A stretch of 64,000 bases of DNA. It comes from an uncultured Erysipelotrichaceae bacterium. Its GTDB lineage: Bacteria; Bacillota_I; Bacilli_A; RF39; UBA660. The stretch covers positions 1,376 through 65,375 of the forward strand of contig CADCFX010000007.1 in the NCBI GenBank assembly GCA_902800945.1, given 5' to 3'. The translations under genes and the position numbers were made by a program. Shown in pieces: positions 1-64,000 of the stretch (positions within the stretch are counted from its first letter, which is position 1; each line of letters starts with the position of its first letter). The notes beneath the pieces are model-generated. The model was not told the origin of the DNA. It searched no databases and was given only the letters and a program-made list of their open reading frames with translations.

Positions 1-90
1 GGAGAAAATGCTAGACTTGGAAAGATGATAGCTATTATGCTTCTTGTAATGGTGGGGATAATAGTTCTTGTTGTTGTTATGACAAATTAA
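1..90 (+). CDS. 3' end of a CDS entering from upstream (partial); ends in a hydrophobic helix
   Basis: Frame 1 is open from base 1 to TAA at 88-90 (GENARLGKMIAIMLLVMVGIIVLVVVMTN*). There is no start in the window and the product cannot be identified. Confidence 0.35.
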   Translation, partial: GENARLGKMIAIMLLVMVGIIVLVVVMTN

Positions 91-95
91 AAGGC

Positions 96-2156
96 TTACC
101 TTCTGGTAAGTCTTAATTTTTCCTCTTCTTCCTTGGGAATTACATAAATAGGTATACCTTTGATAGTCATTTTTAGCCTACCTTTTGTAATTGTTCCTAC
201 ATGGAGAGTATAGCCATTAGCTTTGTAAGAGTTGGTTTGCGGGGTGTATCTGAACCCTTTTCTTGGCATTTGTCCATAGTTGCCATTGATATCTCTAATA
301 ACAATTAGTTTTGGGCTAATGAAAGTTATTATAATTTTTGTTAGATTTTTTCTTTTATCTTCTCCCTTTTCCCAGCGCTTTTGATAACTAGTGTTTTCTA
401 TTATTCTTGCTAATTTGTCATGATTTGATAACTTTTCACACATTTTAACCATTTCTTCTAGTTTTATTCCTTGTTGTTTCGTGAAATCCAACTCATTTTG
501 TTCTTGTATTATAGTGTGTAATAATAAATCGCCAAATCTTCTAACTGGAGAGGTCCATTTTGTGTAATTATCTAATCCCATTATGAAGTGTCCTTGGCTT
601 TCTGGTGAATAGAAGGACTGGGTGACATGTTGAAGTATTATATAAGCGGCCTTATCTTTCGTTTTTTTATCCTTTATTTGGCGAAGTATACCTTTTATTT
701 GCATGGTTGGCTCTATGTTCCTGTTTGTATTAACGTGAATTCCGTGATTATTTAATTCCTGGATGATGGTATTCATTTCTTCTTTTGAAGGCGCTTTATT
801 ATTTCTATATGGAGCCGGTAATTGAACAAAGTAGGGAATCATACTATTGGCAAGAATCATAATTGCTTGAACCATATCTTGACTTTTTCCTCTTTTTCGT
901 TTTTTAATTCTAACTATTTCTCCTAGTTCATTTTCAATGTATTCGTCTTGTTGAATTGGAAATGCTATATAACCATTTCTTTCTAGTTCTTTCATATATT
1001 TACTGGCAATGTTTTGAATAGTTATTATATCATCTTTTAAATCTTCGTAACCAGGTGGGGTGATTCCTGTTTCAAGTATTTTGTTTACATCATCGTATGT
1101 GCAATTCTTTTTTGTTTTTATAATACTTGGTTTCAAGTCAAAACCCACAATATTATAGTTTTCGTCAAATTGTACCATTAGTGTTTGGGCTAATCTGGTT
1201 TTTCCTTCGTCTAATGAGCCTACTCTTGATAATAGTTGAGGAGGAAGCAATGGTTCTACATTATCGGCCGTATAAACGGACTCGCTTTTTTCTTTGGCAT
1301 CTTTCCATAATGCGGTTCCAGGTTTTACCCATGGTGTGATATCAACTATATTTATATGGAGTATTATCTGCCCATTTTGAAGTCTGGTTATGAAAAATGA
1401 ATCGTCTCTTACTTTATTTGTTGGAGAATCGATTGTTATAGTTGGATATGATGTTAAATCCAAACGCCCCTGCAATTCTTTTTCAGTTATGCAAGCCTTT
1501 TTAGCCTCTTCTATTGATTCATCAGAAAATCCTGTTTTTAAATTGAATTTTGCTAAAAATGATTTGTGTTCTATCTGTGGATTTTTTTTATTGCCTAAAT
1601 ATTCTAAAACTTTTCCTTCGTATACGTTATGAGTAGGTCGGATTCCTATTTGTACTTTCAAACGATCTCTATGGTTGTATTTTTTTAAAGCGTTGTTTGA
1701 TATTTTTATAATACAAGGAGGATCATTGTATATATCGATAAGACTTTTTTCCCCTTCTATTTCTTGGACCTCACAGATAACTATTCCATCATATCTTTTA
1801 ACTATTTTTTCTAATGTTGCGACAGGTCTTCCGTTATCCAGCTTTCCGGTTGGTTTAGCTATGATTGTATCTCTATTTAATAATCCTGAATCGTAGCGAA
1901 ATTCTATTTGATAACGAATTCCGTTGTAGTTCATATAATATTTATTATTGGTGGCTTTTATTTGGCCGAATATTAAATTGGATGGGAACTCTTTTATAAC
2001 TCCGTTTTTATCTATATATATTTTCCCTTCTTCTTCCAATATTTTTAAAGCTGTATTCATTTCTTTGGGGTGAATCCCTAGCTCTTCTATAAGAGCTGCC
2101 TTAGTATACTTTTGGTGAGTGAGAGATTCTAATATTAGTTCTGTTAGTCTTTTCAT
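96..2156 (-). CDS. rnr: RNase R / RNase II family 3'-5' exoribonuclease
   Basis: 686-aa ORF with an N-terminal HTH-like region. RNB-domain motifs are present: TIDSPTNKVRDDSFF, HINIVDITPWV, SVYTADNVEPLLPPQL, GHFIMGLDNYTKWTSPVRRFGDLLLH. Confidence 0.85.
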   Translation of the reverse strand: MKRLTELILESLTHQKYTKAALIEELGIHPKEMNTALKILEEEGKIYIDKNGVIKEFPSNLIFGQIKATNNKYYMNYNGIRYQIEFRYDSGLLNRDTIIAKPTGKLDNGRPVATLEKIVKRYDGIVICEVQEIEGEKSLIDIYNDPPCIIKISNNALKKYNHRDRLKVQIGIRPTHNVYEGKVLEYLGNKKNPQIEHKSFLAKFNLKTGFSDESIEEAKKACITEKELQGRLDLTSYPTITIDSPTNKVRDDSFFITRLQNGQIILHINIVDITPWVKPGTALWKDAKEKSESVYTADNVEPLLPPQLLSRVGSLDEGKTRLAQTLMVQFDENYNIVGFDLKPSIIKTKKNCTYDDVNKILETGITPPGYEDLKDDIITIQNIASKYMKELERNGYIAFPIQQDEYIENELGEIVRIKKRKRGKSQDMVQAIMILANSMIPYFVQLPAPYRNNKAPSKEEMNTIIQELNNHGIHVNTNRNIEPTMQIKGILRQIKDKKTKDKAAYIILQHVTQSFYSPESQGHFIMGLDNYTKWTSPVRRFGDLLLHTIIQEQNELDFTKQQGIKLEEMVKMCEKLSNHDKLARIIENTSYQKRWEKGEDKRKNLTKIIITFISPKLIVIRDINGNYGQMPRKGFRYTPQTNSYKANGYTLHVGTITKGRLKMTIKGIPIYVIPKEEEEKLRLTRR

Positions 2157-2171
2157 AGTTTTTTTCTCTCC

Positions 2172-3179
2172 TTATTTATATGATTCATATTCATTCATGA
2201 TATCGTTTATGTAGTTAATTAGTTTTAGAACTTCCGTATAGGCACCAATACTACCACCTTTGTTAGCTACTGCTATTGCTATGTAAGGATTTTTTTTGTC
2301 AAATACTATTCCTGTCTCAATAACATCTTTAGAAGCAAAACCTGTTTTAGAAGCACTTGGTTTGTTAGGAATGATTTCTTTAAAATAGTTGTATTTTCCG
2401 TTTGCTAAGATGTTCATAAAATTGATACCTTCTTGTGATTCATAACTAAATTTATATATTTCTTGCCAGATTAAAGCTGAACTTCTAGCACTTGTAAAAC
2501 TCCATATATTATTTGGTGCTAGATATAAGTATTTAGTCCCGAGATTTCTTAGCATTTCGTTGTAGCCGCTTACTCCAAATTCTTTATGTAACATGTTGTG
2601 AGCTATATTATCGGATTCCTGAAGAGAATACTTTATAAGATCTTCAACGGTGTAATCTGTGCCTTCGTCACTATTTTTTATAATGCCTGTTCCAGTTTTG
2701 TAATCAGAGTTGGTGTAGGTGATAGTTTTATTTTTATCAATGGTACCATTAGCAATTTCTTTATATAAATATAAGGCATATGGTGCTTTAATTGAACTAG
2801 CTGTTTCAAATTGTTTATCTACATTATAACCAATAGTCATTCCATCTTTTAAACTGATTATATAAAAGGAAACAGGTGCTTTGTATTCGCTAATATCATC
2901 TTTGATTGTAGTGAGTAGTTTTTCGCTTATTTTATAATTAGAATCTAATACTGTTATATCGTTACCATATATTTTGGAATTTAAATCAATGGGATGAAAA
3001 TCATCATCTACGTAATCTGAAACATCAAATAAGGAATCGTTATATATATTAGTTATTTTGGTAGTTTTTTCGTTGATAGCATAAGAAGTGTTATTATTAG
3101 AAGAGGTACATACTATAACGGTTATTAAGCAAATAAGTAAATTTATAGTAGTAAATAAAAATAGATTAGTATTCTTCAT
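2172..3179 (-). CDS. Secreted or anchored class A beta-lactamase-like serine hydrolase
   Basis: 335 aa with an N-terminal hydrophobic helix. Carries SxxK (ASSIK), SDN (ESDNIAH) and KTG (SKTGFA) motifs in the expected order. Confidence 0.7.
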   Translation of the reverse strand: MKNTNLFLFTTINLLICLITVIVCTSSNNNTSYAINEKTTKITNIYNDSLFDVSDYVDDDFHPIDLNSKIYGNDITVLDSNYKISEKLLTTIKDDISEYKAPVSFYIISLKDGMTIGYNVDKQFETASSIKAPYALYLYKEIANGTIDKNKTITYTNSDYKTGTGIIKNSDEGTDYTVEDLIKYSLQESDNIAHNMLHKEFGVSGYNEMLRNLGTKYLYLAPNNIWSFTSARSSALIWQEIYKFSYESQEGINFMNILANGKYNYFKEIIPNKPSASKTGFASKDVIETGIVFDKKNPYIAIAVANKGGSIGAYTEVLKLINYINDIMNEYESYK

Positions 3180-3319
3180 GCTATCATCCTCTCTATATAA
3201 TATTATAATATTTTAGGTTATTTAACAATACGAAAAGTAGTACTTTTATATTCTATTTTTTTAATAATTATGATATTATGAGATAGGATATATACGAGTA
3301 ATAAGAAAGGGTTTATCAC

Positions 3320-4009
3320 ATGGAAGAAATCAATTTAAAAGAGTTGTTTACGTATTTTAAAAATAGAATATTTGTAATGTTAATAATAGTATTGGTAGTA
3401 TTATTACTAGGATCTGTGTATTCATTTTTTTTAAAGGTGCCTGTTTATGAAAGTACGTCTAGTATTGTTTTGGTTAGTGATGAAGGTCAAGCCGGTGGGA
3501 ATGGAAATAGTTATTCTCAAACTGATGTACAGCTTAACAAAGGTTTAGTTAGTACCTATAGTGAAATTGTTAAATCTAGAAGAATTGCTGAAGCAGTAAT
3601 AAAGAATTTGTCATTGGATTATACAGTTGATGAGTTATTAGATGAAGTTAAAGTTACTAATTCTGATAATACGGAGATTATTAAAATAAGAGTAATTGAT
3701 AAAGATAAAGGATTGGCTGCAGAAATTGCTAATGAAATAGTTAAGGTGTTTAGCGAAGAGATAAAATCTATTTATAAATTACAAAATGTTTCGGTAGTAG
3801 ATGTAGCTGAAGAAGCTGCTGAACCATATAATATTAATTATTTAAAAGAGTTTGCTATTTATCTTTTAGTTGGTATTGTATTGGCTGGTGCTATAATATT
3901 TATTATATATTATTTTGATACAACTATTAAGTCTCCTGAAGAAATCGAAAATGGTTTAGGATTGCCGGTATTTGGTGTTGTTCCGGAAGTTAAAAGAAAG
4001 CATAAGTAG
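3320..4009 (+). CDS. Polysaccharide chain-length determinant / tyrosine-kinase modulator (CpsC/YwqC/Wzz family)
   Basis: 229 aa with hydrophobic helices near both ends flanking a soluble domain. The C-terminal tail is GLPVFGVVPE. Lies directly upstream of a BY-kinase gene. Confidence 0.8.
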   Translation: MEEINLKELFTYFKNRIFVMLIIVLVVLLLGSVYSFFLKVPVYESTSSIVLVSDEGQAGGNGNSYSQTDVQLNKGLVSTYSEIVKSRRIAEAVIKNLSLDYTVDELLDEVKVTNSDNTEIIKIRVIDKDKGLAAEIANEIVKVFSEEIKSIYKLQNVSVVDVAEEAAEPYNINYLKEFAIYLLVGIVLAGAIIFIIYYFDTTIKSPEEIENGLGLPVFGVVPEVKRKHK

Positions 4010-4017
4010 GTGAAAAG

Positions 4018-4725
4018 ATGGAAAATAATACAGATTTATTGATTACGATTAATCCTAAGTCGATGTTTAGTGAATCGATTAAAAATATTAGGACTAATCT
4101 ACAGTTTTCTGCTGTTGATAAGGAGCTTAAGGTTATATTAAATACTTCACCTGAGGCTGGAGATGGAAAAAGCTTTATTTCAGCAAATTTAGCAGCTGCT
4201 TATGCCCAAGAAGGTAAAAAGGTATTAATAATTGATTGTGATTTGCGAAGGGGAAGAGAACATACCATTTTTGGAGTGGATAACCCTGCTGATGGAGGGT
4301 ATTCTAATTTGATACTAAATTATAAAGAAGAGATAAAACTGAGCAGATATATTGTTGCAACAAAAATGAAAAATATTGATTTAATACCTACTGGCCCAAC
4401 CCCACCTAATCCAATAGAATTATTATCCTCACATAGTAATGAGAAATTGATTGCTAGTTTAAAAAAGCTTTATGATATTATCATACTTGATTGTCCACCG
4501 GTATTAGGGATAAGTGATACATCAGTATTATTAAAATATAGTGATGCTAACCTGGTTATAGTATCTAGTGGGAGAACGCAGTTTGAATTGTTGGAAAGAA
4601 CAAAGAAGGCTTTTGAAACTGCGAATAGTAAAATAACTGGAATTGTTATAAATAAAGCTAATGTTAAGAAGAATGGCTATTATTCGTATTATACAAATGA
4701 CTATTATACAATTGACAGTAAATAG
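4018..4725 (+). CDS. Bacterial tyrosine autokinase (CpsD/CapB/YwqD family)
   Basis: Walker A SPEAGDGKSF, Walker A' LIIDCDLRR, Walker B IIILDCPP, and a C-terminal tyrosine cluster NGYYSYYTNDYYT. Confidence 0.85.
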   Translation: MENNTDLLITINPKSMFSESIKNIRTNLQFSAVDKELKVILNTSPEAGDGKSFISANLAAAYAQEGKKVLIIDCDLRRGREHTIFGVDNPADGGYSNLILNYKEEIKLSRYIVATKMKNIDLIPTGPTPPNPIELLSSHSNEKLIASLKKLYDIIILDCPPVLGISDTSVLLKYSDANLVIVSSGRTQFELLERTKKAFETANSKITGIVINKANVKKNGYYSYYTNDYYTIDSK

Positions 4726-4733
4726 TTACTAGT

Positions 4734-4770
4734 GAGAATAATACCTTAATTGGTATTATTCTCCTTGATT
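4734..4770 (+). terminator. Hairpin downstream of the BY-kinase gene
   Basis: A perfect 12-bp stem, gagaataatacc (4734-4745) with ggtattattctc (4752-4763), and a 6-nt loop. The T-tract is weak. Confidence 0.5.
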
Positions 4771-4804
4771 TAACTGATTTTTATGGTATAATTAAATCGT
4801 TCTT

Positions 4805-4880
4805 GGTCCGTTGGTGAAGTGGTTAACACATAACCCTCTCAAGGTTACATTCATGGGTTCAAATCCCATACGGATCACCA
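4805..4880 (+). tRNA. tRNA-Glu (anticodon CUC)
   Basis: 76-nt cloverleaf folded by hand. Acceptor GGTCCGT/ACGGATC, D arm GTG-AAGTGGTTAA-CAC, anticodon stem TAACC/GGTTA with loop CTCTCAA, T arm ATGGG-TTCAAAT-CCCAT, discriminator A, encoded CCA. The overall sequence resembles Bacillus tRNA-Glu. Confidence 0.9.
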
Positions 4881-4890
4881 AGTTTAAAAA

Positions 4891-4916
4891 AAGACGATTT
4901 AATCGTCTTTTATTAT
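4891..4916 (+). terminator. Rho-independent terminator after tRNA-Glu
   Basis: Stem aagacgat (4891-4898) with atcgtctt (4903-4910), loop ttaa, followed by a T-rich tract. Confidence 0.75.
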
Positions 4917-4926
4917 TGAAGGAGAG

Positions 4927-5604
4927 ATGAAAATGGCAAAAACAAAAAAAGAAGATTTGGAGGAGAATAGCAGAATTGGCTCTTGGGCGAATGGACTAAG
5001 AATAGTATGTAATATACTAAAAGTATTTGATATCATAGGAATAGTTTGTTTGGCATTAGTATTAGTGTTTACACCTAAGATGTTGAGAGAGATTAAAATT
5101 GATGATGAAAGAATAATTATTTTTAATCAAAAAATAGAGTATTCTTTTAAAGATGTTGATTTCTTGGTTTATAAAATAGACAATGGTAAAGAGAAAAGAA
5201 TTAATACTAAAGACGTTTATAAGTATTTAAACCTAATGGATCTTGGCAAAACAAATATGAATAAGCTTAGAAATGTAATTATGGTAGATTTGGTATTTGC
5301 AATTATATTGTGTGTTATGGAATATTGGATTATTAATACCTTATCTATATTGTTAAAAAAGACTAGAGATGAAAACGTGGCTTTTGTTTCTGGTGGTCAT
5401 CAGTTATTAAGTAATATTGTATGGGTTGCTTTAGCGATGGAAGTAGTTAAAATTGTGATGAGTGTTTTCACATCTATTGCTATTCCAGCATCTGAAAAAA
5501 TAACTGCTAATATTAATATTAATCTAGAGTTTATTTTAGGTTTGTGTGTTGTATTCTTTGTTTCTTTATTATATAAACGTGGTGAAGAATTACAGAATAG
5601 ATAG
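4927..5604 (+). CDS. Hypothetical polytopic membrane protein
   Basis: 225-aa ORF preceded by the RBS AAGGAGAG. Contains several hydrophobic helices. No family recognised. Confidence 0.55.
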   Translation: MKMAKTKKEDLEENSRIGSWANGLRIVCNILKVFDIIGIVCLALVLVFTPKMLREIKIDDERIIIFNQKIEYSFKDVDFLVYKIDNGKEKRINTKDVYKYLNLMDLGKTNMNKLRNVIMVDLVFAIILCVMEYWIINTLSILLKKTRDENVAFVSGGHQLLSNIVWVALAMEVVKIVMSVFTSIAIPASEKITANININLEFILGLCVVFFVSLLYKRGEELQNR

Positions 5605-5617
5605 AAAAGGTGATACT

Positions 5618-6661
5618 ATGACTAAAAGAGTAGTTGTAGGTTTAAGCGGCGGAGTTGATTCTTCCGCCGCTATTATTAAATTACAAGAAATGGGTTATGA
5701 GGTAGTCGGAGTAACATTTAGATTTATTGATGATTTTGATAGTACTGATGCTATAGATGTAGCTAATAAACTGGGGATTGAACATTATGTAATAGATTAT
5801 CGTAAAGAATTCAAAACAGAAGTTGTTGATAAATTTTTGAATGATTATAAAAGTGGTTTAACTCCAAATCCTTGTGTACATTGTAATAGATATTGTAAAT
5901 TCAATTATTTATTTGAATGTATGAAAAAATATAATTGTGATTACGTAGCTACTGGTCATTATGCTAATATACGTGATGGTAAAATATATAAGAGTTTTGA
6001 TTTAGATAAAGATCAGTCGTATTTTTTATATAATTTACCGAAGAATATGATGGGTAATATTCTGTTTCCTCTAGAAGGGTTAACTAAAGAGGAAGTTAGA
6101 AGTATAGCTTTAAAGGCTGGGTTGGATAATTATAGTAAAAAAGATTCGTTTGATGTGTGCTTTATTAATACTGATTTTAGGAATTATATTAGTAATAATA
6201 TTAGACAAAGAATTGGTGATGTTATTAATATACAAACTGGAGAAAAAGTTGGTAAACATAAAGGTTTGGCTTTTTATACAATAGGTCAAAGAAAAGGATT
6301 GGATATAGGAGGAACAAAAGACAGAATGTTTGTTGTTGGAAAAGATGTTGAAAAAAACATTTTGTATATTTGTTTGGGAGAAGATAGTTCTTATTTAGAA
6401 TCTGATTCTTGTATAATAGGTGATGTTAATCTTTTAACTGATGATATTATTAATGAATGTAATGCTAAGTTTAGGTATAGAATGTCCGATGTGCCGGTAG
6501 AGTTGGAATATCTTGATAATGGGGAGATTATTGTTAAATATGATGGTGTTAAAAGAGTTACTCCAGGGCAAGCTTGTGTATTATATAAAGATGATCAATG
6601 TCTTGGTGGGGGAATAATAAAAGAAGTAAGAAAAAATAATAAAAAATTGTGGTATATTTAA
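5618..6661 (+). CDS. mnmA: tRNA-specific 2-thiouridylase MnmA
   Basis: PP-loop GLSGGVDSS and Cys motifs NPCVHCNRYCKF and DVCF. Start moved from the ORF-track 5546 to ATG 5618, which has the RBS GAAAAGGTGA and removes the overlap with the upstream ORF. Confidence 0.9.
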   Translation: MTKRVVVGLSGGVDSSAAIIKLQEMGYEVVGVTFRFIDDFDSTDAIDVANKLGIEHYVIDYRKEFKTEVVDKFLNDYKSGLTPNPCVHCNRYCKFNYLFECMKKYNCDYVATGHYANIRDGKIYKSFDLDKDQSYFLYNLPKNMMGNILFPLEGLTKEEVRSIALKAGLDNYSKKDSFDVCFINTDFRNYISNNIRQRIGDVINIQTGEKVGKHKGLAFYTIGQRKGLDIGGTKDRMFVVGKDVEKNILYICLGEDSSYLESDSCIIGDVNLLTDDIINECNAKFRYRMSDVPVELEYLDNGEIIVKYDGVKRVTPGQACVLYKDDQCLGGGIIKEVRKNNKKLWYI

Positions 6662-6673
6662 GGTATAATTAAT

Positions 6674-7753
6674 ATGGTAGGTGTTTATAAGATGAGCATA
6701 GAAAACTTAGAAGAATTAAGAAAGACGACTATAAAGAAATGTAATAAAAATAATTTAGTGTTTTTACTAATTTTTCTAGTTATTGTAGGAGTATTTTTTT
6801 TAATATTTAAAACTATTAGTGTTCATTTTATTTTTATTGCTTTTATAGTATATATTCCATTTGGAATTATGAATGAGAAAGTTAAAAGTGAGTATAAAAA
6901 TACTTTTATGCGTTCTTTATTGCCAATTGCAGTAAAAAATTTATTAACTGATGTACAAGTAGATGTTAATAGTGGGATTCCTTCTTATGTTGTAGATTCC
7001 ACTCACTCTATGTCGACAGGTGATAGGTATAATTCTTCAAATTTTGTTTCTGGGAAATATAAAGATATTAAGGTTATGATGAGTGATGTGCATATACAAG
7101 ATGAGCATGAAGATAGTGAAGGACATACTTCTTATGTTACGATATTTTTGGGACAATGGATGATATTTGATTTTAATAAGTATTTTAAATCTAATGTTCA
7201 AGTGTGGGAGAAAAAAGTATTTGGTGGAATTTCTAGAAGATGGAAGAGCGGCTTAAAAAAAGTAGAATTAGAGGATATTAGTTTTAATAAAAAGTTTAAA
7301 GTATTATCAGAAAACGAATTAGAGGCTTTTTATATTATTACCCCTAAATTAATGGAGAGAATTACTGCCGTAGAAGCGGCTATTAATGGTACATTAATGA
7401 TGGTGTTTAATAATAATCAGTTACATGTTGCTGTTTATAATAATAAAACTACTTTTAATATAAATATTCATAAACGTATTAATTTTGAAGAATTTGCTAG
7501 GGAATCTATAAAAGACCTGGATGCGATTATTAAGTTTGTTGATATATTAGAATTGGATAATGATTTGTTTAAAGCTGGAGATGTTAATAAAATGGGGGAA
7601 CCCGTAGTAGGGGATGTTGCTGAAGCAGCTATTACTTCTTCTAATCAAGGTATTGTTGCGGCCAATACTAAAACTTTAGATTCATCGGTCCAAAAAAATA
7701 GTTCAATAGAAAATGTAGATGCGGTTACATATTTTAATAATTTAAACAAGTGA
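6674..7753 (+). CDS. Membrane protein, possibly DUF3137-like (often found next to LemA)
   Basis: 359 aa with two N-terminal TM helices and a large soluble domain. The family call rests on architecture and the LemA neighbour, not on a search. An alternative start is ATG 6692. Ends in TGA. Confidence 0.5.
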   Translation: MVGVYKMSIENLEELRKTTIKKCNKNNLVFLLIFLVIVGVFFLIFKTISVHFIFIAFIVYIPFGIMNEKVKSEYKNTFMRSLLPIAVKNLLTDVQVDVNSGIPSYVVDSTHSMSTGDRYNSSNFVSGKYKDIKVMMSDVHIQDEHEDSEGHTSYVTIFLGQWMIFDFNKYFKSNVQVWEKKVFGGISRRWKSGLKKVELEDISFNKKFKVLSENELEAFYIITPKLMERITAVEAAINGTLMMVFNNNQLHVAVYNNKTTFNINIHKRINFEEFARESIKDLDAIIKFVDILELDNDLFKAGDVNKMGEPVVGDVAEAAITSSNQGIVAANTKTLDSSVQKNSSIENVDAVTYFNNLNK

Positions 7754-7795
7754 TTTATGATATAATAAGTATGAAAGTAGGGAGGAGGTAAAAAT

Positions 7796-8341
7796 ATGAA
7801 TCCTTGGATAATTGTTGTTATAGTTTTAGTTGTAATATTGCTGATAGCTTATATTTCTATTAGGAATAATATAAGTAGAACACAAATTAAAATTGACGAA
7901 GCTTCTGCGGGAATTGATGTTGCTTTACAAAAGAGATATGATGTATTAACTAAAATGTTAGATGTTGTAAAAGCTTATACTAAATATGAAAAAGAAACTA
8001 TTCTGGATGTAATTAAAGTAAGAAAAGGTATGAGCATGGATGAGAAGGCTGATGCTGATAAGAAGATGAATGAAGAATTCTCAAAAATCTCAGTTGTAGC
8101 TGAAAATTATCCGGAACTTAGAAGTTCTGATAATTATAAGACTTTACAACAAGCTATAGCTGATACAGAAGAACACTTACAAGCGGCTAGAAGAATGTTT
8201 AATTCTAATGTTTCTAGACTAAATCAGCTGTTAGTTACTTTTCCATCAAGTGTAGTAGCTTCATCTATGGGAGTAACAAAGAAAGCTTTCTATGAAGTAG
8301 AAGAAGCAAAGAAAGAAGATGTAAAAATGGATTTTGAATAA
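7796..8341 (+). CDS. lemA: LemA family protein
   Basis: 181 aa with an N-terminal TM helix, then the LemA-type sequence RNNISRTQIKIDEASAGIDVALQKRYD...ENYPELRS. Strong RBS GGGAGGAGG. Confidence 0.85.
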   Translation: MNPWIIVVIVLVVILLIAYISIRNNISRTQIKIDEASAGIDVALQKRYDVLTKMLDVVKAYTKYEKETILDVIKVRKGMSMDEKADADKKMNEEFSKISVVAENYPELRSSDNYKTLQQAIADTEEHLQAARRMFNSNVSRLNQLLVTFPSSVVASSMGVTKKAFYEVEEAKKEDVKMDFE

Positions 8342-8447
8342 AATCCTTTTTTATTGTTGAAGTTTTGTGATAAGACGCCTGTATTTATATTTGGAGGTTA
8401 TGCTAGTTGGTTATTGTTGAATCAATGTTTTTAAAACGTTAAAAGAT

Positions 8448-8475
8448 TTGACAATATAATAACTTGTGTTATAAT
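8448..8475 (+). promoter_or_regulatory. Sigma-A type promoter for the gltX leader
   Basis: TTGACA (8448-8453), a 16-nt spacer, then an extended -10 TGTTATAAT (8467-8475). Confidence 0.8.
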
Positions 8476-8481
8476 TTTTGT

Positions 8482-8690
8482 ACAAACGAGGAAGAAGAAT
8501 AGTAGTACTGATTGTGTTTTATAGAGAATTCTTGGTTGGTGGAAAAGAATAGATAGATAGTATGAAGAAACTTCAGAGTTAAATAGTGTAGACAAGCTAT
8601 TTCGTATTACTTACGTTACAAGTATTAAGAAGTAATTAAGGTGGTACCACGAGTAATTCGTCCTTTGGGATGGATTACTCTTTTTTTAGA
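8482..8690 (+). promoter_or_regulatory. T-box riboswitch leader (Glu-specific) with intrinsic terminator
   Basis: AGAGA box at 8523-8527. Candidate GAA specifier codons at 8564-8569. Conserved T-box sequence aattaaggtggtaccacgag (8633-8652). Terminator stem agtaattc/ggattact followed by T7 (8652-8687). Confidence 0.85.
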
Positions 8691-8703
8691 AAGGATGATT
8701 GGT

Positions 8704-10353
8704 ATGACATATAAAGAATTAGCAGATTTAATTTTTCCTAATATTACAAAAACTGTAGAGGATTACGAAAAAGAATATCCTGAAAGAGATTTACCAGAGG
8801 GAGCAAGAGTAACTAGGTATGCACCTTCTCCAACGGGATTTATGCATATTGGGAATTTCTATTCTACAGTAGTTGATTATGTAATAGCGAAACATAGTAA
8901 TGGGGTATTCTATTTGCGTAATGAGGATACAGATGGCGCTAGAGAAATAGAAGGGGCTATAGAGTATATTAGACATGTAATAGAGCATTATAAGCTCTAT
9001 CCCGATGAATATGAGTATAAAGATACTAAAGAGACAAAAGGTAATTATGGTCCATATATACAAAGTGAAAGAAAGGATATTTATCATGCATTCATTAAGC
9101 ATTTAATTAGTGAAGGCAAAGCATATCCTTGTTTCTTAACACAAGAAGAGATGGATTCGATTAGGGAAAGTCAAACTAAAGATAAAAGAAGAATAGGGAT
9201 ATATGGGAGATATGCTAAGTATCGTAATTTAAGCCCTGATGAAGCTGCTGAAAGAATAAAAAATGGGGAGAATTATGTAATTAGATTAAAATCACAAGGA
9301 GATTTTAATAAGAAGTTTAAGTTTGATGATTTGGCTTTTGGAACTATGGAATTTCCAGAAAATGATATAGATGTTGTAATAATGAAGTCTTCAAATCTAT
9401 TACCAACTTATCATTTTGCACATTTAGTAGATGATCATTTGATGCATACTACTCATGTTGTAAGAGGACAAGAATGGATTTCTTCTGTTCCTACGCATTA
9501 TGAATTGTTTAAAACCTTTGGTTTTAAAATGCCTAAGTATGTTCATACTCCGTTAATATTAAAAAAAGATGGCGACAAGATAAGAAAAATATCTAAGAGA
9601 TTAGATCCTGAGGCTAGAATGACTTATTACGAAGAAAAGGGTTATCCTATATTTTCAGTTATTGAGGCGATAATGACTATAGCTAATTCTAACTATGAAG
9701 CATGGCGAGAAAATAACCCTGATAAAGAGTTTACTGAGTTTGATTTTTCACCTAAGAAGATGAGTGCTTCTGGGGCATTGTTTGATTTAGATAAATTGGA
9801 TAATATATCTAAGAATTATATATCTAAATTAAAAGCTACTGAAGTTTTTGATATGTTGGATGAATGGTCAAAAGAATATGACAAAGATTTTAATGAGTTA
9901 ATAAATAAATATAAAGATTATACTATTGAAATACTTAATATAGAGAGAGAACAAAAGAAACCTAGAAAGGATTATGCATCTTTCTCTGAGATTAAAGGTC
10001 AGATATGGTATATGTTTGATGAATTATATAAGACTCCAGATTATGAGTTTGCTGAAGGATTAGATAAAGAAGAAATTAATAAAGTTTTGAGTATATATTT
10101 TAAAGAGTATTATGATGAAAAAGATGATAAAGATACTTGGTTTAATAAAATGAAGGAAATGACTGATGAACTTGGTTATTGTTCTGATATGAAAGAGTAT
10201 AAAGCTAATCCGGATAAGTATAAAGGAAGTATAGCTGATATATCTAATATTATTAGAGTAGGTGTAACTAGTAAAAGACAAACTCCGGATTTATATGTAA
10301 TATTAAAACTACTAGGTAAAGATAGAATTAATAATAGAATAGAAAGCATCTAA
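8704..10353 (+). CDS. gltX: Glutamyl-tRNA synthetase
   Basis: HIGH-type motif PSPTGFMHIGN and KMSKS-type motif KISKR. Start moved from 8641 to ATG 8704 (RBS GAAAGGA) because 8641-8690 is the T-box and terminator. Confidence 0.9.
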   Translation: MTYKELADLIFPNITKTVEDYEKEYPERDLPEGARVTRYAPSPTGFMHIGNFYSTVVDYVIAKHSNGVFYLRNEDTDGAREIEGAIEYIRHVIEHYKLYPDEYEYKDTKETKGNYGPYIQSERKDIYHAFIKHLISEGKAYPCFLTQEEMDSIRESQTKDKRRIGIYGRYAKYRNLSPDEAAERIKNGENYVIRLKSQGDFNKKFKFDDLAFGTMEFPENDIDVVIMKSSNLLPTYHFAHLVDDHLMHTTHVVRGQEWISSVPTHYELFKTFGFKMPKYVHTPLILKKDGDKIRKISKRLDPEARMTYYEEKGYPIFSVIEAIMTIANSNYEAWRENNPDKEFTEFDFSPKKMSASGALFDLDKLDNISKNYISKLKATEVFDMLDEWSKEYDKDFNELINKYKDYTIEILNIEREQKKPRKDYASFSEIKGQIWYMFDELYKTPDYEFAEGLDKEEINKVLSIYFKEYYDEKDDKDTWFNKMKEMTDELGYCSDMKEYKANPDKYKGSIADISNIIRVGVTSKRQTPDLYVILKLLGKDRINNRIESI

Positions 10354-10374
10354 TTTTGTATAGATGTTTTTTTC
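10344..10374 (+). terminator. Rho-independent terminator after gltX
   Basis: 9-bp stem (10344-10352 with 10361-10369, including one G-U pair), an 8-nt loop, and a T-run to 10373. Overlaps the gltX stop codon. Confidence 0.7.
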
Positions 10375-10464
10375 TGCGATTAAGTTCTCGATATTTTTAT
10401 ATTTTTGTATCTATATTTTAATAAGTATGCTATACTTATAATAGTATGGAGTACTATAGGAAAG

Positions 10465-13400
10465 ATGGAAAATAAGATGAAGAAGACTAGATTTATTTAT
10501 TTTTTATTTCTTATTGTTGTTATAAGTAGTATTTTTTATGGTGTAAATGTAGTCAGAAGAAATTTAAATGCAGAATCAGGACAGTTTTCTTTTGACGGTT
10601 ATGCTTTAGTGTTGAATAGTAAGGCGACTAAATCTGAAGTTATTACGTTTAATAGTGGAGATGTTTATAATTATAAAAAATATGATGATATGGTTAGTTT
10701 TGTTTCAAATGATAAGAAGGTTAAAGTTGATAATTCTACTGTAATGCATTTTCAAGATAAATCTTTATTGGTATTAAAAAATACGGTTGGTATTAATTTG
10801 AATTCTATCGATATGCCTATTATTTTTTATTATAATATTTTTAAGAATTCTACTATTAGTTATAATGATAAAAAGTATAGTATTAAAACTATTGATAATG
10901 GAGATATAACTTTTGAACCATTATTACTTCGAATAACTGATAATAAATTCTTGATAGCAGGAGAAAGTGTTAGGGCTACTTTAGCTAGTGATGAAGTGGT
11001 TGATTTTGGTTCTTATGTTTATATAGAATATGTAGATGGTTCAATTATAAAACTATATAATGATGCTAATTATTATCAAACTATTACAGAAAATGCTAAC
11101 GTGGTTGTTGGAGATATTACAATTAATCTAAAAGAAGAAAGCATTAGTAAATCTGGAGTAAAATATATTTCTTTATCTAATCTTGTTATCAATCATGATG
11201 GAAATATAGACGTATTAGTGGAAGAGAAAAAAGAGGCTGAAAAAGCTATTATTGAAGAACCTAATAGTAAAGAAATACTAAGTAAAGATGATGAGCAAAT
11301 AGATGATAGTAAAAGTAGTACTACAACTACTAATAATGTAAGCGGGAATGGATCTGAAAATACTGAAAATAATCCTGGCGGGGTTATAAATAGTGATGGT
11401 AGTATAACTGATAATAGTGTAGAGGAAGTAGAAAGTGAAGATAAGGAATCTAAAGAACCTGTTTATAAGGTTACTAAATTGTCTATCGATGCTTTATCTC
11501 TTGATGCTTCTTTTGAAATTCAAGACGATGATTCATTAATCTCTGGACCTACACAGATTAGGATTATAGAGAATGCTACTTCTAAGGTTGTATATGAATC
11601 TTCGATAGAAGCGGGAGATTTATTTGGTTATGTTTCTTATCCGGATTTAAAACCAGACACGGAATATACTTTAACGGCCAAAGCTCCTTATAAAGTTGAT
11701 GATGTAGAGTATGATAAGACTTTTATATCTAAAATATTTAGAACAGAATCATTGGGGGTTTATTTTGAAAAGGCGTATGCAACTGCGACTTCTATAGTTA
11801 TAGATGTAAATCGCGAAAGTTATTCAAATGTTTCGATGGCAACTTTAGGTATATTTGATAGCGATGGTAAACTTATTGATTATCAAGGCGTTGATTTTTC
11901 TGTAAATAATACTAACAGGATTCAATTTGCTAATTTAGATAGTAATACGACTTATATGGTTAAACTTTATGATATTCTATCATCGGGAATTATTGTAAAT
12001 GATGGTTTTTCTCAGAAGGAGAATATTTCAACTTTAAAGGTTGCACCAACAGTTGGAGATTTGGAATATGCTGTAAGTAAAAGCCGTTCTGCCTTTGAAC
12101 TTAGTGTTAAAGGGGTAAAAGATAGCGATTATGGTATTAAAGGCTATAGATATGAAGTCTATGATGTAAGGCAAAATATTACTAATGAAAAGCCAATAGT
12201 TGTGGTTGAAAAAGATACTTTGGTTGCGGCAGATGTTGCTGTAGATGATATAAATATACATCATGGAGTAGCTTATACTTATAAACTAATTGTTTTATTT
12301 AATGATAATGAAAAAGATATTGAATATTCATTTGATTTGGGAACAACAATGCAAATTGATGGAGTTACATTCCCTAGTGTTCGTTGGGAAGAATCGTCTG
12401 TTACTTGGGAGCAAATAAATGGAACTATAATTGTTGATGATCCTTCTAATACAATAATGAGTGATACATATAGAATAGTTTATAAAAACTCTGTAGATGC
12501 TTATGAAACTCGTTCTATAACAGCTTCTACGGATAGAAATGCGATTCCGATAAATGTAAATTATCTAAGAGCTAATGAAACGTATACATTTGATGTTTAT
12601 GCCAGTATAAATCTACAAGACGGTAATCCAACTGCTACGGAAACATATATTGGAAGTGTTAAGGTACAAACAAAATCTCCTAAGTCTTTAACAGCAGTAT
12701 TTGGTGATAATGGTTCTTATGATGATGTTTTCTCTTTGAGTTTCTCTTTGGCTAATGATGAGGAAGATGCAAGCTTTGAAGCTAGTACGTTATCTTCACT
12801 TACATTTACTCTATATCAAGGATCAACTACTGAAGGTAGAGTTGAAACCTATAAGAAGACTATAGATACTGACGATGATGAGTATACAAGCGTATTAAAA
12901 TCAATGTTTTATGATGCTTCTGCAGTTATAGATGCTAAATTCTTTAATAAGGAAAACTCAGATTTTAAACAAAAAACTTATACTTTAGTAATAGATGGAT
13001 CTTACGATTATACAGGATATGATTCTAATATAATACCTATTACAAATAATGTGTTCCATTTCCAAGTTAATAATTATATTCCTAGTTTACCTGATCCTAA
13101 TGAGGCGCAGATGGTTGTAAATAGTATTTATAATAGAAATGCTGATAGTTTTAATATAGAGTATAATGATGAGTTGCTTCCTAATACTCTTGTTGGTTAT
13201 AATGTTATAGCAGATTATGATAATTCTAGTAAAACAGGGAAATATGTTGTTTATCATGTATGGCGTTATAATCCTGCGACTGATGAATATGAAATGGTTC
13301 CGGGGTTAGATAGAAGTATTAATTTTGATGCTTCTGGTAATTTAAAACCTTCTGTTTATATGGTTGGAGACGGAACAGATGCTAATACGTTGGATAGTGA

Positions 13401-15795
13401 TATGCTAAGAAGAGGTAATGATTATTATTTCTCATATGAAGCTTATTTGGATATGGATAAAGATGGTACTGCTGAAACGGTTTATCCTACATCTATTGAT
13501 TCGACGGTGGTCTTGAAAAGCGAAACGCTTAGTCCTTTAAAACAAGTTAGTAGTTTTGTTTTATATCCATCAGTAAGTGATGCTTCAACTTTTACTTGGA
13601 AGTATAAGTATAAAGATATTGATCATGCAATATCTGATGGTAAGTTGTACGGGTTTAAAAATGCGGATGTTAATCCTTTGTCATCAGCTGATATTTCGTA
13701 TAATGAAGATTTTCAGGCAGTAACCTTTACAGGTCTTAGTTCTTCTAATATATTGACTATTCGTAAAAAAGAACAACTACAGAAGAGTGCTGAGCCTGGA
13801 TATGTGGCTTTGACTAGTCAGTATTTCTATGGCTTTAGAAATAATTTGGGGCTTCGTTATAGCTTGAGTAATGATGTTAATAAGGTGATTATATCAGTTG
13901 ATAATTATTCTGAAAATGCGACAGTGGTAGCGAGAATAGCTGCTGCTGATGTAATTATAACTCCGACTGACCCTGTAAAATTACAACAATTGGGTGTGAA
14001 AAAGTTTGAGAAACAAGATATATCATCTGGAAGCATAGTTTTAAACTATATGGATATTTCAGAATATATTTCTACTCCGGTAAAAATTGAGGTTAAGGCG
14101 TATTATGATAGTGGAAATACTGGTTTTGATGTTCCTAGTGAGTATAAAGCTATTCAAAAGGGTACTTATGATACATATGGTAATTATTTTAATGTTTCTT
14201 CATCTTCTAAGTTGGTACAATCTAGTTCTATATATGGTAATTTAATGACTGTTAATACTGATTTTACTAATGAATCGATGCAAATTAGAACTATGAAGGG
14301 TGTAAATCATACAGTTAGTTTTAAGATGGATCAAACTGGTGTTGTTTATGATAACAATAATGTTTTGTTAAAGGAGATAAGAACGGAAAATTTAGCTTCA
14401 TCTAATAACGTTATGCAATTTGATTATATTATTCCTGGTATTTCTTTACATAAAAATAATAAAATTGATGTCACTTCATTTTTAACCAGCGTAAAGCTTA
14501 ATGCTCATCTATATAGTACTGAATATAGTAATATAAGAGAAAATCTAGTATATATTGATTTGTATGAGACTGATAGTAATGGTATAAATTCTACATTCTT
14601 AACGACTTTGACAAAGAATATTTCTGCGTTTGATTCACCAATTGAGATTAATAATTTACAGCCTAAGACGAATTATTATGTTAATTTTTATGTTTATGTT
14701 TTCAATTCTGATACTGGTGCTTATGAAAAAATATACTTGTATGATGTTAATCAAAAAGTTATGGGAGTAAATTATCATTTCTATACCTTATCTGAGGTTG
14801 GAGTGACTAATATTCAAGCTGAGTTAGTTGCTACATCTTATCGTAATAAAGACCTTGTTATTTCATTTAATTTAGATACTTTGGTTGGTTATGATTCGAT
14901 TGATTATAAGTTATATAAGTATCAAGGTGGTTCTTTTGTTCCTACTGATATTACGATACCTAGTAGTAGGGCTTTCTTTAGAACGATGAATATTAATGTT
15001 GATGCTTCTCCATCTCCTAATAATGAGATTGAGTATGAAGGAACTTATAGGATTGTAATTACTCCTATGGGTAGTTATACAGAGAATGGTGAAGTTGTTA
15101 ATATTGAATTGGGTTCTTATAGTAGAGAGTTTACTATAGGAAGTTATGAAGAGCCGTATATTGGAATTTCTTCTGGTAAGACGGATTCTTCAATATTCTT
15201 TAGAGTTAGTGTAAATGATCCTAGTAAAGTTATTGTTAATGATAGTTATACTATTACATTATTAGATAGCAATGATCAAGTTGTAGCTTCAACTGAAAAT
15301 GTTTCTATAGGAAACACCTATAAGAGATTTACTTTTGATGTTTCACAGTATAATTTGGTTTATGGTGAAGTTTATAAGTTTGTGGTTACAGCTAGTGCTG
15401 ATTATACTAATAAAGGAAGAAATTTTACTCCTCTTACTAAGAGCCGTTCAGTTAGATATGGCGGAAATATTTATTTAGGAACTGTAATGTTACAGAATAT
15501 GACTGATGATGATGGTACTCATCTGAACTTAGTTTTTGCTGATTCATTTAATTTAAATGATATAACTTCAGTTACATATAATATTTCTTCAATGGAGACC
15601 GGATTCTTCTTATCTAGGAATGAGACTTTTTCTGCAAGGTATGAACCGACTACGGATTTATATTATTATTCATTGTTACTTAATGATGATGATTATCTTC
15701 CTGGAGCAGTATATACTTTATCATTAAATTTCTATCGTGATGGAGATTTGATAGAAAGTGCAGAATTCGATTACTATGAAGGGGGGAATGGATAA
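10465..15795 (+). CDS. Giant N-terminally anchored surface protein with an array of Fn3/Ig-like beta-sandwich repeats
   Basis: Uninterrupted ORF of 1777 aa from ATG 10465 (the ORF track starts at TTG 10405). It has one N-terminal TM helix (FIYFLFLIVVISSIFYGV) and a Ser/Thr/Asn-rich linker. At least 9 repeats end in a Y-x-h-x-h motif, for example TEYTLTAKA, TTYMVKLYD, VAYTYKLIV, ETYTFDVYA, TNYYVNFYV, GTYRIVITP, EVYKFVVTA and AVYTLSLNF. No LPXTG motif and no C-terminal anchor. Confidence 0.8.
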   Translation: MENKMKKTRFIYFLFLIVVISSIFYGVNVVRRNLNAESGQFSFDGYALVLNSKATKSEVITFNSGDVYNYKKYDDMVSFVSNDKKVKVDNSTVMHFQDKSLLVLKNTVGINLNSIDMPIIFYYNIFKNSTISYNDKKYSIKTIDNGDITFEPLLLRITDNKFLIAGESVRATLASDEVVDFGSYVYIEYVDGSIIKLYNDANYYQTITENANVVVGDITINLKEESISKSGVKYISLSNLVINHDGNIDVLVEEKKEAEKAIIEEPNSKEILSKDDEQIDDSKSSTTTTNNVSGNGSENTENNPGGVINSDGSITDNSVEEVESEDKESKEPVYKVTKLSIDALSLDASFEIQDDDSLISGPTQIRIIENATSKVVYESSIEAGDLFGYVSYPDLKPDTEYTLTAKAPYKVDDVEYDKTFISKIFRTESLGVYFEKAYATATSIVIDVNRESYSNVSMATLGIFDSDGKLIDYQGVDFSVNNTNRIQFANLDSNTTYMVKLYDILSSGIIVNDGFSQKENISTLKVAPTVGDLEYAVSKSRSAFELSVKGVKDSDYGIKGYRYEVYDVRQNITNEKPIVVVEKDTLVAADVAVDDINIHHGVAYTYKLIVLFNDNEKDIEYSFDLGTTMQIDGVTFPSVRWEESSVTWEQINGTIIVDDPSNTIMSDTYRIVYKNSVDAYETRSITASTDRNAIPINVNYLRANETYTFDVYASINLQDGNPTATETYIGSVKVQTKSPKSLTAVFGDNGSYDDVFSLSFSLANDEEDASFEASTLSSLTFTLYQGSTTEGRVETYKKTIDTDDDEYTSVLKSMFYDASAVIDAKFFNKENSDFKQKTYTLVIDGSYDYTGYDSNIIPITNNVFHFQVNNYIPSLPDPNEAQMVVNSIYNRNADSFNIEYNDELLPNTLVGYNVIADYDNSSKTGKYVVYHVWRYNPATDEYEMVPGLDRSINFDASGNLKPSVYMVGDGTDANTLDSDMLRRGNDYYFSYEAYLDMDKDGTAETVYPTSIDSTVVLKSETLSPLKQVSSFVLYPSVSDASTFTWKYKYKDIDHAISDGKLYGFKNADVNPLSSADISYNEDFQAVTFTGLSSSNILTIRKKEQLQKSAEPGYVALTSQYFYGFRNNLGLRYSLSNDVNKVIISVDNYSENATVVARIAAADVIITPTDPVKLQQLGVKKFEKQDISSGSIVLNYMDISEYISTPVKIEVKAYYDSGNTGFDVPSEYKAIQKGTYDTYGNYFNVSSSSKLVQSSSIYGNLMTVNTDFTNESMQIRTMKGVNHTVSFKMDQTGVVYDNNNVLLKEIRTENLASSNNVMQFDYIIPGISLHKNNKIDVTSFLTSVKLNAHLYSTEYSNIRENLVYIDLYETDSNGINSTFLTTLTKNISAFDSPIEINNLQPKTNYYVNFYVYVFNSDTGAYEKIYLYDVNQKVMGVNYHFYTLSEVGVTNIQAELVATSYRNKDLVISFNLDTLVGYDSIDYKLYKYQGGSFVPTDITIPSSRAFFRTMNINVDASPSPNNEIEYEGTYRIVITPMGSYTENGEVVNIELGSYSREFTIGSYEEPYIGISSGKTDSSIFFRVSVNDPSKVIVNDSYTITLLDSNDQVVASTENVSIGNTYKRFTFDVSQYNLVYGEVYKFVVTASADYTNKGRNFTPLTKSRSVRYGGNIYLGTVMLQNMTDDDGTHLNLVFADSFNLNDITSVTYNISSMETGFFLSRNETFSARYEPTTDLYYYSLLLNDDDYLPGAVYTLSLNFYRDGDLIESAEFDYYEGGNG
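11460..15780 (+). repeat. Protein-level tandem array of roughly 100-aa beta-sandwich (Fn3-like) modules inside the 1777-aa CDS
   Basis: A tyrosine-corner-like motif (T/S-x-Y-x-h-x-h) recurs about every 90-130 residues. The repeats are diverged at DNA level. Boundaries are approximate. Confidence 0.55.
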
Positions 15796-17315
15796 TGCGA
15801 AAATTAAATCTTAAGAATAAGGTGTTTATTGTTGTCTTTTCCCTTATTATTTTAGGAATTATTGGTTTATTAGTTTACGCAGTTAAATTGGTTGGTAATA
15901 AGGGAAAAGAAGTTTATGCTGTTACGAGTAATACTGTATTGTTTGCTAATGATTCAAATCAAATAGATACTAAGAATGGTGGAAGGATAGAAAAAAAATG
16001 GAGTGGCGATTATTACTTTTTAGCTAGTAATCAAGATACTTATAAATTAGGGAAAAGTTCTGTAGTATATGAAACTTCTAATGATACTTTGACTATATTT
16101 GGCGATAATTATCAAGTATTTAAAGATGGTAATGTTGCTAAGTTAAAAGATAGCGCCACTATAAATGATTTGTCTGTTCCATATTTTTATAAATTAGAAG
16201 ATAGAGTATATCTAATTGTAGCAGATGAAATATATAATGAGGATAAATCGATATTTGCTAATAAGTATTTGTTGATATATATTGATAAACAAGGAAATGC
16301 TTCTGTTTTAAATGATGTACTTAATATTAAAACTATTAATCCGATGATTTTATATTTTGGTAATTTTACTTTTGATATAGCCAATGAAAAATTAATTGTA
16401 GATGAAAAAAGTATTGATTTAAAAGCTATTATTGGTAGTACTAATGAATATGTGGTTCCAGAAAAAGAAGAAGATGTCTTGAACTTTGATTCTAATAAAT
16501 TAATTGAATCATATAATGAGTTGGTGAACGATTTTAATCAGTATGCTAGTAATAATAAGATTAAATCTTACGCTAATAATCAAGTGATTCAGAATAATAA
16601 TACGGTAATTAATAATAATACTACTAATAATGGTGAAACAATTATTAATAATAATGGAGGAGTAAGTAATTCGTCTTCTAATAATGCTGTACAAGCAAAG
16701 AACAAAACTAATTTGGTGAAAAGAGTTAGTCTTAGGGGTTCTATTTCTTATCCTACTTTTATTGATGTATCATATATAGTAACTGATCCTGAGAATAAAT
16801 ATCAAGCTGTGTATTTGTTGGTAACTGGGGAAATAAATGGTGAAGTTGCTACTCAAAAGATAATTCTTGATAAATATGATACAAAATATCGAATTGTTGG
16901 TTTGGCTACTAATAGTGAGTATTCTATTAGTTTGGGGTATATAGAAGTGGTAAAGGATGAAGATACTGGAGAAAAGAGTTTAGTTGATAATATTGAAGAT
17001 GTTATTAATGTTAGAACAACTAAAACAAAGTATGCATTAAAAATAGAAAAGATTTCTAATGGTTATGTATATTTTAATTATAAAATGACTTCTGATTATG
17101 CTTTTGAATCTGGTAAGATTGTTTTATATGCTGGTGGTAATATGTTAGATGAAGTACTTATTGATACTGAGGCTATAAAAAGCGAAAAAGGATTTGAAGG
17201 GCGATTAAAACTAGAACAGTCAAATTTGTATGAAATACGTGTTGAAGAAGCGGTATATAATGGAAAAAATGTTAATGATAGAATTGTTAAATCGTTTGCA
17301 ATTCCGATGCCATAA
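15795..17315 (+). CDS. N-terminally anchored surface protein (506 aa) with an Asn-rich linker and two Fn3-like modules
   Basis: The start ATG overlaps the upstream stop (TAATG) and is preceded by the RBS AAGGGGGG. TM helix VFIVVFSLIILGIIGLLVY. Asn-rich tract at about 16560-16700. C-terminal modules carry NSEYSISLGY and SNLYEIRVEE. Confidence 0.8.
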   Translation: MRKLNLKNKVFIVVFSLIILGIIGLLVYAVKLVGNKGKEVYAVTSNTVLFANDSNQIDTKNGGRIEKKWSGDYYFLASNQDTYKLGKSSVVYETSNDTLTIFGDNYQVFKDGNVAKLKDSATINDLSVPYFYKLEDRVYLIVADEIYNEDKSIFANKYLLIYIDKQGNASVLNDVLNIKTINPMILYFGNFTFDIANEKLIVDEKSIDLKAIIGSTNEYVVPEKEEDVLNFDSNKLIESYNELVNDFNQYASNNKIKSYANNQVIQNNNTVINNNTTNNGETIINNNGGVSNSSSNNAVQAKNKTNLVKRVSLRGSISYPTFIDVSYIVTDPENKYQAVYLLVTGEINGEVATQKIILDKYDTKYRIVGLATNSEYSISLGYIEVVKDEDTGEKSLVDNIEDVINVRTTKTKYALKIEKISNGYVYFNYKMTSDYAFESGKIVLYAGGNMLDEVLIDTEAIKSEKGFEGRLKLEQSNLYEIRVEEAVYNGKNVNDRIVKSFAIPMP

Positions 17316-17338
17316 TAGTTTTGTTAATTATTAGATAA

Positions 17339-17614
<276 letters not shown>

Positions 17615-17617
17615 TTT

Positions 17618-18376
17618 ATGAATGAAATATTTATAATAATTGGAGTAGTAGTAATACTGCTTTTGGTATTTACTTTATTACTATTTTATATAAGTAAAAG
17701 GGTAAATTTGTTAATAAAAAAGATTTTTGTTGATAGATTACAAGAGTTTGATTTCTTGATAGAAGATAAGGAAAAAAAGATTAATGAGTTAAATGGTGAG
17801 ATATCAAATAGAAAAGAACAAATAGAAGAATTAAAGTCTAAAACTGTAAAAAGAACGGTAGACATAGAAGATAATAATAAAGAAGTTGTATTACCGGTTT
17901 TTGCAGATTTAGAAGATGATAACGTTAAAACGATTTATAGAAAAATTAAATATGGATTTAATTATGATGTGGAAACTGCTATAAAGAAGTTGGTTAAGAG
18001 TAATCATGAAAATAATAGTAAACAGTTGTATAATGAATATAGAAAGATTAGAAGTTATTTTTCATTTAATGTTATTTATAAAATATCTACATTTCAAAGT
18101 AATGAACAGTTTGTGATAGTAAATGAATTGTTAAGTGATATTGAGAAGGAAAGAGTAAAAAATATATTAGTTAAGAAAAACTTTAATATTAATAAATTTG
18201 TTGAAAAGGTAGAGGAACTGATAATAAAGAGTAATCCAAAGATTAAAGTTTTGGTGGGGGATAAAAGTAAGTCATATAATGATATTGATGAGTATGTAGA
18301 AACTGTATATTCTGATAAAATAACAGAAGGATTTAAGATTGAATATAAGGGAGTAGTATTTGATTATAGTATATAG
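17618..18376 (+). CDS. Subunit b-like stalk protein (N-terminal TM helix, coiled coil, extra C-terminal domain)
   Basis: 252 aa. TM helix IFIIIGVVVILLLVFTLLLFYI is followed by the charged coiled coil DKEKKINELNGEISNRKEQIEELKSK. It occupies the atpF position between the c-like and alpha-like genes. The assignment rests on architecture and position only. Confidence 0.5.
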   Translation: MNEIFIIIGVVVILLLVFTLLLFYISKRVNLLIKKIFVDRLQEFDFLIEDKEKKINELNGEISNRKEQIEELKSKTVKRTVDIEDNNKEVVLPVFADLEDDNVKTIYRKIKYGFNYDVETAIKKLVKSNHENNSKQLYNEYRKIRSYFSFNVIYKISTFQSNEQFVIVNELLSDIEKERVKNILVKKNFNINKFVEKVEELIIKSNPKIKVLVGDKSKSYNDIDEYVETVYSDKITEGFKIEYKGVVFDYSI

Positions 18377-18471
18377 AATATGGAAATAAAAAGGGAGAAT
18401 TAGGATTATTTATGATAATGAAACAGCACTTATCCATTGTGTTTTATTGTAAATAATACTAGGAAGTTGTT

Positions 18472-19878
18472 ATGCAAGATTCTTTAAGTGAAGCTATTAG
18501 TAAGAAAATTGATAGTATTGCTAATAGAAATAATATGTATCATTCTGGAAAAGTAACAAAGATTAATAATTTTATTGTTGAAGTTGTTGGTTTAGAAGAT
18601 GCATTTTTCTTCGAAAAAGTATTTGTTGGTAATGAAGAAAATGTTGGATATGTTGATAAAATTGAAGTTAATAAAGTAATTATTTCACTTGTTAAGACTA
18701 ATGGAACTATAGCAGTAGGGAATTCGGTAATAACAACTGGTGAAGTTCTCCAAGCATCTTTTTCTAAAGATTCAATGGGAATGATTATTGATTCGTTTGG
18801 TTTTGATAAGTTAACAGGAAGAAGGATTAATAATAGTATAACTATTCCAATTGAGACGAAGAAGATTGGAATTATGGAAAGAGGTACTGTTAATAGACCT
18901 TTGGAAACTGGTATAGCTGGAATAGATTTGATGTTTCCTATAGGAAAAGGACAACGACAGTTAATTATTGGTGATAAGAAGACAGGAAAAACACAGATTT
19001 GTTTAGATACAATAGTTAATCAAAAGGGAAAAAATGTTATTTGTATATATGTTGCTATAGGTAAGACCAAGAAAGAATTAAAGAGATTATATTCCAAATT
19101 GGTTTCTAAAGGGGCTCATGCTTATACGATAATAATTGCTTCATTTAATGATGACTTAGTTCCATTGATAAAGCTCACTCCGTATGTTGCTTTATCAATA
19201 GCAGAAGTATATATGCGTGAGGGAAGGGATGTTTTGGTATGTATAGACGATTTAAAGAAACATGCTGATGCATGTAGAGAAATAGCATTATTATCAGAAA
19301 AGAATACTGGACGAGATGCTTATCCTGCGGATATTTTCTATACTCATTCAAGATTGTTAGAAAAAGGATGTCAGCATAAGGATGGTGGATCAATTACTAT
19401 TTTACCAATAGTGGAGACTAAGGGTGGAGATATTACCGATTATATTTCTACTAATATTATTTCTATTACTGATGGTCAGCTTGTTTTATCTGAAAAAATG
19501 TTTAAAAAAGGTCAAAAGCCAGCGTTGAATTTTGGATTGAGTGTATCACGTTTGGGTGGTGCTGTTCAAAAAGATATGATTAAAAAGATCGGTGCAGTAG
19601 TAAAAAGAGAATTGCTTTCTTATTTGGAAACAGCGGATGTTTATCAGTTGGTTAATATAGAGTCAATGTCTTTCGAATTGCGAAAGAAACTAGAAGATGG
19701 CAAAAAAATGCTTGATCTTTTAAAACAGCCTAAGTTTACTCCCATGAGTGAGGACGTTTTGATTGATAGATTTGGCTATGTAATTGAAGATGATCATTCT
19801 GAAGTTTCAGAGAATAATAGTGATAATGGTAGTAGTGATGAGGTAGAGCTGCCTAAGCTAGCTAATAATGGTGATTAA
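18472..19878 (+). CDS. F1-ATPase alpha subunit-like protein
   Basis: P-loop IGDKKTGKT (canonical GDRQTGKT), then VICIYVAIGKT, and GLSVSRLGGAVQ, which retains the Arg-finger context. The 468 aa include an acidic C-terminal tail (DDHSEVSENNSDNGSSDEVE). Confidence 0.85.
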   Translation: MQDSLSEAISKKIDSIANRNNMYHSGKVTKINNFIVEVVGLEDAFFFEKVFVGNEENVGYVDKIEVNKVIISLVKTNGTIAVGNSVITTGEVLQASFSKDSMGMIIDSFGFDKLTGRRINNSITIPIETKKIGIMERGTVNRPLETGIAGIDLMFPIGKGQRQLIIGDKKTGKTQICLDTIVNQKGKNVICIYVAIGKTKKELKRLYSKLVSKGAHAYTIIIASFNDDLVPLIKLTPYVALSIAEVYMREGRDVLVCIDDLKKHADACREIALLSEKNTGRDAYPADIFYTHSRLLEKGCQHKDGGSITILPIVETKGGDITDYISTNIISITDGQLVLSEKMFKKGQKPALNFGLSVSRLGGAVQKDMIKKIGAVVKRELLSYLETADVYQLVNIESMSFELRKKLEDGKKMLDLLKQPKFTPMSEDVLIDRFGYVIEDDHSEVSENNSDNGSSDEVELPKLANNGD

Positions 19879-19880
19879 CT

Positions 19881-22307
<2,427 letters not shown>

Positions 22308-22309
22308 TA

Positions 22310-22804
22310 ATGATTAGTTATTTAAGGTTAACATTTTCTATTTTTTGTTATATAAGTATTGTGGCATTAATATTATTTGTTATTGGATTTATTCTTACAA
22401 GTAAATATAAGAATAAGTACCGAGGGTTTTATGCTGTTTTTTTGGGAATAACCAAAAGAGAAATATTTATTCATGTTACTAATTTTCTTAATTGCTTATT
22501 ATTATTTTATTTTTTGTTTAATATTAATGCATTTTATAGATATGGTTTGATTATGATTATACTTATTAATCTGTTATCATGTACATTTTCTTTTAATTTT
22601 CATATAATTATAATGGATGTTGTATATACTTGTATTTCTTCCTTACTATTTATGATTTTAAGGTTGGTAAATAATTATTTGGTAGATGTAGTATTTGATT
22701 ATAAAGTAAATATATTGAGAGTAGTTTTTATGATACTTGTTGCTATGTATATAGTATATATAACAGTAAGTATGAAATCTTATAAGGGATTAAGGAGGAC
22801 ATAA
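22310..22804 (+). CDS. Small polytopic membrane protein (about 5 TM), unknown family
   Basis: 164 aa, starting 2 nt after the epsilon-like stop. Carries an Arg in the hydrophobic context FMILRLVNNYL. No confident family assignment. Confidence 0.6.
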   Translation: MISYLRLTFSIFCYISIVALILFVIGFILTSKYKNKYRGFYAVFLGITKREIFIHVTNFLNCLLLFYFLFNINAFYRYGLIMIILINLLSCTFSFNFHIIIMDVVYTCISSLLFMILRLVNNYLVDVVFDYKVNILRVVFMILVAMYIVYITVSMKSYKGLRRT

Positions 22805-23577
22805 TGGATAATAGTTATCAAGAAAATATTGAGAAAACTAAAAAAAAGAACAAAAGAGTTAAAGCTTTAGTCGTAGGTATTGGATCTATAGTTGCTTTAG
22901 CTTGTATAATAGTATGTATAATAGTTGTTAAAAAGTATTATTCAAATATTAATACTGTTGAATTTGATAATTATGAATTATATCAATATTTTGCGGGTAA
23001 AAAAGTTGAATATACCGGTAAAGTAACTATTCAAAGGGAAAATGAAATCACAAGTATAAAGAATAAAGATGAGGAAATGGAATTAGATATTATACCGATT
23101 TATTTTCAGAAGATTGATAATCAGGTGATGTTTCCTGTAAATATGTCTATTGTTTATTTAAATAATAAAACGCAAGCTTATAAGATTAATTATTTTACTA
23201 AATTAGAAAATGAAGTTGTAAATGAAGAGGAAAGCACTTTTGTTTATTATCAAGATAAAAAAATGTATTTAGGTGATTCTATTATTTATGACGGGAATGA
23301 TTTATACTTATTTCCTTATTCAACTACTATAATAGTTGATGATGTTAAGTATGAATTAGCTCCATTATCATATGTTATTGTTGATTTTAATGATACAATA
23401 GAGATATATGATAAAAGAAATGATAAGTATATAATTATTGATGATTTTAAGAATAATGTAATGGCTTATTATAAAAAATATGTTATTAATCTTAGTACGG
23501 ATATGATTATGTATGATAATGGTAATCGTATATTGAGAAAGAATATTGATAAATTAGAATTGTTTAATGGTAATTAA
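22804..23577 (+). CDS. N-terminally anchored extracytoplasmic protein (257 aa), unknown family
   Basis: The start ATG overlaps the upstream stop (TAATG). TM helix ALVVGIGSIVALACIIVCIIVV is followed by a beta-rich soluble domain. Confidence 0.7.
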   Translation: MDNSYQENIEKTKKKNKRVKALVVGIGSIVALACIIVCIIVVKKYYSNINTVEFDNYELYQYFAGKKVEYTGKVTIQRENEITSIKNKDEEMELDIIPIYFQKIDNQVMFPVNMSIVYLNNKTQAYKINYFTKLENEVVNEEESTFVYYQDKKMYLGDSIIYDGNDLYLFPYSTTIIVDDVKYELAPLSYVIVDFNDTIEIYDKRNDKYIIIDDFKNNVMAYYKKYVINLSTDMIMYDNGNRILRKNIDKLELFNGN

Positions 23578-23604
23578 TAGATAATTAAAAAGGATGTTTT
23601 TAAC

Positions 23605-26600
23605 ATGAAGAAGAAGATTGCAAAGTTGATAAAAAAGTTAAAGATGAATAAATTTAAGGATTCTAAACTAGTTAAAGTATTACCTGTTTTTATCGTGGCA
23701 ATTTTTATATTTGTTATATTCCTTTTTAATTATTTATTTAATACTTATAGTTTTGTTATGGTGGTTGAAGAAAAAGGGTATTTTCTTAGCTCTGATTCTG
23801 CTCCTGAAAGCCTTAGAAGTAATAATTATGATAAAGCGGAAGATAAACTAAAGGTTGCGGAAATAGAGCAGAATGAATATATTTATAAAACCCCTTTAAA
23901 TCATTATGTAGATAATTCTAGGAGTTCAACAATTAATATGTCTTATCCGTTGTTTATTAACGATGGATTGGCAATAATAAATTATAATGATAATACTAAT
24001 TTGGTTAGTACTGATTTGAAAAGATTAACGGGTCTAAATAATGTGGTTTTTTCATATGGAAGCGTTTATGATCCAGTTACTTATGTAAGTCTTGATGGTG
24101 ATAAATATATTCTTTTGAATTATGAAAATGGTATATATTTGAATTTATATGATTTAGATATTAAATCTGAAGCTCAAGAAGTTACTATTCCTATTAATAG
24201 TTTTATTTACTTTTCTAAAGATAAAATAAACTATTATGAAAGAGGAGAAAATACGTTTGTTAAAAATAGTATTGATGTGGATTTTAATACCACATTAAGG
24301 TTTTACTATGCTAGTAATAATGAAGAATATATTTATGGGTATGAAGACTTTTTGAAAGTAATAGGTATATCTTTTAAGACGATTGAGGAGATACCGGAAA
24401 AGCAAATCATTACTCCTGAAGAGGTTATAGAAGAAGTAGATGAAGAAGATGTTACACCAGTGCCTCCTGCTATTATGGAAGAGGTTCAGAAGCCTGGATT
24501 TACCTATGTAAAGCCATCTGTAGCTGTACAAAGATTTACTCCTAATGTTTATTCTATGTCGTCAAATCTGATTATTAAAGATCCGTCTGGGGTTATTATT
24601 AAGCCACCTACTTTTACATTAGTATCTGGTGGAAAAACATTTGCTAGAAGAGCTTTTTATGCTAGTGGTAATATTTTAATATCAGGATTATATGCAAGTA
24701 CGGAGTATAAAATTGTTGGTCAATATACATATTTAGATGAGGATTTAAAGACTAAAAAAATAGTTACTTTCTACTCAGATACTTTAACAACTTTAGGACT
24801 AGAGGAATTAGAACCTATTGAAATAGAATTTGAAAATGGAGAGATTTATTCAAATAAAATTGAGCTGGCTAAAATGATATTAACTAGTTCTTTAGATAGT
24901 GAAGTGTTAAGAGGGGTTAAGAATTTTGCTTTAACTATAGGAGATACTAATTATTTCTTTAGTAAATCTGATTTGAACAAGTTGATAAATGGTAAAGAAA
25001 TAAATAATATTTCTACACCAGAAAGTTTGGAATCTGATAAAGAATTTGACTTTGAGATTACTTTTTATGATGGAAAGAATAACAAGTTGGAAGCTAGAAA
25101 TAATAAGGGGCATACTCGTACGTCTAGGAGACCACCTGCGGTTGTATTAAAGGTTGTAGAAAATGAAGTTGATTATGTTGGAATAAGTGTTAATTTAAAG
25201 AATGATGATAATATTAAAATAGGTAATTATCATTATGTTGTTACTAATTCTTCGGGGGTTACAGTATTAAGTGATACTATTAGTGATGAACGATTTAAGT
25301 TATATAATTTGGATCCAAATCAAGTGTTTAATATCAATGTATATGGTGATATTGATTTGAACGATGGTAAAGGTGAAAGAAAAGATTATGTATTAGGTAG
25401 TATGGAATTTACTTCTTTACCAATTACTAGTTTAGGTTTTTTGAATTTTGATTTTGAATCTAATGAATTAACTAAGGATTCAGTAACTCTTAATTATAGA
25501 ATTAATTCTTCTAAAACTGATGATAGATTATTAAAATTGTTAAAACAATTACATATTAAGCTATTTAGAGAAGATAATAATGAGTTGGTTACAGAGTATT
25601 CTTTATCTTCTCAGGAAATAACAAGAATTAAGAATTATGAAGAGCTGACTTTATTATTTAAGAATTTGAATTCAAATACTTCTTACTATATTGAGATAGA
25701 TTCTGTTGTACAACAGGGGGAAACAACTTATGATTTAGATTGTTTGCATAGTTTAAAACCATTTACTACGCGAAAAAAACCGGCGGAAGTAGTTATTGCT
25801 AATAGTTTTGTAAGTAATAACATGATTGATTTAGATGTTAAAATAAATGATCCCGATAATTCGGTATTAACTAAAGAAGTTAGGTTAGAATTAAGGGATT
25901 TAAATGATACATTGGTAGACGCTAGAATTATTAAAACTAATACTGATTTTGAAAGAATTACTTATAATAATCTTAAAGTTAATACTAATTATGTTTTAAA
26001 GTTTATTGCTGATGAATATAATGAGACAAATAGTAATTCTACATTTGTATCTAAATATGTGTTGAAGAGTATTAGCAAATATACAGAGGAAAGTATAAGT
26101 GGAAAAATAGAATTAACTTCTTCTTTGCGTGTAGCTAATGGGGAAAACTTAGTAGATATGTATTCCGAAACAAAATGGATTCAAACTATTAATACTTATA
26201 CTATACCTAAAACTATTGATAGTGAAGGTGATATGCATATATATTCTAAAAATGGTTCATCTTCATATATGTATGATTTAAGTGATTATCATGGTGAGAT
26301 TGTTACTGCAACTTTCAAAATAAAAGCTATTAATCCTTTGAGTGCTGGTCACAGATTGTTTTTTGAAAACTATTTAGGTAATACAACTAGTTTGAATTAT
26401 GGGATTGAACTTACGAATATTTCAACCGATAAATGGACTACTTATACTTATACTTTTAGGGTTGGAAGTTATAAAAGCGGAAATAACTTTGTAAATAATA
26501 CTAGTACATATTATGGTAAATATAGAACTGATTTTATTGGATTTTGGTTTACTAATGGTTCAAAGTTTACGGCTGAATATGAAGTTAGAGATTTTATGAT

Positions 26601-29600
26601 TTATAAATCAAGAGAAAGAAAAGAAGTTAATCTGGGAAATGCTTCTATTTTACCTGGAACTTATAATAATAATGGAACAATAAATGTTACTGGTTCTTAT
26701 TATGATAGAAGGGCAAGAGTAAGTGAACCGTTGATTTTAGAGGGGAATAGAGCTTATACATTTGATTTTGCTGATTCTGATAATGACTATTCTGCTTATA
26801 TTTATTTTACTGATCTTAGTAATAAGTATAAATCAGCATATGGTTGGTTTGAATCTGGTAGAACTGTTTATGTACCTAGTGGATCTAAAACTTGGTTGGT
26901 ATTTAGAAATTATAGTGGTAATGCCAATATTGATCCGAGTAAGGTAAATCTAAAGATTACTGAGTATGTAGATTTGCCAAGTAAATCTTATGAGACGTTT
27001 AGTTATGATTTTGTAACTAATACACGGGTTAATATTAAGGATTTAAAAGATGAAATAAGTAATAATACATATTATATTCAAGTAAAAGATGAAAACGGAG
27101 AGAAATTATATAGTAATGAGTATGTTGAATTAATAAATACAGATGTTATTAAAGATGCAATAAAATCTGTCGATTTGGAAGAGAATAAAAAATATACTAT
27201 TTGTTTAGCTATTTCTATTAGAGATAGGGAATATGTTCTTGATAGTTTTGACATATCTACTGATAATGAGGTTAAGGGGATTGCAAATACTAATGATTGG
27301 GTATATATGCAACCGAATGGTAATTATATAGTATTAAATGATTTGGATTTTTATGAATTTACAGCTCAAACACTAGGTTGGGGATATAAATATTTCTATG
27401 GAACAATAGATTTTCAAGGATATAGTGCTAATGTTTATTCGCTTTCAGATAGGAATAATTATACGAGATTAGGAAGAATAGAAAAAAGTGGCATTTTAAA
27501 GAATATGGTTTTAAATGTTCATTTGAACAATACAATAGTTAATACGAGTATAAGAGGATTTGTTTCTTCTAATTATGGTACGATAGAGAATGTAGAAATA
27601 AATGTTTATGATGAAAGAGAAACTAAATTTAATGATACTTATTTTAATACTTTAGTTGATGTTAATCATGTATCTGGAGTGATTCAAAACTTTGTTATGA
27701 AGCTAAAAACGAAAGTTAATTTATATTCAGAGGTGGGATTATTAACTAGGTATAATTATGGAACTGTAAGAAATGGTTATGTGTATGGAGAAAATGCAAT
27801 TATTTCTAATGAAAATAGTGGGGCGTCTGCTAGAACTATTGGGTTAATACAAAGATATGGTGGTGTTAAGTCACTTGTTGATCATATCTATGTTATCAAC
27901 AACTATGAGTTCCCAAGCGATTTTGCTTATGATATTACGGGGTTAATTGCTTATGAAACATATGGTACATTACGTAATTCTTATACTGTTGGTAATGCTA
28001 ATAATATTAATCAGGCAGTAGGTCCTGTGGTAGGCTATGTAAGAGCAACTGCTAATTATAGTAATATTCATTATTTAAGTGATTATATCTATACAACCAA
28101 TAATCAAAATAAGATTACGGCTTTAAATCTTAATGATGTGTCTTTTCAAAAAAGTGTACTTGGAGATGGATTTAATGTTGATGAAATGGTTAAGCTAGGG
28201 TATTATCCTCAAGTTAGATATACTTATAATAAGATGCCTAAGCAAGAATTTAATGAGTTACCATATTATTCTGAAACAAGTGTTGTAGATATTATTACGA
28301 TGGAAGTTGTAGAACAAACAAATTCAACTGCAATGGTAGATGTTGTTGTTGATAATCCAAATGGAGATCAAATAGATAATGTAGCTATTTCAGATGTTAG
28401 GACTAGAGTAGTATCGCAAAATTTTGAAGATGGGAAAACCTATTTAAAATTAGAAGTATATGATCCAGATATTTATGTATCTAAATATGCTATTAGAAAT
28501 ATAACCTGTAGAAGTTATAATGGTTTGCTTTCATCTAAGGCATATGCTGCTGGAGAAAAGTATCTATATGTAGATTTCTATCAAGAGATTAATTCGGTTG
28601 AAGATTGGATGCAGATTAATAGAAATCTAAATCAGAATTTTGCAATTATGAAGGATTTGAATTTCATAGAGTATACAGGATATACATTGGGTAATTTTTC
28701 TGGAAAAATAGATGGAAATAATCATGTTTTAAGAAATATTAGTCTTTATGGAAATGTATCAGGATTGTTTAATCAAATGAATGGAACTTTACAGAATATT
28801 AGTTTTGAAAATATAACTAAGAGTTCTGATTCTACTTATAGCGGTTTGATAGGTTATTCAAACCAATATGCTAATTTTAATAATGTTCATGTTAAGAATA
28901 TTACGATAATTGTTCCACCAACTAGGACTGCAGACACCTTGTATGTTGGGGGACTTGTTGGATATTTATATTATTCTAAGGTTACGAATTCAACTATAAC
29001 TGATGTAACTATTACCTCTACTCCTGAGATTACGGATGTTAATGCGGGAGGTATGGCCGGTTATAGTGTGGCTGGTGGATATAGTAATGTTTTGGTACAG
29101 AATGCTAATATTAGTATTAAGAATGCTAAAAGTGTTAGTGGTGTAGGAGGAATTGTAGGTAGAGATACTAGTAGTATTTCTAGTATTGCTAATGCTTATT
29201 CTACTGGAACAATAGTTTCAAATGGGTATCGTACTGGTGGTATAATTGGAGCGACAAGTGGATATGTTGAGAACAGTTATTCAACTGTAAATATTCAGAG
29301 TGATATAGATAGTGTTGGTGGAATAGCAGGCTATTCAGGTACTCCGGCCGATATAATGAACAATTTATATCTTGGAAATATGTATTCTAAGATAGAAGGT
29401 GCTGTATTTGGACGTATAATTAGTAATAATTATTTGGAAGATGAAAGTAATAACTATGCTTATGATAATTCTTTAATAAATGGTATGAAAACTACTGAAT
29501 TTGATGAGGAATATGAAAATAATATATATTATGGTGTACTAACTCCGATTAATAAGGGGGAATCATTTATTAGTTATGAAGAGTTATTAGATGTTGATAC

Positions 29601-32600
29601 TTATACTTCTGGTGATAAGTTACGATTGGGAGATTCTTTTGATTATTCTGAGGTTAGCCAAGGTACACTTCCAAAACTATATTATTTGGATTCGACAGAG
29701 TTATTACCTAATCAGTTAGATACTAAAATTAAGCAACAGATGTTTAGAGTTACTAACTTAGTTATTGATAAGCATGTTGATCATGCTAACTTGGTGTTGT
29801 ATTTAGATAATCCAGATGAATATTTAATAACGGATATAGTATTAGATGATACTAATGTTCAAATTAGTAATATTACTAATCATGAGGGAACAACTATTAT
29901 TAATTTCACAGCAACTCCTAAGAAATATTATGATTCTTATATGATTAGTGAAATTAAGTATCGTGTAGATATTAATGCTAGCGAAGAAAGGGAATTTAAG
30001 AATATTAGAATTCCGATGACTTTCTATAAAAACTTATCTACTTTTGATGATTGGCAAGCTGTAAGTACAAGTGATGCTGAAAACTATGTTTTAGTTAATG
30101 ATATTGATTTTACGGGATTAGACTTTAAAAAAGGTGTAGTATTTAATCGTTTAGAGACACCATCTAATGATGAAAAATACACTTTAAGGGGATTTAATTA
30201 TTCTAATAATACTAGTGGTAATAATAAAGCAATTATTAATAAAATAGTTACTTCTTTAAGAAATATTAATTTTGAAGATATTGAAATAAGAAATACACAA
30301 GGATCAAGTAATAATTATATAAATTTAATTAATTATAACTATGGTTCTATTGATAATGTTAGTTTTAAGGATATTGAAATATATGCGCCTAGCAAGAGTA
30401 GAGTAGCTTTAATTGGACAGGGGTTAACTAATCATATAAATAATATTTCGCTAGATAATATTAAAATAACTGGTAAATCGTATGTAGCAGGTTTATTGGC
30501 TTATTATGACAATGGTGTTAATAATCATATTTCTAATATAGAGGGTAAAAATTTAACTATTTATGCTTCTAATGGATATGCTGGTGGAATATTTTCAACA
30601 TTTAGTACGGCTCATGGAGTAGATGCTAAAACTAAAACAAATATTGAGGGTAGTCCAGACTTAGATGATTCGGTAAACTTGGTTAGAAATATAAAGGTAA
30701 GTGATTCAACTATAACTATGCCTTCTGGTAATTATGCTGGTGGAATAGGAGCGTATGCTGGAGCTAATGATTCAGTGGTTGATAATGTAACAGTAAATGG
30801 AAATAAATATGTTGGTGGAGCGTTTGGATATGCTTATGAGTCTTATATGTATAATATTACTGTTAAGAACTCCAACGTATCAGGAATTGATAGCTATATT
30901 GGCGGTTTGGCAGGTCAAAGTAGATATTTGTATGATTGTTTGGTTGATAATACTAATGTTAAAGGTACTAGCACCTCAACAGATGGAGTAGCGGGATTTG
31001 TTGGATATATTAATGGATATGCACTTAGAAGAAGTGTTGTTCAAAATAGCACAGTAGTTAACAGCGGTAATAATACCGGTTGTTTAGTTGGAAGTATGTC
31101 GGGTGGTACGTTACATACTATGTCTTGTCATAATAGTACAATTACAGGACAATCAAAAACTGGAGGTATGGCTGGTAATGTTAATACTGGTACTATATCA
31201 ACTTCAAAAGTTACTAATAGTGTTATTCATTCAGCTGGTAATTATGCTGGTGGAGTGGCCGGATATTTTTATAATATTAATGATCAAGCTACGTATCGTG
31301 AAGGTGTGTTTAGAAATCTATTGGTAGCAGGGGTAGATATTTCTAGTAGGAGTTATGCCGGAGGTATTCTTGGAGGAAAGAATACCGAAATATATAAAAA
31401 GAATAATGATTATGAATTGTATTTTGAAGGAGTTGTTTCTACTGAAGATAATATTACGGCTGGAGTAGGAGCCGGAGATGATTCTAATAAGGAAATTCTT
31501 AATCTAGGACATGCTGGTTTCTATAATAGATCAGTTATAAATGGGGAAGAAATATCTAATAATATAGCTCCTTTAGAAAATGATAATCTTATTAAACATA
31601 TTAATTCGGGATTTGTTAATGAAACTACTGGTGAGCCTGGAGATAATCTTAATTATCCTAATGCGGGATATACTGATATGATAAAATTAGAACAGGGTAA
31701 AAACTATTATTTTAGAGCGGAAAATGTTAACAATAATAGTGGTGATATATTTAGAGTTAGATTATATGATGCTAATAGAAAATATATAAGTAATGCTGCT
31801 TGGAATTCAAATACTTGGTATTACTTTAGTCACTATACTAATTTTGGTAATGTTGATGATTATTCTTTTACTGTTAATCATGATTGTTATGTTAGATTTG
31901 TATTCTTTTATACAGCTTCAGCTTCTTTATATGAGATAAAGACAGCGTATAACATGGTACCAGAAAGTAAGCTTTTAAATTCTTCTGATATTAGAGATAA
32001 ACTAACATGGGTTAGATATGCACCAGGTGGAGCAGATTTATATCAAAAAACGCAATTATGGTTTGATTCTGATTATTGGGATACTACTCCTTTAAATGGT
32101 GGTGTTGAAAACTTAGAAGTTCCTGATTTATCTGGTCATGGTAAAAAGGGAATTGCTAATGTAAGTATGATGCATAAAGATAAAGGTTTCTTCTTCGATG
32201 GGGTGGATGATAATATTCAAATACCAGATTATACGCCAAGTAGTAACATAACTGTTTCAACAACTTTTACATCTTATGCAAGTAGAAGTTGGCAATTACT
32301 ATTTAATTATGGAACGGCATCAACGAATTATTTTGGGGTATTTATAAGTGGAAAGGCTTTATATGTAGTTATTAATGGATCTACTTATAATAGCGGTTAT
32401 TATGTACCTTTGTATAAAGAAGTTAATATGACTGCTACTTATGATTCTAATAAATATTTGAAAATATATGCAGATGGTAATTTGGTATATACTAATAATA
32501 ATGTTAATAAAACCATCGGTTCTTCAGTTGATGCTAAGACTTATGTGGGGCATGATATTCATTATAGTTCAACTTCTTATAAATTTTTGGGATATATCAA

Positions 32601-34245
32601 AGATTTAGCTGTATTTAATAGGGCGTTATCAGAAGAAGAGGTATTAGCAAATTATAGATCATCTGGTATTACTAATAATAGTGGATTAACTATTAAGCAG
32701 AAGTATACTGATTCTTCTTATGGAAATCCTGGTTATTATCCGATTCATAAATGGTCTACGCCTTCTTTCCAAGTATATAATCAAGCAAATGTTGAGCTTC
32801 CTACAGAAAGATCTACAGTTGGTTATTTAGCTGCCTCTCATGGTAGTAGTTATAGTCCTTTATATAATGGAGCACTAGAAGGTAATTATCACATATATTC
32901 TTCTGGAATAAATACTATTAATTTAGAATTAGATAAAATATCATCAGATTTGAGATTATCGTATAAAATTGGAGATAAAGAGGAGAATGATTTGCCTGTT
33001 ACGAAGAGAGTTTATTCTTTTGGCTATGATTATAATAGTGATATAAAAATAGTATTGGAAAATACAAGTGAAACAAAAGAAATCGTTTTGACTAAAGAGG
33101 ATTTGGCTAAATCAATAACTTTAAAGGATGGTAAGTATTATCATATTGAGAATTCTAAGTTGTATGAGAATAATAAAAAGATAGTTGATAATATTGTTCA
33201 TGTTTATAATGACTTGGCTTTAGTTAGTGATGGTAGTATTTATAATCTTAAAACAAATGAGTATCAAGAAGCCCTTGGAGATATTGGTTTATTAGATAGA
33301 GAGATTCCTCTATATCATACTAATATAAGTGATAAAATAGTTGATTCTTATTATAATTATAGTGTTTTAACTGATTTAGATGGTAATATAAAATATAGAG
33401 ATGGGCAGATAATATATAAAGATAAAAATGTATATTTATATAGTTCTAATAGTGGTATTAAAAATGACTCTTTGATAGTTAATAACTACAATAATAGTGA
33501 ATATCAAATAGTTTTAGGTGATAATTTACAAGTATATTCATATAAAACGAAGTTAAATTCTGATAATTATTTCATGAATAGTAATATATCAGAGATTAGT
33601 GGAGATTTTGATAATGATGATCCAATTATAATGATTAAGTATGATAATGGAGGAGTTATTGCTTTTGATTATCATAATGGTGATAAGCTATTTGAATATG
33701 GTAGTAAGCCAAAAATATCTTTGACTAAGTATTTTGGCTTAGCTGTTACTGATAATAATACGGCGAAGAATAATAAGTCTTATGAATCTAGTAATGATTT
33801 AATTAAAACTTTAGATAGTGTTGATAATCAAGAGGTAATCGGTTTGTTGAATAGAAATAAAACGGATAAAGTTATCAATACGGAAAAGGTAGAGGATACT
33901 AGTGAGGATATTCCTTCAGATGTTGATGAGCAATTAGATGCAGTTATTGAAAGCAATGATGTTAAGAATGACTATATTATCAAGTATGATAAGGATACCA
34001 ATTCTTATGATGTATATAATATTAATGATGTTTTAAATGTTGATGCAGATAATGTAGTATCTGTAGATGAGCAGATTGTATCTAATAATTATTTGTATAA
34101 TTATTTCCGTAGTAATAATAAGAGTGATGAAGTAATAAAAAATAACAGATTATTAATATATGCAAGCATTATTATAGTTATTGTATTAAATCTAGTTTTC
34201 TTTGCTATAAAAGGAAGAATGAAGGAGGAAAAGAATGAAAAATAA
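23605..34245 (+). CDS. Giant (3546 aa) surface protein with TM helices at both termini
   Basis: Uninterrupted 10.6-kb ORF with the RBS AAAGGA. N-terminal TM helix VLPVFIVAIFIFVIFLFNYLF. The C-terminal TM helix LLIYASIIIVIVLNLVFFAI has a charged tail (KGRMKEEKNEK) and no LPXTG. The interior holds Fn3-like modules (TEYKIVGQY, TSYYIEIDS, TNYVLKFIA, KKYTICLAI), jelly-roll-like modules, three GLUG-type modules and a LamG-like domain. Confidence 0.85.
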   Translation: MKKKIAKLIKKLKMNKFKDSKLVKVLPVFIVAIFIFVIFLFNYLFNTYSFVMVVEEKGYFLSSDSAPESLRSNNYDKAEDKLKVAEIEQNEYIYKTPLNHYVDNSRSSTINMSYPLFINDGLAIINYNDNTNLVSTDLKRLTGLNNVVFSYGSVYDPVTYVSLDGDKYILLNYENGIYLNLYDLDIKSEAQEVTIPINSFIYFSKDKINYYERGENTFVKNSIDVDFNTTLRFYYASNNEEYIYGYEDFLKVIGISFKTIEEIPEKQIITPEEVIEEVDEEDVTPVPPAIMEEVQKPGFTYVKPSVAVQRFTPNVYSMSSNLIIKDPSGVIIKPPTFTLVSGGKTFARRAFYASGNILISGLYASTEYKIVGQYTYLDEDLKTKKIVTFYSDTLTTLGLEELEPIEIEFENGEIYSNKIELAKMILTSSLDSEVLRGVKNFALTIGDTNYFFSKSDLNKLINGKEINNISTPESLESDKEFDFEITFYDGKNNKLEARNNKGHTRTSRRPPAVVLKVVENEVDYVGISVNLKNDDNIKIGNYHYVVTNSSGVTVLSDTISDERFKLYNLDPNQVFNINVYGDIDLNDGKGERKDYVLGSMEFTSLPITSLGFLNFDFESNELTKDSVTLNYRINSSKTDDRLLKLLKQLHIKLFREDNNELVTEYSLSSQEITRIKNYEELTLLFKNLNSNTSYYIEIDSVVQQGETTYDLDCLHSLKPFTTRKKPAEVVIANSFVSNNMIDLDVKINDPDNSVLTKEVRLELRDLNDTLVDARIIKTNTDFERITYNNLKVNTNYVLKFIADEYNETNSNSTFVSKYVLKSISKYTEESISGKIELTSSLRVANGENLVDMYSETKWIQTINTYTIPKTIDSEGDMHIYSKNGSSSYMYDLSDYHGEIVTATFKIKAINPLSAGHRLFFENYLGNTTSLNYGIELTNISTDKWTTYTYTFRVGSYKSGNNFVNNTSTYYGKYRTDFIGFWFTNGSKFTAEYEVRDFMIYKSRERKEVNLGNASILPGTYNNNGTINVTGSYYDRRARVSEPLILEGNRAYTFDFADSDNDYSAYIYFTDLSNKYKSAYGWFESGRTVYVPSGSKTWLVFRNYSGNANIDPSKVNLKITEYVDLPSKSYETFSYDFVTNTRVNIKDLKDEISNNTYYIQVKDENGEKLYSNEYVELINTDVIKDAIKSVDLEENKKYTICLAISIRDREYVLDSFDISTDNEVKGIANTNDWVYMQPNGNYIVLNDLDFYEFTAQTLGWGYKYFYGTIDFQGYSANVYSLSDRNNYTRLGRIEKSGILKNMVLNVHLNNTIVNTSIRGFVSSNYGTIENVEINVYDERETKFNDTYFNTLVDVNHVSGVIQNFVMKLKTKVNLYSEVGLLTRYNYGTVRNGYVYGENAIISNENSGASARTIGLIQRYGGVKSLVDHIYVINNYEFPSDFAYDITGLIAYETYGTLRNSYTVGNANNINQAVGPVVGYVRATANYSNIHYLSDYIYTTNNQNKITALNLNDVSFQKSVLGDGFNVDEMVKLGYYPQVRYTYNKMPKQEFNELPYYSETSVVDIITMEVVEQTNSTAMVDVVVDNPNGDQIDNVAISDVRTRVVSQNFEDGKTYLKLEVYDPDIYVSKYAIRNITCRSYNGLLSSKAYAAGEKYLYVDFYQEINSVEDWMQINRNLNQNFAIMKDLNFIEYTGYTLGNFSGKIDGNNHVLRNISLYGNVSGLFNQMNGTLQNISFENITKSSDSTYSGLIGYSNQYANFNNVHVKNITIIVPPTRTADTLYVGGLVGYLYYSKVTNSTITDVTITSTPEITDVNAGGMAGYSVAGGYSNVLVQNANISIKNAKSVSGVGGIVGRDTSSISSIANAYSTGTIVSNGYRTGGIIGATSGYVENSYSTVNIQSDIDSVGGIAGYSGTPADIMNNLYLGNMYSKIEGAVFGRIISNNYLEDESNNYAYDNSLINGMKTTEFDEEYENNIYYGVLTPINKGESFISYEELLDVDTYTSGDKLRLGDSFDYSEVSQGTLPKLYYLDSTELLPNQLDTKIKQQMFRVTNLVIDKHVDHANLVLYLDNPDEYLITDIVLDDTNVQISNITNHEGTTIINFTATPKKYYDSYMISEIKYRVDINASEEREFKNIRIPMTFYKNLSTFDDWQAVSTSDAENYVLVNDIDFTGLDFKKGVVFNRLETPSNDEKYTLRGFNYSNNTSGNNKAIINKIVTSLRNINFEDIEIRNTQGSSNNYINLINYNYGSIDNVSFKDIEIYAPSKSRVALIGQGLTNHINNISLDNIKITGKSYVAGLLAYYDNGVNNHISNIEGKNLTIYASNGYAGGIFSTFSTAHGVDAKTKTNIEGSPDLDDSVNLVRNIKVSDSTITMPSGNYAGGIGAYAGANDSVVDNVTVNGNKYVGGAFGYAYESYMYNITVKNSNVSGIDSYIGGLAGQSRYLYDCLVDNTNVKGTSTSTDGVAGFVGYINGYALRRSVVQNSTVVNSGNNTGCLVGSMSGGTLHTMSCHNSTITGQSKTGGMAGNVNTGTISTSKVTNSVIHSAGNYAGGVAGYFYNINDQATYREGVFRNLLVAGVDISSRSYAGGILGGKNTEIYKKNNDYELYFEGVVSTEDNITAGVGAGDDSNKEILNLGHAGFYNRSVINGEEISNNIAPLENDNLIKHINSGFVNETTGEPGDNLNYPNAGYTDMIKLEQGKNYYFRAENVNNNSGDIFRVRLYDANRKYISNAAWNSNTWYYFSHYTNFGNVDDYSFTVNHDCYVRFVFFYTASASLYEIKTAYNMVPESKLLNSSDIRDKLTWVRYAPGGADLYQKTQLWFDSDYWDTTPLNGGVENLEVPDLSGHGKKGIANVSMMHKDKGFFFDGVDDNIQIPDYTPSSNITVSTTFTSYASRSWQLLFNYGTASTNYFGVFISGKALYVVINGSTYNSGYYVPLYKEVNMTATYDSNKYLKIYADGNLVYTNNNVNKTIGSSVDAKTYVGHDIHYSSTSYKFLGYIKDLAVFNRALSEEEVLANYRSSGITNNSGLTIKQKYTDSSYGNPGYYPIHKWSTPSFQVYNQANVELPTERSTVGYLAASHGSSYSPLYNGALEGNYHIYSSGINTINLELDKISSDLRLSYKIGDKEENDLPVTKRVYSFGYDYNSDIKIVLENTSETKEIVLTKEDLAKSITLKDGKYYHIENSKLYENNKKIVDNIVHVYNDLALVSDGSIYNLKTNEYQEALGDIGLLDREIPLYHTNISDKIVDSYYNYSVLTDLDGNIKYRDGQIIYKDKNVYLYSSNSGIKNDSLIVNNYNNSEYQIVLGDNLQVYSYKTKLNSDNYFMNSNISEISGDFDNDDPIIMIKYDNGGVIAFDYHNGDKLFEYGSKPKISLTKYFGLAVTDNNTAKNNKSYESSNDLIKTLDSVDNQEVIGLLNRNKTDKVINTEKVEDTSEDIPSDVDEQLDAVIESNDVKNDYIIKYDKDTNSYDVYNINDVLNVDADNVVSVDEQIVSNNYLYNYFRSNNKSDEVIKNNRLLIYASIIIVIVLNLVFFAIKGRMKEEKNEK
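27280..31540 (+). repeat. Three GLUG-motif (putative beta-helix) modules inside the giant CDS
   Basis: Each module opens with a D/E-D-W ... N-Y/F-x-L/I-x-x-D-L/I-D/N-F header, at nt 27280, 28579 and 30034. This is followed by iterated h-G-G-h-h-G repeats, such as YVGGLVGYL, NAGGMAGYS, VSGVGGIVG, YRTGGIIGA, SVGGIAGYS, YAGGIFSTF, YAGGIGAYA, YVGGAFGYA, YIGGLAGQS, KTGGMAGNV, YAGGVAGYF and YAGGILGGK. Confidence 0.6.
32119..32670 (+). other. LamG / concanavalin-A-like lectin domain (Laminin_G_3-like) inside the giant CDS
   Basis: VPDLSGHGKKG...FFFDGVDDNIQIP...ITVSTTF...WQLLFNYG...LYVVINGS...MTATYDS.KYLKIYADGNLV...YVGHD...FLGYIKDLAVFNRALSEEEVLANY matches the usual Laminin_G_3 pattern. Confidence 0.65.
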
Positions 34246-34729
34246 AAACGTGTTGATAGTTGGTATGGTTGCTCTAATCGTTTTTGTATTAGGTTGTTTA
34301 TTGTTATTTAATAAAAATAGCAATAAAACAAAATTCGATTTGGATTTAGTTCAAAAAGAGTTTATGAAAGAATTCAAAGAATATGATGTTAGAGAATTTG
34401 ACCAATATGATATATCAATGTATTTTGGATTAGACTTTAATGAAATTCCTTCTTCCTTGTTCATCTCAGATTTTTCTGAAGATCCTGATGAGCCTAAGCC
34501 ATTTGCACCAAAAGTATTAATTATAGTAATTAATACTCAAGATGCTGAAGACTATTATGATAGTTTATTAGGTTTTGTAGATTTAAACAAAAATAATTTA
34601 GAGGATAAGAAGTTAGCTAAAAAATATGAAAAAGCCATATTAAAAAAAGGTAAAAACTATGTTTATTTATTATTAGGTGATAATCCTAAAGATATGGAAA
34701 AAAAGTTGTTAGAGTTAGCTAAGAAATAG
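34235..34729 (+). CDS. Small anchored protein, DUF4358-like
   Basis: 164 aa. Overlaps the giant gene by 11 nt and has a strong RBS AAGGAGGA. An N-terminal TM or lipoprotein-like helix is followed by a pattern reminiscent of DUF4358 (ISMYFGLD...KVLIIVINTQDAED...KGKNYVYLLLG). The family call is tentative. Confidence 0.6.
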   Translation: MKNKNVLIVGMVALIVFVLGCLLLFNKNSNKTKFDLDLVQKEFMKEFKEYDVREFDQYDISMYFGLDFNEIPSSLFISDFSEDPDEPKPFAPKVLIIVINTQDAEDYYDSLLGFVDLNKNNLEDKKLAKKYEKAILKKGKNYVYLLLGDNPKDMEKKLLELAKK

Positions 34730-34734
34730 ATGAT

Positions 34735-34770
34735 AAAACTGTCAACTAAAAAAGGTTGACAGTTTTATAT
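34735..34770 (+). terminator. Rho-independent terminator closing the 10.4-34.7 kb block
   Basis: 12-bp stem aaaactgtcaac (34735-34746) with gttgacagtttt (34755-34766), and an 8-nt loop. Confidence 0.75.
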
Positions 34771-34784
34771 TAATCTAATATAAT
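34756..34784 (+). promoter_or_regulatory. Sigma-A type promoter for rpsP
   Basis: TTGACA (34756-34761), a 17-nt spacer, then TATAAT (34779-34784). The -35 box lies in the descending arm of the upstream terminator. Confidence 0.7.
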
Positions 34785-34813
34785 ATATTTGCGATTTAAA
34801 GGAGGGAAAGAAG

Positions 34814-35089
34814 ATGGCAGTTAAGTTAAGACTTAAAAGAGGCGGAGCTAAGCAAAGACCATTCTATAGAATAGTTGCTGCTGATTCACGTAGTCCAAGA
34901 GATGGAAGATTTATAGAGATTATTGGTACTTATAATCCAATTCCAGAGAATTATGAAGTTAAAATTGATGAAGAAAAGGCTTTGAATTGGTTAAAAAATG
35001 GAGCACAACCTACTGATACAGTAAGAAGTTTATTAAGTAAAAGCGGAATAATGGCTAAATTTGCTGATTCAAAAAAAGAAGGTAAATAA
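34814..35089 (+). CDS. rpsP: 30S ribosomal protein S16
   Basis: [35 protein letters not shown] is the canonical S16 N-terminus. RBS AAGGAGGG. Confidence 0.95.
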
Positions 35090-35091
35090 TT

Positions 35092-35337
35092 ATGGAATTA
35101 AAAGAGTTTGCAGAATACTTAGTAAAAGCTGTTGTTAAAGAGCCAGATATGGTAAAAGTTTCTCAGTTTGGAGGAGAAGATGATGCTACTATTCTTGAAG
35201 TTATTGTTCATGAGGATGATAAAGGAATAGTTGTAGGCCGTAATGGTAAAATGGTTAATTCTATTCGTACTCTAGTACAAGCAAAAGCTTATATATTGGG
35301 TATGGGCAAAGTGAAGATTAATATTGATTCTTTTTAA
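35092..35337 (+). CDS. KH-domain RNA-binding protein (YlqC family)
   Basis: 81 aa carrying the GxxG KH motif (VGRNGKMVNSIRTLV), in the conserved position after rpsP. Confidence 0.85.
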   Translation: MELKEFAEYLVKAVVKEPDMVKVSQFGGEDDATILEVIVHEDDKGIVVGRNGKMVNSIRTLVQAKAYILGMGKVKINIDSF

Positions 35338-35360
35338 GAGCATAAATGCTCTTTTTTTTT
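35338..35360 (+). terminator. Terminator after rpsP and the KH gene
   Basis: Short stem gagc/gctc (35338-35351) followed by a T9 run. Confidence 0.55.
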
Positions 35361-35416
35361 GTTGATAAATATGTGATAATATTCATAATAGAGGGGTTTG
35401 TGGAAATAGAATAGAG

Positions 35417-36457
35417 ATGGCAGTTATGGGTTTTAGTATTGTTAAATGGTTCAAAGGAATGAAAAGGAGAAACTATTCTGATGTTGAAGAGTTTATAAAG
35501 CAAATAAATGCTGATGTTAGTGATAATGTTAGAAGTATATTATCTTCTTTATCGCCTGAAGATGAAAGGAAACTAAAAGAATTGTATTATCAAATTTTCA
35601 AATATAAAAACGATAATGAAAATTCTTTAATTAATAATAAATTTGTTTTGGATGCTATATCGGTTAATGGCGGAAATTATGAGAAAATTAAAGAGATATT
35701 TGAATATGTTATAAATTGGGATAAAGAAGTGTATCTACCTAAAGGGATTCGACGTATATTAAATAATCAAATTTCAAATGAAGCTATTGAAGAGCTGGAA
35801 GCATTATATAAAAAGTATAATCTTGTATTAAAAGATAGAAAGAAAGATAAATCTAATTATTATTATATTGATAGTTTATTGTTTAAAGAGGAGTTAACTA
35901 AATGTTTTGGTAACGCTGTTGATACTTTTTCTTTAATATTAAAATCAGATGAAATAGATGTGGGGCGTAAAGTAGGAAAAGAAATAATTAGTTATTTGAG
36001 TGAAATGTTAAATAAAAGAGAAATAGATGGTAGAATACTAAATAAAATAGTGTTTTATATAATTAAGGATGTTGATACAGATCAAGTTTTGGATGATGAT
36101 CAGATAAATGATATATTTTCTAATGGTTTGATTAATAGTGGAAATGTATTAGAAGAGGGGATTACGACCTATTTTGTGAATAATGAATACGAAGCTTTGA
36201 CTATATTAAAGGGATGGGATTATAGATATAGTGGAGTAATAGTAATGGAAATTCCATCTATATATTTTGATGATAGTAAGGGAATAATAAGTGAATATTA
36301 TGATAAAGTATATATAAATAAAGACTATTTACGAATAAATCCTGATTTTATTAAGGGATATATTGCTATTAATTCTGATAATATTCATTTATATACTAAG
36401 AAAGAAATTATTAGTAAAGAATTAGATATGCCGGATTTAAAGGATGATAATCAATAA
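35417..36457 (+). CDS. Hypothetical protein (346 aa)
   Basis: Long ORF with typical coding composition. No family recognised. Confidence 0.6.
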   Translation: MAVMGFSIVKWFKGMKRRNYSDVEEFIKQINADVSDNVRSILSSLSPEDERKLKELYYQIFKYKNDNENSLINNKFVLDAISVNGGNYEKIKEIFEYVINWDKEVYLPKGIRRILNNQISNEAIEELEALYKKYNLVLKDRKKDKSNYYYIDSLLFKEELTKCFGNAVDTFSLILKSDEIDVGRKVGKEIISYLSEMLNKREIDGRILNKIVFYIIKDVDTDQVLDDDQINDIFSNGLINSGNVLEEGITTYFVNNEYEALTILKGWDYRYSGVIVMEIPSIYFDDSKGIISEYYDKVYINKDYLRINPDFIKGYIAINSDNIHLYTKKEIISKELDMPDLKDDNQ

Positions 36458-36486
36458 AATAAAGATCTTAGGAGATCTTTATTTTA
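36457..36486. terminator. Bidirectional terminator between convergent genes
   Basis: 13-bp stem aaaataaagatct (36457-36469) with agatctttatttt (36474-36486). A/T runs on both sides. Confidence 0.75.
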
Positions 36487-37282
36487 TTATGGAAAGTATT
36501 TTCTTTAACTTAGTTTTCTTATAATTAGCTTTCTTAAATCTAGTGTTGTTCTTTTCTATATTAAGATAGTATTCGTTGTTTTCAGTATAGATAATTAAGT
36601 TTTTGTTATATGTAAAGCTATAATTAAGAAAGAAGCCGCTTAGGTAGTTTTTTTCTTTATAAATATCAAAAAGATTATCTATTTTTAAATTATAATATAT
36701 TATGTTTCTTTTTTTGCCTTGAGTAATAATATTTAAACCTATGGAGTTTTTGTTGTATTTATTTATGTCTTTAATATTAAGTTTCTTAATTATGTCAGTA
36801 AATTCTTTATTAGTTTTTAATGTATTAATTAGAGGGGATATTTCGTTTAGAGAATATGTATATATATAATAGTCTTTTTTATTATCTTGTTTTTTAGTTT
36901 TGTCTAGTATTTTATAATTGTGGGTAAAACTATCAATAAGAGACTCTAGTATTTTTTTATAAGACTTTGAATCTAAGTTTAGTTTATGACTATAATATTC
37001 TTTATTGTTATATATATAGAATTCTTGGGGAGTGTAGTATAAATAGAGTTTGTCTTTATCGTCAATATTTATGGTATAACCCTGTTCCTTTTTAAAATCT
37101 ATTTCGTTGAATAATCTGTCAATGCTGTCTTTTTCCGCGTTACTTAGTTTATTTAGTATCTTTGCGGGATTGGTTTTTAAAAAATTATAACCATATAATA
37201 ACCACGCACCAAAAATAATAGCTAGGGTGATAGATGCTGTTATTATTCTTAAGCGAATAAAAGGGTCATTATTCTTTTTCAT
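36479..37282 (-). CDS. Hypothetical N-terminally anchored protein (267 aa)
   Basis: N-terminal TM helix (IITASITLAIIFGAWLLYGY) and a Lys/Asn/Tyr-rich soluble part. No family recognised. Confidence 0.6.
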   Translation of the reverse strand: MKKNNDPFIRLRIITASITLAIIFGAWLLYGYNFLKTNPAKILNKLSNAEKDSIDRLFNEIDFKKEQGYTINIDDKDKLYLYYTPQEFYIYNNKEYYSHKLNLDSKSYKKILESLIDSFTHNYKILDKTKKQDNKKDYYIYTYSLNEISPLINTLKTNKEFTDIIKKLNIKDINKYNKNSIGLNIITQGKKRNIIYYNLKIDNLFDIYKEKNYLSGFFLNYSFTYNKNLIIYTENNEYYLNIEKNNTRFKKANYKKTKLKKILSIIK

Positions 37283-37406
37283 TTTATCATCTCTATTTCT
37301 TATATTATTATAGCATAAATATGGTAAAATAAATTATGAAAGATAAGTCATTAATACTATATAATTTATAAGTTCGTTCTTATTGAAGAAAGATTGGTGA
37401 ATAGTA

Positions 37407-39173
37407 ATGGCAATATTACATAATGATTTTTTTCGGTTGATTGGTTTTAAGAAAAGACCGAAATCTCCATGGGATAAGTATTATGGTAAGAAAAATATGT
37501 TTTATACTATACCTAATATGTCTGTTTATGAATATATTTATAATAAGCATTATAAGTATAAAGATAATATCGCCATGGAGTATTATGGTACGAATGTTAC
37601 TTATGCTGAACTATATCATCAGATAGATATTTGTGCTCGAGCATTTAGGAGTCAAGGTGTTAGAAAAGGTGATGTAGTTACAATATTATCTGCTAATTTA
37701 GTTGAAAGTATTTATGTTATTTTTTCTTTAAATAAGATAGGGGCGGTTGCAAATATAGTTCATCCTCTATCAGCTGAGAATGAAATAAAAGAAGCATTGA
37801 TTAGATATTCTTCTGTAATGTTAGTAGCGATGGATATATGTTATGAGAAGATTAAAAGCTTTATAAATGATACTGAAGTATATAAAGTCATAGTATTGTC
37901 AGCTAAAGATTCGATGAGTTTTTTTTATAAGATAGGTTATTGGTTTACACAAGGTAGAAAAGTTGAAAAGATAGATTATAAAAATGATTTGTATATTAAG
38001 TATTATGATTTCCTTAAATATGGGGATAATTATACTAAGGAGGATAATGAGAGAATTACTAGGGATACTCCAGCTTTAATTCTTCATAGTGGGGGGACAA
38101 CGGGTACTCCTAAGGGAATTGTGTTATCTAATGGTAATTTTTATTCTTCGACTATTCAGGCTGAGATTGCTCTCCCGGATTTATCTAGTGATGATGTCAT
38201 ATTAGCAATAATGCCAATTTTTCATGGTTTTGGTCTTTCTGTTTCAATTACTGATGCATTTGCTGTAGGTGCTAAAGTAGTAGTAGTACCACAGTTTAAT
38301 GCTAAGACATTTGATAAATTAATAAAAAAGTATAAACCAACGGTTTTAGTTGGGGTACCAACTTTATTTGAAGCATTAACTAATAATGAGGGGATGAAAG
38401 ATGTTGATTTGTCTTTTTTAAAATATGTTATTTCGGGTGGAGATACCTTAAATGAAACAAGAGTAGAGAAGATTAACGAGTTTTTATGTGCTCATGGGGC
38501 GAGTGTGGTATTGACGCAAGGTTATGGAATGACAGAAGCGGTTGCTTGTGTATCTGTTGATAGAAAAGATGATACTCATCCCGGAACTATTGGGATCCCT
38601 ATGCCGGGAGTATATGTTCAGATTGTTAAGCCTGGCACTGATGAAGAAGTACCTTGCGGGGAAGACGGAGAGATTTGTATTTGTGGTCCAAATGTAATGT
38701 TGGGATATTATAATAATGAAAAAGAAACTAATGAGGTATTACATATTCATTCTGATGGTAATGTATGGTTACATTCTGGAGATATGGGGTCAATGGATAA
38801 AGATGGTTTTATTACATATAAACAGAGGTTAAAAAGAATGATTGTTACATCTGGTTATAATGTATATCCGTCGCAAATAGAGGAAATAATCGAAAGACAT
38901 GAGGCTGTATTGAATTGTAGTGTAATAGGTGTTCCGCACCCTTATAAGGTTGAAGTTCCTAAAGCATATATAGTATTAAAGAAAGGATATTATGAGACTA
39001 AAGCATTAAAAAAAGAAATAATGGATTTATGTAAAAAAAATTTGGCATATTATTCTATACCTAAAGATTTTGAGTATCGAAGTAGTTTACCTAAAACTAT
39101 GATAGGTAAAGTTGATTTTAAAAAATTACAAGAGGAGAATAATAAGAAAAGAAAGCGTAATAAGGCCAAATAG
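37407..39173 (+). CDS. AMP-dependent synthetase/ligase (long-chain fatty-acid-CoA ligase-like)
   Basis: Adenylate-forming core motifs LHSGGTTGTPKGIV, GYGMTEA and GDMGSMDKDGFITYKQRLKRMI. Confidence 0.85.
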   Translation: MAILHNDFFRLIGFKKRPKSPWDKYYGKKNMFYTIPNMSVYEYIYNKHYKYKDNIAMEYYGTNVTYAELYHQIDICARAFRSQGVRKGDVVTILSANLVESIYVIFSLNKIGAVANIVHPLSAENEIKEALIRYSSVMLVAMDICYEKIKSFINDTEVYKVIVLSAKDSMSFFYKIGYWFTQGRKVEKIDYKNDLYIKYYDFLKYGDNYTKEDNERITRDTPALILHSGGTTGTPKGIVLSNGNFYSSTIQAEIALPDLSSDDVILAIMPIFHGFGLSVSITDAFAVGAKVVVVPQFNAKTFDKLIKKYKPTVLVGVPTLFEALTNNEGMKDVDLSFLKYVISGGDTLNETRVEKINEFLCAHGASVVLTQGYGMTEAVACVSVDRKDDTHPGTIGIPMPGVYVQIVKPGTDEEVPCGEDGEICICGPNVMLGYYNNEKETNEVLHIHSDGNVWLHSGDMGSMDKDGFITYKQRLKRMIVTSGYNVYPSQIEEIIERHEAVLNCSVIGVPHPYKVEVPKAYIVLKKGYYETKALKKEIMDLCKKNLAYYSIPKDFEYRSSLPKTMIGKVDFKKLQEENNKKRKRNKAK

Positions 39174-39243
39174 AGATGCTAAAAATAGTATCTTTTTTTT
39201 CAACTTTAAATATTATATAATTATTAATATAGGAGGTCTTATA

Positions 39244-39786
39244 ATGGGGAAAAAAGTAATAGTTAATGAAGAAGATGAGAATTCTAATGGTCTTATGATT
39301 TTATTCTTTATAATAATTGCGATAGTAATTGGTAGTTTATCCTTCATAGCGGGAATTGTTTATACTAGTTATTTGGATGGAAAAGATGATGGGGCTTGTG
39401 AAGATGTTGTACCAATAGAAAAGATTGTTGATGAAAAGACAATTAATGATTATGTGGTTACAGATGAGAATGTTATAAAGATTTTGAATGATAAAGTGGA
39501 AGATATAGATTTTTCACAATCTGTGTCGAAAGAAAAATATTTATATAATTATTTAGAAGATGATAAATATTATTATGTTTTAATATCTTATGGAAGTTTT
39601 GATGTGGATGGAGCTAAAAAAATAGTATATACTGATTTGGAAAAGAAGAGTGTTTATAAAGAGTATGATAGTAAAGAATCATTTGTTATAGATGAAAATA
39701 ATTATAATGATTTTAGTAAATATAGAATTACTTTTATTAAAGATGGTAATGATTGTATTTTTAAGGGGGTAGAAAGAATAGAGTAA
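39244..39786 (+). CDS. Anchored protein, paralog 1 of a tandem family
   Basis: Start moved from 39112 to ATG 39244 (RBS TAGGAGGT). Has a TM helix and the C-terminal signature NNYNDFSKYRITFIKDGNDCIFKGVERIE. Confidence 0.7.
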   Translation: MGKKVIVNEEDENSNGLMILFFIIIAIVIGSLSFIAGIVYTSYLDGKDDGACEDVVPIEKIVDEKTINDYVVTDENVIKILNDKVEDIDFSQSVSKEKYLYNYLEDDKYYYVLISYGSFDVDGAKKIVYTDLEKKSVYKEYDSKESFVIDENNYNDFSKYRITFIKDGNDCIFKGVERIE

Positions 39787-39787
39787 T

Positions 39788-40633
39788 ATGGATAGGTTTA
39801 GGAGAAGCAGCTTATTGATGGTCTTGTTAATATTATTAGTATTGGTATTATCTGCTTTTACTTTATATTATGCTTTAAATAGTAGAGATAAGAAGATAGA
39901 TAAGAAGCATGTGGATAATGGTATTGTTGATAAAGTAGATGTTGAAGATTCAATACCTGATACGACGAGAGTTTATAAATCTCTTGATAAGAGTATTGGA
40001 GTAATTAATTATTTATATACTTCTTTAAATAATAAGATTACTGATATTTATAAAAGGGAAATAAATATTAGTGATATTGAACAAAATATAAAAGTATATA
40101 GTGTTTTATTGTATTTATATAATGAAAAGAATTATGATGATATAATGGAAGATGATTATAATAGATTATATGAAGGATTATATATGGATGAGAAGAAAGA
40201 CTATTATGGAAGTATAAATGCAGAGGAAGTTAAAAGCTTATATAAAAAGGTTTATAACGAAAATTTGGATGCAGGCAGTGAAATAAATATAGAAAATTAT
40301 TGTCCAATATTTAAATATGATAACGATAAGTATTATTTTGGAACATATGATTGTTCTAATGTAAGAAGTAAGATTGTAGATTATAAGTATAAATATGTAA
40401 TAGGTGATGATAGTGCTGATGTATATCTTTCTTTGGGCGTATTAGAAAATGATTATAGTTTTAAGGTATATAAGTATGATTTATATAAAGATGTTGTTTA
40501 TAAAGAAAGCGATACAGATATATTATTAGATATTAACAGGAACAATTATAATGAGTATAGTAAGTATATAGTACATTTTATAAAAGATAATGGGGAATAC
40601 TATGTTAATAGTGTGAGAAAGGTGATGAATTAA
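39788..40633 (+). CDS. Anchored protein, paralog 2 of a tandem family
   Basis: Starts 1 nt after the upstream stop. Has a TM helix and the C-terminal signature NNYNEYSKYIVHFIKDNGEYYVNSVRKV. Confidence 0.7.
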   Translation: MDRFRRSSLLMVLLILLVLVLSAFTLYYALNSRDKKIDKKHVDNGIVDKVDVEDSIPDTTRVYKSLDKSIGVINYLYTSLNNKITDIYKREINISDIEQNIKVYSVLLYLYNEKNYDDIMEDDYNRLYEGLYMDEKKDYYGSINAEEVKSLYKKVYNENLDAGSEINIENYCPIFKYDNDKYYFGTYDCSNVRSKIVDYKYKYVIGDDSADVYLSLGVLENDYSFKVYKYDLYKDVVYKESDTDILLDINRNNYNEYSKYIVHFIKDNGEYYVNSVRKVMN

Positions 40634-40634
40634 G

Positions 40635-41471
40635 ATGGAAGAGAATAGCGTAAATAAAAGTGTAGTGATATTTTTATTATCAATTTGTGTAATTAGTTTA
40701 TGTTTGGGAATATTTGCTAATTATCGGCTTATAGTAATTAGTAAAGAGAATCAAAGGATTAAAGAACAAGAAAAGGAAAAGGATAAAGTATATGGGGTTG
40801 AAGAAAAAGAAAAAGAATTAACTGATGATAGTATTATGAATGTTATTAAGAGAAACCAAGTGGTATTAAAGAATTATACTTATGATCAAATTAGTTTTAA
40901 GAAGTCAAGAATATATGAGAAGGATCAAAATAGTAATGATTTGGTTGATAGTCAGAAATTAATAGCTGTCTTATATACTTTGTTTGAAAATGATAAAGCT
41001 TATGAAGAACTTGATAGTAATAAATATCCTAATATAGTTCCTAATCCAGAAGGAAGTACTTTAATCATTAATGCAGATAGTGTTAAAAAATTGTATAAAG
41101 ATGTTTTTGGAGGGGAATTAGATATTAATATTAAATTGCCTGATGATATAAGCAATAATTTTTATTATAGTAATGAATATGATGTATATGTTATAAATGG
41201 GGGATTTGGTGGCAGTTGTAATGACGGCTCATTAACTTATGATTATAAATATACGAATGATTCTTCTAATATATATGTTTATTCGGCACATGCTTATTAT
41301 AAGAATTGTCCATATGAAGTATATAAAGATTTTGATAAGAATGAAAAATATGAGGCTCAAGATAATTTGGAGTTAGGGGAGAATAATTATCAAGATTTTT
41401 ATAAGTATAGAATAACTTATAAAAAGGAGGGAAATAAGTATTTCTTTGCTAAAATAGAAAAGATAAAATAA
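40635..41471 (+). CDS. Anchored protein, paralog 3 of a tandem family
   Basis: Starts 1 nt after the upstream stop. Has a TM helix and the C-terminal signature NNYQDFYKYRITYKKEGNKYFFAKIEKI. Shares the VKxLYKxV(F/Y) block with paralog 2. Confidence 0.7.
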   Translation: MEENSVNKSVVIFLLSICVISLCLGIFANYRLIVISKENQRIKEQEKEKDKVYGVEEKEKELTDDSIMNVIKRNQVVLKNYTYDQISFKKSRIYEKDQNSNDLVDSQKLIAVLYTLFENDKAYEELDSNKYPNIVPNPEGSTLIINADSVKKLYKDVFGGELDINIKLPDDISNNFYYSNEYDVYVINGGFGGSCNDGSLTYDYKYTNDSSNIYVYSAHAYYKNCPYEVYKDFDKNEKYEAQDNLELGENNYQDFYKYRITYKKEGNKYFFAKIEKIK

Positions 41472-41491
41472 AGGACATAAGTCCTTTTTTG
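41471..41491 (+). terminator. Rho-independent terminator after the paralog triplet
   Basis: Stem aaggac (41471-41476) with gtcctt (41481-41486), loop ataa, then a T-run. Confidence 0.7.
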
Positions 41492-41523
41492 GTGTATAAT
41501 AAAAGGAGAAGTGAGGAATAGTT

Positions 41524-42687
41524 ATGAAGAATATACCTATAACATTATTAACAGGATATTTAGGTAGTGGGAAGACAACATTACTTAATTATATACTTAA
41601 TAATAAAGAAGGAAAGAAGTTTGCTGTAATAGTAAATGATATAGGAGAAGTAAATATAGATGAAAAGTTAATTGAGAAGGATGGAATAGTATCTGGTAAA
41701 GAACAGAGTCTTGTTCCTTTGCAAAACGGCTGTATATGTTGTACCTTGAGAGGGGATTTAATAGAACAAATCAATGATATCATTGATAAAGAGAAGTTTG
41801 ATTATATTGTTATTGAGGCATCTGGTATTTGTGAACCCGTTCCTATAGCTCAAACTATTGTTGCTATGCAAGATGCTTATAAGCAATATAAAATGCCGGA
41901 ATTATGTCATTTAGATTCAATCATATCTGTAGTTGATGCCAAAAGAATGGCTGATGAATTTGGTCAAGGCAAAGATTTGTTAAATGATAAGTTAGAAGAA
42001 GATGATATAGAAAATCTTATTATTCAGCAAATAGAGTTTTGTGATGTAATAATTCTTAATAAAATAGACGAAGTTAGTAAAGAAGAATTAGAAGATGTTA
42101 GAAATGTTATTAAGGCTTTAAATCCTAAAGTTAAGATAATTGAAACTAATTATGCTAAAGTGGATTTAGATGATATATTGGATACTAAGAGTTTTGAGTT
42201 TGAAAAGGCTGCTACTTCTGCTGGATGGTTTGAAGCTTTAGAAGGTGATCATGATGATGAGGAAGAAGAACATGAACATGAACATCATCATGAACATCAT
42301 CATGATCATGATAAGGGTGAAGTGGAAGAGTACGGTATAAGTACTTTTGTATATAAAAGAAGAGAGCCAATGGATAGAAAGAAATTCTATGAATATATTG
42401 GTAAACCTTGGCCAAAGAAGATAATAAGGGTAAAAGGATTGACTTATTTTGAAGATGATAAAGATATGTCATATTTATTTGAGCAGGCTGGTAGTTTGAA
42501 AAATATAGTAGAAGCTGGTCCTTGGCTTGCTACTGCCGAACCTAAAGTGCAGGAACAAATATTGGCTGCTAATCCTGACTTGAAAAAGGATTGGGATCCT
42601 TTCTATAAAGATAGAATTATTAAATTGGTATTTATAGGAAAAGGAATGAATAAAGAAGAGATAATAAAGGAACTAGATGAAATATAG
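41524..42687 (+). CDS. CobW/G3E-family GTPase, putative zinc metallochaperone (YciC/ZigA-like)
   Basis: Walker A GYLGSGKTTLLN, CxCC motif GCICCT, and a His/Asp/Glu-rich insert EEEEHEHEHHHEHHHDHD, followed by a CobW C-terminal-type domain. Confidence 0.85.
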   Translation: MKNIPITLLTGYLGSGKTTLLNYILNNKEGKKFAVIVNDIGEVNIDEKLIEKDGIVSGKEQSLVPLQNGCICCTLRGDLIEQINDIIDKEKFDYIVIEASGICEPVPIAQTIVAMQDAYKQYKMPELCHLDSIISVVDAKRMADEFGQGKDLLNDKLEEDDIENLIIQQIEFCDVIILNKIDEVSKEELEDVRNVIKALNPKVKIIETNYAKVDLDDILDTKSFEFEKAATSAGWFEALEGDHDDEEEEHEHEHHHEHHHDHDKGEVEEYGISTFVYKRREPMDRKKFYEYIGKPWPKKIIRVKGLTYFEDDKDMSYLFEQAGSLKNIVEAGPWLATAEPKVQEQILAANPDLKKDWDPFYKDRIIKLVFIGKGMNKEEIIKELDEI

Positions 42688-42767
42688 TATTGGGAATGGA
42701 CTATAGATAATAGTTCTTTTTTCTTGTTAAAATATGTTATAATTAAGGACGTAAGAAGGGATTATTT

Positions 42768-44423
42768 ATGAAAAAAAGCTCTTTTGTAGAAGGAACTTTC
42801 ATAGCTACTTTAGCAATTATATTTACTAAAATACTAGGTATGTTATATGTTATACCTTTTTATGGTATGTTAGATGGTTTAGACGGAGGTAAAGGGACAG
42901 CTTTATACGGATATGCATATAGTATATATGTAGTATTTTTAGATATATCTTCAGCGGGTTTACCAATAGCTATTAGTAAAATTATTAATGAATATAATAC
43001 ATTAGGTATGAATGAAGCTAAGGTTAGATCTTATAAAATAGGCAAAAGAATAATGGTATTATTAGCTTTTGTAATATTTTCTTTTATGATGATATTTGCT
43101 AGACAAATAGCGCATGCTCTAATTGGTGAATTAAAGGGCGGGAATACTTTAGATGATGTGGCTTTGGCTATTAGAAGTGTATCTTTTGCAATACTAATTG
43201 TACCTTTTCTTAGTGTTACGAAAGGATATTTACAAGGACATAAGATAATTAGTATTCCTAGTTTTAGTCAAATAATAGAACAAGTTGTTAGAATAACTAT
43301 TATTTTAGCAGGTACTTATTTAACTCTTAATGTATTAAATGGTACTGTAACTACCGCAGTCTGTATATCTGTTTTTGCAGCCTTTATAGGGGGATTAGCT
43401 GCTTATTTATATATTAGAATAAAGATGAAAACAGATAAATCTGGAAATATTGATTTAGATAGGGATTATAAAAAAGATAATGTTACTAACAAAGAAATTG
43501 TAAGGAAAATTTTCTCATATGCTATACCTTTTATTATTATTAATATAGTAAGTAGCTGTTATAACTTTATTGATTTAACTTTGATAATAAGAACTATGAA
43601 TTATATAAAGTTGGATGCGGCGATGATAGAGTTTGTTTCAACTGCAACAACTACTTGGGCACCTAAAATTAATATGATCGTGACTAGTGTGGCGATGGGG
43701 ATGAGTACTTCATTGATACCAACTATGGTTACAGCTTATACTTTAAAGGATTGGAATGAAGTAAATAATAAGTTTAATCAAGCGTTACAAATATTAATAT
43801 TTGTTTCACTACCTATGACTATTGGTTTAGCTATGCTATCGAATGCTGTTTGGACTATATTTTATGGATATAACGTAAGTGGAACTATAATATTAACGTT
43901 AAATGTATTTACGGGTTTATTTTTAAATATTTACATGATTACGTCATCTGCTTTACAGGGATTAAACAAGTTTAAGATAGTGTATATATCAACAATAAGT
44001 GGATTTGCAACAAATGCTTTACTTGATGTGCCAATAATGCTTTTTTATAATAAAGTAGGTATTCCTGCATATTTAGGAGCTGTCACTGCTAGTATAATAG
44101 GGTATATACTTAGTGTAGTTATAGCATTAATAGCCTTAAGTAAAGAGTGTAAAATAGAGTATAAGAGAACGTTTAAAACCCTTATTAAGATGATGATTCC
44201 GACTATGGCTATGATAATAATTGTTTTCTTGATTGGTAAGATATACCCACTTAATGTTCATAGTAGATTATCTTGTGTATTGTATATAGCTATTAATGCT
44301 ATATTGGGAGGATTAACTTATTTTGTTATAGCATTTAAACAGGGATTGTTAGAAAAAATATTAGGTAAAAGAATGACAAATAAGATCTTAAAGATATTAA
44401 CTTTGGGTAAGGTACAAGTATAG
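42768..44423 (+). CDS. MOP-superfamily flippase (MurJ/SpoVB/Wzx-like)
   Basis: 551 aa with about 14 predicted TM helices. The N-terminus (SFVEGTFIATLAIIFTKILGMLYVIPF) is typical of polysaccharide biosynthesis / MurJ-like proteins. Confidence 0.75.
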   Translation: MKKSSFVEGTFIATLAIIFTKILGMLYVIPFYGMLDGLDGGKGTALYGYAYSIYVVFLDISSAGLPIAISKIINEYNTLGMNEAKVRSYKIGKRIMVLLAFVIFSFMMIFARQIAHALIGELKGGNTLDDVALAIRSVSFAILIVPFLSVTKGYLQGHKIISIPSFSQIIEQVVRITIILAGTYLTLNVLNGTVTTAVCISVFAAFIGGLAAYLYIRIKMKTDKSGNIDLDRDYKKDNVTNKEIVRKIFSYAIPFIIINIVSSCYNFIDLTLIIRTMNYIKLDAAMIEFVSTATTTWAPKINMIVTSVAMGMSTSLIPTMVTAYTLKDWNEVNNKFNQALQILIFVSLPMTIGLAMLSNAVWTIFYGYNVSGTIILTLNVFTGLFLNIYMITSSALQGLNKFKIVYISTISGFATNALLDVPIMLFYNKVGIPAYLGAVTASIIGYILSVVIALIALSKECKIEYKRTFKTLIKMMIPTMAMIIIVFLIGKIYPLNVHSRLSCVLYIAINAILGGLTYFVIAFKQGLLEKILGKRMTNKILKILTLGKVQV

Positions 44424-44433
44424 AGGGGATAGT

Positions 44434-45063
44434 ATGAGACTTAGAAATGTAAAGAATGCTAAAAAAATAGTTGGTAATAGTAAATATGTAATTGATAATC
44501 CTAAAGAATATAAAGGTAATTATAAAGAAGTATTTAATAATAATAATCCCATATGTTTGGAGATAGGTATGGGTAAAGGAGATTTTATTATTAATATGGC
44601 TTTAAAATATCCTGATATAAATTTTATTGGTTTAGAGAAGTATCAAAGTATTGTGGTAAGGGCTATAGAAAAACTAGAAAAATTAGAATTGAATAATTTA
44701 AAACTAATATGTATTGACGCTTTGGAATTGGGGGATATTTTCTTTAAGGAAATAGATACAATATATCTTAATTTTAGTGATCCTTGGCCCAAGAAGAGAC
44801 ACGCTAAAAGAAGATTAACATCAGATACTTTTTTGCCGATTTATGATAATGTTTTTAAAGGTGTGAAAAGAATTGTGCAGAAGACTGATAATGTAGGTTT
44901 GTTTGAATATAGTATTGTTAGTTTAAGTAAGTATGGATATAAAATTATGGATGTATCTTTAGATTTACATGCTACTGATAAGGATAATGTTATGACAGAG
45001 TATGAAAAAAAGTTTAGTAGTCAAGGAGTTAGGATAAACTATTTGGAGGCGCAAAAAAAATAA
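44434..45063 (+). CDS. trmB: tRNA (guanine-N7)-methyltransferase
   Basis: SAM-binding LEIGMGKGDF and the TrmB signature NFSDPWPKKRHAKRR. Confidence 0.9.
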   Translation: MRLRNVKNAKKIVGNSKYVIDNPKEYKGNYKEVFNNNNPICLEIGMGKGDFIINMALKYPDINFIGLEKYQSIVVRAIEKLEKLELNNLKLICIDALELGDIFFKEIDTIYLNFSDPWPKKRHAKRRLTSDTFLPIYDNVFKGVKRIVQKTDNVGLFEYSIVSLSKYGYKIMDVSLDLHATDKDNVMTEYEKKFSSQGVRINYLEAQKK

Positions 45064-45117
45064 TATTTTAATTTGCATATAATAATGGTATAATTTATTA
45101 GAAAGAGTGGAGGAATA

Positions 45118-45795
45118 ATGAAGAAGAAAGTCATATTAATTCTTTTTATCTCTTGTATTTTGTGTGGATGTACTTCTATTCAAGATAAGTCTATAGAAGA
45201 TATAATTAATAGTTCTGTTAGTAGAAATCTTAGAGTGTATAATACATATAGAAAAGGGTATAAGTATAATTTGGCCAAAGGGTTATATGCTATTGATTCT
45301 ACTGACTTTAATGAGATTATTGCAAGTAGAGATTATAAGTATTATTTATATGTAGATGGAGTAAGTTATTATAATAAGGTAATAGAAAAGTACGAGGAAA
45401 GAAAAGGTCCTTATGTATCGATGGCTATTTCTCATGAAGATAAATATGGGTATTTGGAGATTAATAAGCGTAAGGATGGGGACTATTTTGTTGAAATAAT
45501 GTACAATTATGCTAAAATAGAAGTGGTAGTTAAGAAAGAAGATATAAAGGAAACAGTTGCTAATTCTATGAACATTTTAAAATCAGTTACTTTTAATAAT
45601 ATAATACTTAAAAATGTTCTTGGAGATGAGACTACTCAAGCTAAGGAATTTGATTTTAATATTTTTGAAACTGCAAGCAGTAAGAATAGTGAATATTTGG
45701 AAGCTATTGACGCGGATATTTATCAAGAAGATAATGATGAAGTTCATGATTCTGATTTAATAGATCCTAGAGGTGATAATGATGCAAGAAAATGA
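45118..45795 (+). CDS. Lipoprotein, unknown function
   Basis: Signal peptide with a lipobox (LILFISCILCG-C). Confidence 0.7.
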   Translation: MKKKVILILFISCILCGCTSIQDKSIEDIINSSVSRNLRVYNTYRKGYKYNLAKGLYAIDSTDFNEIIASRDYKYYLYVDGVSYYNKVIEKYEERKGPYVSMAISHEDKYGYLEINKRKDGDYFVEIMYNYAKIEVVVKKEDIKETVANSMNILKSVTFNNIILKNVLGDETTQAKEFDFNIFETASSKNSEYLEAIDADIYQEDNDEVHDSDLIDPRGDNDARK

Positions 45796-46915
45796 TAATG
45801 AAAAGAAAAAAGTTGGTTTTTTTGGAAAAATAAAAAACATTCTTTTTGTTGATGATGAGGGTGATTCTGATAAAGAGGATTCTGTATTGCCAGATTATAA
45901 GGGCAGACAGGAAGAAATAGTTGAAGATCCAAAAGAAGAAAAAGAAGAGAAACAGATAATTGGTTCAAGAGTAAGTAATGCTAGAAGAGAAATGGTTGAA
46001 GAGGTTGTTGAACCAAAAGTTGAAACTATTAAAGAGGAAGATGTTGTTCAGGAAGAAAAAGAGGAAAAAGAATCTCCATTTTTCTCATTTGATGAAGATG
46101 AGTTTAAAAGACTTACTTCTAGGGTGGCAAGGAATGAAGCTAGTAATAAAGAGAAAGAAAAAGTTGAAACTTCACCAGCAAAAAATAGTTATAGTAGCAC
46201 TAATAGATATGAGAGTAGATCTAGTAATTTAAGTAGTGTTAGCAATACTTCTCATCCTGGCAAGAAGCCATTTGTTCCTTCGCCAGTTATATCGCCGGTA
46301 TATGGGGTTTTAGATAAAAATTATTCTAAAGAGGATATTGTGGATAGAAGAACCGAGAGAAAACCTAAAGATATTGATAATTTAGATAGAGTAAGAACTA
46401 AGGCTTTTGGTAATACCAAAGTTATTGAGGAAAAAGAAGAAGAGATTGAGATTAAGAGTAGAGAAGTACCTGATATTGCAGAAGTGATTGAAGAAAAGCC
46501 AATATCTCGAGAAGAGAGAAAGAAAAGAGAAGATTATAATAAAGTTGAAGAAATAGAGGATAATATTGAGATAGAAAGCCCAGTACTTGATAATAAGGTG
46601 ATTGATAGTATTGGAGATGATTATTCATCACCTATAGAAGAAGAACTGAATAATATGATTAATAGTAATGATGAAGAAGATTTCTCTAGTGAAGAAGAAA
46701 CTAATGGGGTTAGTAGAAATGCTAAATTAGATGATTTGGAAAAAACTTCAACATTAAAAATATTAGATGATATTGAAAAGGAACTTAATAGTATTAATCC
46801 TAATAATAATGAAACTAATGCTGAAAGCAATGCTGATGAGACAGTAGAAAAGGACATTTTTGATATGATTTCTTCGATGTATGAAGGAGGAGATGACGAA
46901 GATGACAACGATTAA
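45779..46915 (+). CDS. Glu/Lys-rich low-complexity protein, unknown function
   Basis: Long ORF. ATG 45779 (RBS AGAGG) is preferred over GTG 45773. It overlaps the end of the upstream lipoprotein gene. Highly acidic, with a PVISPVYGVLDKNY block. Confidence 0.6.
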   Translation: MMQENDNEKKKVGFFGKIKNILFVDDEGDSDKEDSVLPDYKGRQEEIVEDPKEEKEEKQIIGSRVSNARREMVEEVVEPKVETIKEEDVVQEEKEEKESPFFSFDEDEFKRLTSRVARNEASNKEKEKVETSPAKNSYSSTNRYESRSSNLSSVSNTSHPGKKPFVPSPVISPVYGVLDKNYSKEDIVDRRTERKPKDIDNLDRVRTKAFGNTKVIEEKEEEIEIKSREVPDIAEVIEEKPISREERKKREDYNKVEEIEDNIEIESPVLDNKVIDSIGDDYSSPIEEELNNMINSNDEEDFSSEEETNGVSRNAKLDDLEKTSTLKILDDIEKELNSINPNNNETNAESNADETVEKDIFDMISSMYEGGDDEDDND

Positions 46916-47213
46916 GTTCTTGCAGTCTTTGTTGCCAATTATAATATATATCTTGTTAATAGTTTTATTAATTATTGGTATTATAATTGGAATTAGAGCT
47001 ATAGAAACAATGAAAAAGGTTGATAAGGTAGTAGATAATGTTAATGATAAAGTAGAATCTTTAAATGGATTCTTCAATATAGTTGATTTTACTACTGATA
47101 GAATATCAATGATTACTGATAAAGTAGTTGATGGGGCTTCTCACTTATTAGGAAGTATTTTTAAAAGAAAAAAAAGAAAAAATGATGATGATGATGAAGA
47201 GGAGGAAGATTAA
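46902..47213 (+). CDS. DUF948-like (YtxG-like) membrane-anchored protein
   Basis: N-terminal TM helix LLPIIIYILLIVLLIIGIIIGI, then a helical segment and an acidic tail. Lies immediately upstream of a YtxH-like gene, as in the Bacillus ytxGH arrangement. Start 46902 (RBS GAAGGAGGA) is preferred over 46881. Confidence 0.6.
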   Translation: MTTIKFLQSLLPIIIYILLIVLLIIGIIIGIRAIETMKKVDKVVDNVNDKVESLNGFFNIVDFTTDRISMITDKVVDGASHLLGSIFKRKKRKNDDDDEEEED

Positions 47214-47214
47214 T

Positions 47215-47640
47215 ATGGGAAAGAATGGACTTGGTAAGTTTGTCGCAGGAGCTGCTGTTGGAGCAGGATTAGGATTATTGTTTTCGCCAAAATCTGGTGA
47301 AGATAATAGAAAGGAATTAAAAGCTAAACTAGATGAGTTAATTGAGCAATTAAAAGGTGTAAAAGCCGAAGATGTTAAAGATTACTTTGAAATGAAAGTT
47401 GCAGAAATTAAGAAAGATTTGTCAGAGTTAGATGGAGAAAGAGTTCTTGAAATTGCTAAGGAAAAGGGCGAGTTAGTAAAAGACAAAGTTGATGAATTAG
47501 CAGTTCAAGCAAAAGAAAAAGCTACACCAGCTATTGAGAAGACTATTTCTGATGTTAGAGAAAGAGTAATAGAGTTTTTAAAGAATACTACTAAAAAACT
47601 TGAGAAACAACGGAAAGAAGCTAAAGATAGCAAAAAATAA
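47215..47640 (+). CDS. YtxH-like protein
   Basis: The N-terminus GKFVAGAAVGAGLGLLFSPKSGEDNRKELK is the YtxH signature. Start ATG 47215 (RBS GAGGAGGAAG) is preferred over the ORF-track 47182. Confidence 0.8.
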   Translation: MGKNGLGKFVAGAAVGAGLGLLFSPKSGEDNRKELKAKLDELIEQLKGVKAEDVKDYFEMKVAEIKKDLSELDGERVLEIAKEKGELVKDKVDELAVQAKEKATPAIEKTISDVRERVIEFLKNTTKKLEKQRKEAKDSKK

Positions 47641-47666
47641 GATAACATAATTGTTATCTTTTTTAT
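47641..47666 (+). terminator. Rho-independent terminator
   Basis: Stem gataaca (47641-47647) with tgttatc (47652-47658), then a T-run. Confidence 0.7.
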
Positions 47667-47709
47667 TAGGATTAATTATGCTATACTTGACTTAATAGGA
47701 TGGTGTAAT

Positions 47710-48891
47710 ATGATGAAAAACAGGATTATTTTGATAGTGTCGATAATTATAATACTTCTGTTAGGAATATTTGTTATAAGAAATAATATAGATGATGATT
47801 TAGATAGTATTAATAAAATTGAAGATCATTCGTTTGAATTACAATTAATAAAAGAAGTAGAAAATGAAGAGAATGTACTAATAAGTCCATATTCTATTAA
47901 AATTGCTTTAAATATGTTAAAAGAAGGTACTAATGGTGATTCATTGAAGCAAATAAATAGAGTAATTGGGAATAATGATATTAATATTATAAGAAATGAT
48001 TCTGTTGGTATGGCTAATGGAGTATTTATTAAAGATAAATATAAGAAAGAAGTTAGTAATAAATATATAAAACTATTAAAGAATGATTATAAGGCGGATG
48101 TGGTTTTTGATTCGTTTCAGGGGCCAGATAGAATTAATAATTGGGTTAATGATAAAACTAAGAAAATGATTCCAAAATTGATGGATAGTATTGATAGCGA
48201 TTTTGTATTAGCTTTAGTAAATGCTTTGTCTGTGGATGTGAAATGGGCTGATCCTTTTAAGTGTGTTAATACGCAAAAAGAAATTTTTTATAAAGATGAT
48301 GGGACTCAAATAAATGTTGCTATGATGCATAAAGATAGTAACGGTATTTATTTTGAAACTGATGATGCCAAGGGTGTAGTACTACCTTATAAGGCTAAGA
48401 AAGGTAAACAATTAGAGATGATAGCTATTCTTCCAAATGAAAATCTTAAGAGCTATATTGAGCTATTTAATGATGAGGAATTGAGGAAAATAGATGATTA
48501 TAAAGAATCTAATCGTGTTTCATTATATTTCCCGAAATTTAGTTATGAATATGATTGGAAATCATTTAAAGAATCTTTACAAAATATGGGGATAAAAGAT
48601 GTTTTTGATTCCGGTAAAGCCGATTTGTCAAGGATGTTTGACGGTGCTAGTGATTATTATGTTTCTAAAGCAATACATAAGACTTATATAGATTTAGATG
48701 AAGAAGGAACTAAGGCGGCAGCGACTACCGGCTTTGTAATTAGCAAAAATGCTGCAGAGGCAGAGGACAAGATTATTATAACTTTTAATAAACCTTTTAT
48801 TTATATTATAAGAGATAAAGATAGTAATGAATTTTTGTTCTATGGGATAGTTAATCATCCTAATAAATGGGAGGGAAAGAGTTGTGAGTAA
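47710..48891 (+). CDS. Serpin (serine protease inhibitor family), N-terminally anchored
   Basis: Motifs ISPYSIKIALNMLKEGTNG, hinge EEGTKAAATTG, and the serpin signature ITFNKPFIYIIRD. An N-terminal hydrophobic helix is present. Confidence 0.85.
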   Translation: MMKNRIILIVSIIIILLLGIFVIRNNIDDDLDSINKIEDHSFELQLIKEVENEENVLISPYSIKIALNMLKEGTNGDSLKQINRVIGNNDINIIRNDSVGMANGVFIKDKYKKEVSNKYIKLLKNDYKADVVFDSFQGPDRINNWVNDKTKKMIPKLMDSIDSDFVLALVNALSVDVKWADPFKCVNTQKEIFYKDDGTQINVAMMHKDSNGIYFETDDAKGVVLPYKAKKGKQLEMIAILPNENLKSYIELFNDEELRKIDDYKESNRVSLYFPKFSYEYDWKSFKESLQNMGIKDVFDSGKADLSRMFDGASDYYVSKAIHKTYIDLDEEGTKAAATTGFVISKNAAEAEDKIIITFNKPFIYIIRDKDSNEFLFYGIVNHPNKWEGKSCE

Positions 48892-58397: not shown

Positions 58398-59312
58398 ATG
58401 TTAAAAAGAATTAAATTAGTTATACTTGTATTTTTAGTAATATTGCTTTGTGGTTGTGGTGTAGGTAGTGTTAAAGTTAATAATCCTTTAACAGAGAATG
58501 AAATTATTAATTATGTACAAAATGAAATTTATAGAGAAACTGGAGATGAAACAAGAGTAAGTATTATAAATAAAGAAAAATTATCGGTTTGTACGGCTTG
58601 GTTTGATGGATGTGTAAGATATCAAACAGTTGAAGGTGGTCATTGGTATGAAGTAGAAATAATTAACAAGTCTAATAATGAAATAATCGGAAAAGGTAAA
58701 TATAGAGATGGATATATAAAATATGATAAACAATACACAAACGGAAAAAGCGAAAGTGCTCATTCCTTTACAAGCAATTATAAAGAGCAAAAAGGTTTAT
58801 TTTTAATAAAAAACGAATTTATTAATGCTTTAAATGAAAAATTTAATAAGTATCATATTTATAATGATGTAAGTAATGATACAGGATACGATATATTTAT
58901 TAATTCTTCTAATTATGATGACATTAATGATTTGTTATTAAAATTTAAAAACACTGTTATTAAATATCGAGATATTGCTTATACAAGTTATAGTGTATAC
59001 ATTTACAAGGATGAAAATGTTTTTAATAATACTAATTTCGATTTATACAAAAATGGACATGAATATTATGGTGGACAATCATATGGAAAGGATATGATTG
59101 AACAATATACAGGTAAAGAAGTAATTAGAATTGGTGGTGGCAAAGATTTTAATTATGAATTATTTACAAGTAATGGTGCTTCTGCAGCTAATACAAATGA
59201 TGAATATATTGATTATAATACCTTTGAATATTTGGTTTTCTGGTATAATGCTGAACCGAATTCATTTGTCGGTTATAATACCCCATCAATGCAAATATTT
59301 GGAGTAAAATAA
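58398..59312 (+). CDS. Lipoprotein, unknown function
   Basis: Signal peptide with a lipobox (VFLVILLCG-C). 304 aa. RBS GGAGG. Confidence 0.7.
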   Translation: MLKRIKLVILVFLVILLCGCGVGSVKVNNPLTENEIINYVQNEIYRETGDETRVSIINKEKLSVCTAWFDGCVRYQTVEGGHWYEVEIINKSNNEIIGKGKYRDGYIKYDKQYTNGKSESAHSFTSNYKEQKGLFLIKNEFINALNEKFNKYHIYNDVSNDTGYDIFINSSNYDDINDLLLKFKNTVIKYRDIAYTSYSVYIYKDENVFNNTNFDLYKNGHEYYGGQSYGKDMIEQYTGKEVIRIGGGKDFNYELFTSNGASAANTNDEYIDYNTFEYLVFWYNAEPNSFVGYNTPSMQIFGVK

Positions 59313-59558
<246 letters not shown>

Positions 59559-59665
59559 TTATTCCCATAATGCATAACCCCCATTAATACATTTTAGGCA
59601 TATATCTTTCAGTTGTTATATATAATAGTATTTTTGTCTTAAAAAAGTCAATAGTTAGCGAAATA

Positions 59666-59947
59666 TCAGGCATTTAGTAGATTTTTAATATAATCTTCAA
59701 GTTCCACAAGTTGAATCTTTTTATTTAGACTACCAACATAAATATCAGTAGAATAATTAAACACTAGAAATGTAGTATCTTTAACAATAATCTTGTGTGG
59801 CTCTATGTAAGATAAATTAGTCTTATCAATTTTTCTAATACTACCATTTATAATAATAGGTTTGATATGACAAAACTCACATATAAATTCTAGTCTTTGT
59901 TTAAGATTACTTTCTATTTCTAGTTCTTGTGTAATAATCTTAATCAC
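59666..59947 (-). CDS. Hypothetical small protein (93 aa)
   Basis: GTG start with the RBS AAGGATGG. No family recognised. Confidence 0.45.
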   Translation of the reverse strand: MIKIITQELEIESNLKQRLEFICEFCHIKPIIINGSIRKIDKTNLSYIEPHKIIVKDTTFLVFNYSTDIYVGSLNKKIQLVELEDYIKNLLNA

Positions 59948-60057
59948 TACAACACCATCCTTTCTTTTAAGGATGACTTTTTAATAGAACTTCCAAGCAA
60001 ACACGTGGAGTTCGACAAACAAAAAATCAACTCAATTATGAGTTGATATCTATCGTA

Positions 60058-60106
60058 AATGTTCGAAATGTTCGAAAAGTTCGAACAGAAACATCAATGG
60101 AGCAAG
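60058..60106. repeat. Right copy of the direct repeat, overlapping the 3' end of tRNA-Gly; contains three tandem 9-mers
   Basis: aatgttcga aatgttcga aaagttcga acagaaacatcaatggagcaag. The last 9 nt are the tRNA 3' end, including CCA. Confidence 0.7.
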
Positions 60107-60171
60107 CAACGGGAATCGAACCCGCATTTAATGCTTGGGAAGCACTCGTTCTACCATTGAACTATGCCTGC
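60098..60171 (-). tRNA. tRNA-Gly (anticodon CCC)
   Basis: The reverse complement is GCAGGCATAGTTCAATGGTAGAACGAGTGCTTCCCAAGCATTAAATGCGGGTTCGATTCCCGTTGCTTGCTCCA. It forms a 74-nt cloverleaf with anticodon loop TTCCCAA, discriminator U and encoded CCA. It closely resembles known bacterial tRNA-Gly(CCC). Confidence 0.9.
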
Positions 60172-60272
60172 AGTTCTTATTAATTGTACTACAAAAACAA
60201 ATATAAATCTATATTTTTAAGCTTAAATATTATTTGGGCTTATGATATTATTGTGATGATGGAGATGATTAT

Positions 60273-60665
60273 ATGAAGGTTTTAAGTTTGACCGAGCCTT
60301 ATGCAACTTTGATTAAGGAAAAGAAAAAAAGAATTGAAACTCGAAGCTGGAAAACAAGTTATAGAGGTGAATTATATATTCATGCTAGTTCGACAAAGAT
60401 TCCGAAGGAATGGAAAGATAATAAAGAGTTGATGGCTTTAGTAGATAATACTGATTTAAACTTTGGATGTATTATTTGTAAATGTAATCTAGTTGATTGT
60501 ATTTGTATGACAAGGGAGTATGTAGATAGTATTAAGAAGAATAATTATCAGGAGTTTGTTTGTGGTGTTTATGAAGAAGGAAGATATGCTTGGATATTGG
60601 AAAATATAGAGCCATTAGAAACTCCTATAAAAGCTAAGGGTAGATTAGGTATATGGGATTGTTAG
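60273..60665 (+). CDS. ASCH-domain protein
   Basis: 130 aa. LTEPYATLIKEKKKRIETRSWKTSYRGELYIHAS and GRLGIW are typical of ASCH/PUA-like small proteins. Confidence 0.65.
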   Translation: MKVLSLTEPYATLIKEKKKRIETRSWKTSYRGELYIHASSTKIPKEWKDNKELMALVDNTDLNFGCIICKCNLVDCICMTREYVDSIKKNNYQEFVCGVYEEGRYAWILENIEPLETPIKAKGRLGIWDC

Positions 60666-60690
60666 TATGACTTATTAGATTGTGTAAATT

Positions 60691-60720
60691 AAAAGGGTTG
60701 CTTATTGCAACCTTTTAATA
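60691..60720 (+). terminator. Hairpin after the ASCH gene
   Basis: Stem of about 10 bp (60692-60701 with 60707-60716). Short T-tract. Confidence 0.5.
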
Positions 60721-60807
60721 GCTATTATTCTTCTTTTATTGTATAAGTATTATATCACATTTTTGGAGTGAAAAAAAGCCTTGTACTGCGTATTTTTTAT
60801 TAGTAAA

Positions 60808-62565
60808 ATGCTAACGTGGGGAGTGTTATGTGTGAAAGAATTTTTTAAAAATATTAAATATGTGTGGATGTATGCCAAAAATGAGAGAAAAAGAATAATT
60901 ATTTATTTTTGTTTAAGTGTATTTGGTGTGGTTGCTAGTATTGTTTTTCCTTTTATATCTGCTAAAATAATTGTTGGTTTAACTGATAATAATTTAAAAC
61001 AGTTCATATATATGAGCTTTATATATGTGTTTGTAAGATTAATCGGTGATACAGTTCAGTATTTTAGAGCCAAATTATATGAAAAAGTATTTAGGCATAT
61101 TTATATTAATATTCAGTCAAACTTGGGATCAGAAATATTAAAACTTAGTAATAAGACCTTGGAAGAAAATGGTTCTGGTCTCTTTATTCAAAGATTAGTT
61201 GGAGATACAAGAAATATATCAGGAATATTTACCGATTTGAATAGACATCTAAATGGAATTATATCTAACGTAGGTATAATTGTTACCTTCTTTGTTTTAA
61301 GTAAACCAATATTTGTTTTTGTACTAATTGCTTTTTCTATTAGATTTACAATAGAGATATTAAGGATTAATACGTATAATAAAAATGATAAAGAGTATAG
61401 AGCTAGTAATGATTCTATGACAGGTTTTACAGGAGAAATAGTTAGAGGCGCTGAAGATATAAAAATGTTAAATGGAGAAGAGAGTTTTTTAAAAGAATTA
61501 AAGAATAGATTTGAAAAACTAAATATTGAAAAATACCAGATGGAGAATACTAATTTATCATTTTTAATAGTAAGATGGTATTGGGCTGAAATAAGTTATT
61601 TTATAATGATGTGTCTTATCGCGGTGTCAGTATATAAAGGAACAATGTCTGTAGCTGTAGGAGTTGTTATATTTAATTTTGGTAATAGGTATAATGGGTT
61701 GGTTTCAAGCATTACAGAATTTCATGAATTAATAAAAAGATTTAATTTGTCTGCTACTAGGATATTTGAAATATTCTATGATGATAAATATGAAAAAGAA
61801 AACTTTGGGCAAGAGCATCTTGATAGAGTTAATGGTGATTTTGAGTTTAAAAATGTAACTTTTAAATATGATAAAAATAAAGTTCTTAAAAATTTGAGCT
61901 TTAAAGTAAAAGCCAATGAGACTGTGGCTTTTGTAGGAAAAAGTGGAGCAGGAAAGACTACTATATTTAGTTTATTATGTAAAATGTATGATGGTTATAC
62001 TGGTAAAATATTAATTGATGGTGTAGATATAAAAAGTTTAGATAAAGATTCTATAAGGGGGAATATTACGATAGTTAGTCAAAACCCTTATATTTTTAAT
62101 ATGAGTATTAGAGATAATTTGAAATTAGTTAAAGATAATCTTACGGATAAGGAAATGAAACAAGCGTGTAAGATGGCTTGTTTAGACGATTATATAGAAT
62201 CTCTTCCTAATAAATATGATACTATAGTTGGAGAAGGAGGGGTAACCTTATCGGGTGGGCAGAAACAAAGATTGGCAATTGCTAGAGCGTTTGTTCAAAA
62301 AACGGAGATTATTCTTTTTGATGAGGCAACATCTGCTCTTGATAATGAGACTCAATTCAGAATTCAACAAGCAATTGATAATTTACAAAAGGAATATACT
62401 ATTTTGATAATAGCTCATAGATTGTCAACAATAAAAAATGCTGATAGAATATTAGTATTAGATAATGGTAATATTGTTGCAGAAGGTAAACATGAAGTAT
62501 TATTAAAGAATTGTGATCAATATAAAGAACTATATAATACAGAAATTAACAAAAATGAGCTTTGA
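60808..62565 (+). CDS. ABC exporter, fused permease and ATPase (MsbA/bacteriocin-exporter-like)
   Basis: 6-TM domain plus an NBD with Walker A GKSGAGKTT, signature LSGGQKQR, Walker B ILFDEATSALD and H-loop IAHRL. The start is ambiguous: ATG 60808, or GTG 60832 with the RBS GGGAG. Confidence 0.85.
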   Translation: MLTWGVLCVKEFFKNIKYVWMYAKNERKRIIIYFCLSVFGVVASIVFPFISAKIIVGLTDNNLKQFIYMSFIYVFVRLIGDTVQYFRAKLYEKVFRHIYINIQSNLGSEILKLSNKTLEENGSGLFIQRLVGDTRNISGIFTDLNRHLNGIISNVGIIVTFFVLSKPIFVFVLIAFSIRFTIEILRINTYNKNDKEYRASNDSMTGFTGEIVRGAEDIKMLNGEESFLKELKNRFEKLNIEKYQMENTNLSFLIVRWYWAEISYFIMMCLIAVSVYKGTMSVAVGVVIFNFGNRYNGLVSSITEFHELIKRFNLSATRIFEIFYDDKYEKENFGQEHLDRVNGDFEFKNVTFKYDKNKVLKNLSFKVKANETVAFVGKSGAGKTTIFSLLCKMYDGYTGKILIDGVDIKSLDKDSIRGNITIVSQNPYIFNMSIRDNLKLVKDNLTDKEMKQACKMACLDDYIESLPNKYDTIVGEGGVTLSGGQKQRLAIARAFVQKTEIILFDEATSALDNETQFRIQQAIDNLQKEYTILIIAHRLSTIKNADRILVLDNGNIVAEGKHEVLLKNCDQYKELYNTEINKNEL

Positions 62566-62598
62566 TACTATGATTAGCTGAAGGGAATGATGGTGATT

Positions 62599-63078
62599 AT
62601 GGCCGATATTAATCCTAATATGATTGTTGATAATATGGAACCATGGGAGTTCCGTTTTAAAAAGAATGTGGAGTGTTCAGAATTATATTTGCCTCTAACT
62701 CCTAATAATGAACAATATTTATTATTGAAGCAGTCGCCTGATGGCTGGAATACTCACTACTATGTTTTGAATGGAAGCTTTTTAGTAATTGGAAGATTTG
62801 ATTGCTGTGTAAAATTAAAACAGCAAAATTGTGGGATATCTTATCATATAATTGACGAATATCAAAATAGGGGAATTGGCCAAACTGTATTAAGTGCTGT
62901 TGTTCAAGATTTGTTTGATAATTATGGTGTGGAGCGCCTTATAGTAAGGCCTACGTCTAACAATGTAAGAAGTGTTTCCATAGCATCTAAAGCAGGATTT
63001 GTTCATATGAAGGGTATGATTTGGGAGTTGAAATCAGAAGATTATTATAATTCTAAATCTGGAATAACTATTAAATAA
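62599..63078 (+). CDS. GNAT-family N-acetyltransferase
   Basis: Acetyl-CoA binding motif QNRGIGQTVL and ...VRSVSIASKAGFV. The start lies somewhere in 62587-62599. Confidence 0.7.
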   Translation: MADINPNMIVDNMEPWEFRFKKNVECSELYLPLTPNNEQYLLLKQSPDGWNTHYYVLNGSFLVIGRFDCCVKLKQQNCGISYHIIDEYQNRGIGQTVLSAVVQDLFDNYGVERLIVRPTSNNVRSVSIASKAGFVHMKGMIWELKSEDYYNSKSGITIK

Positions 63079-63259
63079 TTTGGAAGGTATAAATACAAGT
63101 TAATAAAACCTAATTGTTTTTTGATATAATTAATTGTAGCAGAAAAAAAATCTAAAATCTGGTCTATGAAAAGATGGATGTGGAAAGTAAAATGGTGTAT
63201 AATATGAGTTATAATTGTAAGATACAGATTTTGTGTTTGTGAGGGAAAGGAAGAGATTA

Positions 63260-63403
63260 ATGAACGAACCGGTTGTTGATAATAATTTGGATAAAATTAT
63301 GTCATTAAGTAAAGAAGAATTGGCTAGAATTTTTTCTCAGTTATCTGTGGAAGAACTTGAAGGCTTATTAAATAGGCTAAATGAGGTGGGTATAAATGAC
63401 TAA
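63260..63403 (+). CDS. Small hypothetical protein (47 aa)
   Basis: Not in the ORF track. ATG 63260 follows the RBS GGAAAGGAAGAG, and the ORF ends at TAA 63401-63403. It overlaps the next ORF by 8 nt. Confidence 0.4.
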   Translation: MNEPVVDNNLDKIMSLSKEELARIFSQLSVEELEGLLNRLNEVGIND

Positions 63404-64000
63404 GGAAGAATTTTTAGCAATGGTTAGCAGCGAAATTGACAAGTTGGAAGAAGAAGAAAAAAAATTAAAAAATGAAGTTGAGTATTATAAAGCTACGAAT
63501 CCGTGGGGGGCTGAAATTCTAGATGCTGAGTATAGATATGGTCTTGTTAAAAGCAAAATAGAAGCTATAAAAAGATTTATAGAATTACCAGCTTATGAGA
63601 GAATACAAGCTATGTCTGTTTCTGAAATTGAAAAGTATAAAAAAGGTAAAATTCATGATCTGCAATTAGAAATAGATAGAATCGATGCACAGATAAAACA
63701 AGAAGAAGGAAGATTATCTGGTTTAGTGTCTGAACGAGAACAACTTATTGATGGTTTTTCTAAAATGGATCCCTTGAGTAGAAACGCCGCAGTAATTAGA
63801 GGGCGTAAGATATCTTCTGAGCTAAATGCTAGGGGGAAATTGCCGGAACTAGAAAGAAAAAAGGCAAAAATTACACAGGAAAAAGATCAATTGGCTTCAA
63901 TGACTCCAGAAGAGATAAAAAAACAGTTGTCTTCCGAAATAAAAGGAAGCAGTGATTTAGCAAGAAGCGTTGAATCGTTAATGGATAATGTGGATTTAAC
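63396..64000 (+). CDS. Coiled-coil hypothetical protein, 5' partial (runs off the window)
   Basis: Not in the ORF track. ATG 63396 stays open to the window end (MTKEEFLAMVSSEIDKLEEEEKKLKNEVEYYK...). Confidence 0.5.
   Translation, partial: MTKEEFLAMVSSEIDKLEEEEKKLKNEVEYYKATNPWGAEILDAEYRYGLVKSKIEAIKRFIELPAYERIQAMSVSEIEKYKKGKIHDLQLEIDRIDAQIKQEEGRLSGLVSEREQLIDGFSKMDPLSRNAAVIRGRKISSELNARGKLPELERKKAKITQEKDQLASMTPEEIKKQLSSEIKGSSDLARSVESLMDNVDL

Follow-up and report, generated by a model that had tools for sequence, protein, structure and literature searches.

The locus described here places genes for an F-type ATPase between genes for giant, membrane-anchored surface proteins, and raises the question of whether the enzyme makes ATP, pumps ions or performs some other work. 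The window analysed is a stretch of 64,000 nucleotides of contig CADCFX010000007.1, from an uncultured Erysipelotrichaceae bacterium. The preliminary description proposed that the ATPase drives or remodels a surface apparatus. We find this interpretation supported, since the refutation tests run on synteny, on the identity of alpha and beta and on ion coupling by Fo were all favourable. In our judgement it is fairly probable that one operon here encodes an F-type rotary ATPase of a kind not described before, a mechanical motor and not an ATP synthase or ion pump. A literature search found no publication on this system.

Twelve tightly packed genes on the + strand (10465–34729) are flanked by two hairpins (Table 1), and the open reading frames match the same-strand layout reported earlier. 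The smaller details given at that time are likewise present in the sequence, namely the 1-nt TAATG overlaps at 15795 and 22804, overlaps of 17 nt at 22038 and 11 nt at 34235, and gaps of 2–3 nt at the ATPase genes (c/b, alpha/gamma, gamma/beta and epsilon/TM). Wider gaps lie 5' of c (47–53 nt), alpha (95 nt) and g11 (27 nt). A scan found no convincing + strand terminator within the operon, as had been claimed; the scan gave two weak 5-bp candidates, at 31065 and 31247, and shuffled sequences yield as many. The region is predicted to be one operon. The hairpin at its upstream boundary is 3' of gltX, identified via Pfam tRNA-synt_1c, and falls below the detection of the consensus scanner. The downstream hairpin overlaps a perfect sigma-70-type promoter (34756–34784) of rpsP.

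Table 1. Features of the locus in gene order, with positions in the window
Feature	Position	Strand	Size and start	Basis
Weak intrinsic-terminator-like hairpin, CATCTA...TAGATG	10346..10374	+	6 bp + T-run	Read directly
g01, giant surface protein	10465..15795	+	~1776 aa (ORF opens TTG 10405; likely ATG 10465)	ORF
g02, N-terminally anchored, with shared juxtamembrane domain	15795..17315	+	506 aa	ORF, TM scan, hhalign
c-like proteolipid	17369..17614	+	81 aa from ATG 17369 (ORF opens GTG 17363)	Pfam ATP-synt_C 6e-10
b-delta fusion, putative peripheral stalk	17618..18376	+		AlphaFold2 pLDDT 81.5, Foldseek
alpha-like subunit	18472..19878	+	468 aa	PF00006 1e-69
gamma-like central shaft	19881..20693	+	270 aa	PF00231 1e-24
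beta-like catalytic subunit	20696..22054	+	452 aa	PF00006 3.5e-68
epsilon-like protein	22038..22307	+	89 aa	Position, size, weak profile signals
Orphan 4–5-TM membrane protein	22310..22804	+	164 aa	TM scan
g10, N-terminally anchored	22804..23577	+	257 aa	AlphaFold2 pLDDT 84.5, pTM 0.74
g11, giant, two-end anchor	23605..34245	+	3546 aa	ORF, hydrophobicity scan
g12, N-terminally anchored	34235..34729	+	164 aa	ORF, TM scan
Hairpin, putative downstream operon boundary	34733..34768	+	14 bp	

The Pfam search confirmed the family calls for c, alpha, gamma and beta. The translation of the alpha-like subunit shows the P-loop (GDKKTGKT) and the Arg finger (SVSRLGG), and its C-terminus is a short acidic tail. 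It also retains the N-terminal helix that binds delta; in PDB alignments it matches canonical alpha from residue 3–4. The beta-like subunit carries Walker sequence and the EELSDED loop. The catalytic motifs of both are intact, and an alpha3beta3 F1 head is encoded. The gamma-like shaft was found at 78/79 loci. The epsilon-like protein occupies the atpC position at 78/78 loci and has the length of the beta-sandwich alone, without the C-terminal helices. The name it was given rests on its position and size, and its sequence identity is weakly supported: PF02823 is matched by 2/35 members, at 0.004, and comparison with an approximate PS3 epsilon sequence gave an hhalign E of 0.01 and a probability of 4%.

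Is this an ordinary F1Fo ATP synthase or H+-ATPase that has diverged, with atpB elsewhere or degenerated into the 4–5-TM protein and with surface-gene neighbours that are unrelated and adjacent by chance? The order of the cassette, c, b(delta), alpha, gamma, beta and epsilon, mirrors the canonical atpEF(H)AGDC, NCBI labels the homologues 'F0F1 ATP synthase subunit beta' and RF39-like genomes are reduced. The score of beta is just 3 bits under the atpD equivalog cut-off (459.8 versus 462.85). The other subunits argue against such an assignment, with alpha, gamma and c all far under their equivalog cut-offs. Alpha scores 395 bits against a cut-off of 484 for atpA, 419 against 554 for PRK13343, 367 against 600 for MMOB1660 and 299 against 520 for MSC_0619. 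Gamma reaches at most 55 bits where the cut-offs are at least 194, and c 40.7 bits against 71. Beta itself scores 406 bits against 752 for N-ATPase, 412 against 570 for MSC_0618 and 385 against 850 for MMOB1670; its best PDB match is at 378 bits.

Representatives of the beta family score 580–646 bits and the next full-length protein 363 bits, with 41% identity; no beta outside the clade exceeds 44% identity to it, which also argues against an ordinary synthase. The family was monophyletic in 57/60 bootstraps of a neighbour-joining (NJ) tree, a crude tree built from a biased top-150 sample. A 784-aa protein that matches the G1-ATPase beta 9io5_A in length and score falls in a different clade. 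Since all NCBIfam scores are below cut-off and beta forms a discrete clade, the ATPase is, on sequence criteria, not a housekeeping ATP synthase, a Type 2, a Type 3 or an N-ATPase. That alpha and beta fall outside housekeeping AtpA/AtpD is in line with the preliminary description.

The membrane part departs further from a synthase. The c-like protein retains the GxGxGxG ring-packing glycine motif of TM1 and the GRNPE loop on which F1 docks; in an alignment of 64 homologues, 58 of them distinct, neither GRNPE nor the C-terminal NP varies. All 58 distinct sequences lack the essential Asp/Glu of TM2, and no a subunit was detected among the genes of the operon. The 4–5-TM protein, for which the homologue alignment shows no conserved Arg, has no similarity to the a subunit in PDB or Pfam. 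With c lacking the TM2 carboxylate, and with neither an a subunit nor a conserved Arg, the Fo part as predicted cannot move ions by the established mechanism.

A pump for ions or small molecules that uses an unconventional site, formed for example by a polar Ser, Thr or His in TM2 of c together with the 4–5-TM protein, and with the surface proteins independent of it, seems to us very improbable. Some polar residues do occur in TM2 (position 62 has S, T or A and position 52 has H, S or Q, in the numbering of the window's protein) and the polytopic partner is present at all loci. Nevertheless, no polar TM2 position is conserved, the commonest residue accounting for 34–60%, and the 4–5-TM protein, although conserved in position, has a mean column identity of 26% and one nearly invariant residue, Tyr123. 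Such a pump would leave the conserved synteny unexplained, and we know of no rotary ATPase that moves ions without a carboxylate on c. We would guess that the 4–5-TM protein is a candidate membrane partner of the stator.

The protein first labelled b-like turns out to be a b-delta fusion, for which there is no Pfam match. The AlphaFold2 model has a TM helix and a long helix (residues 2–82), a linker, a delta/OSCP-like helical bundle and a small beta C-terminus. Each of the top 36 Foldseek matches in the PDB is either an ATP synthase delta/OSCP subunit or the mycobacterial b-delta, and probabilities reach 0.99.

The hydrophobicity scan bore out the anchors described earlier, N-terminal on g01, g02, g10, g11 and g12, with a second, C-terminal anchor on g11. 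Four of the operon's proteins, of 257 to 3546 aa, are single-pass (N-in, C-out), the largest with its second anchor, and g01, g02, g10 and g11 have an all-beta juxtamembrane domain in common (hhalign 85–96%, E 1e-9 to 7e-6; reversed and unrelated controls at most 10%). The N-terminal domain of g01 matches g02 and g10 at 96% and 93%, respectively. No match to the shared domain was found in the PDB. Its minimal carrier is g10, modelled as a TM helix and 24 strands, for which Foldseek gave no PDB match below E 0.001. In g01 a signal-anchor TM (ORF residues 31–49) and the shared domain precede a long beta-rich ectodomain. The Fn3 array once ascribed to it rests on one borderline fn3 match (25.3 bits, cut-off 25), and BLAST found no internal repeats. 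The TMs of g11, at 22–40 and 3510–3528, enclose an ectodomain of ~3450 aa with profile matches to Laminin_G_3 (1.3e-10) and the GLUG motif; both anchors are retained at loci L027, L039 and L089. No Pfam or NCBIfam match was found for g02 or g12, and the DUF4358-like label of the latter is unsupported by Pfam. We assign g12 to the system tentatively. A small N-TM protein is also encoded 3' of g11 at L089.

The association of ATPase and giants, put forward earlier as a point to check, is conserved. The layout giant/~500 aa/c/b-delta/alpha/gamma/beta/epsilon/TM protein/~250 aa/giant occurs in ~80 species-level genomes, with the gene order repeated across loci L001–L082 and a GC range of 22–59%. 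The hosts extend from RF39-like Bacilli to Clostridia (Lachnospiraceae, Oscillospiraceae, Peptococcaceae) and include the cultured Chakrabartyella piscis, although many MAG taxon labels are unreliable. Homologues were found of g10 at 71/75 loci, g02 at 55/59, g01 at 47/55 (loci with upstream room) and g11 at 54/69. Two MAGs hold two separate copies each, L058 with L079 and L050 with L067; at both L058 and L079 the cluster has giant and anchored-protein genes of its own on its flanks, and L067 is on a short contig. That the giants travel with the cassette over this GC range, including in a Lachnospiraceae genome of 3.4 Mb, and that some MAGs carry two clusters, speak against chance neighbours, and with the loss of the c carboxylate and of any recognizable a subunit or Arg they leave the ordinary synthase highly improbable. 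The partnership is not obligatory in cis: in a sub-clade (L076, L081 and probably L077 and L080) the cassette has no anchored-protein genes within 8–10 kb, and a detectable downstream g11 is absent at 15/69 loci.

With the ion-binding site lost and huge membrane-anchored proteins encoded alongside, the work of the motor is probably mechanical and done at the cell surface, not the making of ATP. We infer its coupling to the surface proteins from gene linkage, synteny and anatomy. ATP hydrolysis would make the c-ring rotate together with gamma and epsilon, relative to the stalk, and no ions would flow. Torque or rotation would be handed to the anchored proteins via TM helices and/or the shared domain, which may dock on the side of the c-ring that faces outward and bears the invariant C-terminal NP. 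The giant surface apparatus would then be moved, tensioned or conformationally cycled, possibly for adhesion dynamics, surface motility or the release of bound ligands.

Genetic linkage would be explained equally well by a motor that assembles, exports or extracts the giants, with a role in their biogenesis or turnover instead of in driving the assembled proteins, by analogy with FliI/FliJ and the T3SS ATPase. T3SS export ATPases are related to F1-type hexamers, and the beta-like subunit matches FliI/SctN models at 1e-57 to 1e-60. Giants of 1776 and 3546 aa with signal-anchor TMs alone would also be demanding substrates. We nonetheless regard this as unlikely. An unfoldase or export ATPase would have no need of a full rotary architecture, with a docking-loop c-ring, gamma, epsilon and a b-delta stalk to steady alpha3beta3. 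No translocon-like gene is present, the small, poorly conserved 4–5-TM protein being the sole polytopic product.

The mechanical motor that we favour would belong to an operon conserved in many gut Bacillota, whose function we infer. An arrangement of single-pass proteins at a c-ring is familiar from eukaryotic V-ATPases, where the lumen of the ring holds ATP6AP1 and ATP6AP2. In mycoplasmas, F-type motors have been repurposed for surface machinery, as the F1-like ATPases of Type 2 (gliding) and Type 3 (MIB–MIP) show (PMC11864180, PMC12994834). Those clusters have neither c, as the preliminary description noted, nor a peripheral stalk (PMC3369863, PMC12994834).

Twelve consecutive ORFs on the + strand lie between gltX and rpsP, in a window of about 28% GC with a strong positive GC skew. 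In order, they encode two anchored proteins (g01 and g02), the c, b-delta, alpha, gamma, beta and epsilon-like subunits of an F-type ATPase, a membrane protein of four or five TM helices and three further anchored proteins (g10, g11 and g12). The junctions reported in the preliminary description were all borne out in the ORF layout: 1-nt TAATG overlaps at 15795 and 22804, overlaps of 17 nt at 22038 and 11 nt at 34235, and gaps of 2-3 nt in the ATPase block. Longer spacers precede c (47-53 nt), alpha (95 nt) and g11 (27 nt). Inspection of these three spacers revealed no obvious hairpin and a + strand terminator scan inside the block gave nothing convincing, in agreement with the preliminary description, in which no internal terminator was noticed.

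Features of the window and of related loci, with their coordinates
Feature	Position	Remark
DUF3137 protein and LemA-family protein	6674-8341	just 5' of gltX; unrelated to the operon
gltX	8641-10353	upstream neighbour of the twelve-ORF block; Pfam tRNA-synt_1c
Weak hairpin and T-run	10346-10374	3' of gltX
Conserved end of the c-like protein	17597-17614	F(F/Y)NP
Alpha C-terminal tail	19780-19878	only about 30 acidic residues
14-bp hairpin	34733-34768	terminal hairpin of the operon; overlaps the promoter
Perfect sigma-70 consensus promoter	34756-34784	TTGACA-17-TATAAT; precedes rpsP and a KH-domain gene
rpsP	34814-35089	downstream neighbour of the twelve-ORF block
Long alpha tails, other loci	L006:3660-7910; L028:6678-9215; L017:7060-9183
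Contigs with the exact g12 protein	L085:2-2974; L088:3-1727; L086:2-2611	other metagenome contigs

Judged from the translations, the F1 encoded in the window is catalytically complete. Pfam matches were obtained for alpha and beta (PF00006, about 1e-69), gamma (PF00231, 1e-24) and c (ATP-synt_C, 6e-10). Beta, of 452 residues and with no N-terminal extension, carries the EELSDED loop, and alpha carries GDKKTGKT and the arginine finger SVSRLGG. The alignment of alpha with canonical alpha starts at residue 3-4, so the delta-binding N-terminal helix is kept. At the other end of the subunit, the C-terminal tail is hypervariable, of low complexity, acidic or Pro-rich and often tandemly repeated; the total length of alpha varies between species from 434 to 1416 residues.

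The protein labelled b-like in the preliminary description has no family match in a sequence-based family search. In its AlphaFold2 model (pLDDT 81.5) a TM helix and long helix, spanning residues 2-82, are joined through a linker to a helical bundle, with a small beta region at the C-terminus. When the PDB was searched with this model in Foldseek, each of the top 36 matches was an ATP synthase delta/OSCP subunit or a mycobacterial b-delta protein (probability at most 0.99), among them the Mycobacterium smegmatis b-delta (7njk_d). The protein is therefore a b-delta fusion, and the system has a peripheral stalk. The b label can stand, with a delta part added, and the delta domain is one identified by structure comparison only; sequence profiles of the epsilon-like, b-like and g10 families had no significant match in the PDB. 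The 89-residue protein that follows beta is short, lacks C-terminal helices, occupies the atpC position and matches the epsilon beta-sandwich in size. We tentatively assign it as epsilon, an identity for which the sequence signals are weak.

The alignment of the c-like subunit comprised 64 homologues, 58 of them distinct. Among the latter the GxGxGxG motif, the GRNPE cytoplasmic loop and the C-terminal NP are invariant or nearly so; in canonical c the loop at the GRNPE position is the F1-docking loop. No column of TM2 contains Asp or Glu in any of the 58. The protein ends in a conserved F(F/Y)NP, of which Asn79 and Pro80 are invariant. In canonical c this end faces the cell exterior and, by analogy, the conserved motif may provide a docking site.

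Searches of the locus found neither an a subunit (PF00119) with its conserved arginine nor atpI in the operon. The protein encoded after epsilon, with its four or five TM helices, is always present, displays 26% mean column identity and has one nearly invariant tyrosine. It was considered as a candidate a subunit on the strength of a segment, MILRLVNNY, that resembles RLxxN. The candidate was rejected: the arginine is not kept in 70 aligned homologues, and no a-subunit relative was identified by profile searches, in the PDB or in Pfam.

Each of g01, g02, g10, g11 and g12 begins with a Lys-rich segment followed by a single TM helix, from which an N-in, C-out topology is predicted. The giant g11 has a second anchor, a C-terminal TM helix with a basic tail, which is kept in the full-length homologues at L027, L039 and L089. 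Profile-profile comparisons of the first 260 residues in the four larger families gave probabilities of 96% for g01 against g02 (E 1.5e-9), 93% for g01 against g10, 92% for g10 against g11 and 85% for g02 against g10, with reversed and unrelated controls at 10% or less. The aligned regions are located beyond the TM helix, and the four families share a juxtamembrane ectodomain. The g10 protein consists of little more than this domain, and the AlphaFold2 model of g10 (pLDDT 84.5, pTM 0.74) presents the TM helix and then 24 beta-strands, a fold for which Foldseek found no significant match in the PDB (best E 0.027, TM about 0.15).

The modules that the giants carry distal to this domain are sporadic and differ from species to species: the window has Laminin_G_3 and GLUG, L089 an ALK/LTK glycine-rich domain and fn3, and L027 GLUG. 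The rest of the distal regions has no annotation, and NCBIfam gave no match on the giants. This pattern fits exposed, binding-type surface proteins. The Fn3 array that had been attributed to one giant is not sustained, since the fn3 matches are single and borderline and BLAST, used to look for internal repeats in the giants, detects no self-similarity.

Membership of g12 in the system is tentative, the small hint of its conservation coming from L089 only. The exact g12 protein is encoded on other metagenome contigs, on which the 3' part of g11 is called as pieces of 512 and 417 residues, or of 869 residues, as against one ORF of 3546 residues in the window. The split calls, made in some strains or assemblies of the same organism, could stem from an interruption at the strain level, from phase variation or from an error of assembly. 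The organism recurs in 18 contigs, and some of the sample names (STEW19, SHIW14) look like those of rumen metagenome studies.

The arrangement of ATPase and giant genes is conserved. Another metagenome contig, with a beta 77% identical to that of the window, has the same eleven genes. A scan of 185,579 species-representative genomes gave 285 relatives, of which the best 80, with a beta 60-91% identical to that of the window, were kept and their ORFs mapped onto the window proteins. Counting only loci with enough flank, alpha is present in 80 of 80, gamma in 78 of 79, epsilon in 78 of 78 and c in 65 of 67; the anchored proteins are represented by g10 (71/75), g02 (55/59), g01 (47/55) and g11 (54/69). 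In several of the cases scored as absent, an unalignable giant ORF occupies the same place. The synteny of ATPase and giant genes noted for the window extends to most of the best 80 loci, in which a cassette of c (without the carboxylate), b-delta, alpha, gamma, beta, short epsilon and the 4-5-TM protein is flanked by genes for N-anchored proteins with the common juxtamembrane beta-domain, as in the window.

These loci range from 22 to 59% GC, and the record titles run from "Tenericutes", "Bacilli" and "Mycoplasma sp. CAG:956" MAGs to Lachnospiraceae, Oscillospiraceae and Peptococcaceae, a taxon range read from MAG labels that are partly wrong. The labels "Alistipes", "Muribaculaceae" and "Ignavibacteriales" occur on the MAGs of L043, L027, L039 and L064; L027, L039 and L064 have Bacilli-like sequence of 26-32% GC, and L043 is of 47% GC. 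These labels are probably binning or labelling errors rather than occurrences outside the Bacillota. One host is cultured, Chakrabartyella piscis BP5G, with a complete genome of 3.4 Mb (NZ_CP092441.1) in which the cluster occupies about 646-667 kb.

Two MAGs have two separate copies of the cluster each, a finding that sits poorly with a housekeeping role. In JAHABX01 the copies (L058 and L079, 54-55% GC) each have their own flanking giant and anchored-protein genes; in JAWXVA01 both are of 39% GC (L050 and L067), and L067 is on a short contig. A sub-clade is rearranged, with gamma moved behind the TM protein (c, b-delta, alpha, beta, epsilon, TM protein, gamma; L076, L077, L080 and L081, and also L062, L063, L064, L068, L071, L078 and L082). 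Within it L062, L068, L071 and L082 keep g01, g02 and g10 upstream, with no g11 downstream, and L076 and L081 have no anchored-protein gene within 8-10 kb. The linkage of motor and giants is therefore strong but not absolute.

We then consider whether the subunits are those of a housekeeping ATP synthase or of a known variant. Every window subunit scores below its equivalog cut-off in NCBIfam, beta marginally so, and the scores against the models for the variant ATPases are far below their cut-offs.

Scores of window subunits against family models
Subunit	Model	Score (bits)	Cut-off (bits)
beta	atpD	459.8	462.85
alpha	atpA	395.4	484.45
alpha	PRK13343	418.8	554
gamma	NCBIfam	53.7	194
c	NCBIfam	29-41	44-71
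beta	N-ATPase	406	752
alpha	N-ATPase	343	750
gamma	N-ATPase	32	282
beta	MSC_0618 (Type 3)	412	570
alpha	MSC_0619 (Type 3)	298.6	520
beta	MMOB1670 (Type 2)	385	850
alpha	MMOB1660 (Type 2)	367	600

When 1.84 billion representatives were searched exhaustively with HMMER, betas of the family (window-type ATPases with a carboxylate-less c and anchored giants) were 61-66% identical and had scores of 580-646 bits. They are set off by a clean gap from the next full-length protein, which scores 363 bits at 41% identity. A neighbour-joining tree of 78 beta sequences, with alpha as the outgroup and 60 bootstraps, is crude and based on a biased sample and was therefore used only to ask whether the family forms a distinct clade. 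The family betas, with a stem of 0.24, form a monophyletic group in 57 of the 60 bootstraps and are not nested among canonical or mitochondrial betas; they also fall outside the clade of P0213, a protein of 784 residues that corresponds in length and score to the G1-ATPase beta (9io5_A). The beta sequences thus point to a distinct clade. The proposal that alpha and beta are not housekeeping AtpA and AtpD agrees with the sub-cut-off scores and, for beta, with the separate clade. By these membership tests the window system is outside canonical F1Fo, the N-ATPases and the mycoplasma Type 2 and Type 3 systems.

The operon encodes a rotor (gamma, epsilon and the c-ring) and a stator (alpha3beta3 and b-delta), together with surface-anchored partners that have a common membrane-proximal domain and are inherited along with the motor. 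This motor lacks the ion-binding residue and has intact catalytic residues. The explanation that we consider best, and hold with moderate confidence, is a mechanical, non-ion-pumping F-type motor for surface proteins. Such an enzyme would run only as an ATPase, which the short epsilon, lacking the inhibitory C-terminal helices, fits. ATP hydrolysis would spin an ion-blind c-ring in the membrane, and the rotation or torque would be taken up by the anchored proteins. One route might place the TM helices of these proteins in or against the c-ring; in eukaryotic V-ATPases single-pass proteins sit inside the c-ring. By the other route the shared domain would dock on the outward-facing, invariant NP end of c. 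The anchors at the two ends of g11 could allow this protein to be wound up or put under tension between the rotor and the stator. Candidate outputs would include adhesion cycling, surface movement and the release of bound ligands. We give direct mechanical coupling of the motor to the anchored proteins roughly an even chance.

A bolder reading, which we offer as possible but on balance doubtful, is that this is a fourth repurposed F-type motor and the first outside the mycoplasmas, in which an ATP-driven, ion-blind c-ring rotor, with its stator retained, passes rotation to the giants, whose TM anchors or shared juxtamembrane domains would ride on or in the ring, as a transmembrane rotary 'winch' for surface motility or adhesion cycling in gut Bacillota. 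This reading adds that the system may resemble the ancestral state of the stalk-less, c-less mycoplasma Type 2 and Type 3 motors. The window system is also a possible intermediate in the rise of these two motors. The openly accessible literature that was searched holds no description of the window system.

If the mechanical explanation is correct, c-ring rotation would be a direct mechanical output across the membrane, powered by ATP and not by the PMF. The PMF drives the flagellar, Exb/Tol and GldLM motors, and rotary ATPases are known as ion-coupled energy converters. The only documented exceptions are two F1-like systems described as mycoplasma-specific (PMC3369863; PMC12994834). A complete rotor-stator F-type machine without ion coupling, genetically tied to giant proteins, is present in at least 80 species-level genomes of gut and rumen Bacillota. 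Because the genes are currently annotated as "F0F1 ATP synthase subunit", an ATP synthase may be assigned in error to RF39-like genomes when their metabolism is reconstructed. The cultured host with its complete genome makes the hypothesis directly testable.

Comparison with canonical F1Fo reveals the same subunit set and order for c, b, delta, alpha, gamma, beta and epsilon. Also kept are the catalytic motifs, the GxGxGxG and polar loop of c and the delta fold, and the features of canonical membership found in the window include the peripheral stalk (b and delta) and the delta-binding N-terminal helix of alpha. A b-delta fusion is also present in M. smegmatis. The window system differs in having no c carboxylate, a subunit or atpI, in an epsilon without C-terminal helices and in a cassette that is embedded among giant anchored-protein genes in most loci. 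The N-ATPases are likewise encoded by an F-type operon that is second to the housekeeping enzyme in some genomes. However, they keep an a subunit and an ion-binding c, with AtpQ and AtpR, and their gene order (atpDCQRBEFAG) is different; N-ATPases are cited in PMC3369863.

The systems nearest in logic are the mycoplasma ATPases of Type 2 and of Type 3. The Type 2 or G1-ATPase (MMOB1660/1670) of M. mobile gliding, with Gli123, Gli349 and Gli521, is an F1-like rotary ATPase proposed to power the movement of giant surface proteins. The Type 2 genes are not known to be adjacent to the gli genes. These giants, of 1000 to 4700 residues, are anchored by terminal TM segments; a non-rigorous comparison detected no homology between them and the window giants. 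The catalytic features of G1-ATPase are those of F1 (PMC11864180). It forms a dimeric chain in the cytoplasm, together with GliD, GliE and PGK and without c-ring or stalk, and its beta has an N-terminal extension of about 300 residues (about 30 kDa) that the window beta lacks.

The Type 3 F1-like X0 ATPase (MSC_0618/0619) energizes an extracellular process, antibody cleavage by MIB-MIP, and its seven-gene cluster includes a 12-TM protein, a small cytoplasmic protein and an 87-kDa membrane protein, without c, b or delta (PMC12994834; PMC3369863). The absence of a c-like proteolipid from Type 2 and Type 3, as stated in the preliminary description, agrees with these reports. The alpha of Type 2 and that of Type 3 lack the N-terminal helix, whereas the window has this helix, c and b-delta. 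The membrane part of Type 3 is formed by the 12-TM and 87-kDa proteins, and no 12-TM protein is encoded in the window operon. The gene orders also differ, that of Type 3 being 12TM, small protein, gamma, epsilon, 87 kDa, alpha, beta. The partners are MIB and MIP in one case and giant anchored proteins in the other, and the window hosts use the standard code and are not mycoplasmas. Nevertheless, both systems have a paralogue of F1 alpha, beta, gamma and epsilon whose operon also carries genes for membrane and surface proteins, and a function apart from ATP synthesis. Set beside these motors, the window system appears to be an F-type motor repurposed for surface machinery that has kept rotor and stator, lost ion coupling and a much wider range of hosts than the mycoplasma motors.

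Follow-up and report, generated by a model that had tools for sequence, protein, structure and literature searches.

The locus analysed here, a 64,000-nucleotide stretch of DNA from an uncultured Erysipelotrichaceae bacterium (the window), raises the question of what a protein of 3546 aa with a hydrophobic helix at each terminus does in an operon that also encodes an atypical F-type ATPase. The sequence-only reading viewed this protein (the giant) as an extracellular loop tethered at both ends, a topology that would suit the transmission of force from a membrane motor. The answer favoured here, with a probability of about 55%, is that the giant belongs to a conserved cell-surface machine linked to an ATPase and is its largest surface component. 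The giant is co-linear with the F-type ATPase in most related genomes, and it is from synteny only that the link between the two is proposed.

The giant is encoded by a frame running from ATG to TAA that stays open over 10.6 kb in DNA of 28% G+C. As at least 7 independent public assemblies carry the identical 3546-aa product, this frame is neither due to chance nor an assembly artefact, and the protein read from the sequence is real. Its features are the following:

23605–34245, + strand: giant, 3546 aa, with a homolog 3' of the ATPase in 52 of 65 loci
23677–23739, + strand: N-terminal hydrophobic core V25-F45, signal anchor or signal peptide (Kyte-Doolittle scan, ortholog comparison)
28939–29016, + strand: GLUG motif, aa 1779–1804 (Pfam PF07581, 35.2 bits, scored on a 400-aa piece of the giant)
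32197–32643, + strand: Laminin_G_3/concanavalin-like lectin domain, aa 2865–3013 (Pfam PF13385, E 1.3e-10; E 3.9e-12 when the excised piece is scored)
34150–34242, + strand: C-terminal TM helix L3516-I3535 with basic tail (Kyte-Doolittle scan, ortholog comparison)

Among the modules initially proposed for the giant, the LamG domain was recovered with high significance and one GLUG motif lies above the threshold, a second one being sub-threshold, while the Fn3/Ig-like signal is weak. The GLUG motif sits inside a conserved Gly-rich central region (aa ~1130–2650), to which distant orthologs align best. A sequence search of the PDB with the giant gave no match, and BLAST of the giant against itself found no internal repeats. 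Searches for homologs with the C-terminal 507 aa and the N-terminal 800 aa gave 1 and 7 matches, respectively, the candidate list of both being saturated by low-complexity words. The body of the giant is very likely extracytoplasmic, as had been proposed: its N-terminal tail obeys the positive-inside rule, and both LamG and GLUG are domains of extracytoplasmic type.

A Kyte-Doolittle scan (19-aa window, threshold 1.6), which was applied to the operon proteins, detects two hydrophobic stretches in the 3546 residues, one per terminus (aa 25–45 and aa 3516–3535), in agreement with the two helices previously noticed. The C-terminal helix itself (nt 34150–34209) is followed by KGRMKEEKNEK and then the stop codon. 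A helix with a basic tail was found in 9 of 9 readable giant ends, the window protein included (the others comprising those of loci L031, L043, L033, L087, which has two copies, L089 and L090); the helix is preceded, at a distance of about 45 aa, by a conserved Y(D/N)xxTxxY(E/D)(V/I)Y hairpin. A sortase or exosortase signal was considered for this end and rejected: the last LPXTG-like match of the giant is at aa 910, no sorting motif is visible in 8 orthologous C-termini, and the NCBIfam sorting-signal models do not match the last 100 aa at E<=1. The absence of an LPXTG motif before the helix, already noticed from the letters, is upheld. By its sequence, this end of the protein is a conserved stop-transfer membrane anchor with a short cytoplasmic tail.

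The N-terminal end is less uniform. A hydrophobic segment is present in 55 of 55 giant orthologs and is followed, about 8–12 aa further, by a conserved (D/E)xxG(Y/F) motif. In clostridial orthologs, this segment is preceded by a short MKK n-region and followed by an AXA site (for example with SAFA and TLDEDG, or IVQA and EEAF, on its two sides), features that suggest a cleavable Sec signal peptide. In the lineage of the window, on the contrary, a long basic tail (24 aa including 11 Lys in the window protein) precedes a 21-aa core without any AXA site, a pattern that resembles the signal anchors of the small paralogs of the giant and that looks like an uncleaved anchor. Therefore, the double tethering of the giant is plausible in the lineage of the window but not universal. 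Moreover, the sequences of both helices are poorly conserved among orthologs, which argues for plain anchors rather than for helices specialised in transmitting force.

The gene of the giant belongs to a tight operon of 12 genes (10405–34729, intergenic gaps of -16 to +96 nt), of which it is the last large one. This operon encodes two giants, three small N-anchored proteins and the atypical F-type ATPase; a perfect promoter, that of rpsP, occurs only after it. Tandem serpin genes are found 13 kb from the cluster. The other members of the operon are:

10405–15795, + strand: upstream giant, 1796 aa, with a large ectodomain and a single N-terminal TM (aa 27–52 only)
15795–17315, + strand: 506-aa N-anchored protein with N-terminal TM, a short paralog of the N-terminal region of the upstream giant
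17363–17614, + strand: c-subunit-like hairpin, 83 aa (PF00137 match)
17618–18376, + strand: candidate b-like stalk, 252 aa, with N-terminal TM, long helix and conserved C-terminal domain, in atpF position
18472–19878, + strand: alpha-like subunit, 468 aa (PF00006, E 1e-69)
19881–20693, + strand: gamma-like subunit, 270 aa (PF00231, E 1e-24)
20696–22054, + strand: beta-like catalytic subunit, 452 aa (PF00006, E 3.5e-68)
22038–22307, + strand: tentative epsilon-like small subunit, 89 aa, beta-sandwich only, in atpC position in 78 loci
22310–22804, + strand: polytopic membrane protein, 164 aa, 4–5 TM helices, where an "a" subunit is expected
22804–23577, + strand: 257-aa N-anchored protein, a short paralog of the N-terminal domain of the giant
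34235–34729, + strand: 164-aa N-anchored protein with N-terminal TM, last gene of the operon, whose start overlaps the stop of the giant

The surface proteins of this operon are related to each other. The N-terminal ~500 aa of the upstream giant, for which the fn3 match is weak, are homologous to the 506-aa protein (hhalign probability 98%), and the 257-aa protein is related to aa 90–202 of the giant (88.6%). Direct similarity between the two giants was not found by BLAST, their relationship surfacing at the profile level alone. All in all, four surface proteins (both giants, the 257-aa and the 506-aa proteins) share an N-terminal domain (hhalign 81–98%) that is beta-rich, membrane-proximal and located directly after the hydrophobic helix. 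The AlphaFold2 model of the 257-aa protein (24 sequences, pLDDT 84.5) shows a helix (residues 3–50) followed by an all-beta domain, for which Foldseek found no fold match in PDB and BFVD (best E ~0.03, TM-scores <0.2). This protein is found in 596 representative clusters at 50% identity among 1.84 billion proteins. Neither the 506-aa protein, which is syntenic in 56 loci, nor the last protein of the operon matches any Pfam or NCBIfam family. A homolog of the upstream giant lies 5' of the ATPase in 45 of 53 loci.

The ATPase genes are in the same order as those of a canonical F1Fo enzyme (c-b-alpha-gamma-beta-epsilon), and the catalytic motifs are present. The beta-like subunit carries GAGVGKT, GERSREG and EELSDED, aligns from residue 2 of the atpD profile (TIGR01039, 459.8 bits for a cutoff of 462.85) and has F1 beta subunits as best PDB matches. 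The alpha-like subunit carries GDKKTGKT at aa 167 and SVSR, the arginine finger, at aa 357; it aligns with positions 8–432 of the 507 of the atpA profile (418.8 bits, cutoff 554), the last ~75 residues of the canonical profile being unmatched. Judging from the Walker A, GERxxEG and arginine finger motifs, both subunits are catalytically intact. The gamma-like subunit scores only 55 bits against NCBIfam (cutoff 317). The epsilon-like assignment, made from position and architecture, is tentative: the profile of this protein has no match in PDB, and a weak ATP-synt_DE_N match was obtained for only 2 of 17 orthologs (E 0.096). The b-like protein is likewise a candidate by position and architecture only. 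It is conserved in 66 loci and has a TM (aa 1–33) followed by basic residues; the only confident part of its single-sequence AlphaFold2 model is one continuous helix (residues 1–75), and its profile has no sequence match to b or delta in Pfam and PDB.

The differences from a canonical enzyme concern mainly the ion-translocating part. The c-like subunit is closest to that of Na+-type F1Fo of anaerobic Firmicutes (best PDB match: c subunit of the Na+ F-ATPase of Acetobacterium woodii, 4bem), including its C-terminal NPF motif, but scores 40.7 bits against NCBIfam (cutoff 71), and the ion-binding Glu of 4bem aligns with a Ser. Among about 70 c-like orthologs, the GRNPE loop is conserved, the position of the Glu is occupied by Ser, Ala, Thr, Val or Leu, and no acidic residue is found in TM2 or TM1. 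No operon protein matches ATP-synt_A or OSCP (a and delta subunits) in Pfam or NCBIfam. A multi-TM ORF of 165–197 aa follows the epsilon gene in all 16 loci inspected, but its product in the window, the 164-aa polytopic protein, is poorly conserved in sequence, with no invariant Arg or other charged residue. Its LRLVNN was considered as a possible counterpart of the a-subunit motif LRLFGN, a reading that was rejected because the Arg varies among orthologs. Furthermore, the epsilon-like subunit is reduced to about 85 aa and all the subunits score below the equivalog cutoffs. Thus, the F-type ATPase of the window appears unable to pump ions.

N-ATPases (TIGR03305/TIGR03324) are encoded by a second, divergent F-type operon beside the canonical one in various bacteria. 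They keep ion-binding c subunits and an a subunit and, to our knowledge, have no associated giants. The window subunits score far below the cutoffs of the alt_F1F0 (N-ATPase) models (405.8 for 752, 342.9 for 750 and 32 for 282).

Of 285 related stretches from species-representative genomes, the best 80, which belong to gut Bacilli and Clostridia, all carry the cluster in syntenic form; an alignment-based metagenome scan retrieved a single locus. Across these 80 best loci, the identity of beta decreases from 91% to 60% and that of the giant down to 23%. The cluster is also carried by a cultured bacterium, Chakrabartyella piscis BP5G, at ~646–667 kb of its complete genome (NZ_CP092441.1). Two MAGs harbour two copies each (L062/L083 and L054/L071), unlike what would be expected for a housekeeping ATP synthase. 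The giant is absent from about 20% of the clusters: it is lacking in L026, L036, L037, L044 and the loci of variant order, and is fragmented in L027, which suggests that it is not a core part of the machine. Conversely, L087 carries tandem giant paralogs with no ATPase gene within 10 kb upstream.

Several of these data would also be expected if the giant were an ordinary adhesin, whose N-terminal Sec signal is cleaved, whose C-terminal helix is the sole anchor and whose operon is shared with the ATPase without any mechanical coupling. The classical signal peptides of clostridial orthologs (MKK, h-region, AXA), the C-terminal anchor found at every readable end, the adhesin-type LamG and GLUG modules, the clusters devoid of a giant and the tandem giants distant from an ATPase all fit this explanation. 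Besides, some known Gram-positive giants, such as Ebh of Staphylococcus aureus, are held by a C-terminal membrane anchor and not through LPXTG: like the giant, they have several thousand residues, an N-terminal export signal, a C-terminal TM with a positive tail and no sortase motif. However, no sequence similarity between the giant and Ebh-type giants was found in the PDB sequence search, and we know of no Ebh-type giant that is linked to an ATPase operon or that has an N-terminal module in common with small N-anchored partners. Here, the linkage to the ATPase persists across Bacilli and Clostridia despite an identity of the giant as low as 23%, its N-terminal domain has homologs in the membrane-proximal domains of three N-anchored partners of the operon, and the window protein, with its 11-Lys tail and 21-aa core, has no AXA site. 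An ordinary adhesin is therefore rather unlikely, while being the strongest of the alternatives.

The use of F1-like ATPases by surface systems has been described in mycoplasmas (PMC3369863, PMC11864180, PMC12994834). The Type 2 G1-ATPase gliding machinery includes the giant surface proteins Gli349, Gli521 and Gli123, Gli349 being anchored by its N-terminus and Gli521 by its C-terminus, with a first domain starting from aa 44 (PMC11864180, PMC7052211). In this machinery as in the cluster studied here, paralogs of F1 alpha, beta and gamma serve a purpose other than ion coupling, giants (1100–4700 aa) with single terminal TM anchors are paired with the ATPase, and surface parts evolve much faster than the motor. 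On the other hand, the cluster of the window has retained both a c subunit and a b-like stalk anchored in the membrane, its 452-aa beta lacks the ~30-kDa N-terminal extension, no accessory protein matches Pfam or NCBIfam families, and ATPase and giants are encoded by one operon instead of separate loci as in Mycoplasma mobile. The scores of its subunits against glide_MMOB1660 and glide_MMOB1670 of NCBIfam are far below the cutoffs (367 for 600 and 385 for 850). Finally, its hosts are not Mycoplasma, and some of them (Lachnospiraceae, Peptococcaceae and C. piscis, for example) should possess a cell wall.

The Type 3 "F1-like X0" ATPase is required for antibody cleavage by the MIB-MIP system, so that it is needed for a surface function; its genes encode, in order, a 12-TM protein, protein 2, gamma, epsilon, protein 5, alpha and beta (PMC3369863, PMC12994834). 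As in the window, an alpha/beta/gamma/epsilon set is associated with membrane proteins devoid of charged TM residues, and the ATPase is co-transcribed with N-anchored surface proteins (here within a shared predicted operon). Type 3 has neither a c nor a b homolog, whereas the cluster has a c subunit and another gene order, and Type 3 alpha lacks the N-terminal helix, whereas alpha of the window aligns from profile position 8. The scores against MSC_0618 and MSC_0619 are also below the cutoffs (beta 412 for 570, alpha 298.6 for 520), and neither family profiles nor a motif search revealed any MIB or MIP homolog or protease motif in the cluster. Taken as a whole, the cluster most likely operates in the manner of the mycoplasma F1-like ATPase surface machines while falling outside their families by each of the family criteria.

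Alternatively, the ATPase might be an export, assembly or quality-control motor whose substrates are the giants, by analogy with the F1-related FliH/FliI/FliJ complex that serves flagellar type III export (PMC11864180). The involvement of F1 relatives in protein export is thus established, and an ion-uncoupled F-type ATPase co-encoded with very large exported proteins would be consistent with such a role. Nevertheless, the giants bear ordinary Sec-type N-terminal signals, the cluster encodes no translocon-like channel, its sole polytopic protein consisting of 4–5 poorly conserved helices, and an alpha/beta hetero-hexamer with a c-ring is the architecture of a rotary enzyme, not of a hexameric unfoldase. 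These data make an export motor improbable.

A little less probable still is an ATP-driven device for host interaction or immune evasion analogous to MIB-MIP, in which the giant would capture host ligands, for instance secretory IgA or mucin glycans, whose release or processing would be driven by the ATPase; functionally, this is a particular case of the favoured explanation rather than an independent mechanism. Such a device has a precedent (PMC12994834) and would agree with the gut-associated hosts (judged by MAG sources), with the lectin-like LamG domain and the GLUG motif of the giant and with the tandem serpin genes. Against it, no HExxH motif was found in either giant, no Pfam protease domain was found in the cluster proteins, and the Type 3 alpha/beta scores remain below the NCBIfam cutoffs. 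As for a divergent housekeeping F1Fo ATP synthase with giants as unrelated neighbours, the gene order mirroring atpEFAGDC and a beta only 3 bits below the atpD cutoff speak for it, but it is close to refuted by the lack of the essential c-subunit carboxylate in every ortholog (~70), the absence of a and delta from the operon, the scores of gamma, c and alpha far below cutoffs, the two cluster copies of some MAGs and the conservation of the whole cluster as a unit, membrane proteins of unknown function included.

If the giant is indeed the largest component of an ATPase-linked surface machine, the following model can be drawn. The ATPase would neither pump ions nor make ATP. By hydrolysing ATP, it would make the gamma-epsilon-c-ring unit rotate, or cycle between conformations, against the b-like stalk, and the surface proteins would receive this work through their membrane-proximal modules. 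In the lineage of the window, the N-terminal helix would remain uncleaved, so that a 3460-aa ectodomain, with its GLUG/Gly-rich region and LamG domain, would loop between two anchors; where the helix is cleaved, docking of the N-terminal domain of the giant on the complex would still be possible. At the surface, the machine would perform mechanical work, i.e. moving, tensioning, or binding and release of a ligand, analogous to that of the Type 2 gliding motor and of the Type 3 MIB-MIP ATPase of mycoplasmas. The membrane motor evoked by the sequence-only reading has a candidate, encoded just upstream in the same operon; its coupling to the giant is suggested by synteny only, and the helices look like plain anchors.

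More tentatively, at somewhat less than even odds, these clusters may represent a new class of ATP-driven surface machine of Clostridia and gut Bacilli, in which an F-type rotary motor that has kept its c-ring and stalk but lost ion coupling would act, by ATP-driven rotation, on membrane-tethered giant surface proteins. A full-text literature search, whose coverage of the literature is incomplete, retrieved no description of the cluster outside mycoplasmas, so that it is apparently undescribed so far. ATPase-driven surface machines have been reported only from mycoplasmas, and this cluster constitutes a large family outside Mycoplasma. A c-ring and a candidate stalk are still present in it. 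The family is a second and independent system in which to test how the force of an F1 motor passes across the membrane to surface proteins, and the cultured C. piscis BP5G, with its complete genome, makes it tractable. The "ATP synthase subunit" labels given to the genes of the cluster mislead the reconstruction of energy metabolism in gut MAGs. If the new class is real, it would either have arisen independently, in parallel with the mycoplasma Type 2 and Type 3 machines, or represent an intermediate toward them, and the mechanical work done on its giants might serve motility, adhesion and release, or the processing of ligands.

The giant protein has 3546 residues and is encoded on the + strand by an ORF (23605–34245) with an ATG start and a TAA stop. 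Because the identical 3546-aa product is found in no fewer than seven independent public assemblies, its frame is not an assembly artefact. A Kyte-Doolittle scan detected two hydrophobic stretches, one at each protein end, in agreement with the sequence-only reading: V25–F45, preceded by a 24-residue tail that includes 11 lysines, and L3516–I3535, followed by the expected charged tail (KGRMKEEKNEK) and the stop codon. This reading had also noted the lack of an LPXTG-type motif ahead of the C-terminal helix; a motif search indeed found no LPXTG-like motif beyond aa 910, and no sorting-signal model of NCBIfam gave a hit (E ≤ 1) within the C-terminal 100 residues. Among the modules that it had proposed, Pfam retrieved a lectin-type Laminin_G_3 domain (aa 2865–3013) and a GLUG motif (aa 1779–1804, 35.2 bits in a scan of a 400-aa piece), together with a second, sub-threshold GLUG motif; the Fn3/Ig-like signal was only weak. 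The proposed set of domains is thereby confirmed in part. A PDB sequence search with the giant found no relative.

The C-terminal end has the same layout in every ortholog with a readable end (homologous loci L031, L043, L033, L087 with two copies, L089 and L090), mostly 23–37% identical to the window giant: a conserved Y(D/N)xxTxxY(E/D)(V/I)Y hairpin, then some 45 residues of linker devoid of any sorting motif in these orthologs, a helix of about 20 residues and a basic tail. Judged from these sequences, the C-terminal anchor is solid. An N-terminal hydrophobic segment is carried by 55 of 55 giant orthologs (median uncharged run of 18 aa), with a conserved (D/E)xxG(Y/F) motif within about 10 residues after it. 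The character of this segment varies with lineage. The clostridial giants display the classical cleavable pattern, i.e. MKK, a hydrophobic region and AXA (SAFA/TLDEDG in L079, IVQA/EEAF in L074, SFAAA/VDD in L052). The 257-aa and 506-aa paralogs from the same clostridial genomes have long basic tails, 20–23-aa cores and no AXA site; as they have no other anchor, their retention on the cell would require these segments to act as signal anchors. The N-terminus of the window giant resembles those of these paralogs (11 Lys, 21-aa core, AXA absent). The proposed loop tethered at both ends therefore stands at its C-terminus, but retention of its N-terminal anchor would vary between lineages: double tethering is favoured for the lineage of the window (probability of about 0.6) and would not be a conserved property of the family. 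Even in lineages that cleave the helix, docking of the N-terminal domain at the membrane complex could generate a similar loop.

The giant is encoded by the eleventh of 12 genes on the + strand (10405–34729), separated by intergenic gaps of −16 to +96 nt:

Gene 1, +, 1796-aa protein (giant-1) with a single N-terminal TM helix
Gene 2, +, 506-aa N-anchored protein
Gene 3, +, 83-aa two-helix hairpin, c subunit (PF00137)
Gene 4, +, 252-aa protein, N-terminal TM helix plus a long helix
Gene 5, +, alpha-like F1 subunit (Pfam E 1e-69)
Gene 6, +, gamma-like F1 subunit (Pfam E 1e-24)
Gene 7, +, beta-like F1 subunit (Pfam E 3.5e-68)
Gene 8, +, 89-aa protein, epsilon-like by position
Gene 9, +, 164-aa polytopic protein with 4–5 TM helices
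Gene 10, +, 257-aa N-anchored protein
Gene 11, +, giant of 3546 aa (giant-2), subject of this analysis
Gene 12, +, 164-aa N-anchored protein

The window is chromosomal DNA (about 28% G+C), and the cluster is flanked on either side by housekeeping genes (RNase R, mnmA, T-box-regulated gltX and rpsP). The gltX gene, which encodes glutamyl-tRNA synthetase, is preceded (8448–8680) by a perfect TTGACA-16-TATAAT promoter (8448–8475) and a T-box leader (Rfam RF00230, 112.7 bits, 8480–8668) ended by a terminator-like hairpin (8651–8680); the GTG start at 8641 given by mechanical ORF calling lies inside this leader and is thus probably wrong. Downstream of the last operon gene, rpsP has a perfect sigma-70-type promoter (34756–34784), whose −35 box is overlapped by an inverted repeat with a 14-bp stem (34733–34768) that could act as terminator or operator. 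Further downstream, several consecutive ORFs (39112–41471 and 45118–47640; products including 224, 281, 278, 225 and 380 aa) gave no significant Pfam match as far as they were scanned. Two tandem serpin genes (47710–50179; 393 and 431 aa; Pfam Serpin, E 5e-77 and 3e-66) are notable in a small, low-G+C genome whose bearer is probably gut-associated. Across 54000–60200, the GC skew drops from about 0.4 to about 0.08; this region carries minus-strand genes, including one for a TrwB/TraG-like coupling-protein ATPase (56183–58051), adjoins a tRNA-Gly(CCC) gene (60098–60171) and possibly represents what is left of an integrated mobile element.

Profile-profile comparisons related aa 90–202 of the giant to the 257-aa protein (88.6%), the latter to the 506-aa protein (81%) and to giant-1 (83%), and the 506-aa protein to the first 500 or so residues of giant-1 (98%). 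These matches point to a membrane-proximal domain common to the four surface proteins, so that two pairs, each made of a giant and a short paralog, flank the ATPase genes. The AlphaFold2 model of the 257-aa protein (24 sequences, pLDDT 84.5) shows a helix (3–50) running straight into an all-beta domain, which has no fold match in the PDB or BFVD.

The beta-like and alpha-like subunits have intact catalytic motifs (GAGVGKT, GERSREG and EELSDED; GDKKTGKT and SVSR, respectively). All subunits score below the cutoffs of the NCBIfam equivalogs: 459.8 bits for beta (cutoff 462.85), 418.8 for alpha (554), 55 for gamma (317) and 40.7 for c (71). The closest PDB relative of the PF00137-matching 83-aa protein is the c subunit of the Na+ F-ATPase from Acetobacterium woodii, whose ion-binding Glu is aligned with a Ser. 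An alignment of about 70 orthologs with three reference c sequences revealed no acidic residue in either helix of any ortholog, in agreement with the independent PDB comparison, and a conserved cytoplasmic GRNPE(T/V)K loop. The equivalent loop touches gamma and epsilon in canonical enzymes. This c subunit suggests that the ATPase descends from a clostridial F1Fo enzyme of the Na+ type.

No a or delta subunit was found. The polytopic protein occupies the same position in 16 of 16 loci inspected, and comparison of its orthologs showed that neither an arginine nor any other charged residue is conserved. The 252-aa protein is built like a b subunit, with basic residues after its TM helix and one unbroken helix confidently predicted by AlphaFold2 (residues 1–75), and its sequence matched neither b nor delta. 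Public gene models start this b-like gene 30 codons late (222 instead of 252 aa; window 17618–18376, L001 7013–7681); this start, which removes an N-terminal TM helix conserved in 17 of 17 aligned orthologs, is probably wrong. The 89-aa protein, assigned as epsilon-like from its operon position, gave weak Pfam matches in only 2 of 17 orthologs. From these features, the ATPase appears to hydrolyse ATP without being able to translocate ions.

A scan with the beta-like protein, one genome per species, retrieved 285 related stretches, the best 80 of which are 60–91% identical to it. BLAST of the window proteins against the ORFs of these 80 loci identified in most of them the order giant-1, 506-aa, c, b-like, alpha, gamma, beta, epsilon-like, polytopic, 257-aa and giant-2. 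The cluster is thus widespread and conserved as one block. The source records are MAGs from guts or anaerobes labelled Tenericutes, Bacilli, Erysipelotrichaceae, Mycoplasma sp. CAG:956, Clostridium sp. CAG:914, Lachnospiraceae or Peptococcaceae UBA5356; a cultured carrier is Chakrabartyella piscis BP5G (L074). For beta, the median identity to the window protein is 64%, against about 30% in the case of the surface proteins. A giant homolog lies downstream of beta in 52 of the 65 loci with at least 3.5 kb of sequence there; nine others have a variant gene order without a downstream giant and four simply lack it. Giant-1 homologs were found in 45 of 53 loci. The variant order (L066, L067, L068, L072, L075, L080–L082, L084–L086) is giant-1, 506-aa, 257-aa, c, b-like, alpha, beta, epsilon-like, polytopic and gamma; a soluble protein of about 615–627 aa follows in L066 and L072 and is absent in L086 (three loci inspected). 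Two MAGs carry two separate copies of the cluster (L062 and L083 in JAHABX01; L054 and L071 in JAWXVA01), with possible bin contamination. In L087 (1–23582, long-read assembly), three tandem frameshifted giant paralogs may reflect expansion or variation of surface-protein copy number; KilA-N and AAA_14/DUF4143 genes lie between them, and the 10 kb upstream contain no ATPase gene. With the profile of the 257-aa protein, 596 clusters (50% identity) were retrieved from 1.84 billion representatives; the 25 homologs with source names were never annotated beyond 'hypothetical protein', and the seven clusters checked bore no names.

The most probable mode of action of this machinery is as follows. 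ATP hydrolysis would drive a gamma-epsilon-c-ring unit against the b-like stalk and, because there is no ion path, the work would go to the surface assembly, the giant being its distal, fast-evolving, ligand-contacting element. The idea of a membrane motor gains unexpected support from the operon itself, where an F-type ATPase is encoded with the giant. Specific transmission of force through the giant's own helices is disfavoured, since these are poorly conserved and some lineages can do without the giant. A MIB-MIP-like host-interaction device would be a functional sub-case of this explanation. Its rivals are a plain adhesin, merely co-located with the ATPase, and an ATPase dedicated to export or assembly of the giants. 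A degenerate housekeeping ATP synthase is essentially excluded, as the c subunit has no carboxylate in any ortholog examined and a and delta are missing.

In mycoplasmas, surface proteins are powered by F1 paralogs through a transmission route yet to be defined: the Type 2 G1-ATPase acts with Gli349, Gli521 and Gli123, and the Type 3 F1-like X0 ATPase with MIB-MIP; such ATPases have been stated to have no known equivalent elsewhere (PMC11864180, PMC7052211, PMC3369863, PMC12994834). By analogy, the window system most likely operates like these machines. It is a member of neither family: its subunits score below the NCBIfam cutoffs for Type 2 (gliding) and for Type 3 (MSC_0618/0619), as they also do for the N-ATPase models, its gene order and accessory proteins differ, and it has kept a c subunit and a candidate stalk anchored in the membrane, both of which the mycoplasma types lack. 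A full-text literature search of incomplete coverage found no description of this cluster. It would take F1-like ATPase-driven surface machinery beyond mycoplasmas; it preserves informative ancestral parts and is present in a cultured organism.
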